Shown here in pieces: positions 1 to 64,000 of a stretch of DNA of 64,000 bases. Below the pieces are notes generated by a model, which worked only from the letters and a program-made list of their open reading frames with translations, ran no database searches and was not told where the DNA came from. The position numbers and the translations under genes are program-made. Numbering within the stretch: the first letter of the stretch is position 1; each line of letters begins with the position of its first letter. This DNA is from Leucoraja ocellata (lineage: Eukaryota): positions 1,984,001-2,048,000 of the forward strand of contig JAWMAR010000258.1 in the NCBI GenBank assembly GCA_036785375.1. Direction: 5' to 3'.

Positions 1-852
1 ATTCAAGATTCAATTTAATTGTCATTTGGACCCCTTGAGGTCCAAACGAAATGCCGTTTCTGCAGCCATACATTACAAACAAATAGACCCAAGACACAAC
101 ATAATTTACATAAACATGCATCACATCGCTGTGATGGAAGGCCAAAAAAATGTATCTCTCCACTGCACTCTCCCCCCCCCCCCCCCCCCGATGTCAGAGT
201 CAAAGTCAAAGCCCCCGGCTGGCGATGGCGATTGTCCCGCGGCCATTAAAGCCACGCCGGGTGATACAAGGTCGCAAACCGGGTCTTGCTGTTAGAGCCC
301 CCGGCGTGCGCTCGCAGAGTCCCGCGGCCATTCCAAGCCGCGCGGAGCGGTGATGTCAGGCCCCGCTCCAGGAGCTTTTTAACCCCGCAACTCGGGCGGG
401 AGAAGTCGCCATTGCAGGAGCCCTGAAAAGCGGTCTCCCTCCAAGGGCCTGCGGGCTCCCGGTGCCGCCGTCCACCAGACCCGCAGTTGCAGCCTCCGAA
501 TCTCCGGAGGTCGGGCCGCAGCAGCAGCAGCGCTCCACCACCGCTCCACCCGCTCTGGACTCGGCCAGCTCCGCGACGGTGAGGTGAGTCGTCGGCACCA
601 GAGTCCCCGGTCTTCTCCTGTTGGAGGCTGCTCCTCGTTGCAGCCCCAACGACAACAGAGACCCGACAGAAAAGGTCGGGTCTCCCGTGCAGGGAGAGAT
701 TTAAAAGTTACCCCCTCCCTCCCACCCCACCCCCCCCACACACACACCCCAACAAAAAATAACAAAAACTACATAGAAACATAGACAAAAAATAATAAAA
801 ACGCGGACGGGCTGCAGAGGCCGCTGCTGACGAGAGTCGCGCCGCCTACCGG
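1..852 (-). repeat. GC-rich dispersed repeat with a LINE-like (TTGAA) tail
   Basis: Related copies at about 18465-18965(-), 35470-36115(-) and 38540-39322(+); shared AAGCCACGCCGGG and GGGAGAAGTCGCC blocks with the 35.5 kb copy. Confidence 0.65.
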
Positions 853-2077
853 ATCTCCCCGACTCTCAGTCTGAAGAAGTGGTCACATACACCAAGTATG
901 AAGAAGTGTCTCGACCCGAAACATCACCCGTTCCTTCTTCCCAGAGATGCTTCCTATCCCGTTGAGTTACTCCAGCATTTTGTGTCTAACTACTATCTAC
1001 CTCACTGGTGACTCTCAGACTATCCTTGATTGGACTTTGCTGGCTTTACCTTGCACTAAACGTTATTCCCTTATCATGTATCTATACACTGTAAATGGCT
1101 CAATTGTAATCACGTATTGTGTTTCCGCTGACTGGATAGCTTTTCACTGTACCTCGGTACACGTGACAATAAACTAAACTAAACTGAACTGGGAACATGA
1201 GGAAAGGAACTGCAGATGCTGGTTTAAACCACAGATAGACACAACAAGCTGGAGTAACTCAATGGATCAGGCAGCATCACTGGAGAGAAGGAAACAATGG
1301 CCTGTATCCTTTATCATCATTACTTTTTTGCATATCATTCATTTGTTCTATTTATTTTTAAGAAAGAACTGCAGATGTTGGAAAAATCGAAGGTAGACAA
1401 AAATGCTGGAGAAACACAGCGGGTGGGGCAGCATCTATGGAGCGACGGAAATAGGTGACGTTTCGGGTCAAGACCGTTCTTCAGTCTGATGTGGGGCGGG
1501 GGGGGCGGGAAAAATAAAAGAGGCGGAGACAGTGGGCTGTGGATGAGCTGGGAAGGGGAGGGGAAGAAAGGAGAAAGCAGGGACTACCTGAAATTGGAGA
1601 AGTCAATGTTCATACCGCTGGGGTGTAAACTACCCAAGCAAAATATGAGGTGCTGCTCCTCCAATTTGCGGTGGGACTCACTCTGGCCATGGAGGAGGCC
1701 CAGGACAGAAAGGTCGGATTCGGAATGGGAGGGGAGTTGGAGTGCTGAGCCACCGGGAGATCAGGTTTGTTATTGCGAACTGAGCGGAGGTGTTGGGCGA
1801 AGTGATCTATATACGTTCTATATATATGTTTTATATCTCTCTACATCACCCTCTATATCTCTCGTTTCCCTTTCCCCTGAATCTGGGTCTGAAGAAGGGT
1901 CTCGACTTGAAACGTCACCTATTCCTTCTCTCCATAGATGATGCCTGACCCACTGAGTATCTCCCCACAGTTATTGTTGGCTAGCGATCAATATCCTCAC
2001 TGTAGCAGAGCAGACCCAGCAACCCTACGATAGTTGACCTCTGTTTCCCCCTGTTTCTTGTGAGGTTTCATACGTAC

Positions 2078-2169
2078 CTGGAGTCCTTGATGGTTGAGAC
2101 ATTGGTGTTCAGGGCAGTCTTGATATTCCTCAAGTTCCATATGATCATGACAAACAAAACCGTGTTAAC
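2078..2169 (-). CDS. TIM-IgV adhesion GPCR, exon 14 (TM5-ICL3, VNTVLFVMIIWNLRNIKTALNTNVSTIKDSR); TM6-TM7 exons lie left of the window
   Basis: 92 nt, phase 0-2, ttgcAG and GTACGT; LN..VST.KD.R is an ADGRE-type ICL3. Confidence 0.93.
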
Positions 2170-2354
2170 CTGCAACACAGCAGCACCGTAATTATAGTTC
2201 CAACTAGACCAAGTGATCTTCCAATCTCACTGTGGAACTGCTACACTACAATGCTGAGAAACTATATTCTGCACTCTGGTAGTTTTCTCTTCACTCGTAC
2301 TGTTGTACTTGAGTTTGGCTTGATTGTATTTATGCATGGTGGTGCAGCGGTAGA

Positions 2355-2806
2355 GATAACCATATAACCACATAACCATATAACAATTACAGCATGGAAA
2401 CAGGCCATCTCGGCCCTACAAGTCCGTGCCGAACAAATTTTTTTTCCCCCTTAGTCCCACCTGCCTGCACTCATACCATAACCCTCCATTCCCTTCTCAT
2501 CCATATGCCTATCCAATTTATTTTTAAATGATACCAATGAACCTGCCTCCACCACTTCCACTGGAAGCTCATTCCACACCGCTACCACTCTCTGAGTAAA
2601 GAGGTTCCCCCTCATGTTACCCCTAAACTTCTGTCCCTTAATTCTGAAGTCATGTCCTCTTGTTTGAATCCTCCCTATTCTCAAAGGGAAAAGCTTGTCC
2701 ACATCAACTCTGTCTATCCCTCTCATCATTTTAAAGAACTCTATCAAGTCCCCCCTCAACCTTCTGCGCTCCAGAGAATAAAGACCTAACTTATTCAACC
2801 TATCTC
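2355..2806 (-). mobile_element. CR1 3' fragment of a subfamily with an (ATATGGTT)n tail
   Basis: ORF LGLYSLERRRLRGDLIE. Other CR1 3' ends lie at about 4030-4330, 4690-4985, 7600-8000, 12240-12770, 15065-15410, 29055-29750, 32365-32795, 43000-43345, 45190-45483 and 52640-53365. Confidence 0.9.
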
Positions 2807-3071
2807 TGGATGCTGCCTGATAGCGCCAGAGTCCCGGGCTCAAAGCTGGCCACGGGTGCTGTCTGTACGGACAGCACGTCTGCCTCGGGGGGCAGCGGAG
2901 GCCGGTTCTCTGGATACTTTCAAGAGAGAGCTAGATAAGGCTCTTAAAGATAGCGGAGTCAGGGGACATGGGGAGAAGGCAGGAACGGGGTACTGATTGG
3001 GGATGATTAGCCATGATCACAGTGAATGGCGGTGCTGGCTCGAAGGGCCGAATGACCTATTCCTGCATCTA

Positions 3072-3208
3072 NNNNNNNNNNNNNNNNNNNNNNNNNNNNN
3101 NNNNNNNNNNNNNNNNNNNNNNNNNNNNNNNNNNNNNNNNNNNNNNNNNNNNNNNNNNNNNNNNNNNNNNNNNNNNNNNNNNNNNNNNNNNNNNNNNNNN
3201 NNNNNNNN
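3072..3208. other. Assembly gap
   Basis: N run; the flanking exons (67 and 92 nt) join in frame, so no coding exon appears to be lost. Confidence 1.
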
Positions 3209-5006
3209 CGCACACACACCTCTCTCTCATGTACACACACACAGGTACATGGATAGGACAGGTTTGGAGGGATATGGGCCACAGGAGGGCAGGTGGGACT
3301 AGTGTAGATGGCACATGTTGGTCAGTGTGGGCAAGTTGGGCTGAAGAGCCTGTTTCCACACTGTATCACGCTATGACTGTAAAACATGGACTGAGGAGCA
3401 GTCCATAAATGAAACATTCAACATGACACCAGGGTACTCATAGACATACTTGGTGCAAACTTCACCCCGATGAAAAATAAAAATCCCTGTGCAACAAGTA
3501 GCTAATAATAGACTGGGTTAAAAGAGGATTCAAGTTTCACAAGAGGGAGGGAATGTGCTGGTTTAGTCCAAAGCAGACCAAAATACAGGAGCTAGTGTGA
3601 GGGGGAGATTAGATGCTTTAAATGATGTAGAAAGAGTTGGTGGAGATTTGATGAGAGTTTGGTTTAGGTTAGTTTAGAGATACAGCACAGAAACAGGCCC
3701 TTTGGCCCACCAGGTCCACACCGACCAGCGATCCCCGCACACTAACACTATCCTACACACACTGGAGACAATTTACACATACACCAAGCCAATTAAACTA
3801 CAAACCTGTACGTCTTTGGAGTGTGGGAGGAAACCGGAGCACCCGGAGAAAACCCACACGGGTCACGAAGTGGATGTACAAACTCTGTACAGACAGAACG
3901 GCTGGTCAGGATGGAACCCAGGTCTCTGGAGCTGTGAGGCAGCAACTCTACCGCTGCGCCACCGTGCCACACTAATGGACAGGCCTTGAGATACCACCCG
4001 TGCCTGCTCCACTTACTCTGCCTCATAAACATAGACAATAGGTGCAGGAGTAGGCCATTCGGCCCTTCGAGCCAACATCACCATTCAATATGATCATGAC
4101 TGGTCATCCCAAATCAATACCCCATTCCTGCTTTCTCCCCATATCCCTTGATTCCGTTAGCCCAAAGAACTAAATCTAACTCTCTTTTGAAGACATCCTG
4201 TGAATTGGCCTCCACTGCCTTCTGTGGCAGAGAATTCCACAGATTCACAACTCTGGGTGAAAAAGCTTTTCCCTCATCACAATCCTAAACAGCCTACCCC
4301 TTGTTCTTAAACTGTGATACCTGGTTCTGGACTCGGTTGGGAAGGCGGATGAAGGCTGCGGCAGAAAAGGGTCTCCAGTCGCCTTGGACTCCATGCCACT
4401 GGATCCTGACCCAGATCTGTCAAGGACCGTGGGGTGGGCTGTCTGTACACCAGTCTCCCCACGTTAAACAAAGTCACGCACAGGCGTCCTCCACAGTCAT
4501 ACTCGTTGCGATGAAAGGGCGGGAGAGGGGAACAGGACCAGCAGCCAGCAGCTTGGGCAACCGTGGCCGGTGACATGTCCAGGCACTGGTCACTCATAGA
4601 CTGACCACAGGCAGTCACCCGCCATGGGAGGGTCACACACACACACGAAGGCACCACCTTCAACTCTCCCACTACCGTATGGCTTTCCCCTTATTTTAAG
4701 AATAAGGAATAAGCCATTTAGAACGGAGACAAGGAAACACTTTTTCACACAGAGAGCGGTGAATCTGTGGAATTCTCTGCCTCAGAGGGCGGTGGAGGCA
4801 GGTTCTCTGGATACTTTCAAGAGAGAGCTAGATAGGGCTTTTAAAGATAGTAGAGTCAGGGGATATGGGGAGAAGGCAGGAACGGGGTACTGATTGGGGA
4901 TGATCAGCCATGATCACATTGAGTGGCGGTGCTGGCTTGAAGGGCTGAATGGCCTACTCCTGCACTTAATTTCTATTGTCTATTGTATCACTCCTTCCAA
5001 CCTTAC

Positions 5007-5073
5007 CAAAACCACGAAGGACACCGGACCCAACAAACTCCAGATAAAACCTTTCTCCAGATCCAGCCAACAC
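5007..5073 (-). CDS. TIM-IgV adhesion GPCR, exon 13 (ECL2-TM5, CWLDLEKGFIWSLLGPVSFVVL)
   Basis: 67 nt, phase 2-0, cttgcAG and GTAAGG; CWL...GFIWS..GPV motif. Missed by the ORF track. Confidence 0.95.
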
Positions 5074-5692
5074 CTGCAAGTAAAGAAACATGTATTCATT
5101 TAGCAATGGGATTTTCAAAAGTAATAAGTTTTTTTTAACCTTCTGGGGCTTCTGTTAAAGTCTTGCATCACAACTTCTGACAGCCAGGGTGATTACAGCA
5201 ATGAAGATAGACGCAGAATAACTCAACGGGTCAGGCAGCATCTCTGGAGAACATGGAGAGCTGACGTTTCAGGTCGGGACCCTTCTTCAGAAGTGGTATT
5301 TGAGGCAGAACAAGGGTCTTGACCCGTAATGTCGCCCATTCCTTCTCTCCAGAGATGCTGCCTGTCCCGCTGAGTTACTCCAGCTTTTTGTGTCGATCTT
5401 CGGTTTAAACCAGCATCTGCAGTTCCTTCCTCCATATGATATTAACACCAATCAGGGTGAGTGGACTGGAGGCTGCGTCAGCTTGAATGGAGCATCTGGG
5501 TGGGCATGGAGGAGTTGGGCCTAGTCTGTGGCTCTGGGACAGCAGAGATTGTAAAGGCAGCACACAGTACAAACAGGTATATGTAGGAAGGAAGATGCTG
5601 CTTTAAACTGCATAGATAGACACAGAGCTGGAGTAACTCAGCGGGACAGGCAGCATCTCTGGAGAGAAGGAATGGGTGACGTTTCTTCAGTC

Positions 5693-6228
5693 TGTGTGAT
5701 GGTGTGTGTCAGTGTGTGTGTCACCGTGTGTGTCACTGTGTGTATCACTGTGTGTGTCACCATGTGTATCACCGTGTGTGGCGGTGTGTGTGGCGGTGTG
5801 TGTCACCGTGTGTGTCACCGTGTGTGACGGTGTGTGTGTCACTGCGTGTGTCACCGTGTGTCACCATGTGTATCACCGTGTGTGGCGGTGTGTGTGGCGG
5901 TGTGTGTCACCGTGTGTATCACCGTGTGTGGCGGTGTGTGTGTCACTGTGTGTGACGGTGTGTGTCACCGTGTGTGACGGTGTGTGTCACCGTGTGTGGC
6001 GGTGTGTGTCACTGTGTGTGACGGTGTGTGTCACCGTGTGTGGCGGTGTGTGTCACCGTGTGTGGCGGTGTGTGTCACCGTGCGTGGCGGTGTGTGTGGC
6101 GGTGTGTCAGATTCAGATTCAATTTTAATTGTCATTGTCAGTGTACAGTACAGAGACAATGAAATGCATTTACGCATGTCACCGTGTGTGTCACCATGTG
6201 TGTCACCGTGTGTGATGGTGTGTGTCAT
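5693..6228. repeat. GT-rich minisatellite (GTGTGTCACC/GTGTGGCG units) directly after the TM3-TM4 exon donor
   Basis: Visible tandem array, interrupted at about 6107-6175 by a LINE tail. Confidence 0.95.
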
Positions 6229-6234
6229 ACTGAC

Positions 6235-6470
6235 CGGTCATGACTCCAGTAGCCGCAGGTGTTGACAAAGGCTGCCACGGTCACCACCAGCGCCGGGCAC
6301 AGGTAGGCGACAGTGTACATGTATCGCCGCTTCATCACGCGTGTGCGGGTGAAGTTCACCACCTTCAGGTTGAGCACCATCAGCCACAGGTGTACGGCCT
6401 CCAGCAGCATCCAGCTGAACGCCACCAGCAGCAGGTAGTGCAGACTACCCAGCACCAACGCACACTCTAT
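6235..6470 (-). CDS. TIM-IgV adhesion GPCR, exon 12 (TM3-TM4)
   Basis: 236 nt, phase 0-2. C...LHYLLLVAFSWMLLEAVHLWLMVLNLKVVNF; the NLKVVN ICL2 is ADGRE (EMR1/EMR3)-like. Confidence 0.96.
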
Positions 6471-6765
6471 CTGCAGAGACAGCAGTGGTCACTGCATGCC
6501 CATTGGAGACCACTCAATACCCACCCCTCACCTACTCCACCCATCCTACACCCCCATCCAATCAAGGCCACCCACCCAAACAGCCAACCCATCCCTACCC
6601 ACTCTCACCCACCCTCAACCCAACACACTCCATGCCCCCTGGCCAATACCTACCTCACCCCTCATGCACCCTCAACCCACACCCCACACTCAACCCTCAC
6701 AAGACCCCCCCATCCCACATCACATGCACCCTACACCCACCCCGCACCCCTCACCCACACTTTAC

Positions 6766-6969
6766 CGATTGCGGTTTGATGAACATGGTGATGAGGAAGA
6801 GCAGCTCGGCCAGGAAGAGGTTGAGGCAGAGGTGCGCTCGGATCAGCGTGTAGAGGCCGCGGATGGCCTTGCACCAGAAGAAGGTTGCTAAGGACAACAA
6901 GAGGAAGAAGAGCGACACGGGCAGCACCAGCACAGTGATCCACCAGAGGGCGGTACTGTGCACCGGGTC
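6766..6969 (-). CDS. TIM-IgV adhesion GPCR, exon 11 (TM1-TM2)
   Basis: 204 nt, phase 0-0. ALWWITVLVLPVSLFFLLLSLATFFWCKAIR...HLCLNLFLAELLFL is adhesion-class TM1/TM2. Confidence 0.95.
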
Positions 6970-8689
6970 CTGAGGGCAACACAGATCAACATCAGGCAAC
7001 CGCAATGTAAATGGTCCAAGTTTACGATGCAGCACAAACCACACCAACTTACTCCAGTACTTTGTGAGCCTGAAGAAGGGTCTCGACCTGAAACGTCGCC
7101 TATTTCCTTCGCTCCGTAGATGCTGCCTCACCCGCTGAGTTCCTCAAGCATTTTTGTCTACCTTCCAGTCTTTTGTTAGGTTATTTTCTAAACCAGTATC
7201 AGCAGTTCAGACGAAATGTGTTGGAAGGAACAGCAGATGCTGGTTTACACTGAAGATATGCACAGAATGCTGGTGTAACTCAGTGGGTCAGGCAGCATCT
7301 ATGGAGCGAAGGAATTGGTGATGTTTCGGGTCGAAATCCTTCCTCTGATGCTGGTTTACATTGTGGAGAAATTCAACGGCAGCATCTTCAGAGAAAAAGG
7401 ATGGGTGACATTTTGTCTCGGTCTGTAGGCTTCCTCAAAGTGCCCCTGGAGTGTAGGATGCGAAAGTGGGATAACATGGAACTAGTGTACATGTGATCAG
7501 TAGTCGGCGTGGACTCGGTGGGCTATTATCAACAGACTGGAAAAGCAACAAAATGAAATGAAACAAATTTAAATGAAACTGAACTGAACTAAATTGTACA
7601 CTCTGGAGTTTAGAAGGATGAGAGGGTATCTCATTGAACATGTAAAGTCATTAAGGGTTTGGACACGCTAGAGGCAGGAAACAAGTTCCCGATGTTGGGG
7701 GAGTTCAGAACCAGGGGCCACAGTTTAAGAATAAGGGGTAGGCCATTTAGAACGGAGACGAGGAAACACTTTTTCACACAGAGAGTTGTGAATCTGTGGA
7801 ATTCCTCTATGGAGGCCGGTTCTCAGGATACTTTTAAGAGAGAGCTAGATAGGGCTCTTGAAGATAGCGGAGTCAGGGGATATGGAGAGAGAGCAGGAAC
7901 GGGGTACTGATTGTGGATGATCAGCCATGATCACATTGAATGGTGGCGCTGGCTCGAAGGGCCGAATGGCCTACTCCTGTACCTATTGTCTATTGTCTAA
8001 ATTAAACGGAACTTAGCGGAACAAAACTAATCTAAATGAAACTAATTTAAACTAAACTCCACTGAGCGAGCTTACCGAGGTCATGATCGAACCTGGCCAA
8101 TAGTTCTATGTTATCCCACTCTCACATCTCACACACTGGGGGCAATTTACAATTAACCTCCAAACCCGCACGTCTTTGGGATGTGGGAGGAAACGGGAGC
8201 ACCCGGAGGAAACCCACGCGGTCACGGGGTGAACGTGCAAACATTTGTGAAGACTTTCCACTGACTGGATAGCACGCAACAAAAACGCTATTCGATGCAT
8301 GTGACACTAAACAAAACAAATTTAAACTCCTCAACTAAAAGTGTTTAAACAAAACAAAACTAAAATAAAATGATTTAAACTAAACTAAATTAAAATAAAC
8401 CAAACTAATGTAAAATAAATTAAACTAAACTAAACTGAAAGAAAGGAAACATCTAAACTAAAAGAAGCTAAACTGAACTAAACTAAACTAAAGTGTCCCT
8501 GTATTTACATGGGGACAGCACCAGAGGTCAGGATTGAACCTGTGTCTCTGGCGTTGTGAGGCAGCAACTCTACCAGCTACTCCACTGTGTGGTGCCCGTG
8601 TTCCTGCTGCCTGTGTTCCTGCGCTGCCGGTCTGTGGGCCAAGTGGCTGCCCGATGCCCAGCTCCATGCCCGCTCTCCACCCGTCTCAC

Positions 8690-8842
8690 CATTTTGTACT
8701 GAGCCAGCAGCAGGGCAAAGCTGGACAGGGTGTTGTAGGTACAGGTGGCGTGAGTCTTGTTGCCGCTGCTCTCCTGCTGTGTTTCCCAGCCGTTGCCCAT
8801 CCAGGTGCCGCAGAGTCTCTTCCTCTTGCCATCATCGCACGG
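8690..8842 (-). CDS. TIM-IgV adhesion GPCR, exon 10 (GPS/Stachel exon)
   Basis: gcttccAG and GTGAGA, 153 nt, phase 0-0. PCDDGKRKRLCGTWMGNGWETQQESSGNKTHATCTYNTLSSFALLLAQYKM. Confidence 0.92.
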
Positions 8843-9054
8843 CTGGAAGCAAGCACACCCGAGTAGTACACCTCCCTTACACACACGCACGCACTCACAC
8901 ACACACACACACACACACACTCAAACACACACACACTCACACTATGACCGTGCGGTGAGGTCCTGGACTCTCCCACCAGTGGAAACATAGAAGATGTTGG
9001 AATCGATTTATTGCACAAGTTTCCAAAGCCGGTACCCAACCCAGGCGACGATAG

Positions 9055-9480
9055 TTTTAAAAATCAAAAATAATTTATTCACTTATTATTAAATAATATT
9101 TTACAAACTAAACCAGTGGTAACGCACCCAGCACCATAATACAAAATCACCAAATTATCTAATCACTCAATTTTCAAGTAACTATATCATCATCCATATT
9201 AATGACACATTCCACCCTCCGCGGTGCCCAGCGGTCCCGGAAATCCCCCAGGGTGCCCGTGGACAGCGCGTAGTCCGTCTCATACACCACCCGGGCGCGG
9301 AGGTAACCCCGGAAAAAGGGCAGGTAGCCGGCACGGGCAGAGCTCTCTTCCGACCTGGCGCTGTGACTCGCGGATGGCCAACTTGGCCAGGCCCAGGTGC
9401 AACCCAACCAGGACATCTTCAGCCCCCCTACCCTCTCCCCTACACACAGGGTGTCCAAAGATGTGGACGGTGGGTGTGGA
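9055..9480 (-). mobile_element. Tx1/L1-clade LINE 3' end
   Basis: Frameshifted LGLAKLAI...FRGYLRARV...FRDRWAP ORF2 C-terminus followed by an AT-rich 3' UTR with AATAAA. Confidence 0.7.
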
Positions 9481-10088
9481 GCACATTTGAGTGCTGGCCC
9501 ATAGAAGCAGATCTACAGTCACATTACAACCGCTCCACAATCTGAAATCTCTACATCTAAAGCAACATTTCTTACTTTCTCACCTCATTTCTAAAGCTTC
9601 ATCCTTTTGTTCTGAAGCTTTAGTTTAGTTTAGTTTATTTTAGAGATACAGCGCGGAAACAGGCCCTTCAGCTCACTGAGTCCGCGCCGACCAGCGATCC
9701 CCGCACATTAACATTATCCTACACACACTATGGACAATTTTTACATTTACTAAGCCAATTAACCCAGAAACCTGCACGTCTTTGGAGTGTGGGAGGAAAC
9801 CGAATATCCTGGAGAAAACCCACGCTGGTCACGGGGAGAACATGCAAACTCCGTACTGACAGCACCCACAGTCGGGATCGAACCCGGGTCTCCGGTGCTG
9901 ATTTGCTGTAAGGCAGCAACTCTACCGCTGTGCCACCGTGACCGCCCAAAAGCAGTGGCCACTGGTCCTAGACTCTCCCACTGGTGGAAGCATAGAAGAT
10001 GGTGGAATGGGTTTATTGCGCAGAGATCTCAGGGTCCGCCGTTACTGCCGTCTGCCTTGCCCCACCGCTGAGTGCTCACCTTGCTCAC

Positions 10089-10279
10089 CTCCTCCTTCAC
10101 ACGGAAGGTGATGTTGAGGGTTGGTGTCAGACCCTGCCTCTGGCCGCCCACTTTGGTCACCGTCACCACCTTCGAATTGAACTTCACACTGGCGTTGTCT
10201 CTGCCTCCCTCCTGCACCAACGTTGGCTCCACGACGGTCTCCAGCTCTCTGTAACCCAGGAAGATGAGGAGAGCGTTCT
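10089..10279 (-). CDS. TIM-IgV adhesion GPCR, exon 9 (GAIN subdomain B)
   Basis: 191 nt, phase 1-0. ENALLIFLGYRELE...FNSKVVTV...LTPTLNITF contains the GAIN Y..L, NS.VV and L...NITF motifs. Alternative donor at 10080. Confidence 0.9.
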
Positions 10280-11382
10280 CTGTCCCACCCCGTGTGTAAG
10301 AGAGAGGAAGGTGGACAGTCTGATTGGGCTCCATGTAGAAAGCACTACCACCTCGAAACTACTCATCCCCACCAGCTAACCTCATCCCACCCATCCCCAT
10401 CTCATCCGACCCCATCCCCATCTCATCCGACCCATCTAACCTCATCCCACCCATCCCCATCTCATCCCCACCAGCTAACCTCATCCCACCCCATCTAACC
10501 TCATCCCACCCCATCAAATCTCATCCCACCCCATCTCCATCTAACCCCATCCCACCTCATGCTCAACCCCAAACCTCATTAACCCTCACCCACCAGACTC
10601 CCATGGTTCCTGCATCCACCTCCAGACCCTCATCGTTCCATCAACCTCCATCCACTATTCAACCCCTCCATAACCTCCCTTCCTGGGCTGTCATAGCTGT
10701 ACCTGGGTTCCACCCGGAAACTCTGCCTCCCTCCCACCCTGCTCACCCACTCCCAAATTCCTTCACTCTGCCTTTGAATCGAGTTGGTACAGTCCACGGA
10801 TGTCCATCGTGGTCAGAGCAGGGGCCTGGACATGGGTGAACAGTGATGGCGGTCTCCACTGCTGTGGCCTGGACTGGCTCAGCATTATGGGACTTCCCGG
10901 TGAGCAGAGCAGCTCAGGGCTGGCCCAGGTGAGAAGATCATAAGGTCATAGTGATAGGACTAGCCCATCAAGTCTACTCTGCCATTCAATCATGGCTGAT
11001 GTATCTCTCTCTCCATTCTCCCCATAACATCTGACACCCGTACTAATCAAGAATCTATCTATCTCTGCCTTAACAATATCCACTGACTTGGCCTCCACAG
11101 CCTACTGTGGCAAAGAATTCCACAGATTCATCACCCTCTGACTAAGAAATTCTTCCTCATCTCCTTCCGAACAGAACGTCCTTTAATTCTGAAGCTGTGA
11201 CCTCTAGTCCTAGACTCTCCCACTAGTGGAAAAATCCTCTCCACATCCACTCTCTCCAGGCCTTTCACTATTGTGTGTGTTTCAATGAGGTCCCCCCTCA
11301 TCTGACCCTACTATCCGACCCAGGGGAAGGCTGGCAAGCTGCCCTCTGCCCTACGGATGGGGTAAGGAGAGCGGGCAGGTAC

Positions 11383-11502
11383 CGTGATCGTCCTGTCCCA
11401 GCAGCGAGAGGGAGCGGGCCACCAAGATGCTGTTGTAGGCGTTCAGGTAGATGATGGAACTCGCCGTCACTTTGTCCTTCTGTAGAGAAGCCACATCAAC
11501 CG
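11383..11502 (-). CDS. TIM-IgV adhesion GPCR, exon 8 (GAIN subdomain B, AVDVASLQKDKVTASSIIYLNAYNSILVARSLSLLGQDDH)
   Basis: cccgcAG acceptor, GT donor, 120 nt, phase 1-1, coding-like codon usage. Confidence 0.8.
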
Positions 11503-11931
11503 CTGCGGGCAAAGGGGACAGGTTACATGTGGTGAGAAGTTGGACAGGTGAGTCAATGGTGAGGTGGTGGACAGGTGAGTCAGCAGTGAAGATAGGCACA
11601 AAATGCTGGAGTAACTCAGCGGGACAGGCAACATCTCTGAAGAGAAGGAATGGGTGACGTTTCGGGTCGAGACCTTTCTTCAGACTGATGCTGCCTGTCC
11701 CGCTGAGCTCCGGCATTTTGTGTCTGTCTTCAATTTAAACCAGCATCTGCAGTTCTTTTCTACACATAGAGAGATGTTGTACAGGTCAATCAATGGACAG
11801 ATGTTGTACAGATAAGTCAATGGACAGATGTTGTGCAGGTGAACCCGGGTCTCTGGCGCTGCAAGGCAGCAACTCTACCGGGAGAATGGGGTTCGGAGGG
11901 AGAGAGAAGTGGAGTGCGGGGTGTCACTTAC

Positions 11932-12109
11932 CGATGGTGGACGACGAATAGCGCGTCTTGTTGTTGCGGAGTAGGTTGAGCGCAGCGTCGGCGATGGCAA
12001 CCTCCATGGCCTGCAGCAGGTGTCCAAGAGCTGCCTGCTGCTGCTGCTTGTTCAGGTGGCCCCATTCCTCCGGGCTGGCCAACACCGACTGGGAGAAATT
12101 ACTGAGCGT
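11932..12109 (-). CDS. TIM-IgV adhesion GPCR, exon 7 (GAIN subdomain A)
   Basis: 178 nt, phase 0-1, GTAAGT donor. TLSNFSQSVLASPEEWGHLNKQQQQAALGHLLQAMEVAIA matches the W..L......A..LL..xE helical pattern of GAIN-A. Confidence 0.88.
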
Positions 12110-13344
12110 CTTGCGAGAGGAGAGGCCGTGTTGTTACATAAACATAAAACATTTTTAAATCCATCACACTTTGTCTTTGCAGAATGATTCATATCACAAG
12201 AGCAGATATTTTAGTGGAAACAATGATCAGATTAGATTAACCCTGATCTGAGGAAGGACATTCTTGCCATAGAGGGAGTACAGAGAAGGTTCACCAGACT
12301 GATTCCTGGGACGTCAGGACTTTCATATGAAGAAAGACTGGATAGACTCGGCTTGTACTAGTTAGAATATAGATTGAGAGAGGATCTTATAGAAACTTAC
12401 AAAATTCTTAAGGGGTTGGACAGGCTAGATGCAGGAAGATTGTTCCCGATGTTGGGGAAGTCCAGAACAAGGGGTCACAGTTTAAGGATAAGGGGGAAAT
12501 CTTTTAGGACTGAAATGAGAAAAACATTTTTCACACAGAGAGTGGTGAATCTGTGGAATTCTCTGCCACAGAAGGTAGTTGAGGCCACAGTTCATTGGCT
12601 ATATCTAAGAGGGAGTTAGATGTGGCCCTTGTGGCTGAAGGGATCAGGGGGTATGGAGAGATGGCAAGTACAGGATATTGGGTTGGATGATCAGCCATGA
12701 TAATATTGAATGGCGGTGCAGGCTCGAAGGGCCGAATGGCCTACTCCTGCACCTATTTTCTATGTTTCTCTTAGTGTATTGTGTGAGTTATTATTGCAAT
12801 GAAATTCATCAGAGTGTTCGTAGGCCCCCCTCAGTCATGACTGACTGACCATGGGTCATCAGAATGCTACACCTCATTGAAACACAGACAATAGGTGCAG
12901 GAGGAGGCCATTCGGCCCTTAGAACCAACACCGCCATTCAATATGATCATGGCTGATCATCCAGAATCAATACCCTGTTCCTGCTAATTCCCCATATTGC
13001 TTGTTTCTGTTAGCCCGAGGAGCAAAATCTAACTCTCTCTTGAAAATTTTGGCCATGCTTCACTTTCAAATTGTGCCGAGCGCTGAAGGTCTTGGCATCA
13101 AAGCGTCACAGAGTCACGTGGCACAGAAAGTGGCCCTTCGGCCCATCTCGTCCATGCCGACCAAGATGACCCAGCCAGAGAGCACTCCTGAACTCTGGTT
13201 CAGTCTGAGGGAGGGTCTCGACCCGGAACGTCACCCATTCCTTCTCTCCAGTGATGCTGCCTGTCCCGCTGTGTTACTCCAGCTTTTTGTATCAGCCTAC
13301 TATCTACCTCATTGGTGACCCTCGAACTAAATGTCCAAGACTAT

Positions 13345-13671
13345 GGGTGGTCACGGTGGCTCAGCAGTAGAGTTGCTGCCTTACAGCGAGTGCAGCGCTG
13401 GAGACCCGGGTTCGATCCCGACCACGGGCGCTGTCTGTACAGGGTTTGTACGTTCTCCACGTGACCTGCGTGGGTTTTCTCCGAGATCTTCGGTTTCCTC
13501 CCACACTCCAAAGACGTACAGGTTTGTAGGTTAATTGGCCTGGCAAATGTAAAAATTGTCCCGAGTGGGTGTAGGATAGTGTTAATGTATGGGGATCGCT
13601 GGTCAGCACGGACTCGGTGGGCTGAAGGGCCTGTTTCCACACTGTATCTCTAAACTGAGCTAAACTAAACT
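13345..13671 (+). mobile_element. tRNA-derived V-SINE (HE1-like), representative copy
   Basis: A-box-like GGTGGCTCAGCAGTAG, B-box GGTTCGATCCC, V-domain GCGTGGGTTTTCTCC...GGTTTCCTCCCACACTCCAAAGAC, CR1-like tail ending (TAAAC)n. Other copies at about 3660-3970(-), 9620-9948(-), 14025-14320, 15420-15700, 15835-16132, 17378-17725, 22510-22815, 22865-23157(-), 30545-30840(-), 43830-44120, 48812-49040 and 58220-58480. Confidence 0.9.
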
Positions 13672-13850
13672 AGAGGGCATGGCTTTGAAGTGAGAGAGGC
13701 AAAGTTTAAAGGGGGTATAAAGGAGATGATGGTCGGCATGGACTCAATGGGCCGAAGGGCCTGTTTGAATGTTGCATCTCTCAAACTAAATGAATGAAAT
13801 GGTGCCTGGCCTAAAACTGCTGCAGGATAGTGTGTGCAGAGAGAGCTCAC

Positions 13851-13946
13851 CTCCATTGCAATTCCAGCATTAGAACTGTTGCATGCTTTGTCCTTGAAGC
13901 TTTGAATCTTCTTTACAATGTCTGTGAGTGCAGCCTGCGTGTCCTT
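13851..13946 (-). CDS. TIM-IgV adhesion GPCR, exon 6 (stalk repeat B, KDTQAALTDIVKKIQSFKDKACNSSNAGIAME)
   Basis: NAGNAG acceptor (13946 or 13943), GTGAGC donor, phase 0-0. Confidence 0.75.
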
Positions 13947-14704
13947 CTTCCGTGTTAGAGGAAACAAAACATGGAACAATTGTAAGATTTGTACAAAACT
14001 TTGAAAATGATAAGGAAGATGGGTGTCAAGGTGGCGCAGCGGTAGAGTTGCTGCCTCACAGCGCCAGAGACCCGGGTTCAATCCCGACTGCGGGTGCTGT
14101 CTGTACAGAGTTTGAACGTTCTCCCCGTGACTTACATGGGTTTTCTCCGAAATCTTTGATTTCCATCCACACTCCATAGACTTACAGGTTTGCAGGTTAA
14201 TTGGTTTGGTATAGATGTCAATTGTCTCTAGTGTGTGTAGGACAGTGCTGGGGATCGCTGGTTGGCGAGGACTCGGTGGGCTGAAGGGCCTGTTTCCACG
14301 CTGTATCTCCAAATTAAACACTGTATCTAAAATTAAAGGTCTGATGTAAATTGACAGCCGTGGAGAGAACACTGATGTCTGTGTGTGTGTGGGAAGGAAC
14401 TGCAGATGCTGGTTTAAACCAAAGGTAGACACTAAATGCTGGAGTAACTCAGCGGGATAAGCAGCATCTCTGGAGAGAAGGAATGGGTGACGATTCGGGC
14501 CTCGATCCATCACCCATTCCTTCTCTCCAGAGATGCTGCCTGTCCCGCTGAGTTACTCCAGCATTTTGTGTCGAACACTGAAGTTGGTTCACTTCTCCTT
14601 CCCGTGAAGTTGAAGGATGTTATGGACAATTGGCCGATTAAATGTGGTTGAGAATGAAATGTTGCCTCTGTGTAAAGATCCTGCAGGATAGGGTGTCACC
14701 TCAC

Positions 14705-14797
14705 CTTGTCCGGTCCTCCTGCGGCAGATTTGTTGCATGCTTTCTCCTTGAAGCTTCGGGTCTCGTTTACGATGTCTTGGATCACGGCTGCGTCTCT
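14705..14797 (-). CDS. TIM-IgV adhesion GPCR, exon 5 (stalk repeat A, RDAAVIQDIVNETRSFKEKACNKSAAGGPDK)
   Basis: catcAG and GTGAGG, 93 nt, phase 0-0; paralogous to exon 6. Confidence 0.75.
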
Positions 14798-16870
14798 CTG
14801 ATGTTTTAAGGGAAAGGATACATGTAAGAGGTTTCGACCGAGGATTAGCAGTGTTTACAAGGATAAGTAGGAGGAGGTGTCTGAGAGTTGGCCCGTTGCC
14901 CAACCAGAAATGTCAGGAGGAAGGCTCTCAACCCGAGTTACTCCAGCTGGTTGTGTCTATAGACCGAGGATTTTTAATTCATTCCCTTTTGCCGGCCCTG
15001 GCATCGGTTTTGCCCGTGCCCACCTTTATCGGCCAGATACATTTGGGCAGTGTGGTGGCGTGGTGGTAGACTCATGGAAACAGGCCCTTCGGCCCAACTT
15101 GCCCACCGGCCAACATGTCCCAGCTACACTAGTCTCACCTGCCCGTGTTAGGTCCATATTCCTCCAAACCTGGCCTATCCATGTACCTGTCCAGCTGTTT
15201 CTTAAACGTTGGGATAGTCCCAGCCTCAACTCCCTCCTCTGGCAGCTTGTTCCATACACCCACCACCCTCTGTGTAAAAAAGTTACCCCTCAGATTCCCA
15301 TTAAATCGTTTCCCCTTCACCTTGAACTATGTCCTCTGGTCCTCGATTCTCCTACTCTGGGCAACAGTCTCTGTGCATCCACCCGATCTATTCCTCTCAT
15401 GACTTTGTACACAAACTAGTCACCGTGGAGTTGCTGCCTCACAGCGCCAGAGATCCAGGTTCGATCCTGACTACGGGTGCTTTCCGTGCAAAGATTGTGC
15501 CTTCTCCCCGTGACTGAGTGGGTTTTATCCGGGCGCTCCGGTTTCTTCCCACACTCCAAAGCCGTGCAGGTTTGAAGGCTAATTGGCTTTGTAACTTATC
15601 CCTAGCGTGTAGGATGGAACGAGTTCATGGATGATTGTTGGTCAGCCTGTGCTCAGTGGGCCGAAGGGCCTGTTTCCACAATATATCTCTAAAGTAAACT
15701 ATGCTAAACAAGGCAAACAATGTGTTAATCACTTTCTTTCTCCCCGTGACCAGCACCCATGCTGCAGAAGGTTGCATTGGTGGGGGCTGCATTACAGCAC
15801 AGGTCAGACGCTACTCCTAAAGGTTCAGTACAGCACCACAGCTGGTAGAGCCCTGCCTTACAGCACCAGAGATCCAGGTTCGATCCTGACCTTGGGCGCT
15901 GTCTGTGCGGAGTTTGCACGTTGTCCCTGTTACCGCGTGGAATTTCCCCGGTCTCCTCCCACATCCCAAAGACGTGCGGTTTTGTAGGTCAATTGGCCCC
16001 CAGTGTGTAGGGAGTGGATGAGAAAGTGGGATAACATAGAACTAGTGTGTGAACGAGTGATCGATGGTCGGCACGGACTTGCTGGGCCGAAGGGCCAGTT
16101 TCCAGGCTGCATCTCTGAACTAAACTAAACTAAAAGGAAGATGAGGGTAGATGCACAAAGTTGGGGAAGCTCTTGATATTCTGGGCAGAGAATCAGATAC
16201 TCAAAGCACAATGTGTTGGAAGTACTCAGTAGGTCAGGCAGCATCTGTGGAAGGAATGGATAGATGACGTTTCAGGCTGGGACCCTTCTTCAGACTGGGA
16301 GCAGAGAAGATGCTTTAGTCTGAAGAAGCGTCCTGGCCCGAAACGTCACCTGTCCATTCCCTCCACAGATGCTGCCTGACCCGCTGAGTTCCTCCAGCAC
16401 ATTGTTTTTTTTTTCTCCAAATTCCAGCAAATGCAATTCCTTGGCTGCTGCTCAATTGAACTGAGAATCAGTGAATTGGTCAGTTGGTATAACAAGAAGC
16501 ATGTGTATGTATTCAGGAGAGAGTTGGAGTTAGCTCTTAGAGCAAACTGAATCAGGGGATAGGGGGACAAAGCAGGAACGGGGTCCTGATTCTGGATGAT
16601 CAGCAATGATCATATTGAATGGCAGTGCTGGCTCGAAGGGCCGAATGGCCTACTCCCGTACCTATTGTCTATGTTTCTATGCGTATCGGCGGAGTGAGCC
16701 TTGAGACCGTGAGGAGTGAGTACTGACGGGAGGGAGATCAAATGTTGAGGCCAACTGCAACAGGATTCCTTGCACAGCCTCCACTCTAACGGTGGGGACA
16801 GATGCCGGGGCTGAGGGAGGGAAGGATGGGAGCTGGAGAGGTGGTGGGAGAATCGTGGCCATGTTCTCAC

Positions 16871-16959
16871 CTGATCGGGAGCTTTGGTAGATTGTTCTGT
16901 GGTGGCATTAATGGTTCCTGTGGTGGCATTAATGGTTCCATAGCTGACAGTCGTTTCAT
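16871..16959 (-). CDS. TIM-IgV adhesion GPCR, exon 4: short Thr-rich mucin-like stalk (DETTVSYGTINATTGTINATTEQSTKAPDQ)
   Basis: ttctccAG and GTGAGA, 89 nt, phase 1-0; two NAT sequons. Confidence 0.82.
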
Positions 16960-17029
16960 CTGGAGAACAAAGAAAGCATTTGGGATTTAGACTGGGGATG
17001 GTATCATTCCCCAGGGCACAGACAGAGTG

Positions 17030-17275
17030 ATGAGGGTGGCAGTGGTAGGGGTGGCACAGTGGTAGGGGTGGCACAGTGACAGTGGTTGGGGTGGCACAGT
17101 GGTTGGGGTGGCATAGTGACAGTGTTTGGGGTGGCACAGTGGCTGGGGTGGCATAGTGACAAGGGGCACAGTAACACAGTGGCATAGTTACAGGGGGCAG
17201 AGTAACACAGTGGCTGGGGTGGATTAGTGACAGGGGGCACAGTGGCTGGGTGGCACAGTGACACAGTGGCATGGT
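17030..17275. repeat. GGTGGCACAGT-type minisatellite
   Basis: Visible tandem array in the intron between the IgV and mucin exons. Confidence 0.9.
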
Positions 17276-17845
17276 GGTCGTGACTGCCAGTGGTCGGAAC
17301 CAGCTGTGCCAGAATGCTGCCCCTAAAGTTTGAAATTCCGATGTTAGACCAACCTCCCCTTGGATATCATGAACGATGGTGGCACGGTGGTGCAACGGTA
17401 GAGTTGCTGGCTCACAGCGCCAGAGACCCGGGTTCCATCCTGACTACATGTGCTGTCTGTACGTTCTCTCTGTGACCTGCGTGGGTTTTCTCCGGGTGCT
17501 CCGGTTTCCTCCCACACTCCAATGACGTGCAGGTTTGTGGGTTAATTGGCTTGGTATAATTGTAAATTGTCCCTAGTGTGTGTAGGATAGTGGTAGCGTG
17601 CGGGGAACGCTGGTCGGCACAATGTAGCTGTGGTAAAATTGGTGTAGGATTGCGCTAGTGTATGAGTGACCGCTGGTCAGTGGAGACTCGATGGGCTGAA
17701 GGGCCCGTTTCCATGCTGTATCTCCACACCCTGTTGTAAAGGGTGGTTGGGGGGGGGGGTGGGGGGGGGGGGGTGGGGGGGGGGGAGGGGGGGGCACAGT
17801 AGAAGCCGAGGCACATTTGTCCCGGAGGTCACACATCATACTCAC

Positions 17846-18178
17846 CAGGAGGGGAGTCGGCTTTGAGGTTTCGGTTTTTTTTAAGGTCGTTCCCCAAGCC
17901 AGGTACAATGATGCGGCAACAGTATACTCCCTCATCCTTCTTCTCCAGATCCTTTATGGTCAGGGACACATCGCCGTTCTGTAAATCTCCACGCAGTTCA
18001 TATTTGGAGCTAAATTCAGGAGGGATCGTGCTTGTCGCCTCAAATTGGAAAAGCTTGTCGGGGCAGTCCAACAAAGAGCATTCCCCTCGACCCCAGCAGG
18101 TTGTGTACAATACACTACTGCTGTACGTGCAGGGGAGAGTGACTGTAGACCCCAGTACTCCCCTGATCTGTGACTCCT
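17846..18178 (-). CDS. TIM-IgV adhesion GPCR, exon 3: TIM/HAVCR-type IgV domain
   Basis: ttttacAG and GTGAGT, 333 nt, phase 1-1. Translation EESQIRGVLGSTVTLPCTY...TCWGRGECSLLDC...YELRGDLQNGDVSLTIKDLEKKDEGVYCCRIIVPGLGNDLK shows six Cys with the CWGRGxC and CCR..PG..ND hallmarks of TIM IgV. Confidence 0.93.
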
Positions 18179-19195
18179 CTGTAAAACAGAAGCGACAGAC
18201 ATTCCCTTCAGTTCAGTTAGAATCACAGAGTCATTACATTACATTGACTTCTCCAATTTCAGGTAGTCCTTGCTTTCTCCCTCCTTCCCCTCCCCTTCCC
18301 AGCTCTCCCACAGCCCACTGTCTCTGCCTCCTCCTTTCTTCTTCCTGCCCCCCACCAAATCAGTCTGAAGAAGGGTCTCGACCCAAAACGTCACCTATTC
18401 CTTCGCTCCACAGATGCTGCCTCACCCGCTGAGTTTCTCCAGCATTTTGTGTCTACATTACATTAAGTGGTTTTCACAGCAATCGAGGTTGTGGGGTGCC
18501 ATCTGCATTGTGTAGTTTTACTCAAGGGCAAGCTGGGTGGATGAGCAAGTCCTCTCCCAGCAAGAAAGAAAGAACACAATACACAATAGAAATTAAACAT
18601 AACACACAGAACATCCACCACAGTGGGACCAGCACTTCCTGCTGTGATGGAAGGCACAAACATTCAGTCAGTCAGTCTTCCTTATTCTGTGGACCCGTGG
18701 TCGGGGCCCTGAACCCTCCGCAGTCACCACTACGCATGGCCCAATGTACAGGCCCTCTCGCCGGGACGATGGAAACTCCGACGTTGGGACGGATCGGGAA
18801 CACCCCGCAGCTCGGAATTCCCGAATCGGCCGTATCCCACCGGAGACGGCGGCTTCGCGATGCCACATCCACAGGCCCAGCGGTCGGGGCACCTCTTCAG
18901 GTGATCCTTGGCGAAGGCCGCAGGCAGCTCCACGATGGTAAAGTCCGTGCCGAGATGGCTCAGGTATGATGTGAAGATAATTGAGATGTGTTTTTCATCA
19001 ATTTATCTAATGTACAGTAAACCCTTGTTATAATGAACCATGTTTGATTGTCTGCTATTGCCGCTTGTCCGCAATAACAGAGTAAGGGATTACAGAGTGT
19101 AGGAAGGAACTGCAGGCGCTGGTTTAAACCGAAGACAGACAAAAAAAGCTGGAGTAACTCAGTGGGACAGGCAGCATCTCTGGAGAGAAGGAATA

Positions 19196-19228
19196 GGTGA
19201 CGTTTCGGGTCGAGACCCTTCTTCAGAT
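19196..19228 (-). ncRNA. Minimal hammerhead ribozyme motif in a Penelope-like repeat (representative of many copies)
   Basis: CTGAAGA-A-GGGTC-TC-GACCC-GAAA-CGTC: conserved core, stem II and palindromic ACGT stem III. Confidence 0.65.
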
Positions 19229-19630
19229 TACTATAAGTAGTAGCAACAAACAACTGCCATTGCTGGTTAATGCACTAAATGACACAATATGCTGGGGCAA
19301 CTCAGTGGGTCAGGCAGCATTACTGGAGAGGATGGATGTGTCATTTAGGGTCGAGATACTTCTCAGTTCAGTCAAGTTCAGTTTAGTTTATTGTCACGTG
19401 TACCGAGGTACAGTGAAAAGCTTTAGTTGCGTGCTAACCAGTCAGCGGAAAGACAATACATGATTACAATCGAGTCATTTACAGTGTATAGATACATGAT
19501 AACGGAGTAACGTTTAGTGCAAGGTAAAGCCAGTAAAGGCTAATCAGAACCAGGGGCCACAGATTAAGAAAAAGAGGTTGGCCATTTAAAACAGAGATGA
19601 GGAAAAACTTTTTCACCCAGAGAGTTGTGA

Positions 19631-22123
19631 AACTTGTGAAATTCAAGTTGGGTGAATCAAACTGGCAGGGGTGCTGAGGAAGAGGATTTCTTGGAATGTA
19701 TGCGGGATAGTTATCTAAACCAACATGTAGAGGAACCAACGAGAGAGCTGGCTATTTTAGACTGGGTATTGAGTAATGAGGAAGGGTTAGTCAGTAGTCT
19801 TGTTGTGCGTGGCCCCTTGGGCAAGAGTGACCATAATATGGTTGAGTTCTTCATTAGGATGGAGAGTGACATTGTTAATTCAGAAACAATGGTTTTGAAC
19901 TTAAAGAAAGGTAACTTTGAGGGTATGAGACGTGAATTGGCCAAGATTGACTGGCAATTAATTCTAAAAGGGTTGACGGTGGATATGCAATGGAAGGCAT
20001 TTAAAGACTGCATGGATGAACTACAAAAATTGTTCATCCCAGTTTGGCAAAAGAATAAATCAGGGAAGGTAGTGCATCCATGGATAACAAGGGAAATCAG
20101 GGATAGTATCAAAGCAAAGGATGATGCGTACAAACTAGCCAGAAAAAGCAGCATACTGGAGGACTGGGAGGAATTCAGAGACCAGCAGAGGAGGACGAAG
20201 GGCTTAATTAGGAAAGGAAAAATGGATTATGAAAGAAAACTGTCAGGGAACATAAAAACTGACTGCAAAAGTTTTTATAGATATGTGAAAAGAAAGAGAT
20301 TAGTTAAAACAAATGTAGGTCCCTTGCAGTCAGAAACAGGTGAGTTGATCATGGGGAACCAGGATATGGCGGACCAATTGAATAACTACTTTGGTTCTGT
20401 CTTCACTAAGGAAGACATAAATGATCTGTCGGAAATAGCAGGGGCCCGCGGGTCAAAGGAGGTGGAGGAATTGAGTGAAATCCAGGTTAGTCGGGAAGTG
20501 GTGTTGGGTAAATTGAATGGATTAAAGGCCGATAAATCCCCAGGGCCAGATAGGCTGCATCCCAGAGTACTTAAGGAAGTAGCTCCAGAAATAGTGGATG
20601 CATTAGTAATAATCTTTCAAAACTCTTTAGATTCTGGAGTAGTTCCAGAGGATTGGCGGGTAGCAAACGTAACCCCACTTTTTCAGAAGGGAGGGAGAGA
20701 GAAAACGGGGAATTACAGACCAGTTAGCCTAACATCGGTAGTGGGGAAACTGCTAGAGTCAGTTATTAAAGATGGGATAGCAGCACATTTGGAAAGTGGT
20801 GAAATCATTGGACAAAGTCAGCATGGATTTACGAAAGGTAAATCATGTCTGACGAATCTTATAGAATTTTTCGAGGATGTAACTAGTAGCGTGGATAGGG
20901 GAGAACCAGTGGATGTGGTGTATCTGGACTTCCAGAAGGCTTTCGACAAGGTCCCACATAAGAGATTAGTATACAAACTTAAAGCACATGGCATTGGGGG
21001 TTCAGTATTGATGTGGATAGAGAACTGGCTGGCAAACAGGAAGCAAAGAGTAGGAGTAAACGGGTCCTTTTCACAATGGCAGGCAGTGACTAGTGGGGTA
21101 CCGCAAGGCTCAGTACTGGGACCCCAGCTATTTACAATATATATTAATGATCTGGATGAGGTAATTGAAGGCAATATCTCCAAGTTTGCGGATGACACTA
21201 AGCTGGGGGACAGTGTTAGGTGTGAGGAGGATGTTAGGAGACTGCAAGGTGACTTGGATAGGCTAGGTGAGTGGGCAAATGTTTGGCAGATGCAGTTTAA
21301 TGTGGATAAATGTGAGGTTATCCATTTTGGTGGCAAAAACGGGAAAGCAGATTATTATCTAAACGGTGGCCGATTGGGAAAGGGGGAGATGCAGCGAGAC
21401 CTGGGTGTCATTGTACACCAGTCATTGAAGGTAGGCATGCAGGTGCAGCAGGCAGTAAAGAAAGCGAATGGCATGTTGGCTTTCATAGCAAGAGGATTTG
21501 AGTATAGGAGCAGGGAGGTTCTACTGCAGTTGTACAGGGTCTTGGTGAGACCACACCTGGAGTATTGCGTGCAGTTTTGGTCTCCAAATCTGAGGAAGGA
21601 CATTATTGCCATAGAGGGAGTGCAGAGAAGGTTCACCAGACTGATTCCTGGGATGTCAGGACTGTCTTATGAAGAAAGACTGGATAGACTTGGTTTATAC
21701 TCTCTAGAATTTAGGAGATTGAGAGGGGATCTTATAGAAACTTACAAAATTCTTAAGGGGTTGGACAGGCTAGATGCAGGAAGATTGTTCCCGATGTTGG
21801 GGAGGTCCAGGACAAGGGGTCACTGCTTAAGGATAAGGGGGAAATCCTTTAAAACCGAGATGAGGAGAACTTTTTTCACACAGAGAGTGGTGAATCTCTG
21901 GAACTCTCTGCCACAGAGGGTAGTTGAGGCCAGTTCGTTGGCTATATTTAAGAGGGAGTTAAATGTGGCCCTTGTGGCCAAGGGGATCAGAGGGTATGGA
22001 GAGAAGGCAGGTACGGGATACTGAGTTGGATGATCAGCCATGATCATATTAAATGGCGGTGCAGGCTCGAAGGGCCGAATGGCCTACTCCTGCACCTAAT
22101 TTCTATGTTTCTATGTTTCTATG
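19631..22123 (+). mobile_element. Young 5'-truncated CR1 (HER1-like) LINE with uninterrupted 790-aa ORF2 (partial APE + RT)
   Basis: ORF 19652-22024 with [29 protein letters not shown] and FADD motifs; (TTTCTATG)n tail. Confidence 0.97.
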
Positions 22124-22364
22124 AATCTGTGGAATTCTCTGCCTCAGAAGGCAGTGGAGGCCAATTCTCTGGATGCTTTCACGAGAGAGTTAGATAGAGC
22201 TCTTAAAGATAGCGGAGTCAGGGATATGGGGCGAAGGCAGGAATGGGGTACTGATTGGGGATGATCAGCCAGTAGATCAGTGATTTAATTCAATCCCAGA
22301 ATGTTCATCATAGTTTGGTGTCGAGGAAGGTTAGCACAGATGTTGGGACAATCATTCAACTCAC

Positions 22365-22409
22365 CAGATTGAAGAATGGGTTCAATCCAAATGATCAAAT
22401 AGAAAATAG
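22365..22409 (-). CDS. TIM-IgV adhesion GPCR, exon 2 (signal peptide core, AIFYLIIWIEPILQS)
   Basis: ttttccAG acceptor, GTGAGT donor, 45 nt, phase 1-1, hydrophobic; unique sequence between repeats. Confidence 0.8.
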
Positions 22410-24169
22410 CTGGAAAAATAAATTGATAGTTTAGATCCAACATGAACAGTTCACAAATGATAGATTTAAAGTATTTTTATATAAAATTTAACAATAGAAG
22501 ATACCCAAGGGCGGCCCAATGGTTCTGCGGTAGAGTTGCTGCCTCACAGCGCCAGAGACCCGGGTTCGATCCTGACTATGGGTGCTGCCTGTACGCAGTT
22601 TGTACATTCTCCCCGTGACCACGTGTTTTCTCCAAGATCTTCGGTTTCCTCCCACAGTCCAAAGATGGACGGGTTTGTAGGATAATTGGCATGGTATAAA
22701 TGTAAAATTGTCCCCAGTGTGTGTATGGTATTGCTGATATACGGGGATCGCTGGTTGGTGTGGACTCGGTGGGCCAAAGATCCTTTTTCCACGCTCTATC
22801 TCTAAACTAAACTAACAGCCTAACCAACAAGATCTGGGCAAAGATTCAGTAATTGTAGACTTTGGAGGCACAGCACGGAAATAGGCCCTTCGGCCCACCG
22901 AGTCCGTGCCGACCAGCGATCCTCACATACTGGCTCTATCCGACATATACTAGGGACAATTATAATTTTTTACCAAAGCCAATTAAACTACAAACCCGCA
23001 CGTCTTTGGAGTGTGGGAGGAAACCGGAGCACCCGGGGAAAACCCACATGGTCACAGGGAGGAAGGTGCAAACTCCGTACAGACAGCACCCGTAGTCAGG
23101 ATGGAACCCGGGTCTCTGGCGCTGTGAGGCAGCAACTCTACCGCTGCGCCACCGTGCTGCTCATAGTTGGTGGGTTGGAGAGCAATAAGGTAGAGGTAGA
23201 TAGAGAGATACAGCACTGAAACAGGCCCTTCGGCACACTGAGTCCATGCTGACTGACCTAAAGGAGAGTCCTTTAATTCTGAGGCTGTGACCTCAAAGTA
23301 GCTCTTTCTTCCCAATAACCCTTTCTGGCTGAAGTCCTCCCTCCACCACCTCCAGTTTAAATTCCATTTGGAATATTTTGGAGGACCAAGACTTCTCGTC
23401 CTAGACTCTCCCACTAGTGGAAACATCATCTCCACATCACATTTCAATGAGGTCTCCCCTCACCCTTCGAAACTCCAGTGATCCTTCCAACGTTCTTTCC
23501 TATCCATCCTATAGAGGCGAGGATTCACTGTATTTTCTCACAGAGGCTATTTCGCAACCATTACCATGTTTACATCTTACAACACTTCAAAGATTGCATC
23601 AAAGGAGGAAATCCACACAGCGCTTATTGCAACATTATCGTGTGAACAAGACACTGAGCAAAATGAGCTGACCAGTGTCACGCTCGCTCGATGCAACACA
23701 AAGCCTATCCATCCGTCTTTGTAGAATGATTCTTATCATGAGAGAAAATATTATAGAGGAAATAATGCTCAAATTAGATTGGCGTACTGTGTAAGTTATT
23801 ACTGCAATGAAATTCATCAGAGTGCTACAACTCATAGAAACCTAGAAATTAGATGCAGGAGTAGGCCATTCGGCCCTTCGAGCCAGCACCGCCATACAAT
23901 ATCATCATGGCTGATCATCCAAATTCAGTACCCCGTTCCGGCTTTTACCCTCATACCCCTTGATTCTGTTAGCCCTAAGAGCTAAGTCTAACTCTCTCTT
24001 GAAAACATCCAGTGAATTGGCCTCCACTGACTTTTGTGCCAGAGAATTCCACATATTCACAACTCTCTGGGTGAAAAGGTTTCTCCTCATCTCAGTCCTA
24101 AATGGCCGACCTCTTATTCTTAAACTGTGTGGCCCCTGGTTCTGGAGTCCCTCAACATGGGGAACATTT

Positions 24170-24765
24170 TGTGGGGGTGGGGGTGTAGGGAAGGGGGGGG
24201 GGGTGTGTGGAGATGTTGAGAAGGATGTAGGGGTGGGGATGGGGTTGTGGAGATGTGGGGAATGGGTTGGGGGAGGGGGTGGAGGTGTAGAGGTGGGGGT
24301 GTGTGGGTGTGGGTGTGGGTGTGGGTGGGGCTGGGTGTGGGGATGGGGGTGTGTGAGTGTGAGTTATGGGGGTGGGGGGGTGGGTTGTGGTGGGGGTGTG
24401 TGGGTGGGTGGGTGTGGGGATGGGGGTGTGTGAGTGTGAGTTGTGGGGGTGGAGGTGTGGGTGTGAGTTGTGGGGATGGGAGTGTGGGTGGGGGGGTGGG
24501 TGTGTGAGTTGTGGGGGTGAGGGTGTGGGTTGTGGTTGGGGTGTGGTGGGGGAGGGTGGGTGTGGGGATGGGGGGTGTGAGTGTGAGTTGTGGGGGTGGT
24601 GGGTGTGGGTGGGGCTGGGTGTGGGGGTGTGTGAGTGTGAGTTATGGGGGTGGGGCTGGGTGTGTGTGGGTGTGGGGTGGGGGTGTGTGAGTGTGGGGTT
24701 GTGTGGGGTGGGGTTGTGTGGGTGTGAGTGTGGGTTGTGGTGGGGGTGTGGGTGGGGTGGGTGGT
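24170..24765. repeat. G/T-rich low-complexity array in intron 1
   Basis: Dense GGG(T) runs. Confidence 0.9.
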
Positions 24766-24881
24766 GATAACGGGCTTTGGGAAACCTGGAGGACTGTTTC
24801 TCCAGGACTATTTTTCGATGGGGCAGGGATATGTGGATGGTACCGTGCATTGAGGGGTGGGTGGGGAAGCAGCTGACTCAC

Positions 24882-24912
24882 CGTGAAGCAGGCATCCACT
24901 CTCCCTCCGCAT
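24882..24912 (-). CDS. TIM-IgV adhesion GPCR, coding exon 1 (start of signal peptide, MRRESGCLLH)
   Basis: aggATG (A at -3) at 24912, 31 nt, strong G|GTGAGT donor, phase 1. Joins exon 2 in frame to give a basic-then-hydrophobic leader. An upstream in-frame ATG also exists at 24984. Confidence 0.7.
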
Positions 24913-25266
24913 CCTCCCCGGCGGCTCTGTCTCTGGATCACCGCGGACCTGCTGGTGGTTGAGAAGAATTTCAGCAAATCCCATCCCACGGCGATGCCCA
25001 GCGCCGACACGGCAAAGGTGACGGGGAGGGGGGGCGTCGTGGATACGGCCTTCAATGTGGCCCGGCTACACTGTGGTGGCTCTCCCGTGACTGCACGGCA
25101 CGGTGGCACAGCGGGTAGAGTCACCACCTCACAGCGCCACAGACCCGGGTTCAATCCCCACCTCAGGTGACCGTGTGGGTTTTCTCCGGGTGCTCCGGTT
25201 TCCTCCCACATCCCAAAGACGTACAAGTTTGTAGGTTAATTGGCCCCCTGTAAATTGTACCCTCGT

Positions 25267-26342
25267 AGAAACATAGAAATACAGAAATTAGGTGCAGGAG
25301 TAGGCCATTCGGCCCTTCGAGCCTGCACCGCCATTCAATATGATCATGGCTGATCATCCAACTCAGTATCCCGTACCTGCCTTCTCTCCATACCCACTGA
25401 TCCCCTTAGCCACAAGGGCCACATCTAACTCCCTCTTAAATATAGCCAATGAACTGGCCTCGACTACCCTCTGTGGCAGAGAATTCCAGAGATTCACCAC
25501 TCTCTGTGTGAAAAAAGTTCTTCTCATCTCGGTTTTAAAGGATTTCCCCCTTATCCTTAAGCTGTGACCCCTTGTCCTGGACTTCCCCAACATCGGGAAC
25601 AATCTTCCTGCATCTAGCCTGTCCAACCCTTTAAGAATTTTGTAAGTTTCTATAAGATCCCCTCTCAATCTCCTAAATTCTAGAGAGTATAAACCAAGTC
25701 TATCCAGTCTTTCTTCATAAGACAGTCCTGACATCCCAGGAATCAGTCTGGTGAACCGTCTCTGCACTCCCTCTATGGCAATAATGTCCTTCCTCAGATT
25801 TGGAGACCAAAACTGTACGCAATACTCCAGGTGTGGTCTCACCAAGACCCTGTACAACTGCAGTAGAACCTCCCTGCTCCTATACTCAAATCCTTTTGCA
25901 ATGAAAGCTAACATACCATTCGCTTTCTTTACTGCCTGCTGCACCTGCATGCCTACCTTCAATGACTGGTGTACCATGACACCCAGGTCTCGCTGCATCT
26001 CCCCCTTTCCCAATCGGCCACCATTTAGATAATAGTCTGCTTTCCCGTTTTTGCCACCAAAATGGATAACCTCACATTTATCCACATTATACTGCTTCTG
26101 CCAAACATTTGCCCACTCACCCAGCCTATCCAAGTCACCTTGTAGTCTCCTAGCATCCTCCTCATAGCTAACACTGCCCCCCAGCTTAGTGTCATCCGCA
26201 AACTTGGAGATATTGCCTTCAATTCCCTCATCCAGATCATTAATATATATTGTAAATAGCTGGAGTCCCAGCACTGAGCCTTGCGGTACCCCACTAGTTA
26301 CTGCCTGCCATTGTGAAAAGGACCCGTTTACTCCTACTCTTT
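25267..26342 (-). mobile_element. Young 5'-truncated CR1 copy inserted in a V-SINE
   Basis: Near-identical to the 3' part of the 19.6 kb copy; CTCGT on both sides; SINE halves at 25095-25266 and 26343-26460. Confidence 0.95.
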
Positions 26343-27531
26343 CTCGTGGATGAGAAAATTGGATTATATGGAATTAGTGTGAACGGGTGATCGATGGTCG
26401 GCGTGGACTCGGTGGGCCGAAGGGCCTGTTTCTGTGCTGTATCTCTAAACTAAACTAAACCAATTTTCCAGTTTTGATGAGAGATCTAATGATATATATT
26501 TAACATGCTGCACCAGAAACAGGCCCTTCGGCCCAACTTGGCCATGCTAACCGAGATGCCCTAACTATGTTTCAGAAAGAACTGCAGAGGCTGTAAAAAA
26601 TCGAAGGTAGACAAAAATGCAGGAGGAACTCAGCAGGTGAGGCAACACCTCTGCAGAAAAGGAATAGGTAACGTTTTGGGTCTGAAGCCTTCAAACTGTT
26701 GAGTAACTTAGTTTATCAGGCAGTAACTTCTACAAATATTTATAAGATTATAAGAATATAAATGAGACAGGAGCAGAATTAGGTCATTCGGCCCATCAAG
26801 TCTACTCCACCATTCAATCATGGTTGATCTATCTCTCCCTCCTCACCCCATTCTCCTGCCTTCTCCCCATAACCTCTGACACCCACACTAATCAAGACAT
26901 AGTCCTGCCTTCCCCTCCCTTCCCTCACCCACTGGCTTGGTACAATTATAAAATGTTCCCAGTGTGTGTAGGATAGTGTTAATGTACGGGGATCGCTGGT
27001 CGGCGCCGGCTCGGTGGGCCGAAAGTCCTCAAAAATATGGACTTCCCTCTGAGTGAAAAAGTTGCCTTGAAGTCCCTATTGGATCACTCCCCTCACCTTA
27101 ACCCGACACACTCTAGTTTTAGAATCCTATACCCTGGGAAAAAGAATGTTACCGTTCAATTTATTCATACCCCTCATGATCTTGTACACCTCAATAAGGT
27201 CACCACATCACCCTACACTCTAATGAACAAAGTCCCAGCCTATCCAACCTCTCCCTGTATCTCAAGCCCGCAAGTCCAGGTGCAGTAACACCCTGTTGAA
27301 TCTCGCTTGCACCCTTTCCAACTTAATGACATTTTTCCCGTAGCTGGGTGACCACAAATACACACAGCACTCTTAGAGTGGCCTCAGGGGCAATTTTTCT
27401 CTCAGAGGGTAATCTGTATCTGGAGTGAGCTGCTAGAGGCAGCTTAGATTAGTTTAATTTTGAGATACACCATGGAAATACACCCTTCAGCCCACAAAGT
27501 CCATGCCATCTAGCTATACTAACTCTGCACA

Positions 27532-28058
27532 TAGGGTTGCCAACTTTCTCACTCCCAAATAAGGGACAAAAGGTCAAAATACGGGACAAATTCCAGACGG
27601 CAATTCGTTGACTGACTCGGCCGTGGCTGTGTGAATGAGTTGGCCCGGGTGCTGGACTGCATACAAAGCCCAGCCGGCAGGTCAGCTGAGGAGCTTTGGC
27701 CCGAGCCACGCGACGTTGCGAGCAAAGTCCAGTACCCCATCCAACTCATGAACCGATGATCGGCCATGAGAAGGAGGGGTGGTGTTGTCGGCGGTAAGCA
27801 AAGGTCCGAAGGTCGGACAGCTGGCTGGGCTGCCGAGCGACGAGGACACGGTGGAGGCGCTGCTGCTGCTGCTGCACTCCATGGGCTGCACTACGTCGGG
27901 ATGGGTGAGGCGGGCCCGAACACAGCGCTCCGACCCGACAGTCCCCCCGACCCGAGTAGTAGCGGTCAAATACGGGACAGGGGCGGTCCCGTACGGTAAA
28001 ACCAATTTAGCCCAATATACGGGATGTCCCGGCTAATACGGGACAGTTGTCAATCCCA
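27532..28058. mobile_element. hAT-like MITE
   Basis: TIR TAGGGTTGCCAAC / GTTGTCAATCCCA; 8-bp TSD tctgcaca/cctgcaca; internal TACGGGACA repeats. Confidence 0.85.
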
Positions 28059-31000
28059 CCTGCACACGAACACTATCCTACATACTCGGGACAATTTACA
28101 ATAATACCGAGCCATTTTAACCTACACACCTGTACATTTTTGGGGTGGACTGAAGTTGTAGATATAATTATGACTTTCACAAGACATTTCGACAGATATA
28201 CTGTATAGTTAAACACAAAGAAACATATTCTGATCCTATTTTAATAGACTAAAGTGACCTGCTGAGTTACTCCAGCACTTTGTGTATATCTAAACCAAAC
28301 TATATTACAGTATCTATGTTTCCAGTTCTATTTTTCCTGCAAAACTGGATTGTGTCACTGCATTCCGTCATTATGTGGGAAATAAGAATGGCCCAGGTCG
28401 GCAACAGTTAACAAAGCAAGTTTACTGGATGTAGAAACCCCCAACATCAGTCTGAAGAAGTGTCTCGACCCGAAACGTCACCCATTCCTTCTCTCCAGAG
28501 ATGCTGCCTCACCGCTGAATTACTCCGGCAATTTTGACTACCTTCGATTTTTCCAGCATCTGCAGTTCTTTCTTAAACAAGGAACTGAAAATACTGGTTT
28601 ATACCAAAGATAGACCCAAAGTGCTGGAGTTGCTCATCAGGTCAGGCAGCATCTCTGGAGAACGTGGATAGGTGACGTTTCGGGTCGGGACCCTTCTTCA
28701 GACTGATCCCAATCATTCAAACCAAAACATTTACTTGTCAGTCTCACCCCATCAAAGATATTCCCTTCATTCCTCTCACCCCTCTGCCCGATTTCTTGGC
28801 TACTAACTTAGTTTCCGCCACTCCCCAGCTCAGAAGCTGGCCCTGAAACTTGAAGTGTGTGGGAAGGAACTGTAGATGCTGGTTTACACCAATGATAGGT
28901 ACAAAATGCTGGGGTAACTCAGCAGGACATGCAGCATCTCTGGAGAAAAGAAATAGGTGATGTTTCTGGTCGAGACCCATCTTCAGACACTGAAGCATGA
29001 TCTCTGTTTCTCTCTCCATGGAGTCTGCCTGACCTGCTGTGTGTTTTCACCATGTCATAGAGTGATACAGCGTGGAAATAGGCCCTTCGGCCCAACGCCC
29101 ATACCGACCAATATGCCCCATCTACACTAGTCCCACTTGCCTGCGCTTGGTCCATATCCTTCCAAACCTGTCCTATCCATGTACCTGTCTAAATATTCCT
29201 TCAACGTTACGTTAAGATAGTCCCTGTCTCAACTTCCTCCTCTGGCAGCTTGTTCCATACAGACACAACCCGTTGCATGAAAAAGTTAACCCCTCAGGTT
29301 CCTATTAAATCTTTCCCCCCCTCACCTTAAACCCATGTCCTCTGGTCCTCGATTCACCTACTCTGGGCAAGACACTCTGTGCGTCTACCCAATTTATTCC
29401 TCTCATGATTTCCTCATACACCTCTATAAGATCACCCCTCATCCTCCTGCGCTCCAAGGGATAGAGTCCCAGCCTGCTCAACCTCTCCCTATAGCTCACA
29501 CCCTCTAGTCCTGGCAACATCCTTGTAAATCTTCTCTGCACCATTTCCAGCTTGACAACATCTTTCCTGTAACACGGTGACCAGAACTGAACACAGCATT
29601 CTAAATGCGGCCTCACCAATGTCTTGTACAACTGCAACACAACCTCCCAACGTCTATGCTCAATGCCCTGATGGACAAAGGCCATTGAACCAAAAGGCTT
29701 TTTGACCACCCTATCTATTGTGATGCCACTTTCAAGGAACTATGTACCAGTAGCACGCCTGTCAAACAGTTTAAAGACTGGTCTCGACCTGAAACGTCAC
29801 CCATCCGTCTCTCGAGATGCTGCCTGTCCCGCTGAGTTACTCCAGCATTTTGTGTCTACCTGTACTACCAGTCAGTCCCCCCTGCTCGACACCCTCCCCA
29901 GAGCCCTACCGTTCACTGTGCAGCTTCTGCCCATGTTAGTGCTCTGGGTTTATGCTGGAATTTAGTTTTTAACTGTGGTCAGATCAAGAACTTCAACATC
30001 ACCGGTCGAACAAAACATTGTCACTTATTGAGCGAGTTACCTCAGTGATAACAATTGAAGCTTTATGGATGGGACACACTCCAACGAAAGAAGCTTTCAG
30101 CTTCCAGAAGCTTCCGACGACGATGTCTTCTCGTTACTTCTGCGGTGGGGTAGGAGTGCAGCTTCTAGATGCTTCTAGAATGATCGAGAAGCGGCACATA
30201 GTGTGATGGGACGATATCTCTCAAGCAAGACTGCTCTGCTGTGGAATGGTTGGAGATTCGTTCAGGTCTTGCTAGCAAAGCAGAAGTGGGCGAGAACGTT
30301 AATCTAACTAATGCATCAGGCGATAAAGGAAATGGTGATGCTCTACAAATAACACTCCAACAGGCTGACATGCAGGTTTGTTGAACTGGAAAGCAGAAAT
30401 CATGTGCTTCAAGTCTCATGTCAGCCTTGAGCCACCTCTACATCTGCAGAACTGGAGTGGAATAGAGTTATTTTAGTTTTGTTTAGTTAGAGCACAGCGT
30501 GGAAACAGGCCCTTCGGCCCACTGAGTCCATGCTGACCAGCGATCCCTGCACACTAGTTTAGATTAGAGATACAGCGTGGAAACAGGCTCTTCGGCCCAT
30601 CTAGTCCACACCGACCATCAAGCAACTTGTGCACTAGTTCTATCCTACACGCTTGGGTAATTTACAGAAATCAATTAACCTACAACCCTGAACGTCTTTA
30701 GAAACTGTAGCACATGGAGAAAACCTACGCGGTCACAGGGCGATCGAGCAAACTCCATACAGACAGCATCCTGAGTCAGGATCGAACCCAGGTCTCTGCC
30801 GCTGTGAGGTAGCAACTCTACCGCTGCGTCACCATGCCACCAACATCTCCCATTATCTCCAATCCCGAGGGAACATGAAGTAGTTGGGATGAGAGCAACA
30901 GAGGGTTACAAAGTACTGGAGTAACTCAGCGGGTCAGGCAGCATCTCTGGATTGAAGGAACAGGTGACGTTTCAGGACCGGAGCCCTCTTCAGACTGAAG

Positions 31001-33576
31001 TAGGGTTCCAGCTGATATGTGTCTACCTTCGATATAAACCAGCATCTACAGTTCTCACCCACACAAGGCGTAGAGTCGGTCTGGTTGGAGTCAAGGCATC
31101 AGGGGATGACGGACATTGTTGGAGATGCCGTCGGGTCCCCAAACAGGGGGCACAATACAGCAGGATCTAGACCCTGGCTCTAGTTGTGCAGGGGAAATGA
31201 CCAGAGGATATTCAACACAAATAAGCTGAGCAGAAGTGCGATTGTAATCTGATTTACGAAGAAAAGAGAAGTGAGTGATCGCTAGCCACAAGTCTGAAGA
31301 ATGGTCTTGGTCACATTAATACTACCAATGCTGGAGTAACTCAGCGGGACAGGCAGCAGCTGTGGTGAGAAGGAATGGGTGACGTTTCTTCTTTGGACTC
31401 GACCCCAAACGTCACCCATTCCTTCTCTGCAGAGATGCCGCCTGTCCCGCTGAGTTACTCCAGCATTTGTGTCTGTCTCTGAGGATTAAACACTATTGAC
31501 AAGAGTCAGTCAGCGAGGGCAGTGGAGGAAGTAACTGCAGATGCTGGTTTACACCGAAGATAGACACAAAATGCTGGATTAACTCAGCGGGACAGGCAGC
31601 ATCTCTGGAGAGAAGGAATGGGTGACGTTTCGGATCTTTCTACCTGTATTTCCCTGTATCTACCTCCAAACCTTTCCCAACCATGCAGTTGGGGGCTAAC
31701 GGAATCAAGGGATTATGGGGAGAAGGCAGGCACAGGTTACTGATTGTGAATGATTAGCCATGATCACAATGAATGGCAGTGCTGGCTCGAAGGGCTGAAT
31801 GGCCACGTCCTGCACCTATTTCCTATGTTTCTAAATGTTGTTACTGTATCTGCCTTAACCACTGTATCTCCTCTGGCAGTTTGTTCCACCCACTACACTT
31901 TAACTTGCTCGATTGTAATCACGTATGGTCTTTCCGCTGACTGGATAGCACCTAACAAAAGCTTTTCACTGTACCTCGGTACACATGACAATAAACTAAA
32001 CAGAACTGCAGATGCTGGTTTAAACCGAAGATAGACACAAAAAGCTAGAGTCACTAATACTACAAATGCTGGAGTAACTCAGTGGGACAGGCAGCATCTC
32101 TGGAATAATGGCTTGTTTCCTTTATCATGGTTACTCTTTTGGCATATCTTTCATTCATTTGTTCTTTATCTCTCTACATCACTGTCTATATCTCGTTTCC
32201 CTCTTCCCTGCCTCTCGATCTGAAGAAGGGTCTTCACCTGATCTCATCCCCTCATGATTTTATACGCCTCTATAAGATCACCACTCATCCTCCTGCGCTC
32301 CAAGGAATAGATTCCCAGCCTGCTCAACCTCTCCATGTAGCTCAGACCCTAGAGTCCTGGCAACACTGAGCTATAGGGAGAGGTTGAGTAGACTGGATCT
32401 CTATTTCTTGGAGCGCAGGAAGATGAGGGGAGATCTTATAGAGGTGTATAAAATCATGAGAGGAATAGATCGGGTAGATGCACAGAATCTCTTGCCCAGC
32501 ATAAGGGAATCGAGGACCAGAGGACATAGGTTTAAGGTGAAGGGGAAGCGATTTAATAGGAATCCGAGGGGTAACTTTTTCAGAGGGGGGTGGGTATATG
32601 GAACGAGCTGCCAGAGGAGGTAGTTGAGGCTGGGACTATCCAAATGTTTAATAAAGAGGGACATGGATAGGACAGGTTTTGAGGGATATGGACCAAGCTC
32701 GAGCAGGTGGGACTAGTGTAGCAGGGACATGTTGGCCAATGTGGGCAAGTTGGGCCAAAGGGCCTGTTTCCACGCTGTATCACTCTATGACTCTGTGACA
32801 TCCTCGTGAATCTTCTCGGCACTCATCCGGGGCCCCAAAAATGGCAATCAATGGACAGGGCTGTAGAGGTGTTCCCATTACGGTAGACATTATATTAAAG
32901 TAGCTGGCCCAAAAATTATGTTATCGTACACAAAGGAAAAACATATGGCTCAGATGACAGTGTGGGCCCAAACATGTATCTCATTTAACCCCCACCTCTG
33001 GATAAATCCCGGACAGTCCTGATTTAGTGTTTGTAATTCTTTTATATTTAGTGTTTGGGGTACTTAAGATATACACTTAAGATATTTAATTTTATTCTTT
33101 GTATGTAAAACTTTGGAAACTATGTAGTTTGTGATAAGCCATCTGTGGTCTATATGTGAAGTGTGTTTTGTTTGAATTAGGATTAGAAACCTTAGACTCT
33201 GCGCTCAGATTCACAAAGATAGCATTCTTCCCCCATAATGGGAACGATATGTTTTGTGTATATAAATTGTGTGACCTCTGTATCATTTGTACTTCTTATA
33301 TTTTGAAAATTGGTCTCTGACAACTGAGACCAATTTTCTTTGGCTTCACTCTGTTAAAATGAAACAGTCCTGGGTAATTAAGTCGTCAGTGCCAAAAGTT
33401 GCATATAAATTAATTAATTAAACTAATTAGAAAATGAGATCGGGAAAATAAGCGCCATCTAGTGGCCAATACTCATATTACACCATGGGCAGCCTATTTC
33501 CGTGTTGCAGTCCATTTAAATTATATATATATGACTTGTAAATATTACTGTAATCATATATAATTAAGTATAATTA

Positions 33577-34682
33577 TCTATATTACTAAAAGTCTGATCT
33601 TGACCACTTCCTGTTGTTCTGTATATTGATTTTAGAAAAAACGCTGCCACTTACGGCTGTGATATTCGGCCATCTTACTCAGAGTCCCACTCTGCTGCGC
33701 AGGACAAGAGGATGTTTCCCATCGATGAAAAATAAAAGAGTTATTAGTGTTTAAAAAATGTTGAGATTCTCTCTCCTGAAGTCCACGCCCCTTCCGGAGG
33801 GACTGTAAAATCCAGAAGTGTTGAGTGCCTCAGTCAGTCTCTTCAAGATGGGGGAGCAAGAGGGTCACATCTCTCAGTCTGAGCTGTGAATAACACTGAA
33901 CACATGTCTACTAAACTGTAAGTGGTTTTACTGACCTGTCAGTTCCCTTAATGTGGTTTGAAAATATAGTATGGAAATGCTAAAGCTGTGTTGCCTTTGG
34001 TTAGGAAATGCTATAGCTGTGTTGCCTGATTAAAGTTGCCTTGCCTAATTAAAGTTGCCTTGCCTTCTATATAATTAAAAGTCTAATCTTGACCACTTCC
34101 TGTTTGCGCTTTATATTGATTTTAGAAAAAACGCTACCACATACGGCTGTGAATTGTGGCTATCTTATTCAGAGTCCCCCTCTGCTCATCAGGTGCCGAG
34201 GATTTTTCCCATTGATGAAAAATAAAAGTTATTAATGTTTTAAAAATGTTGAGATTCTCTCTCCTGTCAATCACGCCATGAAGCCATGCCCCTTCTGGTG
34301 GGAGGGCGGGAGGGACTATAAAACCCAGAAGTGTGGGCATGGCTCAGCCTCTGCAAGATGGAGGAGGGAGAGGTCACGACTCGCTGTCTTTAGTGGCCCT
34401 GCATCCTGCTTGAAATGGAATTTCAAGGAATAGCCGCGAGTCAACTGCCAGCCCACCAGCTGCGAGTGAGTGGGCTGCCAGCACAACAGGTGCTGAGTGA
34501 CTGAGCCGACAGCCCAAGAATCCATTTTGGCCCACAATGTCCATACTAGCCCTCTGGAAACCAGTCCCTTCAGCCCACATCACCCATACTAGCGTTCCAG
34601 AAAGCCCCCTCCCTCCCCATTGGCCATCAATATTGGAATTGGTGGAGAGGTGGAATATTGCGTTGGGTCCCACTTAGTCTAG
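33577..34682 (+). mobile_element. Non-autonomous Helitron
   Basis: A|TCTATATTACTAAAAG...CACTTAGTCTAG|T: TC start, CTAG end, AT target, no TSD; second 5' end at 34066. Confidence 0.85.
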
Positions 34683-34989
34683 TATTATATAAAAATAATA
34701 TGATGAATATAATTGTGAGTGTTTTTTAATGACACTCGCAGAGTCCCTGCTCCTGAACCAGCCTAATTAATGGGTGAGGGCTGTTCTTGCTCCCTTTACT
34801 GACCCCACTGACCACCAGTGTGCAGAGTGGGGGTCACGGCCATAGTGGGACTGGGGCAGTGCCAGGCTGGGTGACAGACCTGTCTTATTTCTGATGTAAA
34901 TGTCACATCCTGACCAAGAATCGAATGCTCTGATGTTTACTTGATTAGTATTCATTTTAAGCTACAATTAGCCTATGTTAGAGACATTA

Positions 34990-37900
34990 GCCAATTAGCC
35001 AATGTTAGAGACCCCTCCCCGCCCCCCGATGGTGCCTTTGCAAATGAGCGCTATTACAATATATTATAGGGCACCACCCAATCAGAATTAATAGGTTGAT
35101 GCCTTGATGTACCTGAAATCCTCTCCTGTCTGGAGATCTTCTCCTGTACAACGCATATGAATTATGTCGACACCTTGTGCTCTTGAAAAATGGCTTTGAG
35201 AATCTCTTACTGCATTTTCCATCATTCCAACATGGAGAGGTTTGGGTGCAGAACGGTCTATGAATCATGTGCTTGAGTACCAATTCATGCAGCTCAGGAT
35301 ATACTTGTGGGTCTGGTATTTCAGCGTGCATAAATCTGTCAAAATGTCTTGGGCTTGGCTTACTCGCATTGTCAAGCCACATCAATACAATACCATTTAC
35401 CATTTATTTGTCATTTGAACTTCACATGAGGTTCAAGCGAAATTTGGTTTCTTCAGTCATATAAGAAAAGAACCAAGACACACACCAACACAATCTACAC
35501 AAACATCCATCACAGTGAATCTCCTCCTCACTGTGATGGAAGGTAAAGTCTTGTCTCTCCCGTGCTCTCCATTCTTTTCCCGATGTCAAAGTCAAAGCCT
35601 CCGGCGGGCACTAGCAAGTCCGCGACATTTAAAGCCACGCCGGGCGATGTAAGGCCCCGTTCCAGGCCCCTTTCAACCGCGCAATTCGGGCGGGAGAAGT
35701 CGCCGTTGCCGGTGCCCCGCAAAGCGGTCTCCCACCGGGGACCCGCGAGCTCTCGGTGTCACCATCCACCGAAGTCGGGTCGCAGCCGCGCGCCACCGCA
35801 GCTCTCCACGCTCCGAACTCTCCACGCTCCGAAGCCGGCCAGCTCCACGGTGGTAGTTCCGCAGCTCCGCCGGCTCCGTGACTTGAGCCCCCAAGTCGTT
35901 CTGGTTGGAGGCCGCCCCACACTGCTAGACCCCAACGACAACGGAGACCCGACAGGGAAAAGGATGGGTCCCCATGCAGGGAAGAGATTTAAAAGTTTCC
36001 CCTGCCCTCCACACATACACATTTAAAAGCCCACTACAAACTATACCTTCAACGGGACAAAAAATAAAAAAAGACAGACAGACTGCATAGGCTGCTGCGA
36101 CATCGGTCGCCCCAGCCCACCCATCAGACAGTGCAAATGAGGCAGACTTCTCTTCTGATATTCCACAGTCAAGGCGAAAGCTATACAGTTGCCAAAGAGG
36201 CCATGTAGTCCAGTGAGGTAGCTTCCTTTTCAGATCAAATACTCTTGCAATAATGTCTGGTCTATCACACGGCTGCTGATTGTGAAAGAGGCACTGTCAC
36301 GTCTTGCTCCACTTCAGTTTGCAAGTCATCGTAATGAAGAATGAAGCATTGCCATACTTCCGAGCGTACATCCTGGCATCGTTCCATCATGTATCTCGGT
36401 TCATCATCAAATGTTGAGGAGAGGACGATGCACTTTCCGATGTTTTCCAAATCATCATTATAGTTTATTACATCCCTAAGGCCTCTGTAATTTGTTGATC
36501 TCGACGATGCTTGATTCATGCGAATGTAATTGAGCCTATCAGGCTAAATCTTAACTGCCATATCAACAACATATTGTTGAAAGAGTCATCCTCCTCTGAA
36601 AAGGTGGTTTAATTCATTATCATGATTCCTGATCCTATAGACATAATATCACATTGCTGTCAATATCTTGTGCTTACTCATTTGGAGTTGGTGATGCCAT
36701 CCATCATCTCCAAGTGGAGATAAAAGTACGTATTGAAAACTGTCACACGACCTATTAGACTCTGAAATGGTTTTCTGGCATTCTCCTCCTTCTTTCAAGA
36801 CAATGTGCCATGATATTGCCTGAGGGTCATTATCGTTTGGTATTACAACTGCAACTTCATTGGCAATTTGTGCGAAGCTGGCTGATGATCTGGATGAATG
36901 ATGATTGATGTCTGGTAAACCTCAAATTCTTTCCTTCGCTATTTTAAGTATTTCAATGTAATTGTTTTGTCTTAGCAAGGTTTCAAGTATTGCAACAATT
37001 TCCCTCTGAATACCAGCATTTTGCAGTATACCCATTCGCAATTCAATGCTATCTTGGGGGTCCATAAAATAGATCTGCAAGAAACGACTATGCTGGTGTA
37101 GTTCAGGCCAAGGTAATGATGAATCTGGCCATGAATGATTACTGAAGGATTCCATCCAGGTGGCACCACTTCCTTGGCACCAAATGACGTCTGTAGAGAC
37201 AGTTGTAGTGTCAATTATTCTCTCTGAACTCGTTTGCTTGTGGCGTGTCAAATGTATACAGTCTCAGGCAGTGACAGCAGAGGAGCCATGTTCACCTGAC
37301 CCTTCATGCAGCAAAAGTTGGCAGTTTCTCCAGAGAAACGGTACACACAACACCGAGGGCAAACATTGCTCATTTTGCCAACATCAGCAGAAAGATTTCT
37401 CCTTGTGAGTTGTACATTTCATCTTGTTGTTGCTCTGGCCCAGTGTTCAGCCAATCTTCTAGTTCTTTTCAACTCCCATCCCTTTATCCCTTCTTCTTTG
37501 CATCATTTCTCGTTGATCCTCTAGAAATTCAGTTGTTTCTTATTGCGTCTCTTCATCCCTTCTTTTTTGCGTTCTTTCTCGATCTTCCTTGAGACATTCA
37601 GTTCTTTCTTGTGGCAACTTTTGTTCCCTTTTTTGTGTTCTTTCTCGCTGATCCTCGAGATATTCACATCTTTTTTTGTTGCGACTCTTCACCGCAACTG
37701 CGTTGCGTTCTTTCTCGTTGGTCTGCAAGACATTGCGTTGTCTCTAGTTGCGTTCCTTGTTCCCTTCTGTTCTTTGCTGCTTCTCATAGAAACATAGAAA
37801 TTAGGTGCAGGAGTAGGCCATTCGGCCCTTCGAGCATGCACCGCCATTCAATATGATTATGGCTGATCATCCAACTCAGTATCCCGTACCTGCCTTCTCT

Positions 37901-39732
37901 CCATACCCTCTGATCCCCTTAGCCACAAGGGCCACATCTAACTCCCACTTAAATATAGCCAATGAACTGGCCTCGACTACCCTCTGCGGCAGAGAGTTCC
38001 AGAGATTCACCACTCTGAAAGTTCCAAAAAGTTCTTCTCATCTCGGTTTTAAAGGATTTCCCCCTTATCCTTAAGCTGTGACCCCTTGTCCTGGGCTTCC
38101 CCAACATCGGGAGCAATCTTCCTGCATCTAGCCTGTCCAACCCCTTAAGAATTGTGTAAGTTTCTATAAGATCCCCCTCTCAATCTCCTAAATTCTAGAA
38201 AGTATAAACCAAGTCTATCCAGTCTTTCTTCATAAGACAGTCCTGACATCCCAGGAATCAGTCTGGTGAACCTTCTCTGCACTCCCTCTATGGCAATAAT
38301 GTCCTTCCTCAGATGTGGAGACCAAAACTGTACGCAATACTCCAGGTGTGGTCTCACCAAGACCCTGTGCAACTGCAGTAGAACCTCCCTGCTCCTATAC
38401 TCAAATCCTTTTGCTATGAAAGCTAACATACCATTCTCAACGTCCATTTGCGTTGTTCCTTGACCATCCTCCAGCTCTTTATCTCCCTCTTCTTGGCATT
38501 ATGTTGAAAAAGCAGTCTATACACAATTCATGAATAAGCACTGCCCAAGCAGCTATGGCTAGCCTGCAGTCCTGGATTTCTTCTTTTTGTCTTGTTAGAT
38601 GTATGTTTTAGTTTATTTTTAGTTGTGTATATGTTGGGTGTGGGGTGGAGGGGAATCTTTTTTTAAATCTCTTCCTTCAACGGGGGCGCAACCTTTTCCT
38701 TGTCTTATCTCCATTTGCACTGAGGCCCAACATCGTGGAGTTGGAGTTGACCTTGGGGGCTCCGGTCATAGAGCCTGTGGTCTTTTACCATCATATAGGT
38801 GGTTGACTTCAGAGGTTGTGGTGGCGCTGTGACTGCGGCCCAACTTCGGAGCTTCAGGGGGCTTCGGAGGCTTCGGCCGAGAGCCCTGTGGTGTGTAATA
38901 TCGGGAGCTCGCAGGTCCCTGGTTGGTGGCCGATTTTCGGGAGCTCCCGCAAAAACAGCTTCATCCGCCCCAAATTGTGGGGTTTGAATTGGCTCGTTCG
39001 CGGGGCCTTTCATCGCCTGGCATGGGTGGAAATCGGCCGTGGCATCTTCCATGGCCCGGCGGGGGCTTCAACATCGAGAGCCTCGATCAGCTCAATGCAG
39101 CAGTTTGACTGACTGATCGCGGGAGAAGAAGCAGGAAAGTGATTAGACGTTTTGCCTTCCATCGGAGTGAGGAGATGCCTTGATATTCACTGTGATAGAT
39201 GTCTGTGTTAAATTGTGCTTATTGTGTGTTTTATTGCATTTTACGGTCTGGACTGCATGGTAAAATCATTCTACTGTACACTGTGGTGCATGTGGCAAAT
39301 AAAATTGAACTTGAACTTGAATTAACCACCATCGGTCTCATTTCCCCAGCAGGGGGGCGATAAGCGGGGGCTGTTGTGAGGGGGGGGGGTCTTGAGACAG
39401 AGGCTGTCGGGGGGGGGGGGGGGCTTGAAGTGGAGCTATCGGGGCAGGGAGCATGCTGGAGCCGAAGGAGGGGAGGGGAGGGGGGGAAGGGGGGTGGGAG
39501 GGTGGAGTCAAGTGGGGGCGCTGTTTTATTTTATTTTTTACTTTTAAACGTCAATATCTTACAAAATATACCATCAATTTGAACGTGACTCGTTTCATTT
39601 ACATCACAGTACAATGTGAGTAAGGTGGGCCAAAATGGTAGCGCTATCCTTTTCCGTTTTTGAGCAAATTGAGGTAAAACAAAAAAACAATTCACCAAAA
39701 AACAAACAAGATGACAGTTTCAGTAATATAGA
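34990..39732 (-). mobile_element. Decayed autonomous Helitron (RepHel N-terminus and Rep region) with nested repeats
   Basis: 5' end a|TCTATATTACTGAAA at 39732. Fragments CPRC...GETANFCCMKG, IHGQIHH...FLQIYFMD, ANEVAVVI, LFQQYVVDM, PRYMMERCQD and AEIPDP..YPELHELVLKHMIH, with many stops. Helicase domain and 3' end not found. Confidence 0.88.
37787..38435 (-). mobile_element. CR1 3' fragment inserted into the Helitron remnant
   Basis: [16 protein letters not shown] and (TTTCTATG)n tail; the Helitron sequence resumes on both sides. Confidence 0.93.
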
Positions 39733-42394
39733 TATCTATGGCAAATGTTGTTATCTACTTTGCATATATTTAGCTAGCTTACCTTCAGTCCATCACGCTT
39801 CCAATCCTCTAGCTTCCCACTCATCTTTGCCATATTATATGCCTTCTCCTTTGCATTTATGTTTTCTTTGACTTCCTTTACTAGCAGCGATCGCTTCATT
39901 CTCCCTTTAATATGTTTCTTCCTCTTTGGGATGGATATATGCTGCATCTTCCAAATTTCTTCAGAAACCCCTGTAATTGCTGATCCACCGTCATCCCTGC
40001 GAGGGTTCCTTTCAAGCAATTTTAATCATATCCTCGCTCATAGCTCCATTGTTACCTTTCCTCAACAGTAACACCGACACGCCCTATTCTAACGTCTCCA
40101 TTTCAACCTGCAGGTTGGCATCTATCAATCCCCGATTACTGCCTCTTGGTGGTTCCTTCACCAGCCATGATCATATTGAATGGCGGTGCAGGCTCGAAGG
40201 GCCGAATGGCCTACTCCTGCACCTAATTTCTATGTTCTATGTTTCTATGAACTATAAATCCAGAATTGCCTTTTCCCTACGGTGCACGACCACGAGCTGC
40301 TCCAGGAAGCCATAACAAAAAAAAACACTTCAATTTATCAAAAGCAAGTCCCACGGGCAACTGCTCCAGTCACTCTACCATCTGAAATATCTTGTTCACC
40401 AGCCTGAGTGTACTTTTCACCATTAACATTGCAAACAACATTCACCATTCAAGAAAGTTTATTGTCATGTGTCCCAGATAGGACAATGAAATTCTTGCTT
40501 TGCTTCAGCACAACAGAACATAGTAGGCATGAATACAGAACAGATCAGTGTGTCCATATACCATTATAGATACAACAGATAAAGTGCGTAAATCTGTAAT
40601 CATCGTGCAATCCGTAAATCACAGCTCCCATTATCTATCTAAATCCAAATTTCCTATGCATTTAAAGACGAGCGAAAGCTCCGACACTAATCCTTGTCTT
40701 ATACCACTGACTACTGTCTTCAGGTCACTAAAACAACACTCCCCGTGAAGACCAACTTTTTCTATTGAATTGTGCAGCATTTGCTGGTGAATTTGTAGAT
40801 GACATCAAAATAGTTTTTTCAACGGTGGAGGCTGATAGATGTCAAGACAAACCCTGTTTCAGGGAGTTAATAGGGAACAGGTTTCCTGGGGCTGGTTACA
40901 AAGTGGGGCTAATTACAAAGGGCATGGAGTCAGATATGGGCGAAGGTGGAGAAACTGCTGAAACCACCACCCGGAGTACTTGTAACTTTGTCAAAGATTG
41001 ATTGCACCACCGATGGGCTGACTTGCACGGTCTTGCACGCCATACTGTAGGAATGCTGAATTGCATTGAGGAGGATGTCTCACATTTTGCTTGGGCAGCT
41101 CCAAGCCCAGTGGTATGAATATTAATGTAACTCCCTTCAAGTAACGCCGGCATTCCCTCTCTCTCTCTCTATCCCTCCCGCACCCAAGTCGCACTCGCTT
41201 CTCAATTTCACCCAACAAACAGCTAACATTGGCATGTTTCCTTGATCAGCCATGATCACATTGAATGGCGGTGCTGTCTCGAAGGGCCGAATGGCCTACT
41301 CCTGCACCTATTGTCTATTGTCTAGTGTCCTTTATCACCGTTAATATTTTGCATATATTTCATTCATTGTTTTATCTCAATATCTCTCGTTTCCTTTATC
41401 CCTAACTAATCTGAAGAAAGGTCTCACCCGAAACGTCACCCATTCCTGCTCTCCAGAGATGCTGCCTGTCCCGCTGAGTAACTTCAACTTTTGTGTCTAT
41501 TTTCAGAGAGTAGTTTATCTTGGCTTTTTACATTCGCCATAGACAATGTGGGCCAAATATGTCCTGTGATACTTCAATATAAAATATTATATATTTTGTA
41601 TTTTATTTTATATTATAACAATATATTATTCAACAATACATCACTTGAGAAAAGGCTCAAAGCTTTCATCACTCTGCACTCCCAGCGGCAGTAGGGCTCT
41701 CACAGAGAAACAGTGGAAATTGGCCCTTCAGCATAACCTGCCCACACGTCCCAGCTACACTAGTCATAGAGTGATACAGTGTGGAAACAGGCCCTTCAGC
41801 CCAACTTGCCCGCACCAGCTAACATGTCCCAGCTACACTAGTCAGAGTCATAGTGGTACAGTGTGGAAACTGGCTTTCAGCCCAACTTGCTCACACGTCC
41901 CAGCTACAGTAGTCATAGAGTGATACAGTGTGGAAACAGGCCCTTCAGCCCAACTTGTCCACACCAACCAACATGTCCCACCTTGTATAAATATATATAA
42001 AAAAAACAATATAAACATTATAAAACAGAGATACTTCAATATAAAATCTCGGTTCCCATCAAGAAAATACGTAAACATTGTAACCCACGTAGTTTCCTTG
42101 ATGATCCAATGACTTTTAACCAACGCCAGTTTACACATTAAATTATGTGGTAACAGTGAAATTAGAAATTTGACAGAATGTAGCAGCGCGTCAAAAGGGA
42201 CAATGCATTAGGTGCACATGAGTACAGGTCTGTCTTCAACATTCGGGCCATTATTGCCGCCTGGCTCATATTATGCAATCCCACAGTGTAGCAAAACATA
42301 CCTCATTACATTCGCCAGCAAACATGAATGACGTAACGTCGTCAAAACAACAGCAAAGGTCGAACTGTGCAGAATGGTTTCAAGGTTGAGCGGG

Positions 42395-42414
42395 CAATAG
42401 CGGGCGGGTATAAA
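42395..42414 (+). promoter_or_regulatory. Core promoter of the GPR139-like gene (CAAT, GC box, TATAAA)
   Basis: CAAT at 42395, GGGCGG at 42402 and TATAAA at 42409-42414, about 85 nt upstream of the ATG; CRE-like TGACGTAA near 42329. Confidence 0.6.
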
Positions 42415-42497
42415 GTAATCATCATGGAGCGGCACTTGCTCAGAGGCCAACTTAGGGCGAGCGAGTAGACTGGGAAACAGATTGCTTCTCGGACAAC

Positions 42498-42564
42498 ATG
42501 CGTGCCACATTTTACAGCGTGAGAAAAATATGTTATGTGATCTTTGCCGTTGTTGGAGTTCCTG
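42498..42564 (+). CDS. GPR139-like class A GPCR, exon 1 (MRATFYSVRKICYVIFAVVGVP)
   Basis: aacATG, 67 nt, G|GTAAGA donor, phase 1; completes TM1 (GVP-VN) with exon 2. Confidence 0.88.
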
Positions 42565-44814
42565 GTAAGAACATTAGCAACATACATTTTGTCATTTTGT
42601 TGGTACGAGTGTATCATTCTACGGACTCGTCCTGTCCCCGACGGGTATTGTATTAGAGATAGATCCGTAAACAATGCGTGGATGTCTGTAACAAAAATTC
42701 ATTGCACGTCAGGAAGCGGCAAATGTGATTTATTCGGTTGTATCGGTTGAAAATAAACTAACAGTTGAAAACAGCCGCACGGAGGAAGTGGTGGGAGAAG
42801 GTTTGGTTTGCAAACTCGTGGCATGCGCTAGAGGAGTTATGATTACGATTTAAACTCCGGTAATTCGGTAACCACCGGACTTCGATGGACGCGGAGCTGG
42901 CTTTTATTCTTTGTCGGTGCCACAATATACTTTAATTTCGTAGCTAAATGTCTAATAAAGTATTATAAGATGTGTTCCAGAGATGTCAGTAAGTTTGAAA
43001 ATAGCTAGATGCAGGAAGATTGTTCCCGATGTTGGGGAAGTCCAGAACAAGGGGTCACAGTTTAAGGACGAGGGGGGAGTATTTTAGGACCGAGATGAGA
43101 AAAACATTTTTCACAGAGAGAGTGGCGAATCTGTGGAATTCTCTGCCACAGAATGTAGTTGAGGCCAGTTCATTGGCTATATTTAAAAGGGTTAGATGTG
43201 GCCCTTGTGGCTAAAGGGATCAGGGGATATGGAGAGAAGGCAGGTACAGGATACTGAGTTGGATGATCAGCCATGATCATATTGAGTGGCGGTGCAGGCT
43301 CGAAGGGACGAATGGCCAACTCCTGCACCAATTTTCTATGTTTCTAGCTGAGGATTTAGAGGGCACGCGCATTTCATGGGAGCAAGGGATAGATTACCTG
43401 TAGACATAATGCTAGAGTAAGTAATTCAGCGAGACAGGCAACATCTCTGGAGGGATGGAATGGGTGACGTTTCGGGTCGTGGCCCTTCTTCAGACCTGTC
43501 AATAGGGATAGTTAATCTATAAATCAGATGACGAACCGTGGGGATTTCCAAATCGGCAGATAACAGATAATCCTTAGGTAGACAAAATAGATGGAGAAAC
43601 TCAGCGGGTGCAGCAGCATCTATGGAGCGAAGGAAATAGGCAACGTTTCGGGCCGAAACCCTTCTTCAGATTCAGGGTCAGCGAGGCGTGGACAGTTAGA
43701 ATGACAAGGAAGAAGAGACGTAGAAACATAGAAACATAGAAAATAGGTGCCATTCGGCCCTTCGAGCCAGCACCGCCATTCAATATGTTGTTTCAATATG
43801 TTGTCGTATTAGATCTGACTTTGTTTCCACACGCGGTGGCCCAGTGATATAGCTACCGCCTAAAAGCCGTAGAGATCCGGGTTCGATCCTGACTACGGGT
43901 GCTGTCTGCTCGGAGTTTGTATGTTCTCCCTGTGACCCGCGTGGGTTTTCTGTGGGAGTTGCGGTTTCCGAACACTTACAGGTTTGGCGGCTAATTGGCT
44001 TGTTATCATTGTAAATTGTCCCCATGATAGTATTAGTTTGCGGGGGTCGCTGGTCGGCGGGATCGGTGGGCGGAAGGGCCTGTTTCCGTGCAGTATCTGT
44101 ATATCTGACCTAAACTAAACACTTATTAGCCGCAAAGTGAAGAGGTTTAAGGGTTTCGGCTCAGGAGTCTGTTAAAGTTCAGACACCGCAAAAGGTAATG
44201 ATGTATTCATAATAAGTAGATGCAATTGAAACAGGAAATACTGAGCGGGTCACGTAGTATTCGGCTGGAAGGGCCGAATGGCCTACTCCTATTGTCTATT
44301 GTCTTGCCTATTTCCGCAAAGCGAAATTGAGAAAGTGAAAGTGGTCCGCGATCCTTCATCAGCGTTGACAACGAGACCATCGTCCAAAGCTTGAGTCCGT
44401 TATCCAGGCATTAAATACAATGAACTGTAGTTCCGTGAACCACACTATTTAGTTTGACAGTCTTTAGATTGGGGTTTCGGCAGTATGATTCTCACGGATA
44501 CTGATCAGTATCCAGTCGGATTACAATCGATTCTGCAGTTAAAGGGTCTCGACCCGAAACGTCACCTATTTCCTTCGCTCCATAGATGCTGCCTCACCCG
44601 CTGAGTTTCTCCAGCATTTTTGTCTACCTGTACTTGATGGTGCTACTGTACTGGAGAGAAACGGCGGCTGAGAAATACAGGGATTGTCAATGTTAACTAT
44701 AAAACAATGTGTAATATTCCATTTCACTCATGTGATGTGCAACATGTATTTATTGCCTTTTATTCTCAGCCACGTGTGCGATGTCAGAGATTTCGATGAA
44801 ACTAAATGTCAGTA

Positions 44815-45014
44815 NNNNNNNNNNNNNNNNNNNNNNNNNNNNNNNNNNNNNNNNNNNNNNNNNNNNNNNNNNNNNNNNNNNNNNNNNNNNNNNNNNNNNN
44901 NNNNNNNNNNNNNNNNNNNNNNNNNNNNNNNNNNNNNNNNNNNNNNNNNNNNNNNNNNNNNNNNNNNNNNNNNNNNNNNNNNNNNNNNNNNNNNNNNNNN
45001 NNNNNNNNNNNNNN
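44815..45014. other. Assembly gap
   Basis: 200-N run in the GPR139-like intron. Confidence 1.
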
Positions 45015-45192
45015 GGCAGGAGTTGATATGGGAGAGAGGGGGGTGGTGGGGGGACTTGGTGCCGAGATAGATCTGGGTGTCATCAGCATAGCAATGGAAG
45101 TCCAGTTTGAAGTGACGGAGTATATGACCAAGGGGGAGGATGTAGATGATGAAGAGGACGGGACCGAGAACAGAGCCTTGGGGAACGCCTTG
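45015..45192 (-). mobile_element. L2-type RT fragment
   Basis: Minus-strand VPQGSVLGP...LPLG...[12 protein letters not shown]. Confidence 0.7.
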
Positions 45193-45559
45193 ATAAGGAT
45201 AAGGGGGAAATCTTTTAGGACCGAGATGAGGAAAACATTTTTCACACAGAGAGTGGTGAATCTCTGGAATTCTCTGCCACAGAATGTAGTTGAGGCCAGT
45301 TCACTGGCTATATTTAAGAGGGGGTTAGATGTGGATCTTGTGGCTAAAGGGATCAGGGGGTATGGAGAGAAGGCAGGTACAGGATACTGAGTTGGATGAT
45401 CAGCCATGATCATATTGAATGGCGGTGCAGGCTCGAAGGGCCGAATGGCCTACTCCTGCACCTATTTTCTATGTTTCTATGTTAGGCTGTAAGCTAATCA
45501 AACGGAACATGAGATGCTGATCCTCCCGTTTGCATGTGGCCTCATTCTGCCAATGGGAG

Positions 45560-46230
45560 GGGTGTTGCATCTCCTGCTTCTCCATGGGGGGGGGGGGGGG
45601 GAGTTAGATCCCCCTCCCCCCAGAAGGAGCAATGATAAAATTCCCCTGGTCCATACCTTTTATCGTACCGGCCTCCGCATACAACACAACATTCTCCGAC
45701 AGTTTCAACACCTCCAACGTGATCCCGCCACTAGTCACATCTCCCACCCTCTCCCGATTCCACTTTCCCCAGGGACTCCTCCCTCTGCAACTCCTTGGTT
45801 TACGCATCCTTCCCATTCACCCCCCAGCCCCTCCCCGGGCACTTACCCCAACCACAGTAGGAGATGCGTCACATGACCTCCTCTCTCTACTCCATCCAGG
45901 GACCCCGGCAGTTCGTCCAGATAAGACAGTGGTTCACGAGTAACTCCTCTATCCTCATCTACTGCATCCAGTGTTCCCGGCGTGGCCTCCTTCACGTTGT
46001 CGAGACCAAGCATAGATTCGGCAACAGTTTTACCGAACACTTCCACTCGGCCCGCCAAGGCGTACTGGATCTCCCGGTTGCTATTCACATCAAACCCCTT
46101 TTCCTTCACCATACCGACCCTTCTGTCTCAGACCTCCTCCTTTGCCAGTGTGAGGTCACACGAAATTAGTAGAAACAGCACCTCATATCCCGCTTGAGCA
46201 GCCTGCAACCCAACCGTATAAATTGAACTG
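45560..46230 (+). mobile_element. Penelope-like element GIY-YIG endonuclease remnant
   Basis: IQGP...IRQWFTSNSSILIYCIQCSRRGLLHVVETKHRFGNSFTEH. Related pieces at about 1380-1950, 41030-41495 and 61640-63150. Confidence 0.85.
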
Positions 46231-46309
46231 TCAATTTTAGATAACTAGCCTACAACACCCCCCCCCCCCCCCTCCCCCCATCCAACCCTGACTCGTACCT
46301 ACGTCAAAC

Positions 46310-47578
46310 TGTTGGTCTGAGTCAGCATGGATTTATGAAAGGGAAATCATGCTTGACTAATCTTCTTGAATTTTTTGAGGATGAATCAAATAGATTGCAT
46401 AAGGGAAAGCCAGTGGATGTGATGTATCTGGACTTTCAAAAGCCTCTGACAAGGTCCCACACAAAAGATTAGTGTGCACATTTATAGCACAAGGTAGGGT
46501 ATTGGCGGTGGATAGATAACTGATTGGCAGACAGGAAACAAAGAGTAGGAATTAACGGGTCATTTTCAGTATGGCAGGCAGTGACTAGTGGGATGCCGTA
46601 AGGCTCGGTGCTGGTATCTCAGTTGTTTACAATATATATTAATGGTTTAAACGAGGGGACTAAATGTAACAACTCTAAGTTTGCAGATGATACAAAGCTG
46701 GGTGGCAGTGTGCGCTGTGAGGATGATGCTATGAGGCTGCAGGGTGACGGATAGGATGGGTGAGTGGGCAGAAGCATGGCAGATGCAGTATAATGTGGAT
46801 ACATGTGAGGTTATCCACCTTGGTGGCAAGAACAGGAAGGCAGATTATTGTCTGAATGGAGGCAGATAAGGAGAAGGGGAGGTGCAACGAAACCTGGGTG
46901 TCCTTGTATATCAGTCACTGAAAGAAAGCATGCAATTACAGCAAGCAGTGAAGAAAGCTAATGGCATGTTGGCCTTCATTGCGAGAGGATTTGAGATGAG
47001 TTGATTTGCGCTCAGGAGCAAGGAGGTCCAACTGAAGTTGTACACGGCCCTGGTGAGACCACACCTGGAGTACTGTGTGCAATTTTGGTCTTCTAATGTG
47101 AGGAAGGACATAACTGCTTTTGAGTGAGTGCAGCGTATGTTCACCAGGTTAATTCCCGAGATGGCGGGACTGCCATATGATGAAAGAATGGGTCGAATGG
47201 GCTTGTATTCGCTGGCATTTAGAAGGACCAGAGGGGATCTTACAGAAACATATAACATTCTTAGAGGATTGGACAGGGTATGATGCGGGAAAAATGTTCC
47301 CCATGTTGGGGGAATCCAGAACCAGGGGCCACAGTTTAAGAATAAGGGGCCGGCCATTTAGGACTGAGATGAGGAAAAACGTTTTCACCCAGAGTTGTGA
47401 ATCTGTGGAATTTTCTGCCACATGCGGTGGAGGCCAATTCACTGGATGTTTTTAAGAGAGAGTTAGTTTTAGCTCATATCGGGGTACTGATATTGGACAA
47501 TCATCCTTGATCATATTGAATGGCGGTGCTGGCTCGAAGGGCCGAATGGCACCTATTTTCTATGTTTCTATGTTTCTA
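46310..47578 (+). mobile_element. Degenerate CR1 RT fragment
   Basis: QHGF.KGKSCLTNL and FADD motifs with stops and frameshifts. Confidence 0.9.
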
Positions 47579-47834
47579 CGTCTCTTCATCCTTGTCGTCA
47601 TTCTAAATGTTCACGCCTCGCTGACCCTGGATCTGAAGAAGGGTTTCGGCCCGAAACGTTGCCTATTTCCTTCGCTCCATAGATGCTGCTGCACCTGCTG
47701 AGTTTCTCCAGCACTTTTGTGGACCGTGAATCAAAGTTTGACTGTAGAGTCAAAGTCAGCCAAAACCGTCTGGCCGGTCGCCCGGTGACTGAGATGAGAA
47801 TAGTTTCAGTAATTGTTTCAATTTGTTTTTCCAG

Positions 47835-48745
47835 TGAATTTAGTGGCGATAGCGATCCTGTCCCGGGGGAAGTGCGGCCTCTCCACCTGCACCACTCGCT
47901 ACCTGGTGGCCATGGCAGCGGCCGATCTGTTGACCATCGTTACCGAAGTCATACTGTGGCGAATCAGTTACTATTACTTTCGTGGGACGTTCCTGGACAT
48001 GACGCCTGTTTGTAGTGTAATTGCCGTACTGCTGAACGCAGCAGTACAATGCTCTGTCTGGTTCACCGTTGCATTCACCTTTGACCGCTTTGTTGCCATT
48101 TGCTGGCAGAAGTTGAAACCAAAATATTGCACCGCCAAAACAGCGGCCGCGGTTGTGGCAACAACTGGTGTCCTGCTCTGTCTGAAAAACATCCCCGTCT
48201 ACTTTACTCAAGAGCCGTCCAGGGTGGTCGACAGCGTTCCCTGGGACTGTTTCGAGAAGCCGAGTTACTTTACTAATCGCTGGTGGGTGGCATTTGACTG
48301 GATGGACACTATCCTGACACCTTTGCTCCCGTTCGCGTTCATTCTGTTGCTCAACGCTCTGACAGTCAGATACATTTTAGTGGCCAATCGCGTCCGTCAG
48401 GGATTAAAGGCCCCAAACAACGGGGAGGCCAGCAGAGACCCGGAAATGCAGAGCAGGAGGAAGTCCATGATCCTGCTCTTCACCATATCCGGCAGTTTCA
48501 TCCTCCTGTGGCTGCTGCACGTTGTTGAATTCCTTTACTACACAATTGCCAGGGCGGATCCCAACAATTACAGCGATCGGGAACACATATTCTCACAGTC
48601 AGGATACATGTTACGGACATTAAGTTGCTGCACGAATACCTTTATTTATGGAGTGACTCAGTCCAAGTTTAGAGAGCAATTCATGAATGCAGCAAAATAT
48701 CCATTCACGTCAATTGTTCATTTAATGAATAGACTAAGCAAATGA
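47835..48745 (+). CDS. GPR139-like class A GPCR, exon 2 (325 aa in total)
   Basis: tttttccAG acceptor. VNLVAIAILSRGKCGLS...YLVAMAAADLL, SVWFTVAFTFDRFVAIC, DPEMQSRRKSMILLF, LSCCTNTFIY; intact to TGA. Confidence 0.93.
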
Positions 48746-50596
48746 GCGCCGCCCAGAGAGGAATCATTGGGATTGGCAGGTTATTAGAAAAAAGCAACGA
48801 TTAGAATCGTGAGCGGCGCAGTGGTGCAGCGTTAGAGCTGCTGCCTCGCACCAGAGACTTGGGTTCGATTACAACCTCCCTGAGCGGTCTCTGCGGAGTT
48901 TCTCCGGTCTCGACGTGACCTCGTGGGCTTTCTCCAGTGTGTTCTGGTTTCCTCCCACATCCCAAACATTTGCAGGTACATTGTCCCCAGTGTACAGGAT
49001 TGGATCGAATAGAACTAGTGTGAACGGGTGACCGGTGGCCCAAAGGCCTTGTGTCTCTTTAAAAATAATAGTTCATAAGTTCATAAGTGAGTGGAGCAGA
49101 ATTAGGCCACTCGGCCCAAATCAACTCAGCAATTCAATACTGTCTGATCTATCTGTTCCTCAACCCGATTCTCCCGTCTTCTCCCCATTATCCCTGACGC
49201 CCGCACTAATCAAACTGACCCGTGCTAAAGAGATACCTCGCGGAAATGGGCCAGTGATCTCGAATGGATCATTTCATCTACTCGATATCTACGTGAATGC
49301 ACTTCATTCTCTCTAGTTTGGCATCAACCCGTTTTCGCCCCGATTCTACACTTCATCTACATGGGGGAAATGCGGGCCGGATCGGGCACGCGGGCCGTAG
49401 TTTGCCGACCCCTGTCCTAGATGTTCGGCCTTATTGTGTGTGCCCCCTCCCCCCCCCTCCCCTACGTTTTAAAAGCGGTTTCCGCTCAGAATGACCATGT
49501 GCCCAGCAAGACTCTGCCGTTGTCCACAGGGGTACAATATGTGTACCTTTATCAGGATTTTTTTCTGCAGTCATAATGTGCAGAAAACCTATCGTTCAAA
49601 TGACAATCTTTCTCATTGCATGGAACCGTACTGCAATCGTCCTCATGTCCCCGCGACTGTGAATCGCGCTATCAAACAAATGCCCCGCTCTTCAGTGTGT
49701 ATCTCCCGAGAAGGGAATAAAAACAGGAACTATTGAAAAGCCACAGCAGTCCGGCATCATCTATTGACATGAAAACGGCCTTACGGAATCTGTTAGATGT
49801 ACTTTCTTGGGAGCTGTGGATAGGAGACATCAAATGCGGTACAATGACTGATGTTATTTTGTCGCTGCACATGTGAAGCAATGTATTTCGAGTGTCCGAT
49901 ACAGACAGGGTATATACCAACGGTGGGTATATTGTTGAACACAGTGCATTGGTACACAAGTCCAGAGAACACGTTAAAGTGGCAGCATTGGTAAATGGGG
50001 TCAAAGAGCCAGAGGTGAGATGGCAACAACCCCGGCCCTTCGGCTCACCGTGCCCATGCCAATAATCACACATCCCCGCTTTATCCTATTATAATAGGAG
50101 GCGCTCATCCTATTTAAATTCCGCACTAGAGAGAATTAATGGCTCAACTTCCGGGTCCAGACCCTTCTTCAGAACTTCCAAAAAAGTAGGAAGAAGTGTC
50201 TCGACCCAAAACGTCAGCCATTCGTTGTCCCCAGCGATGCTGCCTGTCCCGCTGAGTTACCCCAGCATTATGTGTGTCTATCTCCGGTGTAAGCCAGCAT
50301 ATGCGATTCCTTCCTACACACTAAATACCTTACGAGTTGCCTCGCCGCTTGTCATTCCATCATGAACTGAAATAGCAGGTTCCACATCTCCACCCATGCT
50401 GTGTAAAACTCTTCAGATCCCCGTTAAAAACGCATTCCTCACACGTTAATCGTGTTTTTGGATTTAATATCCATACCTTCTACAAACGATCCTCTGTGTC
50501 CATGCCTCTCGTCATAGTCTCCTTCCCTCCAGTCAAAACAAGCTCAGCCTATCTCATCTCTCCCCGCAATGAAACTCCCCAAATAACTCGTTTGTA

Positions 50597-50839
50597 GGTA
50601 CACAAAAATGCTGGAGAAACTCAGCACTCAGCGGGTGCAGCAGCATCTATGGAGCGAAGGAAATAGGTAACGTTTCGGGCCGAAACCCTTCTTCAGACGA
50701 AACGTTACCTATTTACCGAAACCCTTCTTCAGACGAAACGTTACCTATTTCCTTCGCTCCATAGATGCTGCTGCACCCGCTGAGTTTCTCCAGCATTTTT
50801 GTGTACCTTCGATTTTCCAGCATCTGCAGTTCCTTCTTG
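50597..50839. mobile_element. Fold-back insertion of Penelope-like terminal repeats
   Basis: Inverted copies of the CTGAAGAAGGG..CGAAACG repeat flanked by a 14-bp TSD ATAACTCGTTTGTA. Confidence 0.8.
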
Positions 50840-51609
50840 ATAACTCGTTTGTAACTTATACCTTTATTAGCCTAGGCAGAGAATGTATTAAACGTGAAGA
50901 TTTGGGCCAAATTTCGAAGACATTGTCTTGCACACAGCTGGAATGCTATATGCAGTCCGTGCAATGCTTTAGGGATTGCGTCACTGCATTGAAAAGCCCT
51001 GAAGAGATTCAATATTTTTTGGCCTGGAAGTTTTGTTTCCGTTGTGGATTGGTTTTCCTTCGAGTCGATGAAGTTGAGCTGACCCGACGGATGCCACCAA
51101 GTTGTTAGAGGCATCGATGGGGAAGGGAAAGATTCCCCAAGGTGGATTTGAATCGGCCAGGCATGCCGGCTATTGGATTAGTTAAGATATGTACTGATAG
51201 ACGGCATGCTATGGTGGGCAGAAAGGCATTATAATGGGGGGTGGGAGAGAAGTGGGGGCAGAGATGAAGTGCCAACAGGTATGAGATAAGGATAGGTGAG
51301 AATTGTGAAGCCTAGTGAAGGGATTTAGGTCGATAGAGAGCGGAGAAATGGAAGGGAGGAGAGATGGGGAAATGGATTTGAATGCATGTGGGACTCAAAG
51401 AAGAGATGGCCTAGTTTGTAGGTGTCTACATTAAATTAGAACATTGGATGTGAATACCAGATGTGGTCGTGTGGATCTTGATCTACTGCCCAAGTGGGCT
51501 AAGGAATAGTTGATGGAATGCAGGGAAATGTGAGATGTTGCATTTTGGGAAGTCTAACGTGGGCAGGACCTACACAGTGAGTGTTGAGGCTTTGGGTACC
51601 GTTGTGGAG

Positions 51610-52641
51610 TAGGTATGTTACAATACTGACCTTCAGCGGCGCTGCAATTCTGCCACTGGCCGTGTGAGCGATTTTGGCGCGTTTGAGGACGGGTGGTTTA
51701 AAACGCGGGGTTTTTCTTACCTTGTCCTGGATTATATTTGGTTGGAGTGCAAGCTTTTGTTGAAGAATCCTTCCGACGGGCGTTCTGTCTATTTTTATTT
51801 TAAATCGCCCGCCTCGTTCAGCGCTGGAGTCATTTTAAAATCAGCTTCTAAAACCATCAACGCCGACAACGGGGACGGATTTCATGTAGGTGACAGGTAA
51901 ACGAAAGCGGTTTATTTTTATGTATAAAAGTGCTCCTTAAGATACCTTTAGTTCACATTTTAAGTTGCGATACGGTGATTTAGTCCACATACCAACCGGC
52001 AGTGTTTTTCATGCCGATATCGGGTGTCTAAATCACCGCAAACCGCAACGTTCCAAATGATCGCGTTCCAGAAAAACCCACCGGCAAATTGATTTAAATG
52101 GCCATTAATTTACATGTAACTTCCTTCCATTTGGCCTATAAATCCATGATAATGAGATTTAAAAATCATGTTATATTGTGAATTCTTGTGTGAATGTTAT
52201 TTGGACACTTAGGCTATCTGAACATGTTAATCTATTCTTAAGAAATTGATAGATGTTTAGATCTAGTAATTGAATTTTGTAATTAGCTACAATTAGGTAA
52301 CTAACTAATTATATGCTTTAATTTCAAGTCGTGTAAGTAAGATTGTTTCATATTTGTTTCAGAATGCTTCAATCTATAAAAACTGAAAAAAATTGAGTTC
52401 TCTTAATTTTTAAGAAAGTTATGGTCATTTGACTGCCCTCGACCCAGCTTTGGTGTTAAGTCAATGGAAAAGCAATAGCGAACAAGATGCTAAGTTCCAA
52501 GTATGAAAATGGCCATACCTTTTTTAATACTGAAGATATGAAAGTGAATTAGGTGACAAATTATACTTCGTTTTATGCTTTATCTAATGGGATAAATTAC
52601 AGACCTGATTTTTAAAATCTCAAAATTTTGTAACATTGCTA
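51610..52641. mobile_element. Non-autonomous DNA transposon (probably hAT), copy 1, inserted in CR1
   Basis: TIR TAGGTATGTTACAA / TTGTAACATTGC; colinear with the copy at 62 kb. Confidence 0.75.
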
Positions 52642-53489
52642 TCTAGGAGGGATCTAGGAGTGCAGGTGCATGGTTCCGTGAAGATGGAGTCATTGGTGAT
52701 ACGGTGCTCAAAAAGCCGTTTGGCATATTGGCCTTCATCAATCAGGCTATAGAAATTGGGAGGCCATGTTACAGTTGTATACGATGTTGGTGAGGCCACA
52801 TTTAGTGTATTGTGTTCAGTTCTGAGCACCATATAACAGGAAAGATGTTATGAAGCTGGAAAGGGTACAGAGAATATTTACGAGGATGTTGCCAGGACTA
52901 GAGGGTCTGAGCTATAGGGAGAGGTTGAATAGACTGGGACTCTATTACTTAGAGTGCAGGAGCATGAGGGGTGATCTTAGGGTGGTATGTAAAGGAATGT
53001 AAATAGATTTACTCGATCTATTCGGTGAGAGGAATAGATCGGGTAAATACACGATTTACATCTCTTGCCTACAATAGATGAATCGAGGACCAGAGGACAT
53101 AGGTCTAAGGGCAGAAGATTGAATAGAAATCTGAAGGTAATCTTTTCACACAGATGTTGGGTGTATGGAACAAGCTGCCAGAGGTGGTAGTTGAGGCAGG
53201 GACTATCCCAACGGTTAAGAAACAGTTAGACGGGTACATGGATTGGACAGATTTTGGGGGAAATGCACCAAACGGGGGCAGGTGGGAGTAGTGTAACTGG
53301 ACGTATTGGCCAGTGTGGGCAAGTTGGGCTGAAGGGCCTGTTTCCACGCTGTATGACTCCATGACTCTGGTCCCTTGGTTCTGCACTTCACTGGAATGGA
53401 ACAGAAAGGCAAAGTCAGCTATTCTCAGAATGAAAAAAGAAACACGAATTACTGATGTACTGACGGGTTTAAATGGTCTTGGGTCTGAT

Positions 53490-54590
53490 TCACAACAAGT
53501 TAAAGGACTGGTGAATGGGGAAGATAGGTTCAAATTCCACAGTCTGATGATAGGACACACCTGCACCCCTTGCACTTGTCTTTCCTTCTGCGGACCCCTC
53601 TTCCAGGTCAGCCAAGAACTGACCTGCAGTGCTCCCCTCTGATGAGGTAGAAGCACTGTGCAGCCCTTCAAGAGGTACTGCTGTGGGTTTATCATAGGGC
53701 CCACAGTGACCCGACTCCATCTCCCGGAGTCTGTCACATTGGAGCAAATGCTCCACACACCGCTCCATCCGGCTCCAGCGCTCTCGGTCGCTGGCCGCTG
53801 GCCGCCCGCGGTTGTTCAAAGTCGGACTCCTCCGAGTCCACGACCTTGTTTGTTTTTGTGTCTAGCCTTTCCGCCCGCCTGCGTGGATCTGGCCGGTGCG
53901 GAGGCGACATCGGGCACAGTTGTTCCCACTATCAGTGATCCGAGTGCCGCTGGCTGCTGCTGGCTGCCCGCTGCTCCGCCGTCCTCCCTCACCAGCTTTG
54001 TCCTTACTGCCGTGGAGTGGATCTGGCCGGTGCGGAGGCGACATCGGGCACAGCTGATCCCATCTAGCCCACCAGCTTTGTCACAGCCCGTTGGTTTCTC
54101 CACCAGTAATTAGCATGGTAAAAACACAAAAAAGACCGCAGCTCTTACCTGCAGGTCCAAGTTAAAATTGTCGCTACGGGGCAACGTCATTCCACCCCGT
54201 CTCCTGCCATTTTCGACGTCCAAAAAGTCCACGGCCCCATTTGAATAGTCTCCCGCCCGGCCGTGGTGTTCTGGCCGGCGCGGGACCAAAAGTCGGCACA
54301 GCTGTGCCTTCAGCTGCTGCTGGCTCCCGCAACTTTGCGGTCCTCCCCAGCCAGCTTTACTCGCAGCACTTGTGGACACTATTTTGTCCAGCTTCCCCCC
54401 CTGTGTAAAACAGCGCGGGGACAAAAATTACCGCAGAGTAAATCACTTACCTGCAGGTCGCGGTTTCAAACTACCGCTGCGGGGGAACGCTCCACCCCGC
54501 CTGTCATTTCGCAAGCGTGAAGCGATATGGCACGCATGCGTCGAGGCGGGGTTCTTCACGTAGTCACTCACGTGACTCCGAAGTAAAATC
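53490..54590 (-). mobile_element. DIRS-like (tyrosine recombinase retroelement) terminal/gag remnant
   Basis: Shares the terminal TTCTTCACGTAGTCACTCACGTGACTCCGAAGTAAAAT with the element ending at 60621; GC-rich gag-like residue. Confidence 0.6.
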
Positions 54591-55189
54591 ATGCTCAGGT
54601 CCCACTCCCAACAGCTACCTACAATGTCATTGCACGTGGCACAGTTTTAAACATAAGGTAAACATCCAAAAAACTGTACAAATCTACTTTGGGTATTTTT
54701 CCAAGGGGTGAATGGGTGCTTCTTCAGCTGATATAATTAAAGTTTACAGATTTCAACACTTACATTTCAAATCACTACTTCAGAGTGAAATTTGTGCAAA
54801 TAAAATAATCTAGTTAAAGCAACTAAATTACAAAGCCTAATAGTACATTATTAACAGACCACAGAGTACTTCAGAACATGAATTGATTTTCTTCAGTTGA
54901 GTTAATAGAAACATAGAAAATAGGTGCAGGAGTGGGGGGACGTTTCTTGTTGATTTCTATAGTGTACTGTTCTGTGTCTTTTTTCTTTTCTTTTTTATTT
55001 TATATGGATTTATTGACATTTAATCTATTCAATTAGTTTAATCAATCTCTGTAAAGCACTTTGGTTCAAAGTGATTTTGTTTAAAAGTGCTATATAAATA
55101 AATAAATATTACTATTACTTACTTACTTTGACAGAGCTCCAGAGATTCTCTGTGGACTTCCAGATGGACAACTATATCTGCAGCACTTC

Positions 55190-55349
55190 ACCAATCAGGC
55201 CTTTATGGTAGAGTGGACAGATGGGAACCACTCCTCAGTAAAAGGTACATGATAAAAAAAAAGGAATTGAATCCATTTTAAAATAAGGCTGTAACGTAAT
55301 AAAATATGGAAAATGTGAAGGTGTCTGAATACTTTCTGAATGCACTGTA
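55190..55349 (+). mobile_element. Tc1-like transposon fragment
   Basis: Ends in ...GTCTGAATACTTTCTGAATGCACTG|TA (Tc1 TIR plus TA). Confidence 0.7.
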
Positions 55350-57999
55350 TCACAAGAAATCTAGGACCTGGAAAGTCCAGCATTGTCCTGGAGGGTGTCA
55401 GGAGTTATGGGGAGAAGGATAAAGGGGAGCCCATTTAAAACTGAGATGAGAAGAAACTTATTCACCCAGAGTTGTGAATGTGCAATTCTCTGCCACAGAA
55501 GGCAGTAGAGGCCAATTCACTGGATTAATTTAAAATAGTTAGATAGAGCTCTAGGGACTAGCTAAATCGAGGGACATGGGGGAGAGGCAGGCACGGGTTA
55601 CTGATTGTGAATGATCAGCCATGATCACAATACAGGCCAAATGGCCTCCTCCTGCATCTATTTTCTGTTGACGATGGGCTGAATGGCCTAATTCTGCTTC
55701 TATCACATATGAACTTATGAAAGTAACTTTTACACGTGGAAAAATATTCCAAGGGACCTCAGAATTGTGAGACCACTCACGGCCATCTTTGCAGGGCAAG
55801 AGGAGAGCTTGAACATCCATCATCCACCTAGTTGCAGATATCATAGAAAGAGGAAACAGATCATGGGTTTAGGACAAATAGCTCGGAAAGACCACAGCTC
55901 CTGCTTGATTCAACTGCCATCATATCAATGTCACATATTACCCTTTATAGATGGACCACAGACTGAGATTTGGGTTCAGCTTGCAACACCATGCAAATAT
56001 CATTGATGCAAAAATAACAGTCAAAATATACAATAAAATAATTTGACATTTACTAACGTAAAACATCATAAAATAAAAACTCTCAATGTACATTAAAACA
56101 TTGTCATCATACTGGTCAAGCTTGTAAACCGTCCTTTTGGTGATGATGCTAACTTAACATTAGCAAGACCTCAAAGGCGTACAGAAAATGCTCATGCACC
56201 AGCACTGTGTGATGGGAGGATAGGGAGAAGTGTCGTACTTTAGATGGAGTATCAGATAATGCACAATTAGCTGGGGTCATAGACTATTGAAAAAGGCCCT
56301 TTGGCCCAACTAGCCCACACCAACCAACATGTCCCATCTACACTCGTGGTCCTTTGAAAAGTGCCATAACTCCTGCTCCATAAGCCAGATCCTGCCGAGA
56401 ACCACTAATCTCAGGGGCCTTGTTCATTCGCCAAGGTTTTGCTTTTGCCCTTTTGCAAGAACCAAATCTTTTGTTGCGAACTGCTGCACAGTGAACTCAG
56501 AACACCATGCACAGCTTGCCTGACTGTCTAGTCCACACTAAAGACCAGAACTATCTAAGTAACAGACTTCATCTGGAAATTGCCAATGTTTAAACATTTA
56601 ACTTAATGTGCAGTTCAAGCTCCTTAATTCAGGAGTCTCTATATCGTGGTATATTGAAGGATTTTGTTAATTCATGAAACCTTTTGCTGGTTACTGTGAA
56701 AACCAGCAACAGACCACACAAATGTTTTCTCCTCGTTCTACAAATATTTTCCATTTTCTTGGTACCAGCTCATAATGATGAACTAGTCTGCTGCCAGTCC
56801 ATACCCGTTTTGACTCATTCTTTTGTCAATTCAATCAATATTCACATAGGAGGGGAAGCTTGTTATTGCACACAAACGTCCAGTGAGAGTATTATCTGGA
56901 TCAAGAACCAAAGCAGGTTTTGCCTTGTTTCATCTGGAAAACCTGATGCAAAGTGCATCTCACGGCCAATCTGCATTGAGAACAGTTAAAGCAGCAAAGT
57001 GAAAGACTTTGCTTACCTGTCACTGAATGGATTATTTTGCAGACCAAAATCTACAAGTGCCTGGGTCTGGTTTGAACTTGTGAAGTTGTAAACTCTATCC
57101 AGGATTCTGCACCCTAGTTCAGCATTTCATGATTTCACATATACCAACACAGTACTTTGGTAATAATCGCCATTTACATAATAACACATTCAAATTGTTA
57201 TTTAGTTTAGATTTGTTTCGAGATACAGCTTGGAAACAGGACCTTTGACTTACTGAGTATACAATGTCCAAAAATCACCCAGACACCTGTTCGAGTAGCA
57301 TGAACCAAGTTGGATTCCATTTTCTATAATGTATAGATCATTGCAAAGACACTATCCGACACACTACAACTGATCCAAATGCCTGACTCACCATCCCCAT
57401 CATAGTTCATGTATGAGTAACTGTAGTATGGACTAGAACAGGAGAACAACAGTTGTCCACAAAAACTACATGTGGCCTAGAGAGTGCAAATGAAAGAATC
57501 ATTGAATTATTTTACCTCCAACTTTTTCCAGTTCTGATGAAAACAGCCTTGACATGAAACAATTGCCTTAACATGTGCTCTATATCGTTGCCTTAATGTG
57601 TGATTATCCACGTGGTCCATTTCACTCAGTCATAGGCTATTGTGATTTTAAACATGCTTCTTTGCCGGCCAACGTTAAAGCCAGGCATGTTGCAGATTTG
57701 ATTAAACAAGAAGTCTCTTCAAGTGATCAGAAGAGTTGCTGTACAGAGTGGCCTCCACTCAGGCACCAGCCATTGCATTGGCCCGGGATTCAAGTAAACT
57801 CATTGCATTTCCCCCCAAACTCCCCCCGCACCACAAACCCCACTCAACCCGCAACAATTTGAAAATATTTAATATAGAGAAGCTGAAAATATAGAATTTT
57901 ATGTTTGAATAAACAGTGCTTGCACAAATGTTACGCCTTGTCGAGGAGGATTCGTGCATATGCCTCTTGCTACAACAGTACAAGGCCAGCAATGTCAAG

Positions 58000-58177
58000 T
58001 CACATGGTCTGACACTCCGGGTGACTTTTTAACTTGTGAAATTTGACACTGTCCATTTTCTCAAACTTCTTGCCACAGTATTCACAGGTGAAGTTGTACT
58101 GTATCTCCGTGTCGTGTTTCTTCATGTGCCAGTTTAGTGAAGCTCTCTGTCGACACTGATATCCACAGATTTCACAC
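58000..58177 (-). CDS. ZNF653: Zinc finger protein 653, last coding exon (two C2H2 fingers)
   Basis: tttgcAG acceptor. (Q)CEICGYQCRQRASLNWHMKKHDTEIQYNFTCEYCGKKFEKMDSVKFHKLKSHPECQTM* matches the remembered ZNF653 C-terminus (CGYQCRQRASLNWHMKKH, QYNFTC, DSVKFH) better than ZFP91 or ZNF692. Upstream exons are not in the window. Confidence 0.88.
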
Positions 58178-58556
58178 CTGCAAACAAAAAGGGGAAAAGC
58201 CCGATAAATATTTAAAGACAGCGGTAGAGTTGCTGCATTACAGCACCAGAGGCCCAGATTCCATCCTGACTATGGGTGCTCTCTGTCCGGAGTTTGTACG
58301 TTCTCCCAGTGACTTGCGTGGATTTTCTCTGGGTGCTTCAGTTTCCTCCCACGTTCAAGTTTGTAAATTAATTGACTTGATATAATTGTCCCTAGTGTGT
58401 GTAGGATAGTGTAAGGATCGCTGGTCAGCGCTGGACTTGGTGGACCGAAGGGCCTGGTTCCACACTGGATCTCTAAACGAATTAACCTCATTCATGCTTG
58501 GCATTGTTCAAATTCTGATCTTTAATTCAGTACACGCTCATCAGTAACAGTAAGAT

Positions 58557-60621
58557 TAAACAAGAACTTACCAGTTTGAAGTTTGATCTTTATTTTATCA
58601 CCCTTCTTTCATAATGAACAGGCCACACCTGCCATCATTTCGAGTCTGCCCTGACGGCAACTCTGGCCCGGTTCCGATAATTCTCATATGTCCCAAGACA
58701 ACTCTTGCCATAATTCTGACCCTGCCTTGAAAGACAATTCCCCATATCTCCGAGCCTGTCTCGAAGGCAACCTGGCTAAAATACTGGACCTGGCTCAACA
58801 CTCTTCTGGCCAAATTCCAACCTTCTTGGAATACTAGTATCGTCCAGTTACCTGGTTAAAATGCTTCTGAGTAGATGACAATGTCTCAGTTATTTGTGTA
58901 TTGCCCAACCAATTGTAAATCTTACCAACTTGTTCGTGGCCACTTAGTTGTAGAGTAACTCTGGTCAGCTTAATGCTGCTATCTGCTTCAGTGAACCACT
59001 TCCTGCTGATGAAGCCGTGGGGTACGTTTCCCCCCTAAACTATGAATCCTTACTCGTCGTTGGCCTAATTGGTCCAACAGTTTATGCTTCGTCCTTCAGG
59101 TTTTGCCTGTGGAATAGGTCTTACCTGGATAGAAGATTTGGCAGGTGGCTCTAACGTCCCCTGATAGTGGTGTTCTCTGCATTGTGTTAGGATGGCAACC
59201 TTCCTGCCAGGAATCGTACCTCTGACATGTGCCCTTCATCCCTTGATGTATGCTCCACGCTATCCCCTCAGCCTCGGCATCAGATTTACACTGACCCGGC
59301 ATGTTCTCCTCTTCCATCAGAGAGACATTAAGCAGCCCCTACTACAAGACGCTGCTGGCATGGCCTCGCCAACAGGCCCACCCTTCAGGGTCACAAAATG
59401 CCCCGGTAAGCTCACCTCCTCCATGAGGGAGACATCATGCAGCCCTTCTACAGGTGCTGTTGCCATACATTTAAGCAGCCCTATACAAGGCACTGCTGGC
59501 ATGGCCTAGCGCAATACGCCGGCACTGTTACAAGGCACTGCTGGCAAGGGCTCTCCCATCTGTCCAACACTGCCATATCTCCTGATGTTAGGGTGTATCT
59601 ATCTTGAGCCTCCTCTCAATAAGGCTCCATCCTGGCAATTCCACATTATTAATTTTTCCCCCCCAGAAGGAACCCTCCCGGCACCAGGACTGACCACTTG
59701 GGTCGATTTACCCCATATCTTGGGGACCTCTGTGGTCTGGGCATCGCATAGCTGGTGGATTTCCCCTCCCCCGGGGAATCCCAGCACCATTATATATTAC
59801 CGGAGGGGAAACCCCTACCAGAAGCAGGGCTGACTGTTCCGGTCCGTTTAACCCCTTTCCTGGGGACCCCTGCGGTCTGAAACTGGATTACTGGATTTCC
59901 CTACCCGGGAACCACAGCCTCTATATGTACATCGGGGAAAAAACTCTCGTCACCCCGGCATATATATTTATATCCCAACTCCTGGTCTACTGGAGATCCC
60001 CTCCAAGAGAACCCCAGGATTAACATTCATATCGGAGGGAGAGCCCTCCATATTGTTGGAGGGAAAACCCCTCCCGACTCCTGGTTTACTGGAGGTCACC
60101 TCCCCGGGGAACCCCAGTACTTATATTCATATCGGGGGAAGCCCTACCGGCCAACTGGAAGTCCCCTTCCTCGGGACACCCCCGCATAAATTTTATTGTC
60201 GGAGGGGAAACCCCCTCCCGGCACCCGGCCTGCTGGAGGTCCCCTCCCTGGGAACCCCAGCATCTATGTGCCTATCGGAGTGAACCCTCGCGGCACCCGG
60301 AGCGCCTGGAAGCCACTGACCCCCGCCAGCAACGTCTTCCACGACAACCCAGCTACCCGCTCTTGGCGGCAAGAACCGGGGTTTCCCCACAGCCCATAGC
60401 TGGTTCCCTCGTCGGGCCTCGCGAATCCTCTGGCAGAAAGCCTCTGGAACAAGAGGTTCCTGCAGGGAATAGAAACAAGCTTACCTTGAGCTTAAAACTT
60501 ACCGCGTTGGAGGAGCGCCTGCTCCCCAAGCGGCCGCCTACACCAATGCGTCTGACGTAATGACGCACGTGCGGCTGAAAGGCCTTCTTCACGTAGTCAC
60601 TCACGTGACTCCGAAGTAAAA
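58557..60621 (-). mobile_element. DIRS-like internally deleted element in a ZNF653 intron
   Basis: AAGAACTTACCAGTTTGAAG...TATTTT at the left end, shared terminal at the right end, internal GGGAACCCC tandem repeats. Confidence 0.6.
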
Positions 60622-61396
60622 TTGTCAGTGGAAAAGCTTACTTAGTTCAACACAACCAAGTTACCATTCATGAATATTGATTTCTCAACCTTTGTATTTG
60701 TCCTCACGATGTCCCTCCCCCACACTAGTCCCCTTACTAATTTCAACGTTTGAATTCCTTCATCTCATCCCCAGCCAACAGTGGACCATTGTGAGCTCCA
60801 TCTTTCCTGAGTCTTCGATGCAGGCTCTGCTTTGTTCTGTACCTTCCCATATCTCCAGTGTTCTGCTCCCTGACTCTCAGTCTGATAAAGGATCTCCACC
60901 TGAAACGTCACCTATTCCTTTTCCCCAGAGATGCTGCCTGACCTGCTGAGCTTCTCCAGCGTTTTGTGTCTATCTCCCTTCCCTTGCAGAGCAACCAGTT
61001 ATCTCAAAATGACTCACTAGAGTGGGAAGAAATTAAATGTCAGATCACTTTTTTGTTATCCCTAATGTTAGACCTAATACATATTAACAGGTGTTTTTCA
61101 AAAAGAGTTCCAATAATTACCTATTTTTTTCTGCATGGATGTTTCCATATTTTACTCCCGTAAGGACTGGCTCTAATTTTTAGATCATGTACCTCCATCC
61201 CTCCTCCCCTATTCTGGATCCCCCAAGCAGTGGAAATGTTTTCTCCCTCCGCACCAAAACCTCAATCAAATCAGTCCACCCAACTTCCCTGAAATCCAAA
61301 GATAGACACAAAAAGCTGGAGTGACTCAGTGGGTCAGGCAGCATCTCTGGAAAAAAGGTATAGATGACATTTCAGGTTGAGTCCCTTCTTCAGACC

Positions 61397-61626
61397 TATG
61401 CTCCTGTCCGACTTAGGAAACCTGAACGGAAACCTCTGGAGACTTTGTGCCCCACCCAAGGTTTCCGTGCGGTTCCCGGAGGTTTTTGTCAGTCTCCCTA
61501 CCTGCTCCCACTACCTGCAACCTCCGGCAACCATCTGCAACCTCTGGGAACCGCACGGAAACCTTGGGTGGAGCGCAAAGTCTGCAGAGGTTTCCGTTCA
61601 GGTTTCCTAAGTGGGACAGGGGCATA
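61397..61626. mobile_element. Palindromic MITE (PIF/Harbinger-like)
   Basis: About 90-bp inverted arms TGCTCCTGTCCGACTTAGGAAACC... / ...GGTTTCCTAAGTGGGACAGGGGCA. Confidence 0.75.
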
Positions 61627-61998
61627 AGAGTCAGGAGAGAGGGAAATGTGAGATAAAGAACATACATAGAACAAATGAATGAAAGATCAGCAAAAAGCAA
61701 CTATGATCAAGGAAAGGTCGAGCCCACAATGGTACATTGTTGGCTGCGGGGAAGGTAACAATGAGCTATACAAACATTGAAACTCAACAGGAGGATAATG
61801 AAACTAGTACGACAACTGGGGTGGGGGTGGGACGGAGAGAGAGTTGGGATGCAAGGGTTACTTGAAGAAGTCAATGTTCATACCACTGGGGTGTAAGCTG
61901 CCCAAGCGAAAGATGAGGCGTTGTTCCTCCAATTTGCGCTGGGCCTCACTCTGACAATGGAGGCAGCCCAGGACAGAATGGTCAGTGTGGGAATAAGG

Positions 61999-62862
61999 TA
62001 GGTATGTTACAAAACCTACCTGAATCGTCATTGGGAATCTGCCCTCAGCCATGGCCGCGATTTTGGCGCTGTTTGGAGGGGGCGGGTTTAAAACGCGATT
62101 GTTACTAGGCTGTACTAATCGCACATGTTCAGCCTAGTAAATCATTAACGAAAAATCACTGCAAGACCCGGTCGCAAAAGGTATTATTAGTTTTATAGGC
62201 CTCGATAATATAGTTCTAATAGTTTTAAAATTACTGTTTAATTCCGCAACCTCTCGCAGCCCCAGGGTTTTATAAAGCAAACAATTAAAGGTATGTACCT
62301 TATTTTTACATTAAATGGGGCATATATATAACCCTATATATCAAATTATCTATAACGAATAGTTCATTTTGGGCTTTTTATATCCCGCAGTATTTTTCTC
62401 GGCATTTGAGGGCACTAATCCAGCGCTATGTCAACGTTCTAAACCAGCGCGTTCCACATAAACCCACTAGAAAGCCGATTTAAATGGGCATTTATTTACA
62501 GCAATTGAACACTAAATTCCTTCTATTTGGCCTATAAATTAATGTAAATTAGATATAAAAATCATGTTATATTGTGAATTATTTGTGAATAATCTTTGGA
62601 CACTTAGGCTATTTAAAAATGTTAATCTTTCCTTAAGAAATGGGCTTTTGATTATCCAAGATCACAGCTTTTTTGTAATATCCATTGAAAATCAATAGGG
62701 AACAAGATGCTAATTTCCGAGTATGAAAATGGTCATAACTTTTTTTAATACTTGCGATATGAAAGTGAATTTGGTGTCAAATTAAACTTATTGTTATGCT
62801 TTATCTGATGGGATAAATTGCAGACTTGATTTTTTTAATCTCAAAATTTTGTAACATTGCCA
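61999..62862. mobile_element. Non-autonomous DNA transposon (probably hAT), copy 2, inserted in a Penelope-like fragment
   Basis: Same TIRs; AATAAGG duplicated on both flanks. Confidence 0.78.
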
Positions 62863-63363
62863 AATAAGGGGAGTTAAAGTGTTTGGCAACTGGCAGAATA
62901 ATAGACTAAGCTGTAGGCTAAGGCGGACTGAGCAGAGGTGTTTAGTGAAATGATTGCTTGGTCTCCCCAATATGTAGGAGACCACACTTGGAACAGCAGA
63001 TACAGGAGATGAGATTGGAAGAGGTGCAAATGAACTTCTGCCTCACCTGCAAGGACCGTTGGGGTCCCTGGACGGGGTGAAGGAGGATAAATATGGACAG
63101 GTGTTGCATGTGCCATTGCAGGGGATGGTACCTGGGGAGGTGTTGGTTTTGGGCGGTAGGGGGTGAGTCCGCAACCGTAGGAGATGTAACATCTGTCCCT
63201 ATTCCTTTTCTCCAGAGATGCTGCTTGACCCACTGAGTTACTCCAGCTTTTAATGTTTATCTTTGATGTAAACCAGCAACTGTGGTTCCTTTCTACACAT
63301 TTTCCCTGAAATCCAATCCTGGTTCCTGCAAACCGGAAGAGGACAAGATGAGAGTTTTATCAA

Positions 63364-64000
63364 TCTATCTACACATAACTAAATCTCTCATCTTGTTCTC
63401 TTCCGGTTTGCGGTGTTTTTACATCTGTGCAAAAACAGTACCTGATAGCGCTATGATTGTACGCCATCTTACCCGCCATTCTCCTGTGCTGCAAGTACAC
63501 CAGGTTTTGTTCCGATTGGTGGAATATTACAAATGTTATGACAGTTTAAAAATCGTAAAAACCACGTATATGCGCAGATTGGTCTCCTCTTCTGTCAGCA
63601 GATTGGTTTTATCTACTGTCATTCGCCGTGATGGCGACGCCCCTTCCGGCACTCGCTGTCAATCACTGGCGGCGGGGAGAATAAAGCTGAAGGAGCGGAG
63701 TGAGCGGAGTGCGGAGAGCGAGTGATGGCTGCGACAGCGTCGAGCACGACGATGAACTGGGAGCTGATAAGTGTGGCCGGAGCCAGGGCCGGGAGCTGCT
63801 GAGTGAGGCCGGAGTCGGGAGCCATTGAGTGAGGCCGGAGCCGTCCCCGTCCAAGGCTGCAGGATGCTCCCCACCAGTCCCCGCCTGAAGCCGGTGAGGA
63901 GCGGCAGCGACAGGCCACGGCAGCGGCAGAGGTAGGCAGAGTTAGGGGTAGGCCACGGCAGAGCTCCCCCCCCACCGGCCGTCGACAGGCCCCGCCTGAA
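63364..64000 (+). mobile_element. Probable 5' part of another non-autonomous Helitron
   Basis: a|TCTATCTACACATAACTAAATCTCTCATCTTG resembles the 5' ends at 33577 and 39732; runs off the window. Confidence 0.6.

Follow-up and report, generated by a model that had tools for sequence, protein, structure and literature searches.

The question raised by this locus is whether one gene of Leucoraja ocellata joins parts of two receptor families. The window is the whole stretch of DNA analyzed, 64,000 nucleotides of contig JAWMAR010000258.1 (GCA_036785375.1, positions 1,984,001 to 2,048,000). The original prediction read from it a TIM-type IgV-mucin ectodomain spliced onto an ADGRE-type GAIN/7TM adhesion GPCR (aGPCR). 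At the sequence level, the architecture, conservation and ancestry described below make it very probable that elasmobranchs possess a chimeric aGPCR of this kind, with a revised ectodomain.

Gene structure

The gene is encoded on the minus strand by 14 exons in the window and three exons beyond its edge:

24882..24912 (-): exon 1, 31 nt, start codon (ATG) and beginning of the signal peptide, ending in phase 1
22365..22409 (-): exon 2, 45 nt, remainder of the signal peptide, phase 1-1
17846..18178 (-): exon 3, 333 nt, IgV of TIM type containing six Cys, phase 1-1 (Pfam, PDB, Foldseek, tree)
16871..16959 (-): exon 4, 89 nt, short linker rich in Ser/Thr and carrying two N-glycosylation sequons
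14705..14797 (-): exon 5, 93 nt, first stalk repeat, with a single Cys
13851..13946 (-): exon 6, 96 nt, second stalk repeat, with a single Cys
11932..12109 (-): exon 7, 178 nt, helical GAIN subdomain A (weak Pfam GAIN match)
11383..11502 (-): exon 8, 120 nt, initial part of GAIN subdomain B
10089..10279 (-): exon 9, 191 nt, GAIN subdomain B
8690..8842 (-): exon 10, 153 nt, degenerate GPS, then SSFA, a Stachel-like segment that is intact
6766..6969 (-): exon 11, 204 nt, TM1-TM2 (Pfam 7tm_2, hydropathy)
6235..6470 (-): exon 12, 236 nt, TM3, long ADGRE1-like second intracellular loop, TM4
5007..5073 (-): exon 13, 67 nt, Cys-Trp of the second extracellular loop and start of TM5
2078..2169 (-): exon 14, 92 nt, TM5 plus the third intracellular loop, joining exons 15-17
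G000:C258:1983891-1983723 (-): exon 15, 169 nt, outside the window
G000:C258:1982878-1982785 (-): exon 16, 94 nt, outside the window
G000:C258:1982048-1981978 (-): exon 17, 71 nt, outside the window

The predicted lengths, splice sites and phases of the 14 window exons were reproduced exactly. AG was present at 13 of 13 internal acceptors and GT at 14 of 14 donors, and the exons, compatible in phase, gave 642 codons with no stop. Exons 15-17, starting 110 bases left of the window, supply TM6, TM7, the tail and the stop, giving an open frame of 17 exons and 753 aa; the TM6-7 exon was overlooked by the ab initio scan and located by homology. Hydropathy analysis of the 753-aa product displayed seven hydrophobic helices C-terminal to GAIN, and the 7TM motifs are intact in the 17-exon model. 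The leader in exon 1 resembles that of shark and ray orthologues, the hydrophobic peak of the signal peptide lies at residue 5, and exon 2 was found in all eight IgV-bearing copies of the skate genome. A search of sequencing runs listed 24 runs, none recorded as RNA and 19 with small shares.

Among the domains expected from a Pfam scan, V-set (IgV exon, E 1.5e-17) and 7tm_2 (TM1-2 frame, E 2.9e-6) were recovered, while in the window copy GAIN (exon 7, E 0.036) and GPS (21.4 bits, slightly under the cut-off of 22.5) stayed below threshold. The orthologues exceed the Pfam cut-offs for both GAIN and GPS, including the region aligned to exon 7, and the GAIN exons of the window align throughout with the orthologue GAIN, which directly precedes TM1. 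As predicted, neither a single-pass TM exon between IgV and GAIN nor an EGF exon was detected: the six introns that separate IgV from exon 9 contain 88 acceptor-like sites, of which none opened a membrane-like segment in phase, and the 17-exon model contains no EGF repeats.

The two proposed stalk repeats (exons 5 and 6) are 58% identical over 24 aa, and exon 6 aligns with the final part of the four-Cys stalk of shark and sawfish orthologues. The stalk is a lineage-specific derivative of the four-cysteine stalk of shark orthologues. The linker of exon 4, 68 nt in five other skate copies, has 11 Ser/Thr among 30 residues. Its reading as a TIM mucin was rejected, since it is one 89-nt exon with no counterpart in seven of the eight orthologue stalks aligned. 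Hence the "IgV-mucin ectodomain" was not upheld, there being no conserved mucin, and the TIM-derived part is the IgV exon only.

The IgV head and its ligand

Sequence, fold and phylogeny all identify the IgV of the window receptor as TIM-type, in agreement with the original prediction. The top 15 PDB matches by sequence were all TIM-1/2/3/4, and the top 18 Foldseek ranks were all TIM (TM-score 0.79-0.88). The six cysteines (Cys 42, 53, 59, 64, 112 and 113) include the four extra cysteines of TIM. In a phylogenetic analysis of TIM-signature domains, the 18 receptor IgVs came out as a single clade (SH-aLRT 99). This tree was calculated by a quick method from 103 of 222 extracted domains, and because its backbone is unresolved the donor TIM is not pinned down. 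The IgV exons of skate TIMs are phase 1-1 in 3/3 and their cluster is located on other contigs, apart from the receptor gene; an origin from this present cluster was rejected, as it is not sister to the receptor IgVs in the tree.

The window IgV keeps the F-strand Arg, the FG-loop ND and the G-strand Lys, but its FG loop reads LGND, not WFND. The WF pair confers the affinity of TIM-1/4 according to the text of PMC4624681 available to us, so TIM-type lipid recognition is uncertain for the window copy, whose loop is without it. Shark IgVs carry LF, PF, LL, PI or IF at these positions; the loop of a catshark reads LFND, and sawfish and skate copies include LGND, LWNE and HADP. Phosphatidylserine binding is judged from these residues to be plausible for the shark forms and doubtful for the window skate copy.

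An alternative is that the chimera is real while its IgV binds a protein or glycan throughout the family and never phosphatidylserine, serving simply as a substitute head for adhesion by an EMR receptor. The WF pair occurs in none of the orthologue IgVs compared, ND is absent from Mustelus and from two skate copy types, and the CC' and FG loops differ widely among orthologues. Tandem IgV arrays and alternative splicing resemble the tuning of avidity by EGF repeats, and TIM-2 and CD97 binding CD55 provide precedents for such ligands. However, nine of the ten IgV-bearing species retain ND together with the Arg of strand F and the Lys of strand G, the skate's own TIM exons carry the same LFND/PFND variants, and TIM-3 binds phosphatidylserine with LM/IM replacing WF (text of PMC4624681 available to us). 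We consider a family-wide protein or glycan ligand unlikely.

The ADGRE-type GAIN, GPS and 7TM

Phylogenetic analysis and PDB ranking both grouped the 7TM with ADGRE, as had been proposed, and not with ADGRL. A thorny-skate protein (90% identical) matched ADGRE1 with 242 bits, ADGRE5 with 209 and ADGRL3 with 190. In a tree with three skate latrophilin-like genes as outgroup (two of them confirmed by PDB search), the 7TM clade had support of 93/88 and was sister (98/93) to skate genes on contigs C455 and C2789; EGF exons lie upstream in the C455 gene, whose best match is ADGRE1. EGF-type ADGRE genes are also located on the same contig as the window gene, and EGF exons begin in phase 1 in all 12 examined. 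The 7TM is of ADGRE type, with ADGRE1 as its nearest match and EGF-bearing skate genes as its sister group.

In the window GPS, Thr replaces His at -2 and the second and fourth Cys are gone, with SSFA intact. Thr also occupies -2 in 5/5 other skate-genome copies having exon 10; Pristis has Ser and Rhincodon Val, and His is found in 8 of 10 IgV-bearing species. In other receptors cleavage is abolished when this His is lost (PMC13197933, in its part available to us), and the skate GPS is predicted to be non-cleavable. A cleavage-competent GPS is not needed for a receptor to count as an aGPCR.

Divergence of the skate copies

Seven of the eight close IgV copies in the skate genome have a TM3-4 exon downstream on the same strand. 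The copies differ chiefly in IgV. In young copies, non-synonymous change was concentrated in IgV (odds ratios 5.1 and 9.5; p 7e-7 and 5e-14) and synonymous change was not (p 0.62 and 0.40). IgV dN/dS above 1 was nominally significant in only two of six pairs (p 0.022 and 0.046), and since none of 24 tests survived correction, positive selection on IgV was not established from it. GAIN dN/dS was 1.3-2.5 on small counts. This GAIN and IgV pattern fits relaxed constraint as well as it fits selection.

The receptor could accordingly be functional in sharks, with the skate copies, the window copy included, relaxed, decaying or turned into a non-signalling adhesion molecule or decoy. The degenerate GPS agrees with this, as do dN/dS near or above 1 beyond IgV and the long skate branch (0.43-0.44 in two trees; the first left out 5 of 25 EGF-type rows, four elasmobranch and one teleost, and two of these elasmobranch rows entered the second, the latrophilin-rooted 7TM tree). 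Several copies are broken, the defects being an exon-7 frameshift, IgV exons cut short, the loss of exons 5-10 and a mutated exon-6 acceptor. Yet all 17 exons are open in two copies, Amblyraja (90% identical) has this degenerate GPS as well, the two missing GPS cysteines disappeared as a pair, 7TM dN/dS is 0.54-0.77 against the most distant skate copy, and the non-synonymous excess is specific to IgV. Relaxation, decay or loss of signalling of the skate copies is on this evidence improbable.

Distribution among sharks and rays

The IgV-GAIN-(7TM) layout was found in computed gene models of at least 10 shark and ray species, all elasmobranch, which databases label merely "ADGRE-like". The first orthologues came from a search with the 7TM exon; IgV alone as query gave one match, a multi-IgV protein of a toad. 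A V-set was present on 11 of the 120 homologues listed (185 matches in all) and absent from the other 109. None of these 11 carried an EGF-family domain, and no chimaera or bony fish occurred among the V-set matches listed (120 of 185, word-limited search). The orthologues align over almost their whole length with 40-50% identity. Mustelus isoforms with three, two or one IgV parallel the CD97 layouts of 3-5 EGF repeats (PMC13197933, in its part available to us).

A recent skate-only fusion was rejected, as the architecture occurs in sharks and rays, and so was a misassembly between 12 and 18 kb, as other copies and species have the same layout. That a secreted TIM-like IgV gene and a headless aGPCR gene merely adjoin, joined by gene prediction or misassembly, is barely credible: the orthologues are computed gene models and some are partial (Amblyraja lacks the N-terminal half, Heptranchias and Rhincodon the 7TM), but order and strand are constant in seven skate copies on five contigs, eight other species have full-length models, the IgV and 7TM halves each form one clade with the batoids together, the intervening introns offer no membrane-like exon, and no signal peptide was found other than the one preceding IgV. 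The single clade of each half indicates one ancient exon-shuffling event, not misassembly, in line with the origin first proposed.

Proposed origin and function

A single origin before the shark-ray split is very probable: within the ADGRE cluster, a phase 1-1 TIM IgV exon would have replaced the EGF exons, which begin in phase 1, of an EMR-type gene. By analogy with its family, the product is most likely a leukocyte adhesion and recognition receptor. IgV would bind a target surface via the CC'/FG cleft, pull or binding would be relayed through GAIN and the tethered Stachel segment to the 7TM, and the 7TM would couple to G proteins.

Most sharks combine the cleft ND and a TIM-3-like hydrophobic pair with a cleavable GPS, which makes calcium-dependent phosphatidylserine sensing the leading guess for the ligand of the shark forms, although a tentative one. 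The window skate copy is a derived form, predicted to be uncleaved and to signal without head release. Given its weakened lipid site and fast-changing IgV, its ligand is somewhat more probably variable (microbial or cell-surface) than plain phosphatidylserine. Taken as a whole, a TIM-headed ADGRE acting in leukocyte recognition, with ligands split between sharks and skates, is probably the best explanation.

The ADGRE1-like 7TM suggests that the EMR/CD97 split is older than dated in PMC8584163, which names no cartilaginous fish in its available text or in one supplement. The joint reading, an elasmobranch phosphatidylserine-sensing GPCR with a TIM head, an uncleaved skate family with IgV loops reshaped by pathogens, and EMR (ADGRE1-4) as old as jawed vertebrates, is rather unlikely to hold in all parts.

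Comparison with known receptors

The chimera resembles ADGRE1-4 (EMR1/F4-80, EMR2, EMR3, EMR4) and ADGRE5/CD97 in GAIN, GPS region and 7TM. ADGRE1 is its best solved-structure match and shares the long second intracellular loop. The gene lies within an EGF-type ADGRE cluster, and head-domain number varies by splicing in Mustelus. It differs in having one to three TIM-type IgV domains as head instead of EGF repeats, and in the degenerate GPS of skates and sawfish. With TIM/HAVCR proteins (TIM-1, TIM-3, TIM-4) it shares the six-Cys IgV, the CC'/FG cleft with Arg, ND and Lys, and the phase 1-1 exon, but it lacks a conserved mucin stalk, single-pass helix and TIM tail, has a 7TM, and has WF replaced (LG in the window copy).

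Ig-containing aGPCRs are known among ADGRA and ADGRF members. They likewise have an immunoglobulin fold upstream of GAIN, whereas in the chimera this fold is a TIM V-set and the core is ADGRE; the domain legend of the aGPCR review, in its part available to us, gives only I-set and C1-set Ig types (PMC13197933). The same text reports phosphatidylserine binding by the aGPCRs ADGRB1/BAI1 and ADGRG1/GPR56. Their likeness to the chimera is confined to the proposed sensing of exposed phosphatidylserine and would be convergent; they bind through thrombospondin repeats or through GAIN, and belong to other subfamilies.

Significance

No description of a TIM-headed aGPCR was found in the papers searched, including the available parts of a current aGPCR review and a vertebrate survey, in agreement with the original prediction; within that scope it is a new domain architecture for the aGPCR class. 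Two separately studied immune receptor families are combined in one molecule that was kept across sharks and rays, and that could couple TIM-style recognition of dying cells or microbes straight to G-protein signalling. TIM-4 is known as a tether and depends on partner receptors for signalling. A natural TIM-headed GPCR tests a tether with its own signalling unit, and may serve as a template for engineered engulfment receptors. The cleavable versions of most sharks and the predicted uncleavable batoid versions would be useful for asking whether Stachel signalling needs release of the head.

Gene structure

All of the 14 minus-strand exons of the original prediction were found at the lengths claimed, and their join was open throughout the 642-codon frame, with AG at 13/13 internal acceptors and GT at 14/14 donors. 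That model stopped at TM5 because the window ends there. By homology to a thorny-skate protein, exon 15 (169 nt, TM6-7) begins 110 bases left of the window and is followed by two further exons of 94 and 71 nt and a stop, giving a complete product of 753 residues. The hydropathy profile showed a signal peptide plus seven helices; the motifs typical of a 7TM were unbroken. The closest named protein was from Amblyraja radiata (thorny skate), with 90% identity. In agreement with the claimed absence of a single-pass TM exon after the IgV, none of 88 acceptor-like sites in the six introns that follow it opened an in-phase membrane-like segment. Other features of the window were:

19640-22024, plus strand: reverse transcriptase ORF, 794 codons, in intron 2 of the gene (Pfam RVT_1, E 1e-32)
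25363-26373, minus strand: related reverse transcriptase fragment, 336 codons, just upstream of exon 1
~35000-37300, minus strand: Helitron-like element fragments (Helitron_like_N, E 2e-6 at 36268-36543)
47813-48745, plus strand: intronless rhodopsin-class GPCR ORF, 310 codons (Pfam 7tm_1, E 5e-24)

The ORF in intron 2 belongs to a LINE, CR1-like in look. The rhodopsin-class ORF had no PDB match at E 1e-12, and we take it to resemble orphan receptors expanded in sharks.

A TIM-type head on an EMR-type body

The best 15 solved-structure matches of the IgV exon (exon 3) were TIM-1, -4, -3 and -2 (E 7e-25 to 3e-16), the first non-TIM family being JAML (E 4e-10). Foldseek ranks 1-18 for an AlphaFold model of the IgV (pLDDT 86) were all TIM entries (TM-scores 0.79-0.88), a result partly dependent on sequence, as the alignment feeding the model included TIM sequences. 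In a quick Ig tree covering 103 of 222 extracted Ig domains, 18 receptor-borne IgVs formed a single clade (SH-aLRT 99) among TIM-signature domains, separate from the skate's own TIM exons on a backbone without resolution. Both rankings and the tree placement support the TIM-type assignment.

Against PDB, the Amblyraja protein matched ADGRE1 at 242 bits, ADGRE5 at 209-199 and ADGRL at 190-155. Like ADGRE1, it has a longer second intracellular loop; the motif of this loop was missing from 102/102 other ADGRE-like matches with a locatable region. A 7TM tree (29 rows, 152 columns) had as its outgroup three latrophilin-like genes from the skate, two of which were checked. The IgV-bearing receptors came out as one clade (93/88). 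Its sister group (98/93) consisted of two skate genes, one of which (contig C455) had ADGRE1 as its best match and same-strand EGF exons upstream, taken as the same gene. In the skate assembly (G000), ADGRE genes at G000:C455:1220001-1270000 and on contig C2789 share this long, ADGRE1-like loop.

The predicted ADGRE-type 7TM was thus upheld by the PDB ranking, the long loop and the latrophilin-rooted tree. The receptor lacks the EGF repeats by which EGF-TM7 receptors are defined; EGF-type ADGRE genes lie ~0.2-0.35 Mb away on its contig. Judged on its sequence, the gene is an ADGRE variant with a TIM head and not a TIM. The skate ADGRE genes with the long loop suggest that the EMR lineage is older than bony fish, an earlier date than PMC8584163 proposes.

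Many similar ADGRE-type 7TM exons form a large expansion over contigs C765, C835, C1022, C1097, C1147, C1192, C1413, C1452, C1453 and C1735; some contain stops, and two group with shark EGF-type receptors in the 29-row tree. Two grass carp ADGRE2-like proteins list an SRCR domain (PF00530) beside EGF repeats, which from its domain listing is a second, independent head-domain gain within ADGRE.

Conservation in sharks and rays

Homologues were searched with the N-terminal half of the basking-shark protein. Among the 120 listed of 185 homologues, 11 from 10 species carried a V-set (Cetorhinus, Carcharodon, two Scyliorhinus, Mustelus, Heterodontus, Heptranchias, Pristiophorus, Rhincodon and the sawfish Pristis), nine of them with a 7TM, and the remaining 109 had no V-set. 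The full window model shared 40-50% identity with the V-set orthologues over ~730 residues, leader included. In a GAIN/7TM tree, nine IgV-type rows grouped at 100 against 20 EGF-type rows, and batoids, lamniforms and carcharhiniforms each branched together. The simplest reading is a single fusion predating the shark-ray split, which lies ~270-300 million years back.

The V-set orthologues are computed RefSeq models with no name more specific than 'adhesion G protein-coupled receptor E1/E2/E3-like' or 'uncharacterized'. More than one isoform is listed for several of them: those of Mustelus contain 3, 2 or 1 IgV, and Heterodontus has five isoforms. Multiple RefSeq isoforms would normally reflect transcript alignments. 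Heterodontus isoform X4 omits the entire GPS/Stachel exon, in frame.

Origin of the fusion and stalk

The IgV exon is of phase 1-1, as are 3/3 skate TIM IgV exons, and all 12 EGF exons checked, from two ADGRE genes of the skate, begin in phase 1. Since these phases are compatible, an in-frame swap of EGF exons for an IgV exon is possible. The TIM/ADGRE junction is located immediately after the IgV. The skate stalk starts with a short Ser/Thr-rich exon (exon 4). Next come two one-Cys exons related to each other, of which the second matches the end of the stalk in sharks and sawfish. Because in sharks and sawfish a short cysteine-bearing stalk follows the IgV directly, and a Ser/Thr stretch comparable to exon 4 occurs in only one of eight orthologue stalks (Rhincodon), the 'mucin' segment is no TIM inheritance.

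Copies in the skate genome

Eight close (72-100%) and seven distant (47-48%) IgV matches were detected, the distant ones forming a TIM cluster elsewhere, on contigs C50 and C354. This cluster holds seven or more TIM-type IgV exons whose FG loops vary, and its stingray relatives include a two-IgV form named 'polymeric immunoglobulin receptor-like'. A same-strand TM3-4 exon lies downstream of the IgV in 7/8 close copies. All 17 exons are open in the window copy and one neighbour copy, and a third copy stays open up to the end of its contig, at exon 13. The remaining copies are broken: the defects are a frameshift, truncation of the IgV exon, a deletion that removes exons 5-10, or an altered tail together with a mutated acceptor. 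Some copy pairs look like alleles, and there are perhaps three to five loci.

Non-synonymous differences between young copies affected 21/254 IgV sites versus 22/1264 elsewhere (p 7e-7), and 34/255 versus 17/1068 in a second comparison (p 5e-14), while synonymous differences between young copies were not concentrated in the IgV. By eye on the alignment, the CC' and FG loops stood out for their differences. An IgV dN/dS above 1 was only nominally significant, in 2/6 pairs, and GAIN dN/dS was also 1.3-2.5, on few changes. Relaxed constraint is a possible alternative to IgV diversification.

Ligand site, GPS and proposed mechanism

According to PMC4624681, the WFND loop of TIM-1 and TIM-4 binds phosphatidylserine, TIM-3 has LM or IM instead and binds more weakly, and TIM-2, without the motif, does not bind. 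ND was present in at least one domain in 9/10 species, Mustelus lacking it, and was preceded by LF, PF, LL, PI or IF in sharks and LG in sawfish; a WF pair before ND was found in none of the 10 IgV-bearing species. The FG loops of the skate copies read LGND, MGND, LWNE or HADP.

The GPS -2 residue is His in 8/10 species, Ser in sawfish and Val in whale shark; the skate GPS has Thr at -2 and has lost two cysteines. The Ser of Pristis is the residue found in the CD97 construct of PDB 8IKJ, which we take to be an engineered cleavage-deficient form. The Stachel segment is kept in every GPS-bearing orthologue. In other receptors, mutation of the -2 His abolishes cleavage (PMC13197933).

From the ND/FG-loop and GPS -2 readings, the shark forms are plausibly cleavable phosphatidylserine sensors, while the window copy is predicted to be uncleaved, with an altered ligand site. 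The receptor would work like an adhesion GPCR: the IgV would bind a target surface, and binding or load would be passed via GAIN to the Stachel segment. Known ADGRE ligands and cells suggest expression in leukocytes.

Relation to published work

A literature check of listings and abstract openings found no description of an adhesion GPCR with a TIM or V-set domain from either sharks or rays; the original prediction likewise knew of none. In the portions covered, PMC8584163 mentions neither shark, cartilaginous, immunoglobulin nor V-set, and one of its supplements has none of five shark terms; PMC13197933 has no shark, V-set, IgV or HAVCR; the main text of PMC8455134, as far as covered, has no ADGRE or HAVCR. 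Ghost shark is the sole chondrichthyan in the part of PMC11788884 consulted, where the text and supplement rows covered contain no V-set and GPS pair.

The window gene encodes a real and ancient receptor made by domain shuffling, which is apparently undescribed. Head-domain swapping is typical of the adhesion GPCR class, and TIM-headed models are already present in the databases.

Follow-up and report, generated by a model that had tools for sequence, protein, structure and literature searches.

The TIM-type IgV domain encoded in the Leucoraja ocellata window (the whole 64-kb stretch of DNA analysed here) very probably heads an adhesion GPCR and does not belong to a TIM gene, and its TIM pocket signature is real. 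Judging from exon structure, orthologous gene models, and trees, this architecture very probably arose when a TIM (HAVCR/TIMD4-type) IgV exon was shuffled, prior to the divergence of sharks and rays, in front of the GAIN-7TM region of a gene of ADGRE type.

The IgV exon lies on the minus strand at 17846..18178 (333 nt, phase 1-1, intact), exactly the limits given in the first-pass annotation, with an acceptor (...TTTTACAG, graded good) before 18178 and a GTGAGT donor after 17846. Residues are numbered along the 110-aa translation of 18176..17847. The six cysteines are C16, C27, C33, C38, C86, and C87, and the open frame contains the FG loop CCRIIVPGLGND. The exon matches the Pfam V-set profile far better than chance would allow (E 1.7e-17), and in a PDB sequence search the best 15 of 73 matches were all TIM-1, -2, -3, or -4 (E 6.7e-25 to 3e-16), led by mouse TIM-1 (2or8, E 6.7e-25) and TIM-4 (3bi9, E 2.6e-23); the first non-TIM match had E 4.3e-10. 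An AlphaFold2 model of the domain (pLDDT 87.9, 62-row alignment) aligned with TIM-4:PtdSer (3bib) at TM 0.90 and with TIM-family folds at TM 0.83–0.90, and among the matches listed in ranks 1–18 of a structure search, 17 of 17 were TIM entries. Sequence and model together fit, in cysteine positions and fold, a six-cysteine TIM-type IgV domain. The six TIM cysteines and the VPGLGND loop claimed earlier were thus read in frame, with V-set, PDB, and model matches in agreement, and the superposition on TIM structures that had been proposed as a check bore out the assignment.

Within the 64-kb window there was no second TIM copy, and a homologue search with the IgV alone returned one of 333 candidates, a frog tandem-TIM protein. 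Four frog proteins (P0001, P0005, P0200, and P0208) carry several tandem TIM-type IgV domains (four in P0001, five stretches in P0005). Three of the four are labelled 'polymeric immunoglobulin receptor-like', and they are probably mis-annotated multi-TIM proteins.

We infer that thirteen minus-strand exons, joined at GT-AG sites, are spliced into one chain of 643 aa, which contains no stops and no frameshift and in which all phases match. From the N-terminus, this chain is predicted to comprise a signal peptide, the IgV, a short stalk, GAIN/GPS, and an ADGRE-like 7TM that continues past the edge of the window. Aligned over 623 columns, it shows 48% identity to the sawfish protein P0006; identity to the N-truncated Amblyraja model P0002 is 90% over 301 aa. 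The predicted signal-peptide exon (22365..22443; ATG at 22443, GTGAGT donor, phase 1) was matched by tblastn with the sawfish N-terminus (E 0.008) and joins in frame. A hydrophobic open reading frame at 18525-18671 was rejected for this role, as it has no donor and is repeat-like, and the exon at 22443..22365 fits. The stalk exon (16871..16959) encodes 30 Thr-rich residues with two N-glycosylation sequons; within it, a perfect 21-bp duplication (16897..16939) doubles a sequon. This Cys-free exon stands in for a two-Cys segment of the orthologues.

Next in the chain is a pre-GAIN exon in two tandem copies, at 14705..14797 (phase 0-0; tblastn with the sawfish stalk, E 0.02) and at 13851..13946 (tblastn E 0.004), the second of which has a weak acceptor and may be skipped. 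The orthologues have a single copy, which Heterodontus isoform X2 skips; segments skipped by Heterodontus isoforms have ends matching the exon limits in the window. GAIN sequence is encoded at 11932..12109 (subdomain A helices; 44% to sawfish P0006, E 2e-12), at 11383..11502 (phase 1-1; homology to sawfish and an in-frame join), and at 10089..10279 (subdomain B; 85% to Amblyraja P0002 over 48 aa, with the least certain acceptor position). The GPS exon at 8690..8842 (Pfam GPS E 3.6e-4, 21.4 bits) is followed by exons for TM1-TM2 (6766..6969; Pfam 7tm_2 E 7.3e-7), TM3-TM4 (6235..6470; Pfam 7tm_2 E 1.7e-10), ECL2 and the start of TM5 (5007..5073; 100% over 24 aa to P0002), and TM5-ICL3 (2078..2169; 84% to P0002). 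Three splice sites are weak: two acceptors, at 13946 and 10279, and one donor, at 11383.

Among named proteins, the closest is P0002 from the thorny skate Amblyraja radiata, which is 91% identical on the TM3-TM4 exon. This 413-aa NCBI model has no IgV; its first residues already lie within GAIN, which marks it as truncated, and it is likely an incomplete annotation of the same gene. We found no convincing match within the 64-kb window for TM6, TM7, or the tail (P0002 residues after about 302), which are presumably located beyond window position 1. Between the IgV and the first GAIN exon there is neither a TM-like segment (best 19-residue hydropathy 1.66) nor an AATAAA, which makes a separate single-pass TIM gene unlikely.

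The surrounding sequence is vertebrate DNA rich in SINE/LINE repeats, with runs of N at 3072..3208, in an intron of the receptor gene, and at 44815..45014. LINE reverse-transcriptase open reading frames, recognised by motifs, lie at 19640..22024 (plus strand) and 25363..26373 (minus strand), and we take both to be of CR1/L2 type. The former, a 794-aa frame free of stops, lies antisense within the intron that separates the signal exon from the IgV exon. A single-exon rhodopsin-family GPCR frame of 310 aa occupies 47813..48745 on the plus strand (Pfam 7tm_1 E 4.5e-24); presumably it resembles the GPR139/142-like genes expanded in cartilaginous fish.

The GAIN/GPS region directly precedes a secretin-type 7TM, with window exons matching 7tm_2 and GPS, the latter at 21.4 bits, just under the Pfam cut-off of 22.5. 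The catshark orthologue P0004 scores above the Pfam cut-offs for V-set, GAIN, GPS, and 7tm_2. Its model (pLDDT 79.4, pTM 0.56), in which relative domain orientation is not reliable, matches CD97, ADGRE1, latrophilin GAIN, and TIM-4 in separate parts, with CD97 and ADGRE1 ranked first. The closest PDB entry for the 7TM is ADGRE1 (E 6.8e-77), with ADGRL3 and ADGRE5 close behind. Pfam scans detected no EGF domain in the window model or in any of 11 IgV-bearing proteins, and no thrombospondin repeats. An ESM Atlas search with P0004, which covered all but small clusters, returned other adhesion GPCR clusters (best 0.90) and none with this architecture.

The window GPS lacks a canonical H-L-T/S autoproteolysis site. 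It reads T-L-S and has lost the second and fourth cysteines, changes that Amblyraja shares, and it keeps a tethered-agonist-like SSFALLL. Elsewhere, the site is S-L-S in Pristis, V-L-S in the carpet sharks Rhincodon and Chiloscyllium, and H-L-S in the models of eight other sharks; His occupies position -2 in 85 of 107 other hits, 18 of which did not match the pattern. GPS cleavage of the window receptor may therefore be reduced, to judge from these residues. The second and fourth cysteines are partners of one another, which suggests a tolerated paired loss. Cleavage at the non-canonical site is still possible, since GPR125 cleaves at S-L-S according to the excerpted text of PMC9539791.

Proteins with the same architecture were found in other elasmobranchs. 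A profile search gave 165 hits among 8000 candidates scored, and among the 120 of these that were listed, at least 11 proteins carried a V-set domain together with 7tm_2 or GPS; all were elasmobranch, from 10 species. V-set and 7tm_2 occurred together in at least eight species, namely Pristis pectinata (three IgV copies), Scyliorhinus canicula and Mustelus asterias (two each), S. torazame, Cetorhinus maximus, Carcharodon carcharias, Heterodontus francisci (two isoforms), and Pristiophorus japonicus, and V-set and GPS in truncated models from Heptranchias perlo and Rhincodon typus. Most are labelled 'ADGRE-like' and one 'uncharacterized'. No bony-vertebrate ADGRE with a V-set appeared among the matches listed, and two Callorhinchus rows are N-truncated and hence uninformative on V-set. 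Together with the in-frame chain of 13 exons, the orthologous models in 10 species support the reading that the IgV is part of an adhesion-GPCR-type receptor. For Amblyraja and for all nine of the IgV-bearing species that have contig data, the receptor has the same longest-contig value as other ADGRE-like paralogues, a match that suggests a shared chromosome. Two other ADGRE-like proteins, from axolotl and grass carp (P0175 and P0255), carry PF00530, which we take to be the SRCR scavenger domain, as another innate-recognition module on an ADGRE body.

Both halves of the receptor point to one origin. The GAIN-7TM tree comprised 55 rows, the window and 54 of 56 chosen proteins (two were dropped as too short), and was a quick IQ-TREE run with SH-aLRT only, midpoint rooting, and no outgroup. 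All nine IgV-bearing rows and two N-truncated models formed an 11-row clade (SH-aLRT 100), within which the window grouped with Amblyraja and Pristis (SH-aLRT 99) and the skate branch was long (0.61). As the tree had no outgroup, ADGRE as the nearest 7TM stands, and placement inside ADGRE does not follow. In a FastTree analysis of IgV domains (the window together with 171 six-Cys domains retained out of 186), all 16 receptor-borne domains fell in an exclusive clade (0.918) with the window beside Pristis (0.945). Their next relatives, with weak support (0.75), were unnamed stand-alone TIM-like proteins. Across 55 pairs, identity in the IgV rises with identity in GAIN (rho 0.88, 1/2000 permutations), a correlation driven in large part by the batoid-shark split. 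Since both trees group the window with sawfish in one exclusive clade, we interpret the fusion as one old exon-shuffling event. Most simply, an ADGRE-type gene would have captured a phase 1-1 TIM exon once, with the direction of events inferred without an outgroup. EGF exons are also phase 1-1.

The putative ligand pocket keeps most, but not all, of the residues that characterize TIM-1 and TIM-4. The FG loop VPGLGND (17886..17906, minus strand), identified by sequence, alignment to TIM-1/TIM-4, and domain census, ends in N96 and D97 (17891..17886, minus strand), which align with the ND of TIM-1/4 as the MILIBS Asn-Asp; L94 and G95 occupy the W/F positions. In the hTIM-1 numbering of PMC9611583 (excerpted text), anchored on the cysteines, Y38, R106, G111, N114, D115, and K117 are retained as Y18, R88, G93, N96, D97, and K99, and F55, W112, and F113 are replaced by L36, L94, and G95. 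The same excerpts cite alanine mutants at eight hTIM-1 positions, F113A included, as lowering Ebola-GP-mediated (PS-dependent) entry and list F113L without significant effect; these are second-hand viral-entry read-outs, not lipid binding. Six of the eight positions are identical in the window, F55 is conservatively replaced by L36, and F113 is lost, with G95 in its place.

Conservation of the Asn-Asp pair, on which the earlier proposal of metal and PtdSer binding depended, held up in most orthologues: ND is kept in 12 of 15 orthologous IgV domains (two of them from isoforms of a single gene) and in the last, membrane-proximal IgV of nine of 10 species, as well as in the window. It is lost from both Mustelus domains and the first S. 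canicula domain and is therefore dispensable in some lineages. In the Mustelus asterias protein (P0155), the FG loop of each IgV domain is shortened and lacks the Asp, so that nature provides a control with a dead pocket. Of the two residues before ND, which the first-pass annotation described as hydrophobic and membrane-inserting in TIM-1/-4 and TIM-3, only the Leu is hydrophobic in the window copy, the Phe position being Gly; two hydrophobic residues are present here in 123 of 155 other TIM domains. Shark FG motifs are mostly LFND, IFND, PFND, LLND, or PIND, and nine of the 15 orthologous domains, from most sharks, have two hydrophobic FG residues. Only the window and the three domains of Pristis have LGND; among 136 ND-bearing stand-alone TIM domains, none has Gly at the Phe position. 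This change makes PtdSer binding by the window copy uncertain, and with the effect of hTIM-1 F113A on entry (excerpts of PMC9611583) it makes the earlier expectation of weaker binding reasonable.

Other positions in and around the pocket also differ from TIMs. The window has Ile at the conserved Glu before the FG loop (Glu in 108 of 156 other domains), and none of the 16 receptor-borne domains has the conserved Pro that follows the third Cys in TIMs (104 of 156). In receptor-borne domains, the loops are less basic, with a median net charge of -1 versus +2 (window +1). The tip of CC' carries a hydrophobic pair, L35-L36 in the window and W-I in Pristis, which 35 of 155 other domains also have. 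In a TIM-3 simulation, the CC' and FG loops both enter the head-group region (bioRxiv 10.1101/2023.12.24.573254, as excerpted), and it is possible that the CC' hydrophobics compensate for the lost FG Phe. Overall, the residues suggest a metal site that is plausibly intact and membrane insertion that is probably weakened.

An RGD at 17985..17993 (minus strand; D strand/DE loop) had been suspected of being non-functional, and we agree. It is found at this position in none of the 15 orthologous domains and in one of 155 other TIM domains, and it is formed by residues common at those positions, so we regard it as incidental. A role as an integrin ligand was rejected on the same absence; the RGD of TIM-4 lies elsewhere, before the F strand.

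We put at about even the chance that the window IgV is the PtdSer/Ca2+-binding head of an elasmobranch adhesion GPCR that signals in the same molecule. Under this reading, the CC'-FG cleft would bind a metal ion via N96/D97 and dock the head group of PtdSer on an apoptotic cell, a vesicle, or an enveloped particle, with the hydrophobic loop tips (L94 on FG, L35-L36 on CC') touching the bilayer. The short stalk would relay a pull or conformational change to the GAIN domain, which would present the SSFALLL peptide to the 7TM for G-protein signalling; the receptor would be expressed in phagocytes. In the batoid branch (window skate and sawfish), where the FG Phe has become Gly and the GPS His is lost, lower affinity per domain would be expected, offset by the CC' hydrophobics or by IgV triplication in sawfish, and autoproteolysis would be reduced or absent.

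In favour of PtdSer recognition, the pocket residues Y18, R88, G93, N96, D97, and K99 are identical to those of hTIM-1 (numbering from the excerpts of PMC9611583), and BAI1 is an adhesion GPCR whose signalling depends on PS exposure, according to the abstract of PMC9723945. Against it count G95 (0 of 136), Ile for Glu, less basic loops, ND loss in some lineages, the long skate branch, and the loss of function of WFND mutants (excerpted text of PMC9720250). The skate copy is among the least canonical family members, and shark orthologues with LFND, IFND, or PFND are thus the better candidates for a PtdSer sensor. We consider PtdSer binding fairly probable for the shark forms, at or a shade under even chances for the window copy, and a role of the receptor in efferocytosis specifically rather doubtful. 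The full picture, in which sharks, rays, and skates would have a natural one-chain 'eat-me' receptor with a TIM PtdSer/Ca2+ pocket wired via GAIN to a G-protein 7TM and retuned in batoids (F-to-G pocket, His-less GPS, sawfish triplication), is offered tentatively.

The same fused receptor could instead have switched to a protein or glycan ligand or a cell-surface partner, with ND as a structural or metal site, and act as an adhesion or mechano-sensor rather than a PtdSer sensor, at least in batoids. TIM-2, or TIM-3 with galectin-9/CEACAM1, provide precedents for protein or glycan ligands, and CD97 binds CD55. Such a switch would fit the F-to-G change common to skate and sawfish, the ND-less Mustelus, the variable and less basic loops across the clade, and the missing Pro, but ND is kept in most species along with R88, G93, and K99 while adjacent residues vary, and most sharks retain both FG hydrophobics; we consider it possible but on the unlikely side. 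It is improbable that the skate copy is a relaxed or decaying family member of little function, with an intact frame and a degenerate pocket, GPS, and stalk. The long stem, the loss of the GPS His, two GPS cysteines, and the stalk cysteines, the duplicated exon with its weak acceptor, and the GPS score just under the cut-off would be expected under decay, but the 13 exons lack any stop or frameshift, Amblyraja has the same GPS changes at 90% identity over 301 aa, the GPS cysteine losses look like a tolerated pair, and all six IgV cysteines are kept. That the IgV exon is a separate upstream TIM gene (secreted or single-pass) and the database fusions annotation read-through is very improbable, because the IgV-less Amblyraja model and the automated origin of every orthologue model, which would allow it, are outweighed by the same fusion in at least 10 species with several isoform members per cluster, congruent IgV and GAIN-7TM trees, the lack of a TM exon or polyA signal after the IgV, an upstream signal exon matching fused orthologues, and the truncation of P0002 within its GAIN domain.

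If the PtdSer reading is correct, this adhesion GPCR would have a lipid ligand that is structurally defined and switchable, one protein doing what TIM-4 and a co-receptor do in mammals. For most adhesion GPCRs, either no ligand is known or it is unclear how the ligand is connected with activation. A natural receptor that binds its ligand entirely through a single module of well-determined structure, for which an on/off mutation is known (ND to AA) and PtdSer liposomes would be an inexpensive ligand, would let activation by ligand tethering, and the need for GPS cleavage, be tested directly. Natural variants could serve as controls (LFND with H-L-S, LGND with T/S-L-S, and the ND-less Mustelus). 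The receptor would also represent an exon-shuffling innovation of elasmobranch immunity that has gone undescribed behind the automatic label 'ADGRE3-like', and it could serve as a template when engulfment receptors are engineered. We found no description of a TIM-headed adhesion GPCR in the literature searched, which included shark, skate, and cartilaginous-fish topics, with subscription papers outside its scope. The main text of a vertebrate adhesion GPCR survey, whose supplements may list such sequences (PMC8584163), contains no occurrence of 'shark', 'cartilag', or 'TIM'; the searched portion of a 2026 review (PMC13197933) has none of 'shark', 'cartilaginous', or 'TIM-4', and the whale shark genome paper (PMC8455134) none of HAVCR or ADGRE.

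Both modules are known and the proteins are already in databases; a TIM-like head on an ADGRE-like body is neither a TIM family member nor a classical EGF-TM7. The TIM family (TIM-1/HAVCR1, TIM-3/HAVCR2, and TIM-4/TIMD4) shares with the window the six-Cys IgV, the CC'-FG cleft, the MILIBS Asn-Asp, and the R and K flanking the FG loop, but has W-F, L-F, or I/L-M before ND where the window has L-G, and a long mucin stalk, single TM, and short tail in place of a 30-aa Thr-rich exon followed by GAIN and 7TM. TIM-4 itself is considered to tether without having a signalling motif of its own (excerpted text of PMC9848438). The ADGRE/EGF-TM7 receptors (ADGRE1 and ADGRE5/CD97) offer the nearest 7TM structures and a similarly short GAIN without a hormone-binding domain. 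In the window family, however, one to three copies of the TIM IgV replace the EGF repeats, the GAIN-7TM sequences form a separate clade, and the batoid GPS is non-canonical. ADGRB1/BAI1 and ADGRG1/GPR56 are adhesion GPCRs reported to bind PtdSer (PMC13197933, as excerpted), but they belong to different subfamilies and do so through thrombospondin repeats or the GAIN region instead of a TIM pocket. BAI1 couples to ELMO/Dock180, and its expression in macrophages is disputed (title of PMC6509540); the tail of the window receptor presumably lies outside the window. Engineered TIM-4 chimeric engulfment receptors likewise place a TIM-4 ectodomain on a signalling module and depend on WFND (excerpts of PMC9720250), but these are synthetic, single-pass proteins with TLR/CD3z tails, compared with the natural 7TM fusion predicted in the window.
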